64,000 nucleotides of DNA, taken from Eledone cirrhosa (taxonomy: Eukaryota). A program made the position numbers and the translations under genes. Location of the stretch: assembly GCA_964016885.1 (NCBI GenBank), contig OZ024741.1, positions 76,012,001 through 76,076,000 of the forward strand, read 5' to 3'. This document shows positions 1 to 64,000 of the stretch, one piece after another; position 1 is the first letter of the stretch; the number at the start of each line of letters is the position of its first letter. The notes under the pieces were generated by a model. That model saw only the letters and a program-made list of their open reading frames with translations, was not told the origin of the DNA and searched no databases.

Positions 1-203
1 CCCCCACATTTACGTATAGACATATCTTCTCACACTCACACACACACACACACTCACATACTTACACCTTCTTGCATTCTCCCACACACTTAAACAGGCA
101 TGTACGAAGAAAAAACCCTTTTAAAGGGAGACTACTCTTTATCCACCTAATCTTAACTCTTTGACATTAGAGATAGAACAGATACTCTATACCATTTCCT
201 GTC

Positions 204-401
204 AGCATGACTTGGCAAGCTATTTAGAACACTGGTTTAATCGCTTTACTTCTCTCCGAAGAAGAGATATTATCTCGAAAATTAAGGACGTTTAAATAAA
301 TCTAAGGCAAAAGACTAATTGTCAACAATATCTTTTGCATCTGCATTCTTTATTCTATGTCCATACCTGCATTGTTTTGGCTTTATTATACATATACAAA
401 C

Positions 402-405
<4 letters not shown>
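204..405 (+). mobile_element. PLE-type terminal-repeat fragment with minimal hammerhead-like motif, ending in (TA)n
   Basis: CCGAAGA-A-GAGAT-ATT-ATCTC-GAAA-ATTA-AGGA at 256-288. The same family recurs at 17773-18050. The 3' end abuts (TA)n. Confidence 0.55.
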
Positions 406-455
<50 letters not shown>

Positions 456-543
456 GTATGAATTGAAGTTGTAGCTGCCATATAGCAGGTACTAATCGAG
501 TTAAAAAATGCATATATATTCTTTCCAATATATTTTTTTATAA

Positions 544-1815
544 TCTCTCTATATATAAAATTCTTGTCTGTCTGTCTTTTCCTTATGCATTCTCAAACGG
601 CTCAACCAAATCAAATCAAATTTTACAAGGTTTAGTCACCGGGATTAACAACATGCAATTTTTATTTTCATTTGGATTAAAACAATATCACATTTTATCT
701 AAAATAATCAACTATAGTCAATGGACATTTTATACCACTGCTACACCAACGACGTCACATTTTGTATATGAGTGGGTATGTGTCTGTCAGTGTGTGTGTG
801 TTTGTGCGTTCGTTAGGTACGTTAATATTTAATCAGATACACAGGGAATTAAACACACGCATCTACACATACATATACATATGTGTTGACTGATAAGTAT
901 ATGTGTATGAGTGTATGTGAGAGTGTATGTGTGTGTGTGTGTGAGTATACATACATTTCTGTGACGAATGACATAACGAACACACACACACACACACATC
1001 TAAAGAGAGACATAGAGGGAGAGGCAGAGAGAGAGAGAGAGCTAGGGTGTTATACAGAGAGAGATACAATGTGTTAGATATTCATAGAGATGGAAAGAGA
1101 GAGAGTAATGTCCCACAAAAGTGTAGAATAGGCTTAAACTGTAGATCAAAGTATCAGTTCAATGTTTAACAATATTGCGTTAGTTTTTATAAAGTCGTTT
1201 TACACTAGTCTTTGATTTTACAGAACACAGAAAAAAATTGATACTATTTGAAATTAATCTATGGTGTATGTTAATTTAGCTTTTTGAGGATAGTGTCATG
1301 TTATTATTGACCTAATTCAGATGAGAAAGACAGTCGCAACTTTCTGTTTCCTGAGACTGGAAACAGAAAGATTAAGGCAAGAAGAAAGACTATCACAACA
1401 AACAGAGGTTCAATATGAAAATCACCAAGAGGCAATAACAGTTGCGATGCAAATTTGACGAGCACAAAGGACTCTTCGAGGCAGAATAAACTGGCTAAGA
1501 GCTAAGTTTTCATATGATCCATTGAAGAATTATAGAAATGATCCTAAAGTCGCGATTGGTAGCATGGATATTACACTTGGCATGTGTTGCTTAGGAGGAA
1601 AGGTCAGACTTCCAGCTGTTATCCATATACTGCTTACAGGCCATACTAACGAAGCTAAACACTTCAGAAGCAATGTTATACGGTATATTGCTGCATACTT
1701 CGGAGGCTGAAAAAGATCATCTTGACTATGGTTATTTCACAACATTTAAAATCAAAGGCCAATGCTACTATTTAATTGGCAATTTACTCCCCCAGCCTAA
1801 TAAGAAAGTTTTATG

Positions 1816-1888
<73 letters not shown>

Positions 1889-2007
1889 TATATTACAGTC
1901 TCACCTCATACTGTAAACCAGACAACACATCCAATAATACAGTCGTTTTCTCTTTTATCTGTCTTCTCTTAACTGTTCTCCTGGGCGAAGCCAGGTACCT
2001 CAGCTAG
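544..2007 (+). mobile_element. Non-autonomous Helitron
   Basis: A|TC start (TCTCTCTATATATAAAA). 3' hairpin CCTGGGCGAAGCCAGG (1980-1995) followed by CTAG|T at 2004-2007. Carries an internal RepHel remnant. Confidence 0.8.
1500..1800 (+). pseudogene. Helitron RepHel N-terminal fragment (disrupted)
   Basis: Translates across frames to VAIGSMDI, GMCCLGGKVRLP, LLTGHTNEAKHFRSN and FKIKGQCYYLIGNLLP, all typical Helitron N-terminal motifs. Confidence 0.8.
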
Positions 2008-2360
2008 TAATATATAAGAAATAATAATATATAAGAAAAAAATAATGTTACTTGAAGAGAAATTGTAAATAAGAGAGGAGGGAAGAAGAGAGAGACAATT
2101 TGTGTGTGTGTTTATTAGTATTGTTTAGTATGTCTGAGTATTATTTACTATCTTTATGATTTTTATAGCCTTTTTATGATCTTCAAAGGAATTTCAACAA
2201 TAACAGTTTATATACGGGGACAACTAACAAAAAATGTTTAAGTGTTTTTTGGAATGATGTACACTCTTGATAAATCACCTGTGAAATTATGACTTGTTGC
2301 TCCACAAACATTAATGTTGCCAGTAAATTGATGAGTTGTTAAACATATAGGTACATAAAT

Positions 2361-2430
2361 GGCTGTGTGGTTAAGGACTCCGCTTTACAACCATGTGGTG
2401 TTGGGTTCAGTCCATTGTAGTGCATGGATT
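2361..2430 (+). mobile_element. tRNA-derived SINE head (degenerate)
   Basis: A-box-like GGCTGTGTGGTTAAG and B-box-like GGTTCAGTCC. Confidence 0.5.
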
Positions 2431-2573
2431 GACAAATGCCTTGTGAATGAAATGTGATAGATGTAAACTATAGAAGCCTGTTTCATGACTGCTTCATGTG
2501 AAATCTGAATAGGCTGGTAAGAAAAGTTATTTTTGCAGCTATGAATATAGAGCTCTTGTCGATTAACAAAATG

Positions 2574-3431
<858 letters not shown>

Positions 3432-3539
3432 TACATGTGAGGAAGAATGTAGGTTAGTTGGTGGCCTTAAAAGACACATTAATGTGCATAATGAACATCA
3501 AGTGGCTAATAATTGTTTCTCCTTTTTGCACAAAGCCAG

Positions 3540-3695
3540 CAATTACCCCAATGCATTACTGGTGCTTTATTTTATTGACCCTGTAAGGATGAAAGGCAAA
3601 GTTAACTTCAGTGGGATTTGAACTTAGATCATAAAAGACCATAACTCTATGCTGCAAAGCATGGCGTCTGATCCTCTACTGATACTGCCAATCGG
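3540..3695 (-). mobile_element. SINE of the same family as 11062-11246 (degenerate)
   Basis: Degenerate reverse complement of the GTTCAAATCCC...GTTAACTTTGCCTTTCATCCTT...GGGTC core. Confidence 0.6.
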
Positions 3696-3865
3696 TTAAT
3701 AATGTTATGGTGAGAGCATTGCACACCTCTCGACTCCATGCAAAACACTACATCGTTGGCAGATCTAAAAAGCCAAATTCATTCACAAGACCCACATGAC
3801 TCAAGCTGATGTTGTTTGATAGACATAGTCAATCATGGGGTGGTTACCATCATATATGTATGTAT

Positions 3866-3992
<127 letters not shown>

Positions 3993-4395
3993 TTTATGCC
4001 TTGTAACTTAGGGGTGCAACAAATAGAGATCAATGAAAAAAGTACCAGACTTGAAAAAAAATGTACTTGAGTTGACAGGATTAACTAAATCACTTCAAGT
4101 TTGCACCCCAGCTTGGTCGCAGTCTAATGACTGAAACCAGTAAAAGAATAAAAAAATATTTATTGAATGTTATAATCACCATTAAGAATATATAATTGTG
4201 TCAATTGTTTGTTGATTGTTGCCAAACAATACACATTTTCCCTCTTTACTTGTTTTTTATTAGCCATTATCATCAATTTGTATGAAGTGGTTAATTAAAT
4301 TGTAGTCAGTATGGTAGTTGAGAAGTCCCTTTTTGTTAGTGTATTTCTAAGGAAAATGTGACAGAAAAAGGTCCATACTACAATGTAGTATTGAT

Positions 4396-4680
4396 ATCAT
4401 CATCATCATCATCATCATCGCCGTTTTACGTCCGTTCTTCCACGCTAGCATGGGTTAGACGGGTTGTCTTGTTGTGGGCAGTGTCTGATCGGCTGACCTT
4501 GTCTTGCTCATACAGGAACTGATTTTGGCTTGATTTCTACAGCTGGGTACCCTTCCTAACACCAACCTCATTTACAGTGCGACTGGGTGCTTTTTTCCGT
4601 GGCGCCTACACGTCCACTTTACAGTGTAGGCTGGGTGCTTTTTTGCCGTGGCACCTCCACGACCACTTTGCAGTGGAAGG
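4396..4680 (-). mobile_element. SINE with RTE-like 3' end and (GAT)n tail
   Basis: (CAT)n followed by CCACGCTAGCATGGGTTAGACGGG. Related copies at 9718-9985, 20740-21270, 56387-56620 and 57542-57734. Confidence 0.6.
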
Positions 4681-5557
4681 GTGTGGGGGCATATTGTCTA
4701 TATGCTTCAGCTTAAACAAACATATCCTCAAATTATTAATGAAACAGACAAACATTTGAACTTAGAGATTCACAGATATGAACAATAAAAGACATAATGA
4801 ACAGTGTTGAAAAAATAATATAAATGAAAAAATACCACACACATACATACACACATACATACACACACGTACACACACATCACAAAAAAGCATCAACAAC
4901 AACAACATTTCATCATTTGTAAATAATTGTTAAATAAAAGAAGCAGCCCAAGGAGAAAGAGAGTGAGTGGACAATGTATGTCACAAAAGACAGTGCATCT
5001 TTGTCAAACAGATCTATCCAGTACGGTATTTGATTTATCTTGTAATAGAGTCACCATTAAACAAGTTCGACTATGGCTGTCCTTTCAAAGTATGGTAGTA
5101 AAGTTCAAGAACTCCATGGGAGTAGGTTCCTCCTTGTGAGCGACTTGTCTTTTTATTTGCCTTTTTGTTTGGATTCCCTTCTCATTCATTCTGTTCCCAG
5201 CAGTTTCTCCACTCTTCTCCAGTTTCCATTTCTTCCTCATTGTTACAAGACAATAGGAGTGATCTTGCCACTCATAGTTTCTAGACAATCCTGTGCTGCT
5301 GAACGAAACTTCTCATCTACTTGATTAGAAGTTCTCTGGTTTACTGCACTCTGATTTCAAATCCTGCTTGGTCAACTTTGCTTTTAATCCTTTCACGGTT
5401 GATAAATAAAGTACCAGTCTAGTACTGGTGCTGGTTCTTCCTCTATCTCTATCACTTTCTCTGAAAGAAATTGGCTATGTTCTGATCTGTAAAGGGATAG
5501 GCTCTGCCAGGTTTAAAATGCCTAGGACGTTGCTCTTATACTCTTATACACTTACCA

Positions 5558-8500
5558 TGTCCTGGGTATGACATTAAACTACATCCAGTGGCAAGGCTCC
5601 AGTTCAGGAGTTCAGGAGATGTGGGGAATGTGGAGTTACCCCTTAGTTGTCATGACTCCCAGGTCTGCCCTGGCCCGGAGTGGTAGTACCTGTTAGGGCT
5701 CCATTTATGGGTTAAATAACTACCTTATTCGAGTGGCGCCGGTAAGGTATTGTCAGCCATTGAAAAGAAATATGGAGAGTCGATCTAACAGCACTAGGGT
5801 TAGAGCCCCTAATTACACTGTCAAGGAGCAGCCTGGTCGTTATGACTCTGCTGGCTTAGAGCCACAGAGAGGGCCAGTGGATGATGGATCAGCTGTCTCT
5901 GAGACAAATATAAAGAATGCAGTTTTGTCCTGCAGAAGAGCCATCAAAATGGGCACTTTGAATGTGAGGACTATTCGAACGCTGGAGAAGAGAGAGGAGT
6001 TGGGACATCTGTTCGAGGAGAGTGGTATACAGATACTTGCGATCCAAGAACACAGGATTCTACACGATGAGCCCGTGAGGAGTGTGATGATCGGGAGGAA
6101 GAGCCAGCTCATCACTACATCGGCAGTGAAGAACACAACAAATGCTGCAGTGGGAGGAGTGGGTTTTGTGTTCAGTGCAAAAACCAATCTGTTGGTGAGG
6201 GAAGTAATGCCTATCTCCCCGCGAGTGTTGAGGGTGACCTTCAATGGAAACCCAAGACTGACAGTCATCTCAGCCTATAGTCCAACCAAGGGGGACAGTG
6301 ATGTGAATGCGGAGGAGTTCCATGAGGAGGTGTGTAGGGCTGTCAACACCACTCAGGCACACAATATCCTGCTTGTTTTGGGGGACTTCAATGCACATCT
6401 GAGTAAGGAGGGCAGTGAAGATCCTTGCTGGTACTTCCATAACAACACCAACCGAAATGGAAGACTACTGAGAGACACCCTGCTGGAGGCGAACTTGATG
6501 GCGACCAACCTAAGGTTTAGGAAGAATCTGGGGAAGATGTGGACCTACATCTCAGATATGCACCTGTCCAAGTCCCAGATTGATTTCATTCTGGTGAGGA
6601 AAAAGTGGCGGAATAGTGTTCTGAACACGGAACCATACAGCTATTTCAGTACACTGGGTAGTGACCACCGGCTTGTTATGAGTGAGGTCCGCGTGAGCTT
6701 AAGAAAGAGCAAGGCTCAGCCCCGGAGAACAATCTATGACTGGGAGCTTTCAAGGAAGATGATAAGCTACAGGAGAGGTTCACAGTGGAAGTGAGAAACA
6801 GGTTTAGTGCTCTGTGTGGAGAGTCAGAGGAGAGAGAGATTGGATGGACTGAGGAGAGTGTGACGAGGAGGTACGGGCACTTCACCAATGCAGTGGCGAA
6901 AGCAAGTGAAACCCTGGTGCCGAGGAAAAAGAACAAAGGGAAGCACGTCAGCTCTGCAAACCCAAAAGTGTGTGCAGCCAGAGAACACCTGAAAGCTGCC
7001 AGGGACCAATTCTATGCTGATCCTACGGAGGAGAGGATGGAGACTGTGGAGGTGATGAGGGAAGAGCTCTGTACCGCTTACACTGAGGTCAGAGAGGAGG
7101 CACTGATAGAGAAGATCAGAAGTGTGGAGAGAGCGGTTGACAGATCTGGATGTAAGGAGAGCTGGATGATCATCAACGAGATCACAGGGAGGAAGAAAAG
7201 GTGTTCGAGTCAGATCCAGAGAACGGGGCCCGAGGATAGGAAGAGGAAATGGCTAGACCATTTTAGGACCCTACTAGGAGAGCCACCCTCCACAGCCCAG
7301 AGCACTGGGGAGATCAGGCGGCTGTTTGAGGAACTGGATGTTGAGACAGAGCCCTTCACCAGAGAGGAGCTTCAGAGAACCAAGAAGAAGATCAAGGAGG
7401 GCAAGGCTCATGGAGAAGATGGAGTGGCATCAGAGGTGATGAAGAGGTGTGATTTTGATGATATCATCCTGGGGTTCTGTAACGGGGCACTGGAGAAAGG
7501 AGTTGCCCCGAATCAGTGGAGGATCAGTAACATCGTCCCAGTGCCAAAGAAGGGAGATCTCTCTAACACCAACAACTACCGGGGGATCTCACTGACGTCA
7601 CTTGTGGCAAAGACCCTCAACAGGATGATTCTTAACAGGATCCAGCCTGAGATGGAGAAGAAGCTCAGGGACAACCAGAACGGCTTCAGAGAGGGTAGAT
7701 CAACCACCAGTCACATCCTGATGCTGAGGAGGATATTAGAGGGAGCTAGAGCAAAGTGCCTTCCTGCGGTCATGGTTTTCATTGACTTTAGGAAGGCCTT
7801 TGATTCTGTGGACCGTTACTGCCTGATGAAGATCTTACAGGCTTATGGAATCCCCAAGAGGATAGTGGACCTGATATTACTGCTCTACACCAACACCAAA
7901 GCCCAAGTCATTACACCTGATGGGATGACAGAGTTCTTTGAGATACTGGCTGGAGTGCTCCAGGGAGATACATTGGCTCCCTACCTTTTTATCATCGTAG
8001 TGGACTATTGTATGCGCCTTGCACTGGAGAAACACCAGGACTCTGGCTTTACTGTAGCACCGGCTCAGAGCAGGAGAGTTGGGGCGAAAAAGGTATCGGA
8101 TGCTGAATTTGCCGACGACATAGTTTTGGTGACAAATACAGTGAAGGAGGCAGAGGATTTGATGCGGGAGGTTGAGACTGTGTCGATGAGTGTGGGGCTG
8201 AGAATGAATGAGACTAAAACAAAATATCTGGTAGAGAATGTTGAGAAGCCAGAGGGGTTCACTAATGTAGGCGGGAAGCCCCTGGAATTGGTTGAGGACT
8301 TCCTGTATTTGGGAGCAAAGATTGGGAATACGGAGGATGATGTGGTTGAGAGGAAGAGCAAGGCCTGGGCGGCGTGCCACAGCTTGAGATCGGTGTGGAA
8401 GTCGGACCTTCGTAGAGTCCTGAAGATCCGCCTCTTCATTGCTGTAGTGGAGTCTGTGCTGCTGTATGGGTCTGAGACTTGGACACTGACCAGGAAACTC

Positions 8501-8878
8501 ACTCAGATGGTGGATGGGTGCTACACGAGAATGCTGAGGATGGCTCTGAACATTAATCAGTATACACTGAGGATGAAAAACTCAGAGCTGTATGGGAGCA
8601 TCCCAAAAGTCAGCTCAAAAGTTACACAGAGGAGACTGAGGTTGGCTGGACATGCTCACCGACATCCAGAGTTGACATTGCACTCAGTGCTCCTTTGGGA
8701 GCCCCTACATGGACAAACTAGAAGAGGAAGACCAAGGTTAACATATGTTGATGCCCTAAGGACAGACACTGGTCTGTTGGAGATGCAGGATATGGCAGCG
8801 ATAATGAGGGACAGAGACCGCTGGAGAGAACTCGTCCATGGATCTCGGGAATTTTACCCGCCTTAGATAGATAGATAG
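5558..8878 (+). mobile_element. Full-length RTE-clade LINE
   Basis: TSD ACACTTACCA at 5548-5557 and 8879-8888. (TAGA)n tail. APE and RT coding region. Confidence 0.92.
5772..8866 (+). pseudogene. RTE ORF: apurinic-like endonuclease plus reverse transcriptase, one frameshift near 6741-6746
   Basis: APE motifs GTLNVRT, IQE, GDFNA, IDFI and SDH in ORF 5733-6794. RT motifs YRGISL, FIDFRKAFDSV, GVLQGD, FADD and YLG, and C-terminal RRGRP, in ORF 6785-8866. Confidence 0.92.
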
Positions 8879-9279
8879 ACACTTACCACAACTGCGCCAG
8901 ATTCTATAGAAAAAAAAAACACGCACACATTTTCAGAGCTCCTTTAAAATCATCCAACATCATTTTTAAATCGTTTCATATAATTTTATATAAGAACATT
9001 TTTTTCATGTTACAAATACCATTTTCATAATTAAATGATTTTTAGTAAATGCTTCCAAATTCTTCATCACTTAAGTCAAATACAGTGCCCAAATCTATTT
9101 ATAAGGTATCTATTGGCATTTATTGTAATGTCCTTAAAATAAAAGATGTTGAAAGGTATTTAAATATTGCATAACATTCTTTTAAAATACTTATTTAGAA
9201 TATCTAAATACAGAAGGTAATAAAGAAAGTAATAAAAAAAATGTATTCTACGAACATTATAAAATATTCACAGAACTTC

Positions 9280-9655
9280 AGTATATACAATGTTTTTAAT
9301 TTTTTACTTTGGAGTATATATGAAACATTTGTTGGGGTTCCCTACTCTGGAACAACCTACATACAATTGACCATGTGAGAAACAGTCCTCTTCTAGATGG
9401 AGACCAACAACCTGCAGTGTTTGACCTTGGGACTTATTGATGGTCATTGCGTAACTGACTATCACTGGGAATTGCAACCGTTTGAAACGGAAGGGAACAT
9501 CTGTTGGTATTAGTGATTTTCTAGCTATAAATACGATGTCTGTCTTACCACATCCATTGAGGAATTTAGCTTTGATAATATGAGGCTGTAGCTCAGTCAC
9601 AACCATATGCTTCCCATTCCACAATCTTGGCTGATTCAGGTTTCCTCAGAAGCAT
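9280..9655 (-). pseudogene. Helitron PIF1-like helicase C-terminal fragment
   Basis: FKRLQFPVIVSYAMTINKSQGQTL and FSHGQLYVGCSRV motifs (ORF 9304-9624). Confidence 0.88.
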
Positions 9656-9658
9656 GAT

Positions 9659-9703
<45 letters not shown>

Positions 9704-9717
9704 TGTATATGTATATA

Positions 9718-9985
9718 TCATCTTCATCACCATTTAGCATCCATTTTTACATACTAGCATGGGTTAAATGAGCTGCCCCATTGTGAGACAAGCCAGGTCG
9801 AATGACCATGTCTTGCCCATACAGAACTGGTTTTGGCTTGGTATCTACGGCTGGATACCCTTCCTAACACCAATCCCATTCACAGTGTATGCTGGGTGAT
9901 TTTTGTCATGACACCTATACGACCACTTTACAATGTGGGCTGGGTGCTCATGACACCTACACAACCACTTTACAGTGTGGGCCGG
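9718..9985 (-). mobile_element. RTE-tailed SINE
   Basis: Homologous to 4396-4680 (CTAGCATGGGTTA, TCTACGGCTGGATACCCTTCCTAACACCAA). Confidence 0.6.
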
Positions 9986-10199
9986 GGGGATGGGGAGATT
10001 GAGGAGGTAGATCTAGGGGCATGTATGAGGGTGTGAAATGTTTGGGCATGGGTAGAGTATTAGGACATGGGAGATGTCCTAATGTATTAGGATGTGGAAG
10101 AAGAGAGGTGTGTTAAGACGTGGAGTTTATGGAAGGGGGAAGAGGAAGGTAGTACATACACGATGTATGCTTCAAACTGTGCACACGGGAAGGCCAGAG

Positions 10200-10655
10200 A
10201 TCTTGATCCTGTGTCATCGACTTCGAGAGGTGCACTTATGGAAAGTCAGCTTTTATCACCTCATCCCAAGTCTTCCTAGGTCTTCCTACACCATAGCTTC
10301 CATCAACCTTGAGCCCCCTGTACCTTTTATACAGCTATCATCCTTCATATGCATCATATGCCCATACCAACACGTTCTCCTCTCCTGCTCACTGCATCTG
10401 ATTCCTTTTATCTCCAGTTTCTCTCTCAGTTCATTTATGCTTTGCCGTTGATGTATATTACTATTACACATCCATCAAAGCATAAAAGCTTAATTTCTTT
10501 CCAATTTTCGTTGGTCCTTTACACACAGCACCCAGGTCTCACTGCCATGCAGCATTGCTGTTCGTATATGTGCATTATACAATCTCCCCTTCATTTTGAG
10601 GAAAAACATTTTGTGCTGAGCAGTAGTAGCTCCTTGAACTTTCTCCATCTCATTC
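10200..10655 (-). mobile_element. RTE LINE C-terminal fragment (abundant degenerate family)
   Basis: LREKLEIKGIRCSEQERR..WYGHM..MKDD..IK, homologous to 18545-19070. Confidence 0.75.
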
Positions 10656-10744
10656 TGTTTTCAGAGAAAAGGTCGATGGTGGGCAAGTTGGAGGTCAGAT
10701 TAGTTGAAGACACACAAAAAACATTTTATTTAGTGTTATTAGCA

Positions 10745-11319
10745 GTCCATGTACAAACAAACCCCGAGCACCCCTTTGAATTCCATGTATCTAACACCCT
10801 TGGGCATGCCTACAAAGTCAGAAAACAGTACAGCTCCCATGACTTTCGAAACATTGTTTTATGCTGAGTTGCTGAAGCATGAAACAAACTACCTGCAGCA
10901 GTTGTTAAGTGTCGGGACACTGCATCCTTTAAAACTTCCATGCTTCCTGAAATTCGCCAACACTACACCTGATATTCCTCCTCCATACACACACATACAT
11001 GTATTTCATGACTCATACACTGTTCACTTTCCTGATATTTGTACATTATTCTATGTACTAAGGGCGGTGGATTGGCAGTATCGGTAGAGGGTCGGACGCC
11101 ATGCTTTCCAGCATAGTTACGTCCCTTTACGATCTGAGTTCAAATCCCGCCGAGGTTAACTTTGCCTTTCATCCTTACGGGGTCGATAAAATAAAGTACC
11201 AGTAATGAACTGGGTAATTGCTGGCCTTGTGCCTAAAGTAGAAACAATTATTCTATGTACTATACATGCACCTTTGATGAGTTGTAGTGCACCTGAGCAC
11301 TGTACACAATAATTTCATT
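10745..11319 (+). mobile_element. CR1-type LINE 3' end, interrupted by a SINE
   Basis: NTLGHAYKVRK followed by a degenerate VAEAWNKLPA-type C-terminus. An uninterrupted paralog lies at 25568-25820. Confidence 0.7.
11061..11246 (+). mobile_element. tRNA-headed SINE with conserved central domain
   Basis: B-box GAGTTCAAATCC and core GCCTTTCATCCTTACGGGGTCGATAAAATAAAGTACCAG. Flanking direct repeat ATTATTCTATGTACT at ~11046-11060 and ~11247-11261. Confidence 0.8.
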
Positions 11320-11525
11320 CGGTGGATTGGCAGTATCGGTAGAGAGTCGGACACCATGCTTTGATGCATAGAGTTATGGCCCTTGCCATTCTGAGTTCAA
11401 ATCCCGCCGAGGTTAACTTTGCTTTTCATCCTTACGGGATCGATAAAATAAAGTACCAGTAATGTACTGGGTAATTGCGGCCTTGTGCCTAAAATAGAAA
11501 CAATTATTATTATTATTATTTATTT
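11320..11525 (+). mobile_element. Second copy of the same SINE with (ATT)n tail
   Basis: Closely similar to 11064-11246. Confidence 0.8.
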
Positions 11526-11834
11526 CCTTTTCATAAGTATTATAGATATGGCGACAAATTGGTTAAAAGTCCTTTACCAATAGCTAGTCTGGTGGTACTA
11601 AGGATGAAGTGAATTCGCTTGCTTCTCTACTCTTGCTATTCTCAAAGCTGTAGCTATGTTACTCCGGACACTACTCGAGAGAGGGGGGGGGGGGGGCTTT
11701 TTTCTGCTGCTGCTGTTGCTGTTCCAATTGCTGCTGCTGTCTCTGTTGCTGTGACTGCTATAGCTTCTTGTTGCTGCGCTCACCTCTTCTGCTGTCTCTG
11801 TTACCAGTGGTGGGAGTGGTTGGGATAATAATAA

Positions 11835-11887
<53 letters not shown>

Positions 11888-13179
11888 ATTAACAGTTTAG
11901 AGTGTTTGATTCATGTCCAAGCTGGTGACATCGCGCTCCACTGATTACTTGGCTGTGTAGCTGTCATGGTAGGTGGGTAGGGGTAGTTATAAATAGTCAA
12001 ACTGCATCAGGTGGAAATTTCAGTTGTCATGGTTACAATGGCATTGATATTAGATTTAGATCTGTCATGCAAAGGGTGGGAGGAGGAAATTCAAAATAGT
12101 TCTTAAATCCTGACCCAGATTTCCATGGATTTCTCTCTAAATTTTGTATCTACCTGTATATAATGAAAGAAAAAGAGAAAATGTGATAAACACTGTACAA
12201 AATAAATGACAATAAGGAAACAAAAAAAAAGAAGGTAAAAAAGAAAAAGAAAAAAGTAATTAAACAATGATAGAAAAGAAAAGAGGGAGCGACAGACTTT
12301 TCACCCCAATCTGAGTGGCATGTTTCAGCTACACCCTGTAGACAAAATGGTGAAGGCATTGTCACGTATAATGGCCTGTGACACCCACTGCAACAGTCAC
12401 CCACATCATGAGTCACTTTCCTCAGGTGGGCTACTGTCTGTCCAATTCTATGGAGGTAAATTGCAGCTCAGGAACTGAGGACACCTGAGGTCTTGATGGC
12501 AACCGGTACAAAAAGAAAGCCATGACTGACCATGGATTTGCACCTAGAAAGTTCTTCGACATTGCATAAGCCTGGGTAAGATGTTTTGTGGAAGACCAGC
12601 ATACCAGTCTTCTATCTCTACAGTACAGATGTTATCCACTGGAAAAGCAACGGTTGATACAGCTTGGCACCACCAATGTTGTCTCAGAGTCAGCCGCTAC
12701 CTGATGTTTCTACTCCTTTTTTCTAGCTGAGTTGACTGGAGCAACATGAAATAAAGTATCTTGTTTAAGGACACAACACCGTCTGGTCCAGGAATTGAAC
12801 TCATGGCTTTGTCATAGTAGTCCCAACACTTGAACTACTTAACTCAGAGGTTCTCAAACGTTTTGCCCCCCCCCCTCCTCATGGCCACGTAATGCTCTCA
12901 GCGCCCTCGCCCCTATTTCCAGAGAGACCTGCCTACACACAAATTGTAAATAATACATAAATAAAATCATTAATTTATATATAATAAATGATACAATATA
13001 TATTATGTATAAATAGATATTTCTTATTTTACTAATAAACAAAAGGTATTTATTTCGCGATAAAGTATTGATTTTCTTCGCACGGAAAAAAAAGCCTGGT
13101 AATCTATGACAAATTTTTTTTATAAGCACAAAATGTAGACACCATCCCGAGGCCGAAGTATTCCATACTTCTCTGTACT

Positions 13180-14640
13180 GTCACCACCCTCCCCTCCCAC
13201 ATCTCCGACACCAACCACGCCCTGCGCCTTTTCGACTCCTTCACCTACCCACCCGGCCCACAGCCCTTCCTCTTCACCCTAGACATCAAGTCCCTCTATA
13301 CCGTCATCCCCCACGCCGACGGCCTACGCGCCCTCAAACACTACCTCGACCTTCGCCCCTCCCCCATCCCCTCCACCCCCACCCTCCTTCGCCTCGCCGA
13401 GCTGGTCCTCACCCTCAACTGTTTCTCCTTCTCGGGTGAGTTTTACCAACAGGTCACGGGGGTAGCCATGGGTACAAGAATGGGCCCAAACTATGCCAAC
13501 CTTTTTGTTGGCCATGTTGAGGTCCAAATCTTTGCCCAGTACACCGGCCCCACGCCCTAACTGTACGGTCGTTACATAGACGACTGTATCGGAGCCACGA
13601 CCCTCACCCGAGAACAGCTCGACTCCTTTCTCTCCTTCTTCTGCTCCTTCCACCCCTCCCTCCACTTCACCACCTCTATCTCCACCACCCACGTCCACTT
13701 CTTAGACATCTCCGTCGCCTTCGACCCCTCCCACCACTCCCTCGTCACCTCCGCCTTCTTCAAACCCACCGACTCCCACTCCTACCTCGACTTCATCTCT
13801 TCTCACTCCACACACACTAAACACTCTATTCCCTACTCCCAACTCCTCAGGATCCGCCGCCTCTGTAGCCGAGATGCTGACTTTGAGTCCCAGGCCCTTT
13901 CCCTAGTCAGCCATTTCATCCGCAGAGGTTACCCCCCCTCTCTCGTCCACACCGCTCTCACCCGCGCCCGTGCTGTCCACCGCTCCACCACCCTCACCCC
14001 ACGCCACCGCACACCCACCGTCTCCCCTTCCCCATCACCTACCACCCCTCCATCCTACCCCTCCACCGCACCATCCTCCGCCTCTTCCTCCGCCTCCAGT
14101 CCGACCCCTCCACCTCCGACATCTTCCTAGCCCCACCACTCCCCTCCTTCAAACGCGCACGCAATCTCCGCACCCTCCTCGTCCACAGCTCCCTACCCCC
14201 CAACTCCCGCTCCCCCCCGGTTCCTTTCCCTGTTCTAGGCCCCGCTGCAACACCTGTCCCCACATCACCAACACCACGACCTTCCAGGGTCCCAACGGCC
14301 ACTCTCTTTCTGTCCGGCATGCCTTCCGCTGCACCTCCTCCAACCTAGTCTACTGACTTCGCTGCACGGAGTGCAACGCGACTTACGTCGGACAGACTGG
14401 ACGTCGCCTGGCGGACAGATTTACTGAGCATCTCCGGGATATTCGTCTCGGTGGTAGTTCCCCCATCGCCCGCCACTTTGGTGCCCCTGGACATTCCGCA
14501 CACCACCTCACAGTCTGTGGCCTACTCCAATGCCACGGAACACCCGCCAATCTCCTAAGAGTCGAACAACGGACCATCTTCACCCTACAGACCCACACTC
14601 CCCCCGGCCTGAACTCCCCACCCTTATTCCTTTAGCCTTC
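13180..14640 (+). pseudogene. PLE RT + CX4CX2C linker + GIY-YIG endonuclease (2 stops, 2 frameshifts)
   Basis: TLDIKSLYT, GVAMGTRMGPNYANLF, RYIDD (13570-13584), CSRPRCNTC, NLVY*LRCTECNATYVGQTGRRLADRFTEH and PPGLN. TAA at 13558, TGA at 14354, frameshifts near 14015 and 14215. Confidence 0.88.
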
Positions 14641-16109
14641 GATCGCCCCTCCTCCCCCCACACATATCCCCCACTAACACCACTAACACACCCCTCCTTT
14701 TCACCGCCCACCCCACAACTAACAATACTAACACCTCCACCCCACATCCGACCACCCTTCCCCAACTAACATACTAACATCCCTCCCTTCTTCTCCCCCC
14801 CATCCTTATCACACGCACACACACACCGGTACATATATACACGCGATCACACTAAACACACACCCTACTACCACCACTAACCCTCACCCCCACACATCCA
14901 CCCCACCACCCCGCAACTAACATCACTAACACCCCCTGACCCCAAGCACACGAACACACACACCCACTTACACCACCCACTCTACACGCAACTAACATCA
15001 CTAACACCCCCAACCCTACGCACACGTACACACACACCCTCTTACACCACCCACTCTACACACCCTACCCACTGACCCCCACTCATAACTGCATTCAACC
15101 CTTTCTCCACCTCCAGTATACTAACACCCACTAACACACCCCCTTCACCACACACACACACCAGTACACTACACTCCCTCCATCGCCCCCCCCCCCCCCA
15201 CACCCTTCTCTCCCCGCTCCACCCACACCCTTTCTCAAACACCCACACATCCCACTAACACATCTACTAATACACCCCCCCCCTCCTCACTCCAACTTTC
15301 ACACCTACCCATCGTCTCCCCTGTCCACCGCGCCTCCGCACACACTGACACACCTTCACTTACCAATCTACCCTACTGCTGCTATGCCTCTGACCACCTC
15401 CCCGCACACACAGACACACAACCCTCCTCCTGCCTTGACCCTCTGACCACTTCCTGTTGCGCGCGCACCCCACATCTCCCCTCTTCCGACCAATCTCTTC
15501 ACGGATTACACATATGTGAACCTTCATCCCGAGAATCTACCGCATCCCAGGATTTTACTCAGCATTCCACCACATCTTTTTACGGAATTACCTTTACGAT
15601 CACCCCAGACACACACCCAAAAAAATTTTTTTTCCCACACGCCACCTACATCCACAACACGCATAAACACCACACACACACACGTGCGTACCACCACATA
15701 TTTACACATTCAGCCTCCGGAATCCTCTCTCCCCACCCCTCTATCCACACACGCACACACACTCCGACCTACACTCCACCCCACACACACCTCTTCCTGA
15801 ACATGCAACCCCGTTCTTCCCCCAACCCTTGCTTTCACACACACACACATACACACACGTACACCTACACACACACACCACCTTCAGCCCTCCCCGCTCG
15901 GACACCCCGTCTCCCTCTCCCCACTCCACCCGCCACCACCCTTACACGCCCTACACCCTTCCACCACCTGTTTTACCCCATTTTAATTTTATTTTGATCA
16001 TGCCTTTATTTTTAATTTCATTAGCACCGTTTCCTCTCATCCCCTTTTTGCTATATGTCTCTCCACCACTCCCCTACACACCCTTTGAACTCTCTTTCCA
16101 CACACTTTT

Positions 16110-16143
16110 CACCTGAAGAAAGGCTAATGCCCGAAACGTCGTT
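16110..16143 (+). ncRNA. Minimal hammerhead ribozyme of the PLE
   Basis: CTGAAGA-AA-GGC-TAAT-GCC-C-GAAAC-GTC, with palindromic ACGT stem III and a weak stem I. Confidence 0.75.
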
Positions 16144-16225
16144 CCCCACCACCACCCACTCTCAGAGCGTGAAATTAATAAACCTTTGTTCGTGCTGCCT
16201 CTCTGTTTTGTTCCTGTTCAATTTT

Positions 16226-16261
<36 letters not shown>

Positions 16262-16264
<3 letters not shown>

Positions 16265-17039
16265 TAACTCATGTCTATAGAATCAATCAGATATTAAAAT
16301 ATATACTATTTCTTCTTCTAATCAGCATAATTAACCATATACATAATCAAATCTAGCAAGCTTTAAGAGTAAATTTTCTAACGGGGAAATCTCCGACAAA
16401 TAACTGATCGCAGCCAGTTCACGGTAACTCCGTTCCACTATTTATCAAACACTTCGGCAGCATGCAGAATCCGATCAAATATATCGTCAACCGCACGTAA
16501 TTAGTAGTAAAATTAAACTTAGAAGAAATGCGCACATACCGTAATTATATCTCTACCATGGTTTCTTCCTAGTTTAGGACATCTAAATAATATGGATATG
16601 CTTTGAGTCAGGAATCATCAGGAGACAAACTCAGAAATAGACATTTAATTTCTCAGACAGACCGCGCCAAATTTAGATTCAAAAATGGCTAAGATCGCTA
16701 TGTAGCTGTGTACCAGCCAGAGAGAAAGCGTGTGATTGGTCGCTTACGGCGGGTAGGCATGCTGCTAGAAAGCGCAGCCATATATCGCCAAATTTAATCT
16801 CAACCGAAAGGGAGATTATTAAATATAGAGGTTATCACATACATAAAATTAAATTAAATTAAATCAAGGATACATATATGTGTTGCAACTGTTCACTTTT
16901 AAGCTCAATGAAGAATTAATAAATTAAAATCAAAAAATCAGAGCATTATATCATAACTCATGTCTATAGAATCAATCATATATACTATTTCTTCTTCTAA
17001 TCAGCATAATTAACCATATACATAATCAAATCTAGCAAG

Positions 17040-17042
<3 letters not shown>
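16262..17042 (-). mobile_element. Non-coding HHR-bearing repeat (~690-bp unit plus ~95-bp terminal direct repeat) inserted in (TA)n
   Basis: 16262-16362 is repeated at ~16950-17042. (TA)n on both sides. Intact HHR inside. Confidence 0.75.
16549..16626 (-). ncRNA. Type I hammerhead ribozyme with enlarged loop 2
   Basis: Minus strand reads GTCTC-CTGATGA-TTCCT...AGGAA-GAAAC-CATG-GTA|GAGAT. All three stems pair. Confidence 0.85.
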
Positions 17043-17111
<69 letters not shown>

Positions 17112-17114
<3 letters not shown>

Positions 17115-17381
17115 TATTTACGTATCGAGCGAGAGAAAACGTACGTAGGTGCTGTTTTAAATAAACATGTTTTAACGGTCTGTTCTCTGATTTCTTACTT
17201 TTCCACGTATATAATTATATATATATATATATATATATATTCGTGTACAGATATTTTTTCATACACAATAACAAAATATAAACAAATGTATTTATTTCAC
17301 GAGGCTCAATAAGGATAAATATATATCAAATATTTAAGAACCCTAGAGCAAATCCCGAGCAACAGCGGGCCATTCTGCTAG
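17112..17381 (+). mobile_element. Helitron-like 3' end
   Basis: Hairpin CCCG-AGCAACAG-CGGG (17354-17369) followed by CTAG|T (17378-17381). Confidence 0.6.
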
Positions 17382-17643
17382 TATATAATAAATGATACAA
17401 TATATATTATGTATAAATAGATATTTCTTATTTTACTATATTTATATATATGTATCATTTGTTATTTAATATACTATTATATCACCTCTACCGCCCCCAC
17501 AGGTTTCAACCCCTCAACCTCCAGACCTTTTCAATGCCCCTTGGGGGCGGTAGCACCCGCTTTGAGGACCTCTAAGTTTGAGACATACCACCCCCAACTA
17601 CAACCACCACCACTTCAACTACCATATATATAGACAGAGTGAG

Positions 17644-17726
<83 letters not shown>

Positions 17727-17772
17727 GAGATTGCATGTGTGAGTGTGTGAAGAGAGAGCTACAGATAGATAG

Positions 17773-18050
17773 TCTTTTACCTTAAATTTATTTAAATATC
17801 CTTAATTTTCGAGATAATATCTCTTCTTTGGAGGAAAGTAAAGTGGTTAACCCAGCGTTCTAAATAGCTTGCCAAGTCATGCTGGATTAAGCACTTTAAT
17901 TCCCTCCGAAGAAGAGATATTATCTCGAAAATTAAGGATATTTAAATAAATTTAAGGTAAAAGACTAATTGTCAACAATATCTTTTGCATTTGCATTTAT
18001 ATTTTATATCCATACCTGCATTGTTTTGGTCTTACAACTACAAACGTTTA
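17773..18050. mobile_element. Inverted pair of the PLE-type repeat seen at 204-405
   Basis: 17773-17884 is the reverse complement and 17890-18050 the direct copy. The direct copy has CCGAAGA...GAAA; the inverted copy has a CCAAAGA variant. Confidence 0.65.
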
Positions 18051-18217
18051 TATATATACATATATATATGAGAGAGGGAGAGAGAAAGAGACAGGAGTGG
18101 TCATGACTGATGATGGAGTGTGGCAGATAACTAAAGAGACAGAGGGATATATATATATATAAAAATAAAATTAGAATTTTATTTCTTGGTCAATCACAGC
18201 TGATCATAAATGTAAGT

Positions 18218-18336
<119 letters not shown>

Positions 18337-18544
18337 CATATACATATGTATGTATGGGTTATATCGAACATTAATAACAATATTCGATTCCTGTATAAAC
18401 AAATGGCCCAATAAAGCTGTGCTGTGCTGATGACCAATCGTCATCCATTTGTTCAACACTGGCATTGAGGAACAATCAGCATGTTTCTGGGTCATTATCC
18501 TTCATCAGGACTGTTTACCCCTCTGCCAATGTTGAACAAACGGA

Positions 18545-19070
18545 TGACGATGGGTGGGGGTTCTGAAAGTATAGTAGCCAGAGTAAGAACAGAATGGAAG
18601 AAGTTCAGGGAGCTACTACCACTGTTAGCTGCAAAAAGCTTTTCACTCAAAATGAAAAGCAGACTGTATGATGTGTGCATACGAACAGCAATGTTGCATG
18701 GTAATGAAACCTGGGCGTTGTGTGCAGAAAACTTGTGTAGATTGGAAAGAAATGAAACTTGAATGCTCCGATGGGTGTGTAATATGTGAATGGCAAAGCA
18801 TAAACAAATTGAGGGAAAGACTAGGCATAAGAGGAATAAAATGCTATGGGCAGGAGAGGAGATTACGTTGGTATGGATATGCGATGTGTATGAAGGATGA
18901 CAGCTGCATAAAAAGGAGCAGAGCCACTAAAGTCGATGGAAGCCTTGGAGTGGGAAGACCCAAGAAGACCTGGGATAAGGTGATAAATGCTGACCTTGCC
19001 CAATTGCACCTCTCAAAGGTGATGACACAGGACTGAAACTTCTGGCATTATCCAGTAATACAGAAGACCC
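18545..19070 (+). mobile_element. RTE LINE C-terminal fragment
   Basis: GGGSESIVARVRTEWKKFRELLPLL...LHGNETW...LRWYG...GRPKKTW. Confidence 0.8.
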
Positions 19071-19292
19071 AACTTCCCAAGGGTACAGTCTGAAGCTGAA
19101 GCATTTAAACAGTACGCCCCTCCCCCCTCCCACTGTAAAATGGCCATGTAGGTGTCATGACAAGAAGTACCCAGTCCACACTTTAAAGTGGTTGTGTAGG
19201 CGTCACAACAAGAAGCACCCAGTATCCACTGTAAATGAGGCTGGAATTAGGGAGAGCATCCAGCTGTAGAAACCAAACCAAAATCAGTTCTG

Positions 19293-20600
19293 TTTGAGCA
19301 GTATTATTGTAAATTGCTACAAGGGAAAAGGAAATGCTCTAGAGAGAAGTAGTCACAGAAACATAAAGCTAATGGACCAAGTCAGGAAAGTTGCTGAAAG
19401 GTTTATTCCAGGTAGGGGTACCACTGATGCCCTCTTTCTGGCGAGACAACTACAGGAGAGGTATTTAGCTATGAGTAAGCCACTGTATCTAGCATTTGTG
19501 GATCTAGAGAAAGCCTTTGTCAGGGTCCCATGCTCTATATAATCTGGTGGGCATTCAGGAAGCTAGGTGTAGATGAATGGCTTGTGAGGGCTTTGCAACC
19601 ATGTATAAATAGTGATGAATTTGGAGTGCATGTTGGAGTCCACCAGGGATCAGTCCTCACCCCAGTTCTGTTTACCATCATCCTTCAGGCCATCACTGAT
19701 GAGTTTAAAACTGGTACTCCATAGGAGCTCCTATATGCTGATGGCCTCATAGCTGAATCTGTAGGATAGTTAGAGGCAAAATCTCAAGCATTGAAGAAGC
19801 ACCTAGAGTTGAAAGGCCTAAAAGTAAAGGGAAATGTCCTTGTTTGATATGCCAGAAAGGGGTGGGTAGAAATTCCAGAAGGTGCACTCATTGTAAACTA
19901 TGAACGTACAAGAAATATAGTAGGGTTGCAGGTAGGCTAACGGAAATGGTAGACTTTACATGCAGCAGATGCACCAGGGAATGGAACACAAAGGGCACAC
20001 GTGAAATAGATTCCTTCAGCTGCCAGGGTAGTGCCATAGAAGTTGTTGACAGATTTCACTACCTAGGTGATCAAATTAGCAGTGGGGGAGGATGTGCTGA
20101 AGGTGTGATAGCTAAGATAAGAACAATCTTGAAGACGTTTAGAGATCTATTACCGCTGCTAACAACAAAATGCTTTCTCTCAGAGTGAAGGGTAGACTAT
20201 ATAATGCCTGTGTGTGAACTACATGGCAGTGAAACATGGGCCTTGACTGCAGAATACCTGCAGATACAAGAAAGAAATGAGTCAAGTATACTCCAATGGA
20301 TGTATAATGATAAAGTTCTTGAGTGACATAGCATAAGCAAACTGAGATAAAATACTTAGCATAAGAGGAATCGGATGTAGTGTGCAAGAGAAAAGACTGC
20401 ATTGGTATGGACTGCATTGCATGGAAGATACCAGCTACATAAAAGATGTAGAGAAACCCCAGTTGCTGGGACCCGTGTAAGAGGTGGACCCAGGAAGACA
20501 TGGAATAAGGTTGTGAAGTCTGACCTTAAGACACTAAACCTCATGACAGAAATGACTACATATCATGAGGGCTGACGCTAAAAAGACCCAATCTGCAACA
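19293..20600 (+). mobile_element. Degenerate RTE LINE RT-to-C-terminus fragment
   Basis: YKGKG, GRGTTDA, AFVDLEKAF, GVHQGSVL, LYADG and FHYLGD motifs in shifting frames. Confidence 0.8.
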
Positions 20601-21344
20601 CACAAGTTGGCCTGAAACCCCACATGCCACCACAGCTCACCAACAGCTATCCTTGACACCACTACAACCCTCACTGCACACACACCCCAAGCCTCTCTCC
20701 ACACATGCTCTTATCTGCTGTTCCTTTGTGAATTGGTTAGTGATGAAAAGGGCATCCAGCAGTGGAGGACCTGCTAAATAAAGGGTTGGGAGGACCCTTA
20801 AGTCGCGCAAATGCATGACAGCCTCTAGTGTTTGGTGATCTACACAATAAATGCACCCAGTACTTGCTGTAAAGTGGTTGGTGATAGGAAGGGCATCCAG
20901 CCATAGAAAACTTTCCAAACAAAGGGTTGGGAGGACCCTTTAATTTTGTCAAGGGCATGACAACTTCGCTAGTGTTGGTGATCTACACAATAAATGCACT
21001 TAGTACACGCTGTAAAGTGGTTGGTGATAGGGCATCCAGCCATAGAAAGTTTGCCAAACAAAGCGTTTAGTGGACCCTCAATTGTGTCAAAGACATGACA
21101 ACCTCCCCGTCCACTAGGGAGAACATGAAACCATATAAAAGTAAGATGCAGACTCCTGGCTTGTCTGGGAGATCAGTAGCCACAGCTTCAGTACTGACTT
21201 GGTCTATGTAGACCAGCCCAACCTTTGCTAGCAGGGAAAGCAGACGTTATAATGATGATGATGATGAATGATGATATGTGAAAGTAGAGATCTACCATGA
21301 GTTTGGCAGTTTCACCTAGTTATATCTTCAGAGAAGAGGTAACT

Positions 21345-22430
21345 AGATGAGGTAACTACTGACAGCTGTCAGTAAAGTGAGAGTAGGAAAAGAGTTTAGT
21401 GAGGAAATCAAGGTACAGGTAGGACTTCATTCCTCAGCCCACTTCTGTTCATTATAGTTCTCCAGGCAATAACAAAGAAGTTTATAACTGGCTGTCCATG
21501 AGAATTGCTTTGTGCAGATGATCTGGTTCTTATAGCTGAAACCATAAAAGAACAAGAGAATAGGTTCCAACTGTGGAAACAGAATTTACAATCAAAAAGG
21601 CTGAGAGTAAACTTAGCAAAAACTAAAGTGTTAGTTATAGGAAAGAACATAGGACCCCGATTCCTTCAAGGAAGTGGCCCCGCTTAATATGTAGAAAAGA
21701 AGTAGGCATAAATTCTATTAAATGTACATAATTTAAATCTTGAGTACACAAGAAGTGTAGTGTGATAGCAAGCAGACTACCTGGAAAGGAAGACTTTGTC
21801 TGTAATAGATGCACAAGGGTTATCAATGGGAAGAGCATCAGTGATATAAACTTTTTCCAATCACATAAAGGATCAATAGAAGTGGTTGATAGCTTCTGCT
21901 ACCTAAGTGATCTAATTAGCAATGGATAAGAGTGCTCCTAGTACATTGTAGCTAAAACGAGGATAGAATGGAAGAAGTTTAGAGAGCTACTCCCTCTATT
22001 GAAAACAAAAGGTATTCCCCTACAAACGAAAGGACAACTGTATGGCACATATGTGCATAGTGCAATGTTTATGGTAGTGAAACATTGGCAGTGACTTCAG
22101 GGGATATGCATACACTGGTGAAAAATGAAATAGCCATGCTTTGATGGATGTATAGAGCTTGGATGAGCTGAGAGAAAGACTGGGTTTAAGAAAAATCCAA
22201 AGTAGTTTGCAAAAGAGAAGACTGCATTTATATGGACATGTGTTGCACATGGATGATGATTACTGGATGAAGAAGTGTCAGGAAACCCCAGTAGACGGCG
22301 AAGGTGGTGAGAGCTGATCTCAGATCGTTGAAATTCACAGAGGAGATGATGAAGGAACACAATGAGTGAGCTGAAAACGACTCATCCAACCCATGCCAGC
22401 ATTGAAAAGCAGATGTGAAAACGAATGATG
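21345..22430 (+). mobile_element. Degenerate RTE LINE fragment with (GAT)n tail
   Basis: LCADDLVLIAE, VNLAKTKVL, a Cys/His-rich insert and WKKFRELLPLL. Confidence 0.8.
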
Positions 22431-22764
22431 ATGAGAATGATAATATGACCACTTTAAACTTTCACCAATACTGGTTTCTCCAAACAGACTGTTTCCAGGA
22501 AGCTAGTATTGGTGAAACTTCAAATTATATAAACGGAAAAATGAACCGAAATTTCATTTCTCACTCTTAGTACGGCTGTTACTTAAATATAAGTATGTAT
22601 ACGTACATACATATATGTATACAGACGTACAGTAGTATGCATATATATATAATTAGTAAATTTGTATTCCAATGTTACTAAGTAGTTGCATTGGATGGAG
22701 TCAACCGACGTCAGAGATTGCTCAACGTATAATAAAGTGTGTTTTAAAATCCGGAGAAAATATG

Positions 22765-23685
22765 GAGAAGAAGTTTATGAAATGGAAATGCGGGTATACA
22801 GAATTTATTAGGTAACAATTTGCCAACAATTTAGGTAATAATTTGCCAATCAAGGGAGAATGCGCTCCGTAACAACCCTCGCCGATAAAGCCTGGCAGCT
22901 CCGGAGGAACAATCAAGCATTCTCCCTTGATTGGCAAATTATTGCAGCTGCGCCTGCATATCAGCAAAATCATCGATTCTGCAAGTTATGCAATTTAGAG
23001 ATATACTGCATTTTAACGTCGGTAAACAAACTTTTGAACAGCAAAATTGAACGTTCTCTATACTGTAACCATCGTTTGAAAACGACTTTTTCTTTTTTTA
23101 AATGCATATAATGTTACCTTTTTACACCACCGTTTGCAAATTTATGTTTTATATGTTTATACACAAGATATAGCTTTCTATAATAATAGTACTAAACACT
23201 GTTTTCTGGACCCCTTTAGAAATAACCTGCTACTATAATAGCCCCAATAACTTGTCTGTGACACTGTACCACTTTGACCCCTTTAACTAAATTTTGTCCG
23301 AACAACACCACTAGAAGAATTTACTTCCCCCGCCAACCCTAACACGCCTCATTAAGCTAACTGCTGCCAAAACATTCTCTCCTTACAATCTCTACTAGTC
23401 TGACAGTCTTAAATCCTAAGACTCTCTCCACCTTACTCACTTCCCTCTTCCCCTTCTCTTCCTACCTCCTTCTTTATCTTTTATCTAGTGTATAAAATAT
23501 TTTCATATCATTCCAATACAAAGGTCTGACGACATGGTGTGTTTGCTTACAGTGTACCTTCGGTTTATGATAATATTTTTATATTATTCAAATAGCGAGG
23601 TATAGGTAACCCATACACTATAGAAACGATTGTTACCTAATAAATTCTGTATACCCGCATTTCCATTTCATAAACTTCTTCTTCA
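22765..23685 (+). mobile_element. PLE 3' fragment (GIY-YIG C-terminus, Hydra-clade-like) with 5' inverted terminal piece
   Basis: TTLADKAWQL...W.II.....Y......CKLCNLE...LLN...E....CNH (ORF 22860-23111). 22767-22820 is the reverse complement of 23629-23683. Ends at (TA)n. Confidence 0.75.
23522..23638 (+). ncRNA. Type I hammerhead ribozyme with large stem-II extension
   Basis: AGGT-CTGACGA-C-ATGGTGTGT...ATACACTAT-A-GAAAC-GATT-GTT|ACCT. Confidence 0.78.
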
Positions 23686-24775
23686 TATATATATATATAC
23701 ATACATGCACAAATATATATATATAAGTATGTATGGATTCACCGAACATTTATTATAATGCTCGGTGTGTTTGTAAATAAACATCCCGAATTAAGCCGTA
23801 CAGTGTCTAGCAACCATCGTTGCTCATTTGTTCAACATTGACAAAGGAACGCTGTACTAGTTTCAAGCTTATTAGCTATCGTCAGCAACGTATACCTTCC
23901 TGCCAGATGGTCGAACGTCTGAAAGTATATACTTTCCTTATGCATATTAACGGCTGAGCAGCCTAATTTGCATATCGAGTGAGTTAATCGGCCGGGGTAC
24001 CGAAAACGATAAACGGAAAAAATGAAACGAAATTTCATTTCTCACTCTTAGTACGGCTGTTACTTAAATATAAGTATGTATACGTACATACATATATGTA
24101 TACAGACGTACAGTAGTATCATATATATATATATATATATATATACATACATGCACACATATATATATATATATGTATGTATGGATTCACCGAACATTTA
24201 TTATAATGCTCGGTGTGTTTGTAAACAAACATCCCGAATTAAGCCGTACAGTGTCTAGCAACCATCGTTGCTCATCTGTTCAACACTGACAAAGGAACGC
24301 TGTACTAGTTTCAAGCTTATTAGCTATCGTCGTACTAAGAGTGAGAAATGAAATTTCGTTTCATTTTTTCCGTTTATCGTTTTCAGTACCCCGGCCGATT
24401 AACTCACACGATATGCAAATTAGGCTGCTCAGCCGTTAATATGCATAAGGAAAGTATATACTTTCAGACGTTCAACCATCTGGAAGGAAGGTATACGTTG
24501 CTGACGATAGGTAATAAGCTTGAAACTACTATAGCGTTCCTTTGTCAGTGTTGAACAAATGAGCAACGATGGTTGCTAGACACTGTACGGCTTAATTCGA
24601 GATGTTTGTTTACAAACACACCGAGCATTATAATAAATGTTCGGTGAATCCATACGTACATATATATATATGTGTGTGCATGTATATATACATACACACA
24701 TATATATATATATATATATGCATACTACTGTACGTCTGTATACATATATGTATGTACGTATACATACTTATATTC
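23684..24775. mobile_element. Retrozyme-like ~449-bp unit: ~1.45 tandem copies on - plus an inverted copy on +
   Basis: HHR at 23850-23890 (-), truncated HHR at 24299-24330 (-), mutated HHR at 24496-24536 (+). Further pieces at 22530-22650 and 29492-29860. Confidence 0.8.
23850..23890 (-). ncRNA. Minimal type I hammerhead ribozyme
   Basis: CGTTG-CTGACGA-T-AGCT-AATA-AGCT-T-GAAAC-TA-GTA|CAGCG, with palindromic ACTAGT stem III. Confidence 0.85.
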
Positions 24776-24901
24776 AAATTATATACTTATTACAAATAAC
24801 AAATATCATTTGACTCTACAAACGGTATTGAATCTTTTATTCAGTAGATGTTTAGTGTTCACAAACTTATAAACATCTTCCTTCCCTATTTCCTTTCATT
24901 T

Positions 24902-24936
<35 letters not shown>

Positions 24937-25049
24937 ACCGTCGTCATCATCTTTCTTCTTTCTTTATTATAAAAACAATAACAGCAACAGTGTGTGTTAC
25001 TATGCATAAACGTCATTACCAAAAGAACATGATCTTATTTTTCACACAG

Positions 25050-25240
25050 AAATAGTTCACAGTCATTCATACATACATACATTACATTACATACATACAT
25101 TACATACATACATTACATTACATACATACATTACATTACATACATTACATTACACACATACATTACATAGATATATACATTACATACATATATACATTAC
25201 ATACATACATACATTTCATTACATTACATACCTACATACA
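25050..25240. repeat. Compound (TACA)/(TACAT) microsatellite, one of many (TA)n, (CA)n, (GA)n, (GAA)n, (TAG)n and (AAT)n tracts
   Basis: Directly visible. Confidence 0.9.
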
Positions 25241-25567
25241 AAACAATAAAATACAATACAATAGGTGTGAATAAAGTTAATCAACAATACTTTCCTATTC
25301 TTGTTTTATAAAGAGACACCACCAGAGCTGGAGGAAGAAATAATGTAGGAAAAAATGTAAAAACAATATTGGATTGAAATGATATTTGTTATTTTATTTT
25401 ACTTATTTATTTATTTATTTTTTGTGGGAAATTTTTCTACATGATCAGATTCAACTGGCGTCAGCGATATGTGTTGGACAAGTGAGAAAGAGAAAGGTTG
25501 AAAGGTTAAGTGAAGAAACACCTGGTTGAGAACTGCCCTATCTAGCAGCAACAGCAGCAGCAGCAGA

Positions 25568-25820
25568 AGAGTTGCTGAAGCATGGAACAAACTACCTGCA
25601 TCAGTTGTTAGCTGCTGGGACACTGCATCCTTTTAAACCTCCATGCTTCCTGAAATTCGCCAACACTAGACCTGATATCCCCACTTCATACACATGCACA
25701 CATGTATATTATGACTCATACACTGTTTACTTTCCTGACATTTGTACATTATTCTATGTACTATACATGCGCCTTTGATGAGTTGTAGTGCATCTGAGCA
25801 CTGTACACAATAATTTCATT
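25568..25820 (+). mobile_element. CR1-type LINE 3' end
   Basis: RVAEAWNKLPASVVSC..ASFK..MLPEIRQH followed by a 3' UTR. Paralog of 10865-11319 without the SINE. Confidence 0.72.
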
Positions 25821-26867
25821 ATATACATTATATATATAGAAGAAGAAGAAGAAGAAGAAGAAGAAGAAGAAGAAGAAGAAGAAGAAGAAGAAGAAGAAGA
25901 AGAAGAAGAAGAAGAAGAAGAAGAAGAAGCAGCAGCAGCAGCAGCAGCAGCAAAAGTAGGGTTGTAGTTTCAATCAATATATATATTTGAAAATATAATT
26001 AATTGAATTGTTTAAAAATGTATTTAAGTTCCACTTAAACCATTTAAGGTCGATAAAAAAGTACCAGTCTACTGTATCTCTTTCTCACGTCCATTCACTC
26101 ACTCTCTATCCTTCTCTGGAAGAAATCTGCTGTATTCATACCTGGAGAGGATTGGGCTCTGCCAGGTTTAAAAATCCCCAAGAAATGCCATATGTCAATA
26201 CAGTGCCTCTACAACTCCCTCAGGAGTTACAGGAACATGCATAACCACAGATAGATCCATTTCATGGGTTTTGTTCTCTCATTAGTGCAGGAAATATAAA
26301 TAAGAGAGAAGTTGTTTTAATAGTGAAAAACATGAGCAAAACTTAGGGTTGTAGATTCCATCAATATATTTGTTTTTGTTTTTTTTTCAAAAAAATTTAT
26401 TTAAGTACCTTTATAACTACAGATAAATCTATTTCATGGATTTTGTTCTCTCAAAAATAAAAAATAAATATATGAAAGATCATTAGATTAGACAAGAGAT
26501 TTGTCTTTCTTCCAGGAGTATATATGCTACTCCTTCTCCTTCTCTAGGTATTAAACCAATCCTTAGGGACCAAGTCCATTTCTGTCTGAGGTCCTGGAAA
26601 GAAATATAGACACTGCCCTTCCTATCCTGACTAAAAACAAAAACAATCAATGGTTGATCCAATGTTTCACATATAATGTTTAAATGGTGAATCCTATTAA
26701 GATTAAATTCCACAAATTTGCAACAGAATAGTGTTCTAAGTGGAGGAAAACATTATCTATTTACCTCTATGTCTCACTTAATACCAAGAAAACTAGGTTA
26801 ATGTTCTAGCTAAATATATTTATGTCTAAGTTCATCAGAAAGTGTATGGATGTTTAGCAGTATTAGT

Positions 26868-27379
26868 TGTAGATGTTATCGCCACTTTAGCAGGGTGGTA
26901 GAATCAGTGGTCATTAGTTGCCAGTGTGGTAAGTGATAGTATCCTCGTTGGATTATCTTGTTGACATAGACGTGAGGGAAGGTCCCTCGATCTATTTACC
27001 ATCTATTCACAATATTCCTTTCGTCAGGTCGCCAATTCCAGCAGCATGGATTAAAGATGTTATTGAGACACGAGTAATTAGAGATGAAATGTCTGTTTAT
27101 TTATATAGTTGAAGTTACAGGTAAAAAGAGGTTACAAAAGGGAATGTGCCATTGCGCCGTTAAGCCGGCGAGGCTAGGGGTGCAATATCTCACTGTTACA
27201 TTATGCGTGTTGCTGGCTTGAAGTTTCCGGTACAAGAGCGAGATTCTTCAAATCTTCGCGGTGAATTTCTTCCTCAGGGCGCGTAGGGATACATCCTCTT
27301 CTACTGGCGCTGATTGGCTGAACTGAGCCAAATCACGCACAGAGAATGTATGTGAGCCCGCGGAATGTAGGTCACTACA
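26868..27379 (-). mobile_element. Possible solo LTR
   Basis: TGTAG...CTACA ends, CpG-richer than its flanks, CCAAT and AATAAA on the minus strand. No TSD found. Confidence 0.3.
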
Positions 27380-28571
27380 GATTGAAGCACTTAGTGTTTA
27401 TACAAGCTGAATACCTGTTGCAGTGGGGTGAAGAAATAAATGAAATTTGGTTTCTAAAATAAACTACTTTGTCTTTGCGGCAGTATTTATTCTAGCTCTT
27501 TGTATTCTGAGTTCAAATCTTGCTGTTATCTATATCGGTGGAAAACTTAATCCATTACCTGTTTTAACACTACCAATCACCCTTAGGTACCTTTAGTGGA
27601 CTCCACTCTGTTGTGAGTTTCAGACCAAACCTATAACTAAAAACACTTACCCAGAAGGACTTACAGTGGGTCGGAACCCAAAACCATGTAGTTGCGAAAT
27701 AGACTTCTTAACACATATGTGTGTGGACAAAGGTTTCTCTCTTTAGTTGGTCTATTGTTAATATAGTTCAGGCTTTAATTGAGATTTTGATAGAATGTTT
27801 TTCAATTATAAATCATATTTAATGTAGGATAGGCATGGCTTTTGGGTGAGCCAGCATGGTGGCTGGATGGGAGACAAGAACAAGTATAATATATTTAATA
27901 ATTACATTTAGTTCTATTTGTACAATTTTAATTTAATTAAGTTAAATTGTAAGTTCTTGTGTTGAAACGGCATTGTGTAAAACATTAGCTCGAAGGATAG
28001 AAATCAGTGGCTGGAAGTGAGTTGGCTCAAAACATTGATAGGAAGAAACATTTAAATAAACTCATCAGCTTTCAGACCACATTCCGTTTCAACGATTTGA
28101 CTGAAAGACTGTGAAGGATAGGTGGCTTGTAACAACAAAGAAATAAATATTTCTGTTGGTATAATGTTTGTGTTGGGACAGGTCAAAGAGAGTGAGAGAA
28201 AAAAACGTTCTCATGCCATGCTGTCTATAGTTTTAACTAACTCACAGATCCCAACAGATATAAAGGTGTTTTGTACTGTATGGGACTTATTGAAAGACAA
28301 TTACTCTGATTAGTTTTGTGTCTTCTGTAGCTTAACCAAAATCAATAGTTGGTAATTGATTATTAGTTACTTAGATCAATCTTTGCTTCAGTTTATGAAC
28401 TATGAAACAGTACCATCATCATCATCATCATCATCATCATTTAATGTCGTCCATGCTAGCATGGGTAGGACCATAAGGAAAATAAGGGCTTTTCCACCTT
28501 TTTCCTAAATAATATGTGCTTTATATACAAAATACTATGAGTTTCTCAAATGATATATGGTTCTTTCTCTC

Positions 28572-28671
<100 letters not shown>

Positions 28672-29108
28672 TGTGTGTCATAACACATATTAGTTGGCCA
28701 TCAGACATGATGTGGTAAGAAAGGAAAAAAGAGAAGGAAGGAAGGGAGAAAACACTGTACGTATGTCTTTGAGATTTTTTAAGGTGTGAAGGAGTTGATT
28801 GTTACTAAGGATGGCTTTTTGGTAGACCTTAATCTTGCAGATTATTTTGTGTTAGGCTCTATCAAGAAGTTCCAGTGAAAAGGAGCAGTGGAGGTTGCTT
28901 TGGTTCCCACTCCAGATGCTTTTGACGGGAGCGGAAATATTTGTTTTCTAATCTCCTGCCACCACGTAAATCGGTGGCCGATCGGGGGACAGAGTTGTAT
29001 CAGATTCCAGTTGCTATTCACTTTACTGTGTCGGCCGTCACAAACAGTCATAGCCGGCATGGACTGGAGTTGAATTCTGTCGATCGATTGGTTATTGATT
29101 AGGCGATA

Positions 29109-29219
29109 CCCGTTGATGAATCCACATGCGCCAATTATGCATTGTTGCATAATATATGCAGACAGAGGGTGCAGTGCACCCTACTGCTGCATTAAGTGTG
29201 GCCGAAACTCGAGTCCGGG
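29109..29219 (+). ncRNA. Type I hammerhead ribozyme (C3U variant) with two hairpins inserted in stem II
   Basis: CCCG-TTGATGA-AT-CCACAT...GTGTGG-CC-GAAAC-TCGA-GTC|CGGG. Inner hairpins ATTATGCA/TGCATAAT and AGGGTGC/GCACCCT. Confidence 0.75.
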
Positions 29220-29380
29220 AACTAATATAGACACCTGTTTTACGTGTGTTGTATTGAAGCGAATAACTATGTGTATACTCTGGGAATGTATCCTACATTA
29301 CCTATTGAGTACGCTGAGATACAACCGGTCCTGGCATTGTTAAATAGGCTGGGTCCGTCAACTCATTATTATATATATAG

Positions 29381-29889
<509 letters not shown>

Positions 29890-29890
<1 letters not shown>

Positions 29891-30995
29891 ACGATAAATT
29901 AACGGAGGCATAGGCCGTCGTTATTCCCTGTAAATAATGTGCTCAAAGGGGAAGAGATCCTGAGCCCTTTAGAATATAATATGTTGAGAAGGTAACACAC
30001 CAGAGAGAGATATATAGTGCGTTATCAATAATACAGGGAAAAAACCACCAGTGTATGGAATCTATAACCTATGAAAGGCAGACTATAGACACGATAATTA
30101 AAAATATAAATTAAAGCGTAAATAAATACCTCTATAACTATATAACACACGTACAAATCCAGAGATATGTTTCGCCAGAAAATTTGTTGAAAGAAATGTT
30201 AGTCTCGGTTCATCAGCGTGTGTAAGGCTATACATTTCAGACAACACTAAGAGAATTTTACAATTGACTGTCCAGCTACACGTGGGAGAGAGAAGTCACA
30301 GCGTGTTTAAGGGCAGTGAACCAGTGGCCTCTGAGAGATGAACTGCTAGAAAGGGCAGCCCAAAGCCACTCAGAGAAGAGTGCTCAACCAAACAGAGATA
30401 GGAAAGGCTGTTGTTAGGAGCGAAATATCACGATAAATTAACGGAGGCATAGGCCGTCGTTATTCCCTGTAAATAATGTGCTCAAAGGGGAAGAGATCCT
30501 GAGCCCTTTAGAATATAATATGTTGAGAAGGTAACACACCAGAGAGAGATATATAGTGCGTTATCAATAACGCTGTTTGGTTGAGCACTCTTCTCTGAGT
30601 GGCTTTGGGCTGCCCTTTCTAGCAGTTCATCTCTCAGAGGCCACTGGTTCACTGCCCTTAAACACGCTGTGACTTCTCTCTCCCACGTGTAGCTGGACAG
30701 TCAATTGTAAAATTCTCTTAGTGTTGTCTGAAATGTATAGCCTTACACACGCTGATGAACCGAGACTAACATTTCTTTCAACAAATTTTCTGGCGAAACA
30801 TATCTCTGGATTTGTATGTGTGTTATATAGTTATAGAGGTATTTATTTACGCTTTAATTTATATTTTTAATTATCGTGTCTATAGTCTGCCTTTCATAGG
30901 TTATAGATTCCATACACTGGTGGTTTTTTCCCTGTATTATTGATAACGCACTATATATCTCTCTCTGGTGTGTTACCTTCTCAACATATTATATT

Positions 30996-30996
<1 letters not shown>
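29890..30996. mobile_element. Non-coding PLE/retrozyme-like repeat: 539-bp unit, partial tandem and inverted copy, in (TA)n
   Basis: 29890-30031 is repeated at 30429-30570. 30573-30996 is the reverse complement of ~29970-30396. CTGATGA...GAAAC-ATAT motif at 30752-30806 (+) and 30162-30216 (-). Confidence 0.72.
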
Positions 30997-31043
<47 letters not shown>

Positions 31044-31149
31044 CTTAAGCCAAAATCTCAATTTGGGAGGACATAAGCTTGTCAAACTAAAATATGTCAG
31101 TTTTAAAAAAACTGTCATTGGGGATAATATATGAATAAAACTCATGTAT

Positions 31150-31510
31150 TGTGGATATTGCTTCACCATGGGACCACAGGGTAAATGAAAAGAAAAGTGA
31201 GAAAATTGAGAAATACAAGCTGAAGAGAAAAATCAGGGAAACTGGAGAATCAGACACGTAGAAATGGTACTGATGCTTGGCGCACAGGGAGCAGTTAGTA
31301 GGGGGTTAGATGCATGGCTTGAGAAGCTAGGAATTACCATCAGGACAGGATTGTTGGAGAAAACAGCCTTGTTGGGAACAGCAAGAATTCTAAGAAGGGT
31401 GTTGGAAAGTTGAAGGAGAAAGAATGATCCAAAGTACCTTTAGCCATTGGCTATGGCTCACTCTTTTGGTACAGTGTTGGTGTAACATCTGCCAGAACAG
31501 AAGTGTTGCG

Positions 31511-31570
<60 letters not shown>
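31150..31570 (+). mobile_element. R4/Dong-type non-LTR 3' remnant (family E) with (AAT)n tail
   Basis: KIEKY...GLDAWLEKLGI...LEKTALLGTARILRRVLES* (stop 31411), then (AAT)n at 31511-31570. Confidence 0.8.
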
Positions 31571-31571
<1 letters not shown>

Positions 31572-31829
31572 GTTTCCTTATTGGCCACAAGGGCTAACAT
31601 GAAGAAAAACATTAGAAACGGCACAGAACAGTACAGGACGATACAAAGTGGTTTTTGGTCGTGTAAACAGGTTATAACAAGATAGAAATCGGGATAGAAA
31701 TAAAAAATTCAAACAACAAAAATTCCCCCAAAAGGGGGAAAACCTCCGAGGGTCACTTGTGGTGAAAACCAGACAAAAGACCACAGTCACCCTGACCACC
31801 AGGGCAACCGCCCTCAGTTTTCCCACTCC

Positions 31830-34800
31830 TCAGTCTACAGGCGCATACTCAGAGTGGGCCCGTTCACTCAGACCAGACTCGCCACTTTCACCCACCTTTC
31901 AACAAACTTACTAGAAGACACCACTTGCCTCTCCACCCTGATTTTCCTCTTCAAGTGAAACTTGAAAAAGCTAATCAGGGATTGGCCGGAGAGGAAAGTG
32001 TCCGTCTTCAACCCTTTCAACTTTGTCCACCACACACTGTCTTTCGCACCAGGCAGGTGAAAACTGCCTGCCCTTCCTCCTCTTTAAAGGAGGATGGCGG
32101 GGCTATCTGCACAATGGACTCAGTCGATAACCGGATCTGTCCTACACGCGACAACACCTGTTCAACATAGCTCCACAAGTCAGCAATCCTCGGGCATGCA
32201 GGATGGTTTCGTCGCCCTGTTCGCATATTGGACAGGCTCGGCTGACAGCACCTTCGTGCCTGTAGAGCTTATCCTGAACCGGCAACGCTCCCCGGTAGCA
32301 CTGCCAGGCCAGGGATTTCTGGAAGTTGTCCATAGGTCCCGGTCTGAAAGTTCTCTTGAAGAGAGCGAACAGCTGATTGTCTTCAATGCCCAGGGTCTCC
32401 CCGAGAACGTTGCCGCTCTTTCCCTCCACTAGCCCTCTATAGAACGCCGAGGTGGATGTTCCACCGGTACTAGTGCCCAGCTGGTAGAGGGCGGTGAGCG
32501 CTTGGGGACATTCCAGCTTCCAAGCGCTAGCCTCGGTCTTTTCCTGATCCAGGACTGCAGCTCCGTCAAGGAGAAAAACTGGGGAAAAGCGCGTCTGGCA
32601 AACGGCGACCACACCTGTTCACCGTCAAGGAAGCACCAGAGATGTCGCAGCCTCAGCGCATGTTTGCGCATCATCAGCCACGGCATGCCCAGTCCTCCAC
32701 GCAACGGGTGTTGACAGGAAATGGATCATCTGACCATGGGAGCACGTCCCTTCCACAAAAAGCGGAAGAGAAGGCGCTTCATTTTGGTCAGAGTTGAGCG
32801 GGGGCAAGGTACGACGGTGAGGCGGTAGTAGATGACGGATGCGATATACGGTCCATTTCTGGGTGAGAGAGGCCACCCTGCTCGTCACCTCGCTCCAGGT
32901 TTTCTCCATATGGAGGTTCGGACTGAACCAGACCCTGAGCAATTTAACCAGTCCTTCCGTCCAGCGCCCCACCGACTTTTCCTGGTTTATTTTTGTTCCT
33001 GTCACCGCTTCGTATTCCTTGAGAGCGGTGCCGAGCATCTGGACGTGTTTGGTGCTCGACACCACCACGGTGACGTCGTCGGCGTAAGCTGACACGGATC
33101 TCCCGCATCCCAGTTCACATGGGACCCTCCTCATCATCTCCAATTTGTGCAGTAACGGCTCGAGGGCCAGTGCGTACAAGAGGGGGCAACCCTGGCAGAC
33201 CGAGCGCATGATGCTGAAAGGGTGCGACAGGTGACCATTCACCCTGACAAACGAGCAGATGTCACTGTGCATCGCAGCGATCCAGCCCCTAAAAAGGGCC
33301 CGAAGCCGCTTCGAGGATCGCAGCCAGGTACCGATGGTCGACCCTATCAAATGCTTTAGATTGACCCAAGTTGATCAGGGCCCCACCCGTGCCAGGTTCC
33401 TTAACTACCCTCTCTATGATGTATCGCATGAGATGGAGGTTATCATGGATAGATCTGTTCGGAATGGCACATATCTGCGCCTCTCCCACCAGATCACCAA
33501 CGACAAGCACCAATCTCTTTGCTAACACCTTGGCCAAAATCTTAAACTCTGCGTTTAGCAGAGTTATGGGCCTGAAGTTGTCTATAACGTCCCCCTTGTT
33601 CAGGTCTTTTCTGAGCAGCGCCACCGCTTCTCGGCTCACAAAACTGCCAGTTGCAGTAGACATCTGCCAAGAGGTCGCTGAACAAGTCTGGCATATACAC
33701 ATAAAGCTCGTAGGGCTGACCATCCAAACCTGGCGATTTACCACTCGTGCAGTCAGACATCGCTTCCCATATTTCACCTGCTGTTATTGGCTTTTCACAG
33801 CACTGCGCTGCAGTCGTCGAGAGCCACGGCAGTCCGTCGAGGTATGCACCGAAGTCCATACTCCGATCCGGCCTGCCGCCGCTCCCAAACAATTGAGTAA
33901 AGTGCTGTTGAAAAGCCACACACATCTGCTCGGGTTCGAGCACGCGTTCTATCTCTGACAACGCAGCCTTAATGCTTTGCGTTGAAGAATTGGTCGAGTG
34001 CCAATCTCGCCGCAAGCACGTCGGTTGCGATGCCTGTCCTAAACGCCTCTTCTAGCTTTCTAACTAACTCTACCTCTACTCTATTTTCCTCTATCACTAC
34101 TTCTTTGCTAAACTTTATCAATTCTACTCTGATAGCCCTTTTCAGGGTAAACCACCACCTGTTGTTGACGATCGCACCCGTTAATGCACGGTTAACTAAT
34201 TCGCTAATCCGGTCTCTGTAAGCTTTGCGTGCCGGGAGCGACGCGTTCAGCTTCCAGTAGCCGGGCCCTTGCCTATGGAGTCTATCTAAGTCAACTTCAC
34301 AGATCACAAATTTGTGGTCCGTGTAGTCGACTACTTTAAATTGTGGACAACCTACACTAGCCTTATCTGTTTCCCTACAGAATACCCTATCTAAATACGA
34401 TCTGGATGACCCGATGCAGTTTGCTGATGTCCACATTGGCACATTCGGATAATCCATTCTATACCCGTCAGACAGTTCAAAACGTCTGAGCAGGTTGTTG
34501 AGGCTTTTACACCCTCCTGCCCTGTCTACTAGCCCCACATAATCCCAGCGTGCATCTAAGATACCGTTTCAGTGGCCCACTAACACTAAAGGGCGGGACG
34601 TTCCAAAAAAGGTCTCTACACGTCTGAAGAAATCTGGCCGTCCTGCCCCTGTTGGGGAGTAGATGGCTACTAGCCTGAAAGCATTGCCTTCGCTGCCGGT
34701 CACGTCCAGCACTACCGACTTACCTTCTGGGTCCAGGAAGATGGCCTGTATGGCGAGATCCAAGCCTCTCCGAAAAAGCACAGCAACTCCTCCCCCCGAT

Positions 34801-34996
34801 CCTGGACGGCTGGGAGGTGCGTATACATCGTAGCCGCCGAAGATCGGTGCGAAGGCTCATGCTTCGGAGATTCTCGTCTCGCTGATGGCCACCACATCTA
34901 TGTTTAGTGACCTGAGGTCATTGAGCAGGTGACCCTGCTTCCGAGATGACCCCCAGGTCACGTACATTTATACTGCCTATTCTCAAGTACGGCCAT
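31830..34996 (-). pseudogene. Tx1 ORF2 (APE-RT-zinc finger), fragmented
   Basis: Consecutive ORF fragments 34569-34781, 33969-34538, 33542-34015, 33289-33777, 32625-33350, 32429-32704, 32142-32612 and 32017-32226. Confidence 0.85.
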
Positions 34997-35029
34997 GTTG
35001 GATGAGAAACGGGATAAGTGAGAAAGGAT

Positions 35030-36760
35030 CACTTACCTTGATCATGTGGGGAAGGGACAGTAGAACCGTCCCTTTGGCTGGTCATGGGTGTTTCCAAGAT
35101 GATGTCGGTGTATATCCTCTTGGTAACCGACCCTCTGAAGTCTCCAACTTCGTTGGGGAATTTTTCTTTGAAAAGTTTATAATGTTCTATTTTAATTTCA
35201 ATGATGTTTATATTTTTCGGGAGAGTTCTTGGTGTTGGTTTGGGCGTAGTAATTATTTTCTGTGATGTCTATGTGCTGCTTTATATGTTGTAAGAGTTCT
35301 TTATTTGCCATGTTTATGGCTATGTACCTTTTTGGGGAAGGGGTGGTTTTGTTGCTGTTTTCTTGTTGTTGCTGTTGGGTGTGTGTGCTTTGTTGTGTTT
35401 GCGATGTTGGTGTTTTTGGTGATGCTGGTGGTGGTGTGGTTGTTGTTGGTGGTGGTGCTTGTGGTGATGGTGGTCGTGTTGCTGCAAGTCTTTACCCCTC
35501 TTTGTTTGCCTTCGCTTTTGGAGGGTGAAGCTAAGGATATTTTTGTTTTTTGTTTTTTTTTGTGGCAGACTGTTTGCCACTTCCCTCCCGCCTCATACTC
35601 CATGTCAGATTCCGTGGCGTCTGAGAGGGTATGAGCTCCACTGCTGTTGGTGGTGATAGTGGAGCCCGCTCCGGCGATTTTGTCGCCAGTGTAGCTACTA
35701 CGACTGTTGGTGTTGCCGCCACTGCTGCCGCTGTTTAGTTGTCCGTGGCCTTGGTACAGGTGCCACGGACGTTGCCCTCCTACATACCATGGAAGGGTCT
35801 TCTGCCTCTGTTGCCTGCCCTGCTCTTGGTAGCAGCGGATCAGGCATCGGAGGGGGGGCCTCTTCTTGGCTGTCGTCTGCGGGCAGAGCGCCCTGAGGTG
35901 ACCCTTCTTCCCACAGAGATAGCACTTTGGGCGCCTTCCTTCCATGCTTATATGGAGTTGGAGTCCTTCCTAGAGGTCTATGATATCTAGGATGGCCTCG
36001 ATGCACTCTTGGTCAGTCTGTATTAGTATTTGCATGCCTATTCCTGACCAGTTCTCTCTTCCCATTCTCTGTATTTGTAGTATGGTGGTCTTCTCCTCGA
36101 TTCCAGCAAGTACAGATGCGGCCAGCCAAGGTATGGGCACGTCAGGCGGGACCTGGGTCACTTTGACCCTCACAATTTTCTGCCCACAGTAGGAGGGCAC
36201 CAAGACTATCTCCTCACTCTTTAGGGTTTCCAAAGATTGAGACTTTGCATCTTGGGGGGTGGCGAAAAGTACGTCTACTGTGGCATACATTTTGCCTCAG
36301 GTGATGTGGGTTTTGCGCGCCCAGACGCACCCAAAGGCCTTTTGGATTTGAGCCTCTGTGGCTCTCTCCACTCGATATGACATTTTGCGTACGGTGCGGT
36401 AAGTCACCGTGCACAGCTGCTGGTCTTTGAAGAAATCGAGTGGAGGTTTCAGGGAAACTCTATTGCCATTTCTTATCACCATGGCTCTTGCGACTGCCAT
36501 CTCCTCTTCCGTGACTAGCACTGTCTCTATATTTTGGGCCACACCAGCGAAAGAAGTGGCCCCTTTTTCAGCGGCACCATTATTGCAGCCACTACTGCTG
36601 CTACTGGTCTTGTTGTTGGTGCTGTTGCTGTTGCTACTGCTACAAACGGGGTTGTTGGTGTTGTTGCTGTTATCACTGTTGCAGTTGGTTGTGTTTTTGG
36701 TGCCACCGTTGTTGTTTTCAGTGCAATTTGTATTGTTGCTGTTGATGTTGTCGTTGTTTA
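35030..36760 (-). pseudogene. Tx1 ORF1 (CCHC knuckle, Thr/Asn-rich low-complexity segments), fragmented
   Basis: ORF fragments 36297-36542, 35970-36290 and 35301-35945. Boundaries approximate. Confidence 0.7.
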
Positions 36761-36930
36761 TTTTCTTGTTAGTGGTGTTAATATCATTGTTACAATATTA
36801 TACTTTCCCCTTCACAGGGCAAAGTCCAAGGGCTTATATCCCTTGCAGAAGAAAAATTTAACAACAAATAATTATAAAAGCTATATAAAGCGACTTACTG
36901 GGAGCGAGCAAAAAGACGTCCAAATAGACC

Positions 36931-36967
<37 letters not shown>

Positions 36968-37114
36968 GGAAGAAGACGCACGAGGTGACGGAGGTCATGA
37001 AATCGCTCCCGTAAGTTTTGAATTTTTAACATATTTAAACCATTTGTGAAATAACAACTCTTAGCACAAATGCTACGTAAAGCACCCGGCTTGAGCCCCA
37101 AAAAATTCGGACCC

Positions 37115-38419
37115 AAAATATATTGTTATAAGGCTCAAATATTCAAATATTCAACTTTGTATTGTACACTGTATATCCAAAAAAAAAAATGGCTATAAAT
37201 GGAAGAAGAACCCCTCCCCTCCTCTCCTCTGGCTACACTATATAGGACAGCTAAACTCACCATACACCAGAAACTAGATACACCACCCACCCCATCATAT
37301 GTGTACACTAAACACAACAGCCAGATAACGACACATTTTCACCTTCACCGCCACCGCTCACTACGGCCATCATTACCACCACTATCCCATCACCGCCGCC
37401 ACCACCCCTTGACTCCGCTACAGCACCATCACTACAGTAATACGGTCACATCACCGCCACCACTGCCTCGGTATCGACATCACCACCACCACTGTCTCAG
37501 TATCGCTAACGCCGCCAGTCTCCCACTTCCCTGCTGGCTGCTACTCCCACATTATAGAATTCCTACTACTAACAAAGAGGAAGGCACCAAAATATATAGA
37601 TAGACCCAAAAGAAAAAAGGAAAAACAAACAACAAAACCAAAGCAGCACAGCAACAACAGCAAAAAACGAGAAAAACAAACAGAGAAAAACAAAAACAAA
37701 AAAAAGAAACCCCAAAAACGTAAAGAAAATATATTGTTATAAGGCTCAAAACGTAAAGAAAATATATTGTTATAAGGCTCAAAACGTAAAGAAAATATAT
37801 TGTTATAAGGCTCAAATATTCAAATATTCAACTTTGTATTGTACACTGTATATCCAAAAAAAAAAAAAAAAAAAAAATGGCTATAAATGGAAGAAGAACC
37901 CCTCCCCTCCTCTCCTCTGGCTACACTATATAGGACAGCTAAACTCACCAACACCAGAAACTAGATACACCACCCACCCCATCATCTGTGTACACTAAAC
38001 ACAACAGCCAGATAACGACACATTTTCACCTTCACCGCCACCGCTCACTACGGCCATCATTACCACCACTATCCCAGCACCGCCGCCACCACCCCTTGAC
38101 TCCGCTACAGCACCATCACTACAGTAATACGGTCACATCACCGCCACCACTGCCTCGGTATCGACATCACCACCACCACTGTCTCAGTATCGATAACGCC
38201 GCCAGTCTCCCACTTCCCTGCTGGCTGCTACTTCCACATTATAGAATTCCTACTACTAACAAAGAGGAAGGCATCAAAATATATAGATAGACCCAAAAGA
38301 AAAAAGAAAAAACAAACAACAAAACCAAAGCAGCACAGCAACAACAGCAAAAAACGAGAAAAACAAACAGAGAAAAACAAAAACAAAAAAAAAGAAACCC
38401 CCAAAACGTAAAGAAAATA
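37115..38419 (+). repeat. Tandem duplication (677-bp period) with a triplicated 33-bp junction unit
   Basis: 37115-37731 matches 37792-38419. AAAACGTAAAGAAAATATATTGTTATAAGGCTC occurs three times at 37715-37813. Confidence 0.9.
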
Positions 38420-38721
38420 AGAATGAAGAGAGAAGCAGGCGGACGGACAGAGAAGCGGGGGGAAAAAGTAAAACTTAAAAAACTAAAACTAAGTCAGACA
38501 TTCGAACACTACATTACAATGAAACTTATGCTTATTCATTTCTGGGGCCCTTTCTGCCTGTGTGTTTGTTTGTTTATGTGTGTTCGTATACAGCGTGGTG
38601 ATAATGCCACACAAGGGCCAAGTAGGATGGCGAACCCACAGATGGCTATGTAAACATACATTCGCCAATCCTCGATAAGAGTGTTTAAATATCGAACATA
38701 AACAGTTCGAATAACGGTGAA

Positions 38722-41700
38722 ATGGAGACTAGAACGTCATGTTACAGACTCTCACCCAACAGGTGCCCCCTGGCTCAGCAGCAGGAACCTGACTGTCAAC
38801 CAAATACTGCTGATGTTGGAGGAAGGAGAAGAAGGAAAGGGGCCAGAACCAACTGGACGAAAGAATTGAATAGAACTGTTATGCAATGCTACCTGAAAAG
38901 TAACCCCAAGGAGAGGGGCTACAGGAGACGGATGCATAACATCTGGAACGAGATTGGTCTATTTAAATTAGATGAACAAAAATTGGCCGGGCAGGCTCGG
39001 GTAATAAGAACTAATGGGTGGATAAGCGAGCTGGAACTGGAGGAACTGAGCAGAGAGAATGGCTTGGAGATGGCGGGTGTAGTATGCCAGACAAGCGAGC
39101 CGGTGGGAAATGAAGGTGAGGAGGTCCTGAGAACGGAGGAACCACCCGAAGCAGACAATGATCTGAGTACTGAGATAAATAATACCTGGAACAGAGATAC
39201 GGCCACTGAGGAGATGAATGCTGACGGGCTAGGACAAGATTCGGTTGACATCCTAAATTTAGTGGTAGATGAATTGAACAATGATAGTGGGAGACCTATG
39301 AACCTAAGATTTGTAGACAGGAAAAAGTTAAAAGAAACAACAGCTAAGGTAAACAAAGTCATCCCATACCTTGAGGCGAGGAGCCTTCACCAGTGCAACA
39401 ATATCCTCAGAGCAACAGCAAATACGGTGAGGAAACTACTTGGTATAAAAGCGAGAGGAAACAACAGACAAGAAAGAGCAGAGCCGTGGTGGAAGAAGCG
39501 ACTGAGTGGGCAAATCGGGGAAATGAGAAATGACATAGGAAAGCTTGAGTCACTACTGAATGGGACACTAAAAAACATAGGCACTAAAAATAGACTGGAA
39601 ATAAAATACAAAACTAGGAGTAAAAAGCTAAATATTATCATAGAGGAATTGAAGCAACGCATTGTAGCAAAGAGTGCAAAAATCAGGCGATACGAGAACA
39701 GAGTCAGTCAGTATAAACAGAACCGCATGTTCGACAACAACCAGAAGATGCTGTTTGGACAGCTTGAGGGCAAAGAAAGAGGCAACGACTTGATCCCTGG
39801 GGCGGAGCAAACTAAAACATTCTGGAGAGGAATATGGGAGCAGGATGTTAGACACAATGCCCAGGCAGGGTGGATTGAGACAGTACAGAGGGAGATCGGT
39901 GAGCAGGCACAGCAACAGACTGATTTGAGTATCACAGTTGAAACTCTTAAGGGACAAGCCAAAAAACTAACCAACTGGAAATCGCCAGGCCCAGATGGTG
40001 TGCAGGGGTATTGGATTAAACATCTAACATCCCTCCACCCGAAGCTGACGGCCATGTTCAATGACTGCTTGGTGTCGGGTGAGGTGCCAGAGTGGTTGAC
40101 AAAAGGTACCACAGTTCTGATAATGAAAGACCGAATCAAGGGTAATGATGCTACCAACTATAGACCTATCACATGTCTGCCCGTAATGTGGAAACTGTTG
40201 ACGAGCATTGTGTCTGAGGAAATCTACCATCACCTCCACACAAACAACTTGTTACCGGACGAACAGAAAGGATGCCGAAAGAAGTCACGTGGTACAAAGG
40301 ACCAGTTGCTTATTGATAAGATGGTAATGGGGAATTGCAGGAGGAGACACACTGATCTTGCCATGGGATGGATAGACTACAGAAAGGCATTTGACATGGT
40401 GCCTCATTCCTGGATCACCAAAAGCCTGGAGATCTTCAGGGTGGCGGATAACATCAGACAGTTGCTAGGCAGGAGTATGGGGTCCTGGGAGACAGAGTTG
40501 ACATCAACTGGAGTATCCTTGGGAAGCGTGAAGATCAAGAGAGGTATCTTCCAGGGAGATAGCCTGTCCCCTCTGTTGTTTGTCCTTGCCCTGATGCCCT
40601 TGACTATTATGCTGTGAAAAGTGAGAGCAGGATACAAGTTGGGAAGGGGAGAGCTTACCATCAATCACCTCCTCTTCATGGACGATCTTAAGCTCTTCGG
40701 GAAAAGTGAGAAGGAGTTGGATGTGCTTGTTGACACTGTCCGTATTTTCAGCAGTGATATATGTATGCAGTTTGGTATTGGTAAATGTGGAGTCATTGTG
40801 ATGAAGAGGGGTAGGTTGAGCAGAAGTAACGGGATCCAGATACCAACAGGTGAGATGATAAAGGAAATTGACTCTGAGGAAGGATACAAGTATTTGGGCG
40901 TTCTGGAGGCTGATGGCATAAAGAACAAAAAAATGAAGGAATTGTTAAGAACTGAATACATTCGGAGAGTAAGGAGCGTATTGAAGTCACATCTGAACAG
41001 CAGAAATGCCATAAGCGCAGTAAATTCCCGAGCTGTGTCTATTATTAGGTACAGTGCGGGAATTCTGAGCTGGAATGTTGCTGAACAGAAAGAAATGGAT
41101 AGGAAGACTAGGAAGCTATTGACTATCTACAACATGTTCCACAAGAGGAGTGATGTCGATAGACTCTACCTAAGGAGATCTGAGGGTGGAAGAGGTCTTA
41201 TCAGCATAGAGGACTGTGTTCAGATGGAGAAAAACAACCTATACAAATACGTGACCTATAGTAAGGAGCCAATGCTCAGAGCTGTACTGAAGGAGGGGAC
41301 AGTAGGCCAGGGGATGTCCAGGGAGGAAATAACATCAAGGAGGAAGAGCAGCCTTAAGGGAAAACCCCTTCATAGTACCTTCTTTGAGAAAACTGAATTT
41401 AGAGATCCACAGACATGGAACTGGTTGAGAAGAGGAGACCTCAAAAAGGCTACAGAAGGAATGCTAATGGCTGCGCAGGAGCAGGCCCTCAAAACGAAGT
41501 GGTTGAAGCACCATATCTACAAGGAGGAGGCCAGCCCACTGTGCAGGATCTGTGGAGAGAGAGAGGAGACTGTGGCTCACATTGTGTCCGAGTGAAAACA
41601 CCTAGCCCAGACCCACTATAAGGGCTGGAGACACGATGTGATGGGCAGGGTGATCCACTGGCACCTGTACAAAGTAAACAATCTACCACATTCTGAGAAA

Positions 41701-42114
41701 TGGTATGAGCATAGGCCAGAGGCGGTGATGGAGAACAATCAGGTGAAGGTGCTGTGGGATTTTAGGATACAGACGGACAAAAAACTGGAACACAATAGAC
41801 CTGACCTGGTGGTTGTGGACAAAGAAAAAAGATCGTGCCTGATTGTGGATGTGGCCTGCCCGTTCGACACGAGAGTGCAAGAGAAGGAGAGGGAGAAAAT
41901 TAACCGATACCAGGACCTAAAGTGGGAGGTGAAAAGGATTTGGAACTGCCATGAAGTCAAAGTGATCCCGATTGTCATAGGCGCACTGGGGACTATCTCC
42001 AAAAGTTTCCAGGGATGGTTAAAGAAAATCGGCCCCTTCACGCTTTTTGGAACGCTTCAAAAGGCATGCTTGCTTGGAACAGCAAGAACCCTCCGATACG
42101 TCCTGAATATCTGA
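38722..42114 (+). pseudogene. Family A RT-CCHC-RLE ORF with two in-frame TGA stops
   Basis: One frame throughout. TGA at 40615 and 41593 where copy 2 has CGA and TGT. Motifs NYRPITCL, WIDYRKAFD, GIFQGD, FMDD, CRIC...H....(C), RHD and PD-(D/E)xK-type RPDLVVVD. Confidence 0.92.
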
Positions 42115-42200
42115 GGCTGCAGGTAGTGGCTTGATATTCAATCCAACGGACTTTCCAGTTAACCAACATCAATGACTGAGATTCAAGGAATAACAATAAC

Positions 42201-42239
<39 letters not shown>

Positions 42240-42242
<3 letters not shown>

Positions 42243-44999
42243 GAATGACAAAAACCTCCTGACAACGGGGGATATTTTGAAAATCTCTAAACATTTTTCA
42301 ATCCAACTGTGTGGCAAACTATCGAATGCTTTTTTATAATCTATCCAAGCAATCGATAGATTTTTGTGTCTATTATGACAATCTTCCAGTATCATTTTGT
42401 TAACAAAAAGCTGATCCTTACAGCCATATGAGCCTCGTTTACACCCTTTCTGCTCAATGGGAAATAGGTCATTTGTTATCAGGTGGTCATATGTGTATTC
42501 AGTTAGGACTGATGTTAAAATTTTATACATTGTAGTCAAGCAAGTTATCAGTCTGTAATTTTTGGGATTGTTTGTCTCATCATTCTTCGGAAGCAGGAAT
42601 GTAATGCCGTTAACTAGCCATGATGGTATCTTTTCTAGCTCCTTGAGCTGTTAGCCCAACTTTACAATGAAATAGTTAAGGAGCCAGAAAAGATACCATC
42701 ATGCCTAGTTAACGGCATTACATTACTGCTTCCGAAGAATGATGAGACAAACAATCCCAAAAATTACAGACCGATAACTTGCTTGACTACAATGTATAAC
42801 ATTTTAACATCAGTCCTAACTGAATACACATATGACCACCTGATAACAAATGACCTATTTCCCATTGAGCAGAAAGGGTGTAAACGAGGCTCATATGGCT
42901 GTAAGGATCAGCTTTTTGTTAACAAAATGATACTGGAAGATTGTCATAATAGACAGAAAAATCTATCGATTGCTTGGATAGATTATAAAAAAGCATTCGA
43001 TAGTTTGCCACACAGTTGGATTGAAAAATGTTTAGAGATTTTCAAAATATCCCCCGTTGTCAGGAGTTTTTTGTCATTCAGTATGAAGACATGGAAAACG
43101 ACACTCCTTTTGAATAGTGAAACAAAATCACTGGAAGCTGGAGAAGTTAATATTAATTGTGGAATTTTTCAGGGTGACTCTTTATCAGCGCTTTTATTCT
43201 GCATCGCACTTATACCATTAAGTAAAATGCTCAATGAAACAAAACATGGATATAAAGTCTATGACAAAACCATTAATCACTTGTTCTACATGGATGACCT
43301 GAAACTATTTGCAAAAAATGATGAACAATTGCAAGGGCTATTATCCACTGTGGAGCAGTTCAGTGATGACATTAAAATGGAGTTTGGACTAGATAAATGC
43401 GCCAAAGCAACGTTCACCAGAGGAAAGCTGCTGAAGAGTTCAGGCATTAATCTTGATCGGGGGAACGTGATAAGAGAACTTGATCAAGAAAAAACTTACA
43501 AATATCTAGGTGTTTGTGAAGGAGACGGGATCAAGCACTCGACAATGAGGGAAAGGATAAGGAAGGAATGTTACCGCAGAGTAAGAGCAATCTTAAGAAC
43601 GGAATTGAATGCAAGGAATAGGATCGATGCCATAAACACGCTTGCCATACCAGTAGTAACCTACAGTTACAATGTCATCAACTGGTCAAGCACAGAGATC
43701 CGTAGGCTCGATACAAAAATTCGAAAATTCTTAACCATGCACAGAATGCATCACCCTAAGGCAGATATAGATAGAATATATCTCCCTAGGAAAGAAGGAG
43801 GACGTGGGTTAATCCAGTTAGACATTGCGTTGAAAACTGCAACAATTGGATTATCTACATATCTAAGGGAATCACATGATTGGATGATCAAACTCGTTTT
43901 GAAACACGAAAGCATCAAAAATCATATTCCATTACAAAAGATGCACAAAGATACAGTAATGGACTACACATTTCAGAAGTCCCATTTACTGCTGAAATGG
44001 AAAACACAGAAAAAGCAAAGCAGGTAAAAGTAACTGCAAAGAAAGAACTGCTACAGAAACTGGCTAAGAAATGGCAAGAAAAGCCTCTGTATGGAAAATA
44101 CCCAGAGCGATCTAACAATCCTGATGTTGACAAAACTTTAACCCATCAGTGGTTGGCATCCTCTGGACTGAAATCGGAGACTGAAGGACTGATTATATCA
44201 GCACAAGATCAGTGTCTGCCAACAAAAAATTACCAAGCCAACATAATAAAAAATGGATGCAGCCCATTATGCCGTGTATGCAAAAAACAACCAGAGACCA
44301 TTGACCATATAATTTCAATGTGCAGTCCTATAGCTCCAACCGAATACCTAAACAGGCATGACAGAGCTGCACAATACATACATTGGATAATGTGTAAGCA
44401 TTTTGACCTGCCCCATCAAAAGAATTGGTGGGAGCATCAACCACCTCCCATACTTGAAAAAGATCACATCTCAATCTTGTGGAACTTTAGCATCCAAACA
44501 GACCGAAAAATAGATGCAAATAGACCTGATATAATATTGAAGGACATTAAAAAGAGGGTATGCCTGCTAATTGATATGTCTGTTCCAATATACAAGAATG
44601 TATCTATAAAAACATTTGAAAAATTGAGCAAGTATAAGGACCTGGAGATAGAAATTGGAAAAATGTGGAAATTGAGAACTAAAACAATACCAGTGGTTGT
44701 AGGCGCTCTGGGAATGATACCTAAGAGGTCTAATGATTACTTATCGCAAATCCCAGGAAACCCGCGTATAGGAGAAATACAAAAGATAGTACTAATGGGA
44801 ACTGCCCATATACTAAGGAAGATTCTGTCAATATAAGTACATCACAAGTCTAAACACTAAAGATGCATGTGTGAGTATGTATGTTCTTCCTTGAACATGG
44901 CGGACCTTGTTGTCTCTTGAGGTCACTGGTTGTGACTTGGTGATAACTCGTATGAACATAAAGCAAGATAAATGCAACTGTAATAATAATAATAATAAT
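42240..44999 (+). mobile_element. R4/Dong-type family B, 5'-truncated with ~405-bp inverted duplication at its 5' end
   Basis: Sense coding 42645-44836 (YMDD, CRVC, RHD, RPDII; frameshift near 43915). 42240-42644 is the reverse complement of 42678-43084. (TAA)n tail at 44982-44999. Confidence 0.9.
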
Positions 45000-47652
45000 C
45001 ATTGAAGACCCCCTGTCCATAGAAGAAGTTGAAAACTTCTGGAGTAAGATTTGGAGTGATGAGAAGACATATAATGCTCATGTAGATTGGATTAGTCGCC
45101 TGGAAAAATCCTACACAAAAATCCTACACAAATTTAGAAGAACAGGCGTGGGAAAACATCTCTATAGCGGACTTAAGGACAGCACTCAATAAATCTCATA
45201 AATGGAAATCTCCTGGTAGAGACAGGGTGCTAAATTTCTGACTTTCTTCACTCCCGTGCACTCACAATATATTGGTCAAGCTGTTTAATGGAATTATGGA
45301 AGATCAAAAAAATACACCTGATTGCATAGCAAGTGGCATTACCTACCTGCTACCAAAGAACAACGAAACCAAAGATCAAAAAAACTATCGACCATAACCT
45401 GCTTGTCCACCACTTATAAACTATTAACCTCTATTCTCATGGAAAAAGTATACGTGTTTTTGGAGAACAATCTTTTCCCCATTGAACAAAAAGGGTGCCG
45501 ACGAGGTTCTTATGGTTGCAAAGATCAACTTTTGATTAATTGTATGATCCTTGAGAACTGTCATAATAAACAGAGAAATCTCAGTTCTGCATGGATCGAT
45601 TATAAAAAAGCCTTTGACAGCATACCACACACATGGATTCTGAAATCACTGGACATTTTCAAAATCTCACCTGTGATCTCAAACTTCCTTAAAAACAATA
45701 TGTCATTATGGAACACAAATCTCCAATTGTCTCATTCCACTGGGGTACTGTGCTCTAGGAATATAAACATCAACTGTGGTATATTCCAGGGTGACTCACT
45801 TTCACCCTTGCTTTTCTGCATAGCTTTAATACCCCTTACATCCGAACTTAATAGAACAGGGTACGGTTATAGAATTGACAACAAAAAAATAAGCCACCTA
45901 TTTTATATGGATGATTTGAAGCTATATTGCAAAGATAATGACGAACTGGAAGGCCTTTTGCAAACAGTAAAAACGTTTAGCGATGACAACAGGATGGAGT
46001 TTGGACTTGACAAGTGTGCAAAAGCCACTTTCAAGAAGGGGAAGCTCGTCAACTCAGACTCAGTTGAATTGGATGCTGAAACAATCATAAAGAAACTTAA
46101 GCAGGAACAAACCTATAAATACTTAGGGATTAATGAGGGCTCTGGCATACAGCATGCAAGTATGATAGAGAGGATAAGGAAAGAATGTTACAGGAGAGTA
46201 CGTGCAGTTCTGAGATCAGAACTAAATGCTCGTAACAAGGTGCTAGGCATAAATTCCTTGGCAGTCCCAGTTGTCACTTATAGCTTCGGTGTGTTGAACT
46301 GGAATATGAGTGAAATCAATAGAATCGACACCAAAGTTCGTAAGCTACTGAGCTGTAATAGGATGAAACACCCAAAAGCAGATGTGGATCGTCTTTACTT
46401 TCCTAGAACTCAAGGAGGCCGTGGCCTGATCCAATTTGAACTTGCTTACAAGACCACCATCATTGGACTGGCCAAATACCTTGAAACAACTAACGACTAT
46501 ATGCTGAAACTTGTTGAAAAGCATGAGAGAAGTAAGAAGCTTCATTCTATCTTGAAGCAGAGCAAAAAATATGCTACTGATCTCATGCTTGATACCCAGG
46601 TTGGACAGACTAAAAAAACTGTTGCAACTGATGCTGCTAGGCACATAAAATCACTGGCAAAAGCAAAAGGGCAAGGACAATTAGCATCAAATTGGGAGCA
46701 GAAACCTTTGCATGGCAAATATGTGGCCCGTAGCAAACAAGCTGATGTTGACCAAAAGCACACCCATCAGTGGCTATGTAGTTCAGGGCTAAAGGCGGAG
46801 AGTGAAGACTTCATCTTAGCTGCCCAAGATCAAAGCTTATTGACTCGTAATTACCAGGCCAATGTGATGAGAAACGGAATAAACCCAAAGTTCCGATTCT
46901 GCAATGCTGAGGTTGAAACAGTGGATCACTTAGTCTCTGGATGTAAAGTTTTAGCACCAGTAGAATACAAATATAGACATGACAGAGTTGGCCAATATCT
47001 ACACTGGGTAATATGTCGGCATTACAAAATGAAAGCTGAAGACAGGTGGTACAATCATCACCCTGAGGCTGTAACTGAAGGAGAAAAAGTAACGATTCTC
47101 TGGGACTTTCCTGTACATACTGACAGGACCATAAAAGCAAATAGACCTGACATCATTGTAAAAGATCAACATAACAAGGTCTGTTTATTGATAGATATTA
47201 GTATCCCATGTGATCACAATATCGCGGCAAAAGAATTTGACAAGCTACGAAAATATAAAGATCTGCTTATTAAAATTGAGAAAATGTGGCACCTCAAGGC
47301 CGTTACAATACCAGTGATTGTGGGAGGACTGGGAATGATCAAGAAAGGAACAGAACAATATTTGCGAATGATTCCTGGTTTACCCTCTCTACACGAGGTG
47401 CAAAAAATTGTTTTGACTGGTACTGCACACGTATTGAGAAGAGCACTATCTCTGTAAGATTGATATCCCTCCTTGTATTTACATATGCATATGCACATGT
47501 GTATATATGTATAGTTCTTTCTTTTTTTAAAAATTATAATCGATGTGCTGTATTAACTGACTTACCAATGCACACTGTGAATTTATTTGCCCTAGGTGTC
47601 AGGACGACACTTGGCATATATCTCATAAAAAATAATGAAAGTAAATAAAAAC

Positions 47653-47694
<42 letters not shown>
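45000..47694 (+). mobile_element. R4/Dong-type family C, 5'-truncated
   Basis: ORF 45322-47457 with WIDYKKAFD, GIFQGD, YMDD, RHD and RPDIIV. Frameshifted at the 5' end. (AAT)n tail at 47652-47694. Confidence 0.9.
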
Positions 47695-47695
<1 letters not shown>

Positions 47696-47699
47696 TAGG

Positions 47700-50600
47700 G
47701 AATGCTACCTGAAAAGTAACCCCAAGGAGAGGGGCTACAGGAGACGGATGCATAACATCTGGAACGAGATTGGTTTATTTAAATTAGATGAACAAAAATT
47801 GGCCGGGCAGGCTCGGGTAATAAGAACTAATGGGTGGATAAGCGAGCTGGAACTGGAGGAACTGAGCAGAGAGAATGGCTTGGAGATGGCGGGTGTAGTA
47901 TGCCAGACAAGCGAGCCAGTGGGAAATGAAGGTGAAGAGGTCCTGAGAACGGAGGAACCACCCGAAGCAGACAATGATCTGAATACTGAGATAAATAATA
48001 CCTGGAACAGAGATACGGCCACTGAGGAGATGAATGCTGACGGGCTAGGACAAGATTCGGTTGACATCCTAAATTTAGTGGTAGATGAATTGAACAATGA
48101 TAGTGGGAGACCTATGAACCTAAGATTTGTAGACAGGAAAAAGTTAAAAGAAACAACAGCTAAGGTAAACAAAGTCATCCCATACCTTGAGGCGAGGAGC
48201 CTTCACCAGTGCAACAATATCCTCAAAGCAACAGCAAATACGGTGAGGAAACTACTTGGTATAAAAGCGAGAGGAAACAACAGACAAGAAAGAGCAGAGC
48301 CGTGGTGGAAGAAGCGACTGAGTGGGCAAATCGGGGAAATGAGAAATGACATAGGAAAGCTTGAGTCACTACTGAATGGGACACTAAAAAACATAGGCAC
48401 TAAAAATAGACTGGAAATAAAATACAAAACTAGGAGTAAAAAGCTAAATATTATCATAGAGGAATTGAAGCAACGCATTGTAGCAAAGAGTGCAAAAATC
48501 AGGCGATACGAGAACAGAGTCAGTCAGTATAAACAGAACCGCATGTTCGACAACAACCAGAAGATGCTGTTTGGACAGCTTGAGGGCAAAGAAAGAGGCA
48601 ACGACTTGATCCCTGGGGCGGAGCAAACTAAAACATTCTGGAGAGGAATATGGGAGCAGGATGTTAGACACAATGCCCAGGCAGGGTGGATTGAGACAGT
48701 ACAGAGGGAGATCGGTGAGCAGGCACAGCAACAGACTGATTTGAGTATCACAGTTGAAACTCTTAAGGGGCAGGCCAAAAAACTAACCAACTGGAAATCA
48801 CCAGGCCCAGATCGTGTGCAGGGGTATTGGATTAAACATTTAACATCCCTCCACCCGAAGCTGACGGCCATGTTCAATGACTGCTTGGTGTCGGGTGAGG
48901 TGCCAGAGTGGTTGACAAAAGGTACCACAGTTCTGATAATGAAAGACCGAATCAAGGGTAATGATGTTACCAACTATAGACCTATCACATGTCTGTCCGT
49001 AATGTGGAAACTGTTGACGAGCATTGTGTCTGAGGAAATCTACCATCACCTCCACACAAACAACTTGTTACCGGACGAACAGAAAGGATGCCGAAAGAAG
49101 TCACGTGGTACAAAGGACCAGTTGCTTATTGATAAGATGGTAATGGGGAATTGCAGGAGGAGACACACTGATCTTGCCATGGGATGGATAGACTACAGAA
49201 AGGCATTTGACATGGTGCCTCATTCCTGGATCACCAAAAGCCTGGAGATCTTCAGGGTGGCAGATAACATCAGACAGTTGCTAGGCAGGAGTATGGGGTC
49301 CTGGGAGACAGAGTTGACATCAACTGGAGTATCCTTGGGAAGCGTGAAGATCAAGAGAGGTATCTTTCAGGGAGATAGCCTGTCCCCTCTGTTGTTTGTC
49401 CTTGCCCTGATGCCCTTGACCATTATGCTGCGAAAAGTGAGAGCAGGATACAAGTTGGGAAGGGGAGAGCTTACCATCAATCACCTCCTCTTCATGGACG
49501 ATCTTAAGCTCTTCGGGAAAAGTGAGAAGGAGTTGGATGTGCTTGTTGACACTGTCCGTATTTTCAGCAGTGATATATGTATGCAGTTTGGTATTAGTAA
49601 ATGTGGAGTCATTGTGATGAAGAGGGGTAGGTTGAGCAGAAGTAACGGGATCCAGATACCAACAGGTGAGATGATAAAGGAAATTGACTCTGAGGAAGGA
49701 TACAAGTATTTGGGCGTTCTGGAGGCTGATGGCATAAAGAACAAAAAAATGAAGGAATTGTTAAGAACTGAATACATTCGGAGAGTAAGGAGCGTATTGA
49801 AGTCACATCTGAACAGCAGAAATGCCATAAGCGCAGTAAATTCCCGAGCTGTGTCTATTATCAGGTACAGTGCGGGAATTCTGAGATGGAATGTTGCTGA
49901 ACAAAAAGAAATGGATAGGAAGACTAGGAAGCTATTGACTATCTACAACATGTTCCACAAGAGGAGTGATGTCGATAGACTCTACCTAAGGAGATCTGAG
50001 GGTGGAAGAGGTCTTATCAGCATAGAGGACTGTGTTCAGATGGAGAAAAACAACCTATACAAATACGTGACCTATAGTAAGGAGCCAATGCTCAGAACTG
50101 TACTGAAGGAGGGGACAGTAGGCCAGGGGATGTCCAAGGAGGAAATAACATCAAGGAGGAAGAGCAGCCTTAAGGGAAAATCCCTTCATAGTACCTTCTT
50201 TGAGAAAACTGAATTTAGAGATCCACAGACATGGAACTGGTTGAGAAGAGGAGACCTCAAAAAGGCTACAGAAGGAATGCTAATGGCTGCGCAGGAGCAG
50301 GCCCTCAAAACGAAGTGGTTGAAGCACCATATCTACAAGGAGGAGGCTAGCCCACTGTGCAGGATCTGTGGAGAGAGAGAGGAGACTGTGGCTCACATTG
50401 TGTCCGAGTGTAAACACCTAGCCCAGACCCACTATAAGGGCTGGAGACACGATGTGATGGGCAGGGTGATCCACTGGCACCTGTGCAAAGTCAACAATTT
50501 ACCACATTCTGAGAAATGGTATGAGCATAGGCCAGAGGCGGTGATGGAGAACAATCAGGTGAAGGTGCTATGGGATTTTAGGATACAGACGGACAAAAAA

Positions 50601-51034
50601 CTGGAACACAATAGACCTGACCTGGTGGTTGTGGACAAAGAAAAAAGATCGTGCCTGATTGTGGATGTGGCCTGCCCGTTCGACACGAGAGTGCAAGAGA
50701 AGGAGAGGGAGAAAATTAACCGATACCAGGACCTAAAGTGGGAGGTGAAAAGGATTTGGAACTGCCATGAAGTCAAAGTGATCCCGATTGTCATAGGCGC
50801 ACTGGGGACTATCTCCAAAAGTTTCCAGGGATGGTTAAAGAAAATCGGCCCCTTCACGCTTTTTGGAACGCTTCAAAAGGCATGCTTGCTTGGAACAGCA
50901 AGAACCCTCCGATACGTCCTGAATATCTGAGGCTGCAGGTAGTGGCTTGATATTCAATCCAACGGACTTTCCAGTTAACCAACATCAATGACTGAGATTC
51001 AAGGAATAACAACAATAATAATAATAATAATAAT
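47700..51034 (+). mobile_element. R4/Dong-type family A copy 2, 5'-truncated
   Basis: Starts at the position equivalent to ~38886 of copy 1, near-identical to it, with an (AAT)n tail. Confidence 0.92.
47748..50930 (+). CDS. Uninterrupted 1060-aa RT + CCHC zinc finger + restriction-like endonuclease (native N-terminus missing)
   Basis: ORF track. Motifs FMDD, CRICGEREETVAHIVSEC, RHD, RPDLVVVDKEKRSCLIVDV and KINRY. Confidence 0.85.
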   Translation: MHNIWNEIGLFKLDEQKLAGQARVIRTNGWISELELEELSRENGLEMAGVVCQTSEPVGNEGEEVLRTEEPPEADNDLNTEINNTWNRDTATEEMNADGLGQDSVDILNLVVDELNNDSGRPMNLRFVDRKKLKETTAKVNKVIPYLEARSLHQCNNILKATANTVRKLLGIKARGNNRQERAEPWWKKRLSGQIGEMRNDIGKLESLLNGTLKNIGTKNRLEIKYKTRSKKLNIIIEELKQRIVAKSAKIRRYENRVSQYKQNRMFDNNQKMLFGQLEGKERGNDLIPGAEQTKTFWRGIWEQDVRHNAQAGWIETVQREIGEQAQQQTDLSITVETLKGQAKKLTNWKSPGPDRVQGYWIKHLTSLHPKLTAMFNDCLVSGEVPEWLTKGTTVLIMKDRIKGNDVTNYRPITCLSVMWKLLTSIVSEEIYHHLHTNNLLPDEQKGCRKKSRGTKDQLLIDKMVMGNCRRRHTDLAMGWIDYRKAFDMVPHSWITKSLEIFRVADNIRQLLGRSMGSWETELTSTGVSLGSVKIKRGIFQGDSLSPLLFVLALMPLTIMLRKVRAGYKLGRGELTINHLLFMDDLKLFGKSEKELDVLVDTVRIFSSDICMQFGISKCGVIVMKRGRLSRSNGIQIPTGEMIKEIDSEEGYKYLGVLEADGIKNKKMKELLRTEYIRRVRSVLKSHLNSRNAISAVNSRAVSIIRYSAGILRWNVAEQKEMDRKTRKLLTIYNMFHKRSDVDRLYLRRSEGGRGLISIEDCVQMEKNNLYKYVTYSKEPMLRTVLKEGTVGQGMSKEEITSRRKSSLKGKSLHSTFFEKTEFRDPQTWNWLRRGDLKKATEGMLMAAQEQALKTKWLKHHIYKEEASPLCRICGEREETVAHIVSECKHLAQTHYKGWRHDVMGRVIHWHLCKVNNLPHSEKWYEHRPEAVMENNQVKVLWDFRIQTDKKLEHNRPDLVVVDKEKRSCLIVDVACPFDTRVQEKEREKINRYQDLKWEVKRIWNCHEVKVIPIVIGALGTISKSFQGWLKKIGPFTLFGTLQKACLLGTARTLRYVLNI

Positions 51035-51348
51035 AGAGAGCTAAAACATTACCAGTGGTTGTAGGTGCTCTATGAATGATACCTAAGGGGTCTAATGATT
51101 ACTTATCCCAAATCCCAAGAAACCCACATACAGAAGAAATACAGAAGATAGTACTAATGGGAACTGCCCATATACTAAGGAAAATTCTGTCGATATAAGT
51201 ATATCAAAACACCCAAAGATAAATGTTTGTGTGTGTATGAGTTTTTCTTGAACATGGCAGACCTTGTTGTCTCTTGAGGTCATTGGTTGTGACTTGGTGT
51301 TAACTCATATGAACATAAAGCAAGATAAATGAAAAAAAAAATAATAAT
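51035..51348 (+). mobile_element. R4/Dong family B-like 3' remnant
   Basis: Diverged copy of 44675-44970 (IQKIVLMGTAHILRKILSI*). Confidence 0.85.
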
Positions 51349-51349
51349 A

Positions 51350-51610
51350 CACCACCTCACAGCATCAAGTAAATTCAGGTTGTCTTTAGAACTTTGGGCT
51401 TGAGACCACTAAAACTGAAAGGGTATCTTAAGAATATAAACCTGGAATCATAAGCTGTTCTCCAACAGAAGAATGCCTTGTTGGGCATTGCACGTAGTCA
51501 GAAAAGTAATGTTTGTCTAAGGTCCTTGTTGAGATTAAACACACAGTAGAATATCTAATAATTATCAAATTTACTGTGTAAACCATCAATAATAATAATA
51601 ATAATAATAT
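51350..51610 (+). mobile_element. Old R4/Dong-type 3' remnant (family F) with (AAT)n tail
   Basis: QKNALLGIAR-like terminal motif, degenerate 3' hairpin, (AAT)n at 51587-51608. Confidence 0.6.
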
Positions 51611-54600
51611 TGATTTCTTTATTCACCACAAAGGGATTACATTAAGAAAAAATTAGGACAACACAGGACGAACACATATAGTGTGTTTATGTGTGAGTGT
51701 GTAAACAGGTTTAACAATAATAAAAGAAAGGCAACAATAAAAATGTTAACAAAGAGAATATATCAATAGAGAGGAGACGTTTGAGGGCTGCTCAAGGAAA
51801 AAATCCCATAAAACTACTTGTGCCCTGATCTCCAGGGAAAGTGCCCTGTCCCAGTTGTCCTCCTGCAATCAACAGGTGTACACACAGAACAGGCTCATTC
51901 ACCCCGGGCCATACTCACCTCTCTCACCCACCTTTTAGCAAACTGGCTGGAATGCAGCACTTCCCTCTCTATCCTGATATCCTCTTCAAGGGAAACCTGA
52001 AAAAATGAATTAGGGTTTCACCGAAGAGAAAAGTGCTTGTCTTTAACACTTCCAAACGTGTCCACCATACAACCTCTTTTGCCATGGCCACCAGACAGAT
52101 GAAAACAGCCTGCCTTTCCTGGCTAAAGGAAGGTGGCAGGGCAATTTTCTTAATGGACTCAGCTAATAGCTGGATTCATCCTACATGTGACAATAGGTGT
52201 GCGACATAAACCCACATGTTAGCAATACTCAGGCACTGGATGAGTGTGTGTAGGATGGTTTTGTCACTCTGGCACATCTTGAATAGGCCCTACTGATGGT
52301 ACTTCCATGCCTGTAAAGTTTATCTTGAATTGTCAAAGCTCCCCAGTAGTACTGCCAGGTCAGGGATTTGTGTATTATCCATGGGACCTGGACCGAAAGT
52401 CCCCTCAAAAAGAGTGGTTAGTTGATTTTCGTTGATGTCTAGAGTTTCCCCAACAATGTCATCATTTTTATTTGCCACTAACCCCCTATAGAGCACCAAG
52501 GTGGAGTTTCCAAGTGCTCTTTTGCAGTGTCTGCTTGACTTAGGACTGTAGCTCCATCAAGGAGATGAGCTGAAGAACACGTGTCTAGAGAATGGCGACC
52601 ACACCTGTTCACTATTAAGGAAAAGACGGAAATGTCATAGCCTCAGTGCATGTTTGCACATCATCAACCACGACATTCCCAGTTTTCCATGCAACAGCAG
52701 ATGGACCGCCTGACCATCAAAACATGTCCCTTCAATAAGAAGCAAAAGAGCACATGCTCCAGTGCAGTCAGATAAAGCTTAGAACAAGGGATGATGGTCA
52801 GACGGTAGTAGATAGATGTGATGTATGCGTTTGTCAGCTCTGCCACCTTTTCAGTATCATCACCTTTGTTCAGGTCCTTTCTCAGCAGTGCTACTGCTCA
52901 TCAGCTCACAGAACTGGGAATTCTCCTATTCTACTGCCAGGTGCAGTAGACATCTGCCAAGAGGTCACAGAATAAGTCTGGCATATAAACATAAAGCTTG
53001 TAGAGCAGACTTTCCAAACCAGCCGTTTAACCCTTTCTGCAACATGTCATCATATCGTGTATTTCAGCAGCTGTTATCGGTTTTTCGCAATACTCTGCCT
53101 CCATCATCACGAGCTGAGGCAGGCAGTCAAAGTAAACATTAAAGTCCATCTAGCTATCTGGCCTACTGTTTCTTCTAAACAGCTGGATAAAGTGCTGCTG
53201 AAAAATCACACACATTGCTTGGCATCAAGTAACATGTGTCTGCCAAAGTGTGCCAAAGATTGGATTGAGACTTTGTTGCCATGCTGTGCCTCTGCCACTC
53301 AGGCCTATTGAATGGCTTTCATTCTCTCGTGTCTAAGAGCACACATCTTATCTATGATAATGCAGCCTTCATGCTCAGTATTGAAGAATTGGTCTAGGAC
53401 CAATATCGCTGCAAGCATGTCAGCTGCTATTTGCCTCGTTTAGTTTTTTAACTAGTTCTTCCTCTACTCTAGTTTTTTCTATTGCTATAGCTTTAGTAAA
53501 CCCTATCGATTCTACTCTAATCGCTAATTTTGATGGCAAGCCACCATTTGTTGTTGACGTTTGCCCCTGTCAATGCCTAATTCACTAATCCGATCTCTGT
53601 AGGCTTTATGCAATAAAAATGACATGTTCAGCTTCCAGTAACCAGGTCTCTCTCTATGGAGCCTATATGGATTAACCAAAGATCACAAATTTGTGGTCTG
53701 TATAGTCAGCTACTTTAAATTGTATATAACCTATGCTATTCTTATCTACTTTCCTACCGAATACCCTATCTAGATGTGATCTGGATGACCTGATGCGTTT
53801 AGTCCATGCCCAAATTGGTATATTCGGGAAATCCAGTGAGTACCTGTCAGACAGTTGGAAGCGTCAGAGCAGGTTTGCAAGGCTTTTATATCCTCCTCTC
53901 TTATCTGCTAGTCCCACTCAGTTCCAGTGTGAATCCAAGATACTGTTACTAACAATAAAGAGCGCGTCATTCCTAGAAAGGTCTCCAGGCGCCTGAAGAA
54001 ATCATTTCATCCTGCCTCTGTTAGAGCATAGACTGTGACTAGCCTGAAGGCATGCTCTTTGTTAGTGGTCACATCCAGCACCACCGACTTACCTTCCAGG
54101 TCCAGGAAGATGGTCCGTATTGCGAAATCCAAGCTTTTCTGGAACAACACACCAATTCCGCCTCCAGATCTCATGCTACTTGGAGTTGCATACACCTTAT
54201 AGCCACCCAAAATGGGTGTGAAGATTCGTGCATTGAAAATTCTGGTCTTACTGATGACCACCACATCTATGCCCAGTGACCTGAGGTCATTGAGCAAGTG
54301 GCCTTGCTTCCAAGATGACTCCAGGCCACATGCATTTACACTGTTTACCTAGCTTGAGTGTAGCCATGTTCGATGAAGAAGAGGAAAAAGTGGGAAGTAC
54401 CACTTACCTTAGATTTTGGGGAGGAAGGATAGTTGATCCATCCTTCCAGCTAGTTATGGGCTCTTGCACCAAAATGTCGGTATAGTTTCTTTTGGAGAGT
54501 GTCCTTCGGAAGTCTCTAATTACATCGGGAATTTGTATTTTAAATGTGTGATTTGTATAATTTGTATGTTTGTAGGTAGTGTGCCTTTTTGGGGTGTGAT

Positions 54601-56100
54601 ATAGTCTTTTTCTCTAATTGTGGAGTTGTGTTGTATATAGTTCAGTAGTTTTCTATCGTTAGTGTTTACTGGTGTGCAGTGTGCGATGTTGGTATCCTTT
54701 TGTTGTAATTGCTGTTGTTGATGTTGTTGCAGATGTAGGTTTGGTTTGTTTGGGATATTGTTGGTGTCTGTGGTGTCTGTTGTGGTGTTGATGCTGGTGG
54801 TGGTGGGGATGAGGGTGTATGTGTTTGTTGCCTTCCTGCTTTTGCTATTTTTTCTCACTTTCACCCCCTCTTTTCGAGGGCGAAGATAGGGAGTTATTTC
54901 TTTTCTTTTTTTGTTTTGCAGACTGCTTGCCAATCCTCACCTTCATCAGAATGTATGTCCAACTGTGCGACGTCGGGGAGTGGCATGTCTTTGATGGGCA
55001 TTGGTGTTGTTGCTGATAGTGACAGTTCTGTTGGCGCTGTTGGTAGTGGTGTTGGTCTTGTTCCAGTTATTGGTTTTGCTGTTGCTGATGTAGCTGCTGC
55101 TACTGGTGTCCGTGTTGCTGTTGTTTTTCTTAATGTTGGTGATGTTGCTGTCTGGGTTTTGGTATTGTTGGTTGCTGTTGGTGAGTTCTTTGGTGTTGGT
55201 AAGAGAAGGGCTTGCCTCTCTTTTCTCTTCAGTGTTAGACAGAACACAATTAGATGATTTATTGAAAGATGTGACATTTGATCTACCTCTCCTCTACTCT
55301 AATGGGTAGGATGCTGCTGCTTGGGAGAGGGATTTGTTCCAGAAAGGCATCCCTATTTTCATGACTGGTTTGGATGAGGATTTCAACCCCATCCCCGACC
55401 AGTTCTATTTTTAGTTTAGTAGAGTTCGAGGATTTTTGACTTTTTCTCAATGTCTACTGTGACTGCAACAATTAGCCAAGGAATGTTTATTTCAGGCAGT
55501 ACCTGCTGGACACAGATCCTTGCTAGTTTCTATCGGCAGTAGTAAGGGACTAGCAGGATCTCTTCACTTTGTAGAGGTTTTAGGGAGTGAGATCTTGCTT
55601 CCTCTTCTGTTGAAAATCTCACCTCTACTGAGCCAAAACTCTTGGATGTTAGATTTTAGGTTCCATACTGAACCTAAAGCATTTTATATTTGAGCCTCTG
55701 GATCTCTCTACCTTCCTTGTTTTTAAACCAATAATACAGTATATCACCAAGCAATAAACCATATTTTAGATGAGTTAACAGGAGTGTTGAGGCTGACACT
55801 ATGGCCAGCTGTTTCCACCAGCCGTTTAGCCTATTGTACTTCTTCCTCAAAGTAAGTTACACTTTGGAAGGAAGATTTCATAGTACTAGGGAAGGCATCT
55901 ATCATAAGAATTGCTTCTTTTCTTCATCTCCCACATTTTGGTTGTCTCTATCTTTAGACCTTTATATTTGGATAATTTTTTCCTCTTCTTTTAGAGATAA
56001 CATTATGATCAGTTAGGACTTTCCACACTGGATCAATCAAGAGAAACTTCTTATTTTTTTATGATCCTTAATAACAATATACAGTTTATTAGCCTAAACT
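51611..56100 (-). mobile_element. Second, more decayed Tx1-type element with internal RT deletion
   Basis: Collinear with 31571-36930 (LNDLRSLGIDVVVISKTR, FLDLEGKSVVLDVT). The ~700 bp equivalent to 32870-33580 is missing at ~52850. 5' end approximate. Confidence 0.8.
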
Positions 56101-56386
56101 TACTCGTTATAAGGATTGGATTATCTTAAGCATGTTAAGAATCTCTACTATTACTACTACTACTACACACAAGAATTATCAGCATAACCTAAAATGTGAT
56201 AAAGCCACACCTTTGAATTACAAGGTTTCTGTCTACCCAATTTCACTCCCAAGGCATGGATTGATCTACAGCTATGCTAAAACAAGATACAAAACAAGCA
56301 TTTGTCTAAAATGTCAGGCAGTAGGATCAAACCAGGAAATGAATTTCTTAGCTACTCAGCCATAACTGTGCCCACTCTTCCAGTAT

Positions 56387-56620
56387 ATCATCATCATCAT
56401 CGTTTAACGTCCATATTCCACGTTTGCATGAGTTTGGACGGGAATTTTCCCACTTGAGGCAAGATTGGTTGTCTTGCTCGTATAGGACTGTCTGGCGGGT
56501 TTTCTACGGCTGGATGCCCTTCCTAACACCAACCACGTTTACAGTGAAGACTGGGAGGTTTTTACCGTGTTACCTACACGGCCACATTACAGCGTGGACT
56601 GTGTGTTTTTTTTTGTCGTG
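56387..56620 (-). mobile_element. RTE-tailed SINE
   Basis: (CAT)n-CGTTTAACGTCC...TTTCTACGGCTGGATGCCCTTCCTAACACCAACCAC. Confidence 0.65.
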
Positions 56621-57029
56621 ACACCTACACAACCTCATTTGTTTCGGACTGGATGTTGTGGTACCAACATAACTTTACATTGAAAGGGGTGGTGTGGATG
56701 GGGTAGGGGTAGTGGGACGGGGGTGTATTTTTGTTAGAGGTGCCTACTGACTGTAGGTTTCGCTTTGTACTTAGGCAAGGCGGGTCTTCTGTATTACTGT
56801 GTAGCGCCAAAGATCTCGGTCCAGTGACATTGTCTTGGAGAGGTGTAAGTGTATGAGGTCGGAATTTATCAAGTCGTCCCATATATATATGTATATTAAG
56901 ACAACATGACCCTCCCCAAATATAACAATATCTGTTTCAACACAAGATTTCATATCAAAAACCTTACAAAACAAATACATCGCTGCAACTTCTAGAGAGC
57001 TCCCCTACTTCTATAGAGCTCCTCTGTGT

Positions 57030-57090
<61 letters not shown>

Positions 57091-57541
57091 CATGCATGTG
57101 TGAATGTGTGTGTATGTGTGTGTGTGTCTATGCCTGTTGTTATATTTCTTTATGTCCCATAACTTAGTGGTTTGACAAAAAGGGATTGATGAAATAAGTA
57201 TCAGACTCGAAAAAAAGTACTGGAGTTGATATGATTGTCGAAATCCCTTCAAGGCAATGGTCCTTCAGCACAGCCACAGTCATGCTTAAAACTGGTAAAA
57301 TAATAAAAGAATATCCCTCCAATTTTCAAAGACAGGAGTGTGTGATTTGAGGTTAGATTTGGTTGCTGTTTTTAGTATATTTGTTACCTATGTGTTGTGT
57401 TCTTAGGCCACTATTACCTCCAATAAGAGTGTTCCAGCTGTTAAAACAACACAACACTTTACTCACGAAATCAGCATGGAAGTGGCTGAGAATTCCACAG
57501 ACATGTGCATGCTTAAAATAATTCTCAAAGAGATTCAGTGT

Positions 57542-57734
57542 AGGTGACACAACAAAAAGCACCTAGTACACCCTGTAAATGTGGTTGGTGTTAGGAAGGG
57601 CATCCAGTTATAGAAACCAAGGCAGAAATGGTTCTGTATGAGCAAGACATGGTCACCAGACCCAACTTGCCTCAAACGGGACAACCAGTCTAACCCATGC
57701 TAGCGTGGAAAAATGAACATTAAATGGTGATGAT
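57542..57734 (+). mobile_element. RTE-tailed SINE inserted into an older SINE
   Basis: TSD GATTCAGTGT at 57532-57541 and 57735-57744. Ends CCCATGCTAGCGTGG...(GAT)n. Confidence 0.7.
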
Positions 57735-58259
57735 GATTCAGTGTGATATATTGCGAAACAAGGTTAACCCTTTGAATTATAGGTACAATTACTTTTTGCT
57801 AGCTGAGTGTCTTGCACAAGTAAACAATGTGCTGTCCATTCCAGAAATTGAAATTATAACCTCATGATCATGATCTAAATACCCAAATCATAAAGCTACG
57901 TGACTTCATAATCGGATAACTATGTAGTTATTTTCTGTGTGAATTCTGTAATACACGTGAATTGATAAATTGTGGTGTTAATTTTCGAATATACATAACT
58001 TTCTTATTGAAATTATTTTTAGAACGAAGGAACAAAAGCAAAAGATTTTTTCCTGAAGTTTAAACCCTATATTTGTATTATTCATTTATCTATGGGAAGA
58101 AAACACTGCCTTTATTTTCTAATCATGTGAAAAGTTATTTTGTGGCTGCAACAGGTGACATCAATGTGCAATACTCTCAACACAAACAGACATATGGCAT
58201 ACTCACACACACACGCACACACACACATATATATATATATATATAAATGTGATAACCTT

Positions 58260-58980
58260 CTGTAGACTACTAATACGTTCTGTGGCTAGAGCAAAGCAGA
58301 GGGTGACCTGGTGGTAAAACAGGCTTGTAGATATAGTTCAGGAGTGGAAAACTGAAAAATTGAAGGTATCAAAGATCAATACTATGTAGTTAAAAAAACA
58401 GCTAGATGACAGGTATACATAGCATGCATAAATCCTGAAAGCAGGAGATTTTCCAATGTTTTGTGACATGAGCATAAGAAGCATGAGGCGTTCTGCAATA
58501 CAAAGCTGTGTTTGAAATTATGCCCATGTACTTAGCATCACTGACACTCAAAAGAGAAAGGCCTGGAAATGCTCTTATGAGAGGTTGATGGATGTGGAGA
58601 ATGAATGGAAAAAGAAAGAAACTACCCCTAGTTGACCCAATGGAGGGGCCAGCAATTGAAATTGACAGTTAAAGGGTCAAGGAAGCAATCAAGGAGATGA
58701 AATATGATAAAACTGCTAAGCTGTTAGAGATAGTCGTTGAGATTTTAAAATCATCTAGGGAAGTAAGAGCTGAAATAGACACTCGCATAATTAATCAGGT
58801 AATACAAAATGAGGTCATACCCAATGACTGGCATAGTAGTATACTCATTAATTGTTTTAAGGCAAAAAGGGGTGTGCTAGATAGAAAAAACTGCAAGTGC
58901 ATAAAACTGATGGACTAAGTAATGAAATTGACAGAAAGAGTTTTATTACAAATAATTAGGAAAAGAGTTAAATTCTATGA
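58260..58980 (+). mobile_element. Degenerate RTE LINE fragment (pre-RT and early RT)
   Basis: IPNDWHSSILINCFKAKRGVLDRKNCKCIKLMD. Confidence 0.7.
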
Positions 58981-60848
58981 GTTTCTGATGTTAGTGTTGT
59001 CAGTGATTTACATGATAAACGCACCCAGTACACTCTATAAAGTGGTTGGTTATAGGAAGGACATCCAGCTATAGAAAACTTGCCAAAGGGTTTAGAAGAT
59101 TCTTCAGCTGTGTCCAAGACATGACAACTTCCCTAGTGTTGGTGACACAACAAAATGAATTCAGTAGAGCGCAGGTCACTGGTCTACCTGGAGGTCAGAT
59201 TCTCCATTTAAATACTGATGGGTCTGTGACATTTTCAACCCTTGGTAGCAAGAAAAATGAATATCAAACAACATTGATGATGATGATGATGATGATGATG
59301 GCAACAGTGTAAAGTTGTTGTTGTTGTCATTCTTAATGATGTAGTTGTTGTCACCGTTTTTATTGTTGTTGTTACTGTTGTTATTGTTGTTGTTGTTGCT
59401 GATGTTGGTACTATGGTGGTGTTGCTATGTTGTTTATGATGTGTAATTGTTGTTATTGTTGAAGTTGTTACTGTTGTTGTGGTGGTGGTGGTGGTGGTGG
59501 GGGGGGGGACAGTTTTTTTTGCTCTTATTTTTGCTGTTCTGTTGCTGTTATTATTGTTGTATTCGTAGTTGCTGATGTTACTGTTGTTGTCGTTACAATT
59601 GTCGTAGTTCTTGTTACTGTTGTTTAATATATCACATTATTTTCATGATCTCACCCCTGCTTTTTTGTTTGTTTGTTTTTGTCTTCCGTTTCTCAGCCCA
59701 GAGCCAGATGACTGATTGTCTGCCTTTCTCAGTCTGCTGATATGTGTATGTCAGTTATCAAAGAATTCCTGCTTATTGTCCATTCTTTATGGACACACCC
59801 ACACACAAATGCACATACACACACGCACATACATTCGTATTTATATACATATTTATGTATTTGCTGGTACCCCATCAATTATGATGATAAGTTTTTCAGT
59901 TGATACTATCAATGGAACAGGCTGCTCATGAAATTAACATGTAAATAGCTGAGTATTCCACAGACACATGTACCCTTCACATATTTCTCAGAAAGATACA
60001 TGACATATATGGTCAACATCTACAGATTGTAGTCTATATAGTCAACATCTACACACTGGAGTCTATCTCTATTTAACAACTACACACTGTAGTCTAGTTG
60101 TTACCTGTCTTAGTGTTTCTTTTAATTTTATCTCATCGGAATTAATATTTTTTCATATTTATGGTGTTACACTTTCTTCAAAAGAATGTTTTTGATCACA
60201 ACATTCTTAGTTGACTGCGTATCCTTCAGAAACACTCTGACATAGTATTTTTTTAAAATCATATTCATTTAAAAAATACTTTTTAAAAAAGATCATGTTC
60301 ACTTTAAAATAATTTTTAAATAATTAAAATATTGTGTGCTTAATAATTAAAATATTGTGTGCTTAATAATTGAAATATTGTCTGCTTAAAGAAAGCTAAA
60401 ATATGAATACTTACTATACACAGCAAAGCAGGATCTCTCCCTGTTTGTCTGTAACTTGACTGCACTAAGGCTTTTCGGAAATGAAACAATGGTAAGTGCA
60501 CGAGCGATCTGATTGGTTATCACGGAGCTGTTGGCGATTTATTAAGGTACCCGGAAAAACCCGTATCTCAGAAACTCGTGTTTTATTCCGTTTGTATTGA
60601 CATTTCAGGAGAAACTTCCTTTCAAAGTATATTCCCATTGTGCGCCGTTTTGGCTGTATTAAAGCACAGACAAGACACAATCACAGAGTTTTAGTAGAAT
60701 ACTCGACCACCTGTGACCCATTGGGTCACATTCACTTAAAAATATATTTTTTAAATCGTGCTCACTTAAAAATAATTGATAAATAATTGAAATGTACACA
60801 GATATGTACATAAAGTAAAATGAAATTGGAAGGCCCATATATATACGC

Positions 60849-60880
<32 letters not shown>

Positions 60881-60931
60881 ATATATATATGTGGTTGTCT
60901 GTGACCTATATACACTGTTCACAGACACACA

Positions 60932-61055
<124 letters not shown>

Positions 61056-61247
61056 TAGAAATCCTTCCTATTTAGCAGGAAATATTCGCTACACCCATCC
61101 TGTCCTAACACAAGTTATATGATACATATGACTTAATATTCAGTCACCAAATTCAAGTTAGATACATTAATGCTGTATTCGATTCTTTGAAGTTACCTGT
61201 TATAATTTCATTCAACACCATCAGTTCTCTCTCTCTCTCTTCCATTT

Positions 61248-61324
<77 letters not shown>

Positions 61325-61379
61325 TTCAATCTACTCTCTCACAACCACTATCTCTTTCTCTCTATTTCTACAGTGTATA

Positions 61380-64000
61380 GAAACTTCTACACACTGGAGT
61401 CTATCTAGTTAATATATACACACTGTTGTCTATCTAGAAAACATCTACACACTGTAGTCTATCTATAGTCAACATCTACACACTGTAGTCTATCTATAGT
61501 CAACATCTACACACTGTAGTCTATATATAGTCAACATCTACACACTGTAGTATATATATAGTCAACATCTACACACTGTAGTCTATATGTAGTTAACATC
61601 TACACACTGTAGTCTATATAGTTAATATCTACACACTGTAGTCTATATATAGTCAACATCTACACACTGTAGTCTATATATAGTCAACATCTACACACTG
61701 TAGTCTATCTATAGTCAATATCTACACACTGTAATCTATATATAGTCAACATCTACACACTGTAGTCTATATATAGTTAACATCTACAGACTGTAGTCTA
61801 TTATATAGTGAACATCTACACACTGTAGTCTATATATAGTCAACATCTACACACTGTAGTCTATATATAGTCAACATCTACACACTGTAGTCTATCTATA
61901 GTCATCTTCTATACACTGTAGTCTATCTATAGTTAACATCTACACACTGTAGTCTATATATAGTTAACATCTACACACTGTAGTCTATATATAGTCAACA
62001 TCTACACACTGTAGTATATATATAGTCAACATCTACACACTGTAGTATATATATAATCAACATCTACACACTGTAGTCTATCTATAGTCAACATCTACAC
62101 ACTGTAGTCTACCTATAGTCAACATCTACACACTGTAGTCTATATATAGTTAACATCTACACTCTGTAGTATATATATAGTCAACATCTACACACTGTAG
62201 TCTATATATAGTCAACATCTACACACTGTAGTCTATATATAGTCAACATCTACACACTGTAGTCTATATATAGTTAACATCTACACACAGTAGTCTATAT
62301 ATAGTTAACATCTACACATTGTAGTATATATATAGTCAACATCTACACACTGTAGTCTATATATAGTTAACATCTACACTCTGTAGTATATATATAGTTA
62401 ACATCTACACACAGTAGTCTATATATAGTCAACATCTACACACTGTAGTCTATATATAGTCAACATCTACACACTGTAGTATATATATAGTCAACATCTA
62501 CACACTGTAGTATATATATAATCAACATCTACACACTGTAGTCTATCTATAGTCAACATCTACACACTGTAGTCTATCTATAGTCAACATCTACACACTG
62601 TAGTCTATATATAGTTAACATCTACACTCTGTAGTATATATATAGTCAACATCTACACACTGTAGTCTATATATAGTCAACATCTACACACTGTAGTCTA
62701 TATATAGTCAACATCTACACACTGTAGTCTATATATAGTTAACATCTACACACAGTAGTCTATATATAGTTAACATCTACACATTGTAGTATATATATAG
62801 TCAACATCTACACACTGTAGTCTATATATAGTTAACATCTACACTCTGTAGTATATATATAGTTAACATCTACACACAGTAGTCTATATATAGTCAACAT
62901 CTACACACTGTAGTCTATATATAGTCAACATCTACACACTGTAGTCTATATATAGTTAACATCTACACACTGTAGTCTATATATAGTCAACATCTACACA
63001 CTGTAGTATATATATAGTCAACATCTACACACTGTAGTATATATATAGTCAACATCTACACACTGTAGTCTATATATAGTTAACATCTACACACTGTAGT
63101 CTATATAGTTAATATCTACACACTGTAGTCTATATATAGTCAACATCTACACACTGTAGTCTATATATAGTCAACATCTACACATTGTAGTCTATTATAT
63201 AGTTAACATCTACACACTGTAGTATATATATATAGTCAACATCTACACACTGTAGTCTATATATAGTTAACATATATACACTGTAATCTATATATAGTTA
63301 ACATCTACACACTGTAGTCTATCTATAGTCAATATCTACATGCTGTAATCTATATATAGTCAACATCTACACACTGTAGTATATATATATAGTCAACATC
63401 TACACATTGTAGTATATATATATAGTCAACATCTACACACTGTAGTTTATATATATAGTCAACATCTACACACTGTAATATATATAGTCAAGATCTACAC
63501 ACTGTAGTCTATCTATAGTCAATATCTACACACTGTAGTATATATATAGTCAACACCTACACATTGTAGTCTATATATAGTCAACATCTACACACTGTAG
63601 TCTATATATAGTCAACATCTACACACTGTAGTCTATCTATAGTTAACATCTACAGACTGTAGTCTATATATAGTCAACATCTACACACTGTAGTCTATAT
63701 ATAGTCAACATCTACACACTGTAGTCTATTATATAGTCAACATCTACACACTGTAGTCTATCTATAGTTAACATCTACAGACTATAGTCTATATATAGTC
63801 AACATCTACACACCGTAGTCTATCTATAGTCAACATCTACACACTGTAGTCTATCTATAGTCATCATCTACACCCTGTAGTCTATATATAGTCAACATCT
63901 ACACACTGTAGTCTATATATAGTCAACACCTACACACTGTAGTCTATATATAGTTAACATCTACACACTGTAGTCTATATATAGTCAACATCTACACACT
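61380..64000. repeat. 31-bp tandem satellite (GTCAACATCTACACACTGTAGTCTATATATA)n running off the window end
   Basis: More than 80 visible units with recurrent variants. A few diverged units also at ~60005-60095. Confidence 0.97.

What the first reader, a model, noticed from the sequence alone, without database searches (positions are those of the whole stretch)
31150..56100. 25-kb self-extending retrotransposon stack at (AAT)n with strict clade-specific orientation
Seen: seven R4/Dong-type copies or remnants (E, A1, B plus its inverted piece, C, A2, B-like, F) from about five divergent families follow one another, separated by (AAT)n runs. All are on + apart from the foldback arm. Both Tx1 elements are on -. 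Known: Dong-type R4-clade elements target (TAA)n. Inference: each insertion leaves an (AAT)n tail that is the next target, so the locus is a multi-family landing pad used from old remnants to near-intact copies. It might also act as a silencing-RNA source.
Basis: partly seen in the sequence, partly recalled or inferred. Interest (0 to 1): 0.75.

Follow-up and report, generated by a model that had tools for sequence, protein, structure and literature searches.

The report
Retrotransposon stack on AAT repeats
Nine copies of two unrelated kinds of jumping gene sit end to end on short AAT repeats, one kind facing each way, likely because each new copy lands in the repeat left by earlier ones; such stacks are common across this probably octopus genome, so this locus is one example of a genome-wide habit, not a special site.

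Summary
The stack is real: seven R4/Dong-type pieces of five families on +, two Tx1-type copies on -, an AAT run at all 8 inner junctions and none at the outer edges. Genome-wide, 5' junctions of truncated Dong copies abut (AAT)n (A 12/14, B 10/13, C 13/18; background 1/5000), and full-length Tx1 5' ends abut (ATT)n (42/46). So the repeat is a target, not only a tail. The oldest copies (76-89% to nearest relative) lie at the edges and the youngest (99%) inside. The locus is not special: stacks of 12-26 kb recur on one chromosome arm, and this scan reported the pattern at least eight times on other DNA of this genome. Dong on TAA is published; an ATT-seeking Tx1 (plus SINE) was not found in the papers searched. 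Side results: 2 of 1,589 Dong leaders lack exactly a GT...AG stretch, suggesting a spliced 5' intron; families A and B share a leader; the foldback looks like a cDNA snap-back junction. Silencing role and assembly junctions could not be tested. Interest 0.45.

The parts
31133..31510 (+). E: old 3' remnant of an R4/Dong-type family (end of the restriction-like endonuclease region and 3' UTR); no AAT run at its 5' edge
   Evidence: tblastn 42% to A2 C-terminus; best relative 89%, relatives encode R4-type C-termini
31511..31570 (.). (AAT)9 AAC (AAT)10: tail of E and, read as ATT, tail of Tx1-a
31571..36930 (-). Tx1-a: full-length, frameshifted two-ORF APE element (ORF1 zinc knuckle; ORF2 endonuclease + RT)
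   Evidence: Pfam RVT_1, zf-RVT, weak zf-CCHC; 68-83% aa to ORF2 of relative L067, which has Exo_endo_phos + RVT_1 and L1 ORF2 as best PDB hit; nearest relatives 86-93%
36931..36966 (.). (AAT)12 between the 5' ends of Tx1-a and A1 (head to head)
36967..42200 (+). A1: full-length Dong-type element; 1.75-kb leader (donor-like GTAAG at 37011; internal 629-bp duplication shared with L077), single ORF 38722-42114 with two stops
   Evidence: N-terminal Myb-like fold
42189..42239 (.). AAC/AAT run, (AAT)13 pure
42240..42643 (-). Inverted duplicate of the first ~400 bases of the truncated B copy (arm matches 42682-43082, 394/401; loop ~35-41 nt): snap-back-type 5' junction
   Evidence: both arms carry private changes, 2 and 5
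42644..44981 (+). B: 5'-truncated Dong-type copy, one frameshift near 43916
   Evidence: nearest relatives 99%
44982..44999 (.). (AAT)6
45000..47652 (+). C: 5'-truncated Dong-type copy of a third family
   Evidence: nearest relatives 96%
47653..47694 (.). (AAT)14
47695..51013 (+). A2: family A copy lacking the first 1.9 kb; open frame with RT, CCHC and PD..D..K motifs; 99.07% to A1
51014..51034 (.). (AAT)7
51035..51339 (+). B-like: older 3' remnant of the B lineage
   Evidence: 86% to B; best relative 90%
51340..51348 (.). (AAT)3 after an A run
51349..51587 (+). F: oldest R4-type 3' remnant
   Evidence: best relative 76%; 9 of 11 relatives examined give R4-type protein hits
51588..51608 (.). 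(AAT)7: tail of F facing the ATT tail of Tx1-b
51609..55890 (-). Tx1-b: old, internally deleted Tx1-type copy; 5' end not recognisable, no repeat run at the outer edge
   Evidence: 69-72% to Tx1-a; tblastn; best relatives 79-81%

Best explanation
The stack of nine retrotransposon copies likely grew by repeated, independent insertions into one (AAT/ATT)n tract: Dong-type copies read AAT on their sense strand and Tx1-type copies read ATT, likely because the two enzymes prime reverse transcription from opposite strands of the same repeat. Shown: the anatomy, the repeat at 5' junctions genome-wide, the polarity rule and the age gradient. Inferred from the known target-primed mechanism: Dong's restriction-like endonuclease nicks the ATT strand first and the Tx1 APE nicks the AAT strand first. 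Also inferred: each insertion leaves repeat on both sides (tail and/or duplicated target), so the target is kept and multiplied, and the array grows from the inside with the oldest copies pushed to the edges. The locus is a typical product of a genome-wide process and needs no function of its own.
For: 5' junctions of truncated copies abut (AAT)n: A 12 of 14, B 10 of 13 (2 more AAG), C 13 of 18; background 1 of 5000 (16, 17 and 11 longer copies ran off the fetched DNA). Full-length Dong leaders: 22 of 30 AAT, 3 AAG. Tx1-a family 5' ends: 29 of 29 other loci ATT-rich and 42 of 46 exact ends preceded by ATTATT. Neighbours within 7 kb on C1: R4-R4 same strand 42/42, Tx1-Tx1 19/20, R4-Tx1 opposite 26/28; 78 of 208 gaps under 10 kb against 6.9 under a uniform null. 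Of the first 30 (AAT)6+ tracts listed on C1, 24 abut a library element, and 38 of 38 contacts have the predicted polarity. Ages, left to right: 89, 86-93, 99, 99, 96, 99, 90, 76, 80%. A1 and A2 are each closer to copies elsewhere (99.4%) than to each other (99.07%). Dong on (TAA)n in insects, molluscs and cnidarians is stated in PMC7998251 and PMC3812793.
Against: Truncated Tx1 copies are less strict: of 13, 3 ATT by rule (1 more by eye), 2 CTT, 1 ACT, 1 AAT, the rest none; several break points may be subfamily divergence. 5 of 18 truncated C copies lack the repeat. Neither outer edge of the stack has a run, so the founding tract is not visible. One Tx1 copy in an (ACT)n tract has almost no ATT tail (L174), so tails may be partly target-derived. 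The uniform null ignores regional TE density. The polarity count includes the elements' own tails and is partly circular. No nicking data and no empty alleles were seen.
Confidence: 0.75

Rival explanations
1. Polarity and repeat preference come from the RNA, not the nuclease: loosely specific nicks occur in fragile A/T-rich tracts, and only the strand that pairs with the RNA's 3' tail (AAU repeats for Dong, AUU for Tx1 and the SINE) primes reverse transcription.
For: Each clade's tail matches its target in phase; related tracts (AAG, CTT, ACT) are also used; the SINE, which has no nuclease, follows the ATT rule 62 of 63 times.
Against: Insertions into pure (TTC)n or (AAG)n stretches offer poor pairing with an AUU/AAU tail yet keep the purine/pyrimidine polarity (L181, L183, L104). 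Published work credits target choice mainly to the endonuclease (PMC4494074 passage). Family A carries a Myb-like domain.
Confidence: 0.15
2. The stack was built by recombination or tandem duplication between AAT tracts of scattered elements, or was joined by the assembler through AAT runs.
For: All junctions run through simple repeats; no record in the 7 runs laid spans the locus, and the read tool skips the repeats.
Against: Each copy has its own 5' break point, and A1 and A2 are not sister copies. There is an orderly age gradient and no N in the window. Single insertions into unique DNA show the same 5' repeat. One 287-nt contig with 0-2 differences covers 51312-51578 across the short B-like/F junction, though with under 31 laid letters on the left.
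Confidence: 0.05
3. The locus is a host-maintained trap that yields silencing RNAs (piRNA-cluster-like): read-through from A1 would make a 400-bp hairpin at the B foldback, and leftward transcription would be antisense to the Dong copies.
For: The foldback exists; Tx1-a and A1 are head to head.
Against: Both foldback arms have drifted at about the family's rate (2 and 5 private changes). The R4 copies all lie on one strand and are not complementary to Tx1. Stacks like this are commonplace, so nothing marks this one out.
Confidence: 0.05

Closest known systems
Dong (R4 clade; Bombyx Dong, DongAg, snail DongBg, ostracod Dong1/2; 'Dong-R4' in octopus repeat annotations)
   Same: Single ORF with divergent N-terminal Myb/SANT domain, no N-terminal zinc fingers, RT, C-terminal CCHC and restriction-like endonuclease; (TAA)n target (PMC7998251, PMC3812793 passages). 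Dong-R4 is listed as recently active in Octopus vulgaris (PMC13282606, Table 1).
   Different: Five coexisting families stacked with an unrelated clade; a long leader shared between families A and B; a donor-like GTAAG with rare precise GT-AG loss. Bombyx Dong has a 5' HDV-like ribozyme (PMC3774820 passages); Rfam found none here (inconclusive).
Microsatellite-specific Tx1 families: Kibi (TC)n, Koshi (TTC)n, crocodilian (TTCC)n/(TTTC)n
   Same: Two-ORF APE elements of L1/Tx1 type sitting in a pyrimidine-rich repeat on the sense strand (PMC4494074 passages and section 15); some copies here sit in (TTC)n.
   Different: Main target (ATT)n, in a mollusc-like genome, shared in opposite polarity with an RLE clade; not found in the papers searched. 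Relationship to Koshi/Kibi not tested by phylogeny.
Tx1-Mar / SINEU pair of crocodilians
   Same: A SINE shares target and polarity with a Tx1 family (PMC4494074 passages); here the SINE 3' end resembles the Tx1 3' end and has an ATT tail in 76 of 95 copies.
   Different: The SINE here looks tRNA-like by eye (not tested), and the target is a microsatellite.
L1 SpIREs (spliced integrated retrotransposed elements)
   Same: Retrocopies lacking a GT-AG stretch of the 5' UTR (PMC5860796, abstract only).
   Different: Here in an RLE element; rare (2 of 1,589 leaders); the acceptor AG is absent from the A1 leader in this window.
Snap-back 5' junctions of R2-mediated insertions (PRINT)
   Same: The cDNA 3' end primes synthesis on the cDNA itself before joining, giving antisense sequence at the 5' junction (PMC11371274 passages).
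   Different: Natural, fixed in a genome, 401 bp long, with only about 1 nt of microhomology.

Membership tests
R4/Dong clade | Single ORF with RT | tested here: met
   RVT_1 E 7.6e-24 in A2, also B and C; full 1141-codon frame in relative L072; best PDB hits R2 proteins
R4/Dong clade | C-terminal CCHC and PD..D..K restriction-like endonuclease, no APE | tested here: met
   Motifs read in A2, B and C; REL motif by pattern in A1, whose last CCHC cysteine is a stop; no Exo_endo_phos hit
R4/Dong clade | N-terminal divergent Myb/SANT domain | tested here: inconclusive
   Model pLDDT 85; top structural matches are mostly Myb-type domains (NgTRF Z 5.7, Zeste 5.7, TRF1 5.5, R2Bm residues 146-215 Z 5.0), but all Z are under 8; Foldseek gave nothing at E 0.001
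R4/Dong clade | No N-terminal zinc fingers (unlike R2) | tested here: met
   No CCHH/CCHC pattern in the first 350 residues of A1
R4/Dong clade | (TAA)n target | tested here: met
R4/Dong clade | RT phylogeny grouping with named R4, Dong and Rex6 against NeSL and Hero | not testable with these tools
   The 120 listed homologues carry no informative names; no named reference of these clades could be fetched
R4/Dong clade | 5' HDV-like ribozyme (Bombyx Dong, Ascaris R4) | tested here: inconclusive
   No Rfam ribozyme match in 31000-57000; no descriptor search run
Tx1 clade | ORF2 with N-terminal APE and RT of L1 group | tested here: met
   Relative L067: Exo_endo_phos E 2.9e-14, RVT_1 E 9.8e-29; best PDB hit L1 ORF2 E 1.2e-42; window copies match it
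Tx1 clade | ORF1 with zinc knuckle | tested here: inconclusive
   zf-CCHC E 8.3e-4, just under the curated cut-off, in Tx1-a; none scored in L067 ORF1
Tx1 clade | Sequence-specific target | tested here: met
   42 of 46 and 29 of 29 full-length ends; weaker for truncated copies
Tx1 clade | RT phylogeny with Tx1, Kibi, Koshi, Keno rather than L1 proper | not testable with these tools
   No named references on hand; the label Tx1 rests on architecture, target specificity and recalled clade knowledge
piRNA cluster | Strand-biased small RNAs from the locus | not testable with these tools
   No RNA run was offered

The most novel reading that the evidence does not exclude
Two unrelated retrotransposon clades and a SINE form one self-propagating system that makes and occupies most (AAT)n microsatellites of this genome by priming on opposite strands. 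In addition, the Dong families, unlike the ribozyme-processed Bombyx Dong, are Pol II units with a shared, swappable leader that holds a working spliceosomal intron, shown by two independent spliced retrocopies.
Probability: 0.4. Interest if true: 0.65.

Novelty: new variant of a known kind. Interest (0 to 1): 0.45.

Why it matters
Dong on TAA repeats is known, and the stack is one of many. If the reading holds, it adds three things. First, an APE and a restriction-like endonuclease that converge on one short repeat from opposite strands: a clean pair for testing whether the nuclease or the RNA tail sets target and orientation. Second, a concrete cause for AAT microsatellites and TE hotspots in such genomes, and a warning for AAT markers and assemblies. 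Third, first hints of splicing and leader exchange in R4-clade elements, testable with ordinary RNA-seq.

Tried and rejected
DNA search with the A 3' end returned nothing because common words are skipped; replaced by an exact pattern. An exact pattern from C hit only this copy; replaced by a DNA search. No RNA holder was listed, so expression, splicing and small RNAs were not examined. Contigs and RAD reads of 7 runs were laid on two stretches: repeats are skipped and no piece spans the stack, so neither assembly nor polymorphism was tested. Rfam gave only a weak miRNA-like score on the foldback hairpin, far below the family threshold. Foldseek found nothing for the N-terminal domain. Splicing of Tx1 leaders: all 11 variants at the donor-like site in three leaders were point changes, none a deletion. 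The 6 extra bases at the start of A2 resemble the leader's first bases, but a pattern search was at control level (60 against 129) and its loci were not examined. Classical twin-priming inversion was rejected for B, because the inverted arm duplicates rather than replaces the adjacent sequence. The Xiong and Eickbush 1993 paper is not held; Kojima and Fujiwara 2004 was seen only as cited. Repbase and paper supplements were not seen and may list an ATT-specific Tx1.
Full report
Setting. The window is G000:C2:76012001-76076000 of a 3.0-Gb assembly. It is microsatellite-rich and has no N. An octopus is likely but not established; this rests on size and repeat content, and on published O. vulgaris annotation listing Dong-R4 and L1-Tx1 among recently active LINEs (PMC13282606, first of three parts and passages read).

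Observation. From 31133 to about 55890 lie E(+), Tx1-a(-), A1(+), an inverted arm plus B(+), C(+), A2(+), B-like(+), F(+) and Tx1-b(-). All 8 inner junctions carry an AAT run of 3-20 units; the remaining 39 kb hold one run of 4 or more units. A, B and C carry RT and C-terminal CCHC and PD..D..K motifs, and are 39-60% identical as proteins. E and F are remnants whose relatives encode the same C-terminus (11 of 11 and 9 of 11 loci). A1 is full length, with a 1.75-kb leader also found in L077. The Tx1 copies match an APE+RT ORF2 whose best solved relative is L1 ORF2. Neither outer edge has a repeat run.

Target or tail? Exact 3'-end patterns occur 3,759 (A), 4,099 (B) and 6,107 times (a young Tx1 subfamily). 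I took the first 30 loci listed for each, and the 29 best non-self hits for C. Where the 5' break fell within the fetched DNA, (AAT)n abutted it in 12 of 14 A, 10 of 13 B (2 more AAG) and 13 of 18 C copies, against 1 of 5000 random positions; 16, 17 and 11 copies ran off and were not scored. Full-length Dong leaders gave 22 of 30 AAT and 3 AAG. Tx1-a family 5' ends had an ATT-rich tract in 29 of 29 other loci, and ATTATT in 42 of 46 exact ends genome-wide. Truncated Tx1 copies were looser: of 13 scored, 3 ATT (1 more by eye), 2 CTT, 1 ACT, 1 AAT, the rest none.

Polarity and stacking are genome-wide. Among 234 markers on C1 up to 62.86 Mb, neighbours within 7 kb were same-strand for R4-R4 42/42 and Tx1-Tx1 19/20, and opposite for R4-Tx1 26/28. 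Of 208 gaps between 3' ends, 78 were under 10 kb, against a mean of 6.9 (maximum 19) under a uniform null. The twelve longest clusters span 12-26 kb. Across all fetched loci, pieces touching a run read AAT for R4 294 of 296 times, ATT for Tx1 112 of 113 and ATT for a SINE 62 of 63 (own tails included, so partly circular). Of 44,308 (AAT)6 tract ends followed by a non-A base, the first 30 were examined: 24 abut a library element, 14 on both sides, and 38 of 38 contacts obey the rule; by eye, the other 6 abut another ATT-tailed repeat or a Tx1-like end. The scan has reported this pattern at eight other places of this genome.

Order of growth. Identity to the nearest fetched relative runs E 89, Tx1-a 86-93, A1 99, B 99, C 96, A2 99, B-like 90, F 76, Tx1-b 80%. 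The old copies are at the edges, which fits growth from inside a tract, with F and Tx1-b tail to tail as the oldest pair. A1 and A2 (99.07%) are each closer to copies elsewhere (99.4%), so they are separate insertions, not a local duplication.

Mechanism. In target-primed reverse transcription the nicked strand is the one complementary to the element's RNA (established knowledge). A sense flank of AAT then implies priming from the ATT strand for Dong, and from the AAT strand for Tx1. That the nucleases impose this is inferred. A predicted N-terminal domain of A resembles Myb-type DNA-binding domains weakly (Z 5.0-5.7), as described for R4/Dong (PMC7998251 passages). The rival, strand choice by pairing of the RNA tail, is not excluded. 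Whether repeat units are added or only duplicated needs empty alleles.

The foldback. The inverted arm duplicates the first 401 bases of the truncated B copy (394/401), with a loop of 35-41 nt and about 1 nt of microhomology. Both arms carry private changes. This matches the snap-back junction class of R2 insertions (PMC11371274 passages). It explains the one exception to the polarity rule without a second insertion.

The leader. A full-length B copy (L068) shares its first 670 nt with an older A copy at 82%, and 370 nt with A1 at 76%, while the ORFs do not align as DNA: leaders were likely exchanged between families. Dong and three Tx1 leaders all show a donor-like GT motif 30-45 nt from the start. 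Of 1,589 exact Dong leader starts, 1,574 keep T at the second donor position and 15 do not. Of these 15, 10 are small local changes, one runs into a SINE, two (L196, L197; tandem neighbours) lack the stretch from the GT to 5 nt short of the AG, and two (L198, L202) lack exactly GT...AG, about 167 nt, without microhomology. A direct search found just these two. Both are full-length B copies with AAT tails on different contigs, and each is closer to an unspliced copy (96.7%, 97.1%) than to the other (95.4%). This suggests rare spliced retrocopies like L1 SpIREs (PMC5860796, abstract only). Against: n is small, the acceptor is A-rich, A1 here lacks that AG, 0 of 11 Tx1 variants were deletions, and there are no RNA data.

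Literature. Dong on TAA, Kibi on TC and Koshi on TTC: PMC3812793 passages, PMC4494074 passages and section 15. Clade background: PMC4640811 passages. Dong ribozyme: PMC3774820 passages. Octopus Dong: PMC9115989 and PMC8967140 passages. Searches (listings) showed no ATT-specific Tx1 or shared-target stacks, and one search (listing) no intron in an RLE element. Subscription journals, Repbase and supplements were not seen.

Verdict. The locus is an ordinary instance of a genome-wide process, half known (Dong) and half apparently undescribed (the ATT-seeking Tx1 and SINE in opposite polarity). Assembly and silencing remain untested. New variant of a known kind; interest 0.45.

Noticed in passing
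L198 (G000:C2:299.03 Mb) and L202 (G000:C3:75.89 Mb); donor homologous to window 37011: Two non-sister full-length B copies lack exactly a ~167-nt GT...AG stretch of the leader: candidate spliced retrocopies; L196/L197 lack nearly the same stretch.
   Followed up: yes
window 36967-37350 versus L068, L061: Dong families A and B, 45% identical as proteins, share a leader at 76-82%: likely 5' UTR exchange.
   Followed up: partly
window 11065-11520 (two tandem copies) and many loci: An abundant ~185-nt SINE with an ATT tail (76 of 95) and a 3' end resembling the Tx1 3' end; ATT upstream in 40 of 84 full-length copies, AAT in none. Likely moved by the Tx1 family.
   Followed up: partly
window 47695-47702: A2 starts with six bases matching the very start of the family leader and then jumps 1.9 kb, so it may be an internal deletion rather than a 5' truncation.
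   Followed up: partly
G000:C1:55.42-55.45 Mb, 56.17-56.18 Mb, 57.09-57.10 Mb: Head-to-tail runs of 3-5 Tx1 3' ends about 6 kb apart: pure Tx1 tandem arrays.
   Followed up: no
window 5697-8879: An APE+RT LINE with one frameshift ending in (TAGA)4, unrelated to the stack and not in an AAT run; RTE-like by recall.
   Followed up: no
window 29971-30997: A 425-bp inverted repeat at 99.8% next to (TA)22, just left of E; may have removed E's 5' junction.
   Followed up: no
window 61382-64000 and 60005-60096: A 31-bp-period satellite array running off the window, with a detached three-unit piece.
   Followed up: no
window 23685-24785 and 29492-29880; 3030-3328; 17770-17967: Several short inverted or palindromic elements beside (TA)n runs, MITE-like.
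   Followed up: no
L303, L304, L308, L309, L316, L331, L332; window ~11285-11318: A second short repeat whose 3' end also abuts (AAT)n tracts in the ATT polarity.
   Followed up: no

What the first reader, a model, noticed from the sequence alone, without database searches (positions are those of the whole stretch)
31442..51536. Covarying 3'-UTR stem with NGGNN pentaloop shared by the R4/Dong families
Otherwise unalignable 3' UTRs hold the same hairpin 40-60 nt before the tail. A: AGGCTGC-AGGTA-GTGGCTT (42114-42132, 50930-50948). B: AGGTCAC-TGGTT-GTGACTT (44920-44938). B-like: AGGTCAT-TGGTT-GTGACTT (51277-51295). C: AGGTGTC-AGGAC-GACACTT (47594-47612). E: AGCCAT-TGGCT-ATGGCT (31442-31458). F is degenerate (51520-51536). 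Stem bases change in compensating pairs while the loop GG is kept. Inference: this is the cis signal the RT recognises for target-primed reverse transcription, analogous to the GG-loop stem of L2/CR1 LINEs, and could allow cross-family mobilisation.
Basis: partly seen in the sequence, partly recalled or inferred. Interest (0 to 1): 0.72.

Follow-up and report, generated by a model that had tools for sequence, protein, structure and literature searches.

The report
Two-hairpin tag of Dong retrotransposons
Many distantly related Dong-type jumping genes end in the same small RNA fold, a bulged hairpin usually followed by a second one, whose base pairs are kept while the letters change; it is likely the tag by which each element's own enzyme picks its RNA for copying, a known kind of signal.

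Summary
The hairpins are real. They sit at the 3' ends of seven nested, (AAT)n-tailed RT+RLE non-LTR elements of Dong/R4 type. In 64 non-redundant relatives from other genomes, 40 have a perfect 6-bp pentaloop stem (shuffles 8.1). A model built from window copies alone hit the ORF end in 19 of 21 matches. The fold is a lower stem, a 3x1 internal loop, a 6-bp upper stem and a loop in which the central G dominates; GG is kept in only 28 of 44. The bulge is the stop codon in 14 of 44. A second bulged hairpin follows in 36 of 44, so the unit resembles the two-stem 'R2 tag' more than the single L2 hairpin. Template recognition for TPRT is inferred, not shown (0.75). Cross-family mobilisation is unsupported: A and B both have intact ORFs, no SINE appeared among 60 sampled copies, and old families show no young burst. 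The scan reported the first hairpin before, in this genome and another. I found no paper or Rfam family for it, but the founding R4/Dong papers and Repbase were unavailable. Verdict: new variant of a known kind.

The parts
31432..31466 (+). SL1 of family E (old, 5'-truncated copy): lower stem, 3x1 loop, 6-bp stem, loop UGGCU
31478..31495 (+). SL2 of family E (inner stem GGYA/UGCC type)
   Evidence: read by eye, strict descriptor missed this copy
31511..31570 (+). (AAT)n tail of E
36967..38688 (+). 5' leader of full-length A1, with a 687-nt internal duplication; related leader precedes family B elsewhere
38689..42114 (+). A1 ORF (RT, CCHC, RLE), broken by two in-frame stops
42105..42139 (+). 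SL1 of A1; the 3-nt bulge is the TGA stop codon (42112-42114)
42155..42180 (+). SL2 of A1
42189..42240 (+). (AAT)n tail of A1, into which B is inserted
42238..44977 (+). Family B copy, 5'-truncated, with an inverted 5' segment (42238-42644) and a frameshift
44911..44945 (+). SL1 of B, bulge 84 nt after the stop; no canonical SL2, divergent candidate follows
45322..47457 (+). Family C ORF fragment (711 aa; RT, CCHC, RLE)
47585..47619 (+). SL1 of C, bulge 137 nt after the stop; no SL2
47694..50930 (+). A2 ORF, 5'-truncated, open for 1078 aa
50921..50955 (+). SL1 of A2 (bulge = TGA stop)
50971..50996 (+). SL2 of A2
51268..51302 (+). SL1 of the B-like stub (87% identical to B)
51511..51544 (+). 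Degenerate SL1 of F (bulge = TAA stop)
   Evidence: E 4.4, not significant alone
51555..51578 (+). Degenerate SL2 of F
   Evidence: strict form in 6 of 20 distinct copies
51588..51608 (+). (AAT)n tail of F

Best explanation
The 3' end of these Dong/R4-type retrotransposons carries a conserved RNA fold, a bulged pentaloop hairpin (SL1) usually followed by an A-rich linker and a second bulged hairpin (SL2), which likely is the tag that the element's own RT-endonuclease protein binds to select and position its RNA for target-primed reverse transcription at (TAA)n repeats. Shown: the fold, its covariation, its place 40-70 nt before the tail, the protein architecture and the nesting in (AAT)n. Inferred: the protein, probably through the region N-terminal of the RT as in R2, binds SL1 by shape and reads the invariant loop G; SL2 and the linker set the distance to the repeat tail, which anneals to the nicked microsatellite and primes cDNA. 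Family specificity likely comes from the variable loop and stem letters, SL2 and cis preference, so use is mostly by the own family.
For: Enrichment in relatives from other genomes. Window-only model: 21 hits in 295 kb searched on both strands, all on the sense strand, 19 at the ORF end, the best 18 all so (placed). The lower stem was not used to pick hairpins and is 78% paired in the 3x1 register against 24-49% in registers off that helix. Tree-aware null, 44 rows, median 45% protein identity: 5 of 6 upper pairs and 2 of 7 lower pairs covary at E<0.05. Two-hairpin alignment: 87% of cells paired, 15 of 18 pairs with changes on both sides, 0 of 500 shuffles reach the score. SL2 in 36 of 44 against 6.8. 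Distance to the tail clusters at 40-71 nt while distance to the stop ranges from -12 to +196. A tail-less clade (L139, L157, L178) has no model hit. Precedent: R2Bm needs a two-stem core with linker adenosines (PMC10499050 passages; PMC11194090 abstract and Discussion); L2 needs stem, hinge and loop G (PMC1636434 passages; PMC4176376 sections 13 and 19).
Against: No binding, probing or TPRT data. Covariation of the upper stem is partly circular, because rows were picked for pairing; the SL2 descriptor was written after seeing these sequences. 10 of 52 non-redundant ends have no model hit. B, C, L187 and L196 lack a canonical SL2, yet B is young and abundant, so SL2 in its usual form is dispensable. 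G-U versus A-C bias, a test of strand, is weak (11 vs 6). No SINE partner sharing the tag was seen in 60 copies.
Confidence: 0.75

Rival explanations
1. Same tag, but family-blind: any Dong protein copies any RNA with the fold, so families mobilise one another.
For: Fold shared by families only 35-57% identical in protein. R2Bm accepts the D. melanogaster 3' end (PMC5135761 passage), avian R2 proteins prefer a foreign 3' UTR (PMC13580325 passage), ZfL2-2 uses the UnaL2 tail. A and B share a 5' leader at roughly 70-85%, so they have exchanged sequence.
Against: A and B each have intact frames of 1141 and 1216 aa. All 60 sampled exact hairpins lie on their own family's body. Nearest-neighbour identity of at least 99%: A 59 of 90, B 50 of 71, but C 4 of 32, E 4 of 20, F 0 of 17 (these copies were chosen as best hits to the window copy, so the sample is biased). 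Swapped stem-loops abolish ZfL2-1 and ZfL2-2 mobility.
Confidence: 0.2
2. The fold acts on the RNA's life before integration: 3'-end formation, protection from exonucleases, or a termination-linked signal that hands the RNA from ribosome to nascent protein.
For: The bulge is the stop codon in 14 of 44. The elements have no poly(A) and would need another 3' protection (inference). The upper stem often reads GG..CC like the histone stem-loop (recalled).
Against: In 30 of 44 the bulge is not the stop and is mostly not a stop triplet; spacing follows the tail, not the stop. The loop is 5 nt with a central G, and Rfam gives no hit on any hairpin.
Confidence: 0.12
3. No selected structure: shared ancestry plus chance palindromes in short UTRs, or a DNA-level palindrome.
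For: Single-sequence folding z-scores are weak (-0.05 to -2.1). The reverse complement also has 29 of 64 perfect stems.
Against: Compensatory changes survive a tree-aware null; fixed loop length and sense-strand central G, with no C in 42; held-out model hits.
Confidence: 0.03

Closest known systems
R2Bm 3' UTR core, the 43-nt 'R2 tag' P1-J1/2-P2 (PMC10499050 passages; PMC11194090 abstract and Discussion)
   Same: Sister RLE clade with the same RT-CCHC-RLE protein (best PDB hits are R2 proteins); two stems joined by a single-stranded, A-containing linker at the RNA 3' end; little primary conservation between families.
   Different: Here both stems are compact hairpins with a conserved pentaloop G, a 3x1 internal loop and a bulged W; the R2 stems close large variable domains and the tag loops are artificial. 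Target is (TAA)n, not 28S rDNA. Homology of the two RNAs was not tested.
3' stem-loop of stringent L2 LINEs: eel UnaL2, zebrafish ZfL2-1 and ZfL2-2 (PMC1636434 passages; PMC4176376 sections 13, 19)
   Same: Upper stem with a five-base loop containing a key G, a flexible hinge and a lower stem, upstream of a short-repeat tail.
   Different: Loop is N-D-G-N-N, not GGAUA; the conserved G is third, not second; a second hairpin and 40-70 nt separate it from the tail; the protein has a C-terminal RLE, not an N-terminal APE.
R4-clade LINE/SINE pairs of Entamoeba (EhLINE/EhSINE, R4-1_ED/EdSINE1; Table 1 of PMC3747384, passage)
   Same: Shows that R4-clade elements share 3' tails with partners, which implies 3'-end recognition in this clade.
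   Different: No structure given in the passages seen; I could not test whether those tails hold this fold. No partner SINE found here.
Dong (Bombyx mori) and Dong-R4 LINEs of octopus genomes (PMC3774820, PMC13282606, PMC8967140 passages)
   Same: Dong sits in TAA repeats and belongs to the R4 lineage; several Dong-R4 families are recently active in one octopus genome.
   Different: Those passages describe the 5' ribozyme or copy numbers; 'stem-loop' and 'hairpin' do not occur in PMC13282606.

Membership tests
R4/Dong clade of RLE non-LTR retrotransposons | Single ORF: RT followed by CCHC knuckle and PD-(D/E)xK endonuclease, no APE | tested here: met
   RVT_1 only; CCHC in 64 of 64 and xPD..D in 64 of 64 aligned homologues; aligns to R2 proteins through the RLE
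R4/Dong clade of RLE non-LTR retrotransposons | Insertion into (TAA)n microsatellites (Dong) | tested here: met
   21 of 36 visible 5' junctions have at least 3 AAT units; 58 of 60 have a repeat tail; Dong-TAA link from PMC3774820 passage
R4/Dong clade of RLE non-LTR retrotransposons | No N-terminal zinc finger, unlike R2, NeSL/Utopia and Hero (feature recalled for R4) | tested here: met
   0 of 64 by pattern in the first 250 aa
R4/Dong clade of RLE non-LTR retrotransposons | RT phylogeny groups with named R4, Dong, Rex6 | not testable with these tools
   No named reference among the hits; the clade label rests on architecture and target
R4/Dong clade of RLE non-LTR retrotransposons | HDV-like ribozyme at the 5' end (shown for R4 and Dong) | tested here: inconclusive
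   No Rfam ribozyme hit on full-length A and B loci; the 5' terminus folds but I could not place a catalytic core
L2-type 3' stem-loop (UnaL2, ZfL2) | Upper stem, hinge and lower stem with a pentaloop | tested here: met
L2-type 3' stem-loop (UnaL2, ZfL2) | GGAUA loop with the second G recognised | tested here: not met
   No GGATA among the 44 loops listed; second base G 28, A 9, T 7
L2-type 3' stem-loop (UnaL2, ZfL2) | Bound by a region between APE and RT of an L2 ORF2 | tested here: not met
   No APE in these ORFs
L2-type 3' stem-loop (UnaL2, ZfL2) | Required for retrotransposition | not testable with these tools
   needs an assay
R2 3' core (P1-J1/2-P2) | Two stems joined by a single-stranded linker near the 3' end | tested here: met
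   SL2 in 36 of 44; linker 10-23 nt counted from the lower stem's 3' strand; absent or divergent in the B/C lineage
R2 3' core (P1-J1/2-P2) | Conserved adenosines in the linker | tested here: inconclusive
   A directly before SL2 in 26 of 34, in a linker that is 46% A overall
R2 3' core (P1-J1/2-P2) | Binding by the NTE-1 helix, sufficient for TPRT of cargo | not testable with these tools
   needs an assay; the structure prediction had not finished
Histone 3' stem-loop | 6-bp stem with a 4-nt U-rich loop (recalled) | tested here: not met
   4-nt loops not enriched, 7 of 64 against 8.8; no Rfam hit

The most novel reading that the evidence does not exclude
SL1-linker-SL2 is a portable 65-80 nt 'Dong tag', the same ancestral two-stem device as the R2 tag, kept across the whole clade and read family-blind: any active Dong protein writes any tagged RNA into (TAA)n repeats, and co-packaging of families explains the 5' leader that A and B share.
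Probability: 0.15. Interest if true: 0.75.

Novelty: new variant of a known kind. Interest (0 to 1): 0.48.

Why it matters
Among endonuclease-last (RLE) retrotransposons, RNA recognition is understood mainly for R2. A compact, alignable fold across a second clade gives a ready mutational map (loop G, 3x1 loop, SL2, spacing) and lets one ask whether the two-stem core is ancestral and how specificity between co-resident families arises. If the tag is portable, a Dong protein could insert cargo RNA at TAA microsatellites. The covariance models also mark true 3' ends for repeat annotation. It is not a new kind of mechanism.

Tried and rejected
Rfam: nothing at any hairpin. Viral contigs: no relatives. 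DNA search of G000 with the A UTR returned nothing because common words are skipped; uninformative. Sequencing runs: no RNA holder listed; no reads were laid. A pairing between the SL1 loop and the SL2 flank was looked for by eye only and not seen. Recoding or readthrough at the stop: rejected, the bulge is TAA, TGA or TAG when it is the stop and mostly a non-stop triplet otherwise. A SINE carrying the tag: none among 60 exact copies; the 13 unexplained model hits inspected in own-genome loci were older or truncated A, B, C or E relatives. The CCHC count of 1 came from a wrong pattern and was redone. Structure prediction did not finish; the protein atlas gave no result. Prior art: 10 searches found no description of this fold; one search was swamped by unrelated papers. 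The founding R4 and Dong papers are not held; Kojima and Fujiwara 2004, Repbase and all supplements were not seen and may describe it.
Full report
Setting. The window is G000:C2:76012001-76076000 of a 3.0-Gb animal genome. Between 31.0 and 51.6 kb lie nested non-LTR elements, each ending in (AAT)n. Their ORFs hold an RT, a CCHC knuckle and a PD-D endonuclease, and their best PDB matches are R2 proteins. Proteins A, B and C are 35-57% identical. A1 is full length with two stops; A2, B, C, B-like, E and F are 5'-truncated. The exact A hairpin occurs 8,189 times in G000 and the B hairpin 4,741 times, with 0 for the reversed controls. Intact frames exist for A (1141 aa) and B (1216 aa). The R4/Dong label rests on architecture, lack of an N-terminal finger (0 of 64) and the TAA target (21 of 36 visible 5' junctions). 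No named R4 or Dong sequence was available for a tree.

Observation. All seven hairpins are as written. To test chance I fetched 91 loci of relatives from metagenome and genome contigs and 30 more from five of those records. From 112 ORF ends, 109 had enough downstream DNA and 64 were non-redundant. Without any loop rule, a perfect 6-bp stem closes a 5-nt loop in 40 of 64, against 8.1 in shuffles. Loops of 4 and 6-9 nt are not clearly enriched; 3-nt loops are (25), which I read as the same hairpins when the loop ends pair.

Corrected anatomy. SL1: a rule using only the upper hairpin picked 44 of 64. RNAalifold returns the same fold. After dropping 4 picks by position (L158, L248, L191, L196) and adding 4 window copies, a substitution-shuffling null on a protein tree found covariation in 5 of 6 upper pairs and 2 of 7 lower pairs at E<0.05; a third lower pair had E 0.09. 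The upper result is partly circular, the lower is not; one row (L216) was a mis-pick left in. The loop is N-D-G-N-N: second base G 28, A 9, T 7; first and last bases are identical or pair in 40 of 44; in a pick blind to loop letters the centre is G in 35 of 42 and never C. The bulge is the stop codon in 14 of 44, including A; F shows the same. Distance to the tail clusters at 40-71 nt (28 of 30 tailed picks) while distance to the stop spans -12 to +196.

SL2: C, a 4-bp stem with a variable loop, then W-G, so that the outer C-G pair flanks a bulged W. It occurs in 36 of 44 against 6.8 in shuffles; the descriptor was written after seeing the data, and two or three hits look like chance picks. 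On 30 sequences aligned by MAFFT, 87% of cells pair and 15 of 18 pairs change on both sides; three of five SL2 pairs do. An A precedes SL2 in 26 of 34. A, E and F have SL2; B, C, L187 and L196 form one clade with long UTRs and no canonical SL2, though B has a divergent candidate. Refined models hit 42 of 52 non-redundant ends, many of them training rows. Of the 10 misses, five look like degenerate variants by eye, one is cut short, and four are tail-less, three of them forming a clade.

Mechanism. Shown: a selected RNA fold at a fixed distance from the priming tail. Inferred: it is the template signal. In R2Bm, two stems and a linker with conserved adenosines are all that is needed for TPRT and can carry cargo (PMC10499050, passages); binding needs both stem-loops and the last one sets template position (PMC11194090, abstract and Discussion). 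In L2, stem, hinge and loop G are required (PMC1636434, passages; PMC4176376, abstract and sections 13, 19). R4-clade LINE/SINE pairs in Entamoeba imply 3' recognition in this clade (PMC3747384, table passage). I put this at 0.75. The overlap with the stop codon is best read as the ORF running up to the signal, since the bulge tolerates non-stop triplets when freed.

Cross-family use. Not supported. All 60 positionally sampled exact hairpins (30 of 8,189 and 30 of 4,741) sit on their own family's body; the shortest carry 30, 36 and 67 nt of it. C, E and F show few or no near-identical pairs although A and B are young (biased sample). ZfL2-1 and ZfL2-2 do not accept each other's stem-loops. On the other side, R2 proteins accept some foreign UTRs (PMC13580325 and PMC5135761, passages) and A and B share a 5' leader. 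I put it at 0.2.

Novelty. No Rfam family and no paper in 10 searches (listed under Tried and rejected) describe the fold; the founding papers and Repbase were not seen. Other papers seen as passages only: PMC3774820, PMC13282606, PMC8967140, PMC3636483, PMC4758252, PMC5678591, PMC4640811. Two earlier notes of this scan report the first hairpin; their short texts do not mention a second one. The kind of signal is well known, the fold and clade appear new: new variant of a known kind, interest 0.48.

Noticed in passing
window 36967-38688; L257, L314, L321, L322: Families A and B (35% protein identity) have related 5' leaders, about 70-85% identical over 300 nt or more; in L257 the A-type 5' terminus runs into B sequence. 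Suggests exchange of a promoter or processing module between families.
   Followed up: partly
window 36967-37020: The 5' terminus of A folds into a closed stem with an inner hairpin and a possible pseudoknot; no Rfam ribozyme hit and no catalytic core placed.
   Followed up: partly
window 42238-42644: The B copy has a 407-nt inverted 5' segment, the pattern of twin priming, giving a long inverted repeat centred near 42660.
   Followed up: partly
window 31571-36930, minus strand: A two-ORF element (zinc knuckle, APE-like, RT; Tx1-like by recall) sits antisense between (AAT)n runs; its 3' end recurs after many A and B tails.
   Followed up: partly
window about 11400-11520; L096, L100, L125: A SINE-like repeat with an (ATT)n tail inserts antisense into the same (AAT)n runs; its last 25 nt resemble the 3' end of the Tx1-like element, a possible LINE/SINE pair.
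   Followed up: no
L139, L157, L178 (also L189, L195): A sub-lineage of the same protein family lacks both the (AAT)n tail and the motif; its 3' signal is unknown.
   Followed up: partly
L300 (G000:C1:27115521-27118543): Shortest B insertion seen starts exactly at the 5' base of SL1's lower stem; a single case.
   Followed up: no
window 5697-8866: Frameshifted APE+RT element of RTE-like appearance, unrelated to the finding.
   Followed up: no
window 61382-64000: 31-bp satellite, at least 84 copies.
   Followed up: no
L210-L221 (G001-G005): Several prokaryotic genome bins contain contigs with these animal-type retrotransposons, probably host contamination.
   Followed up: no
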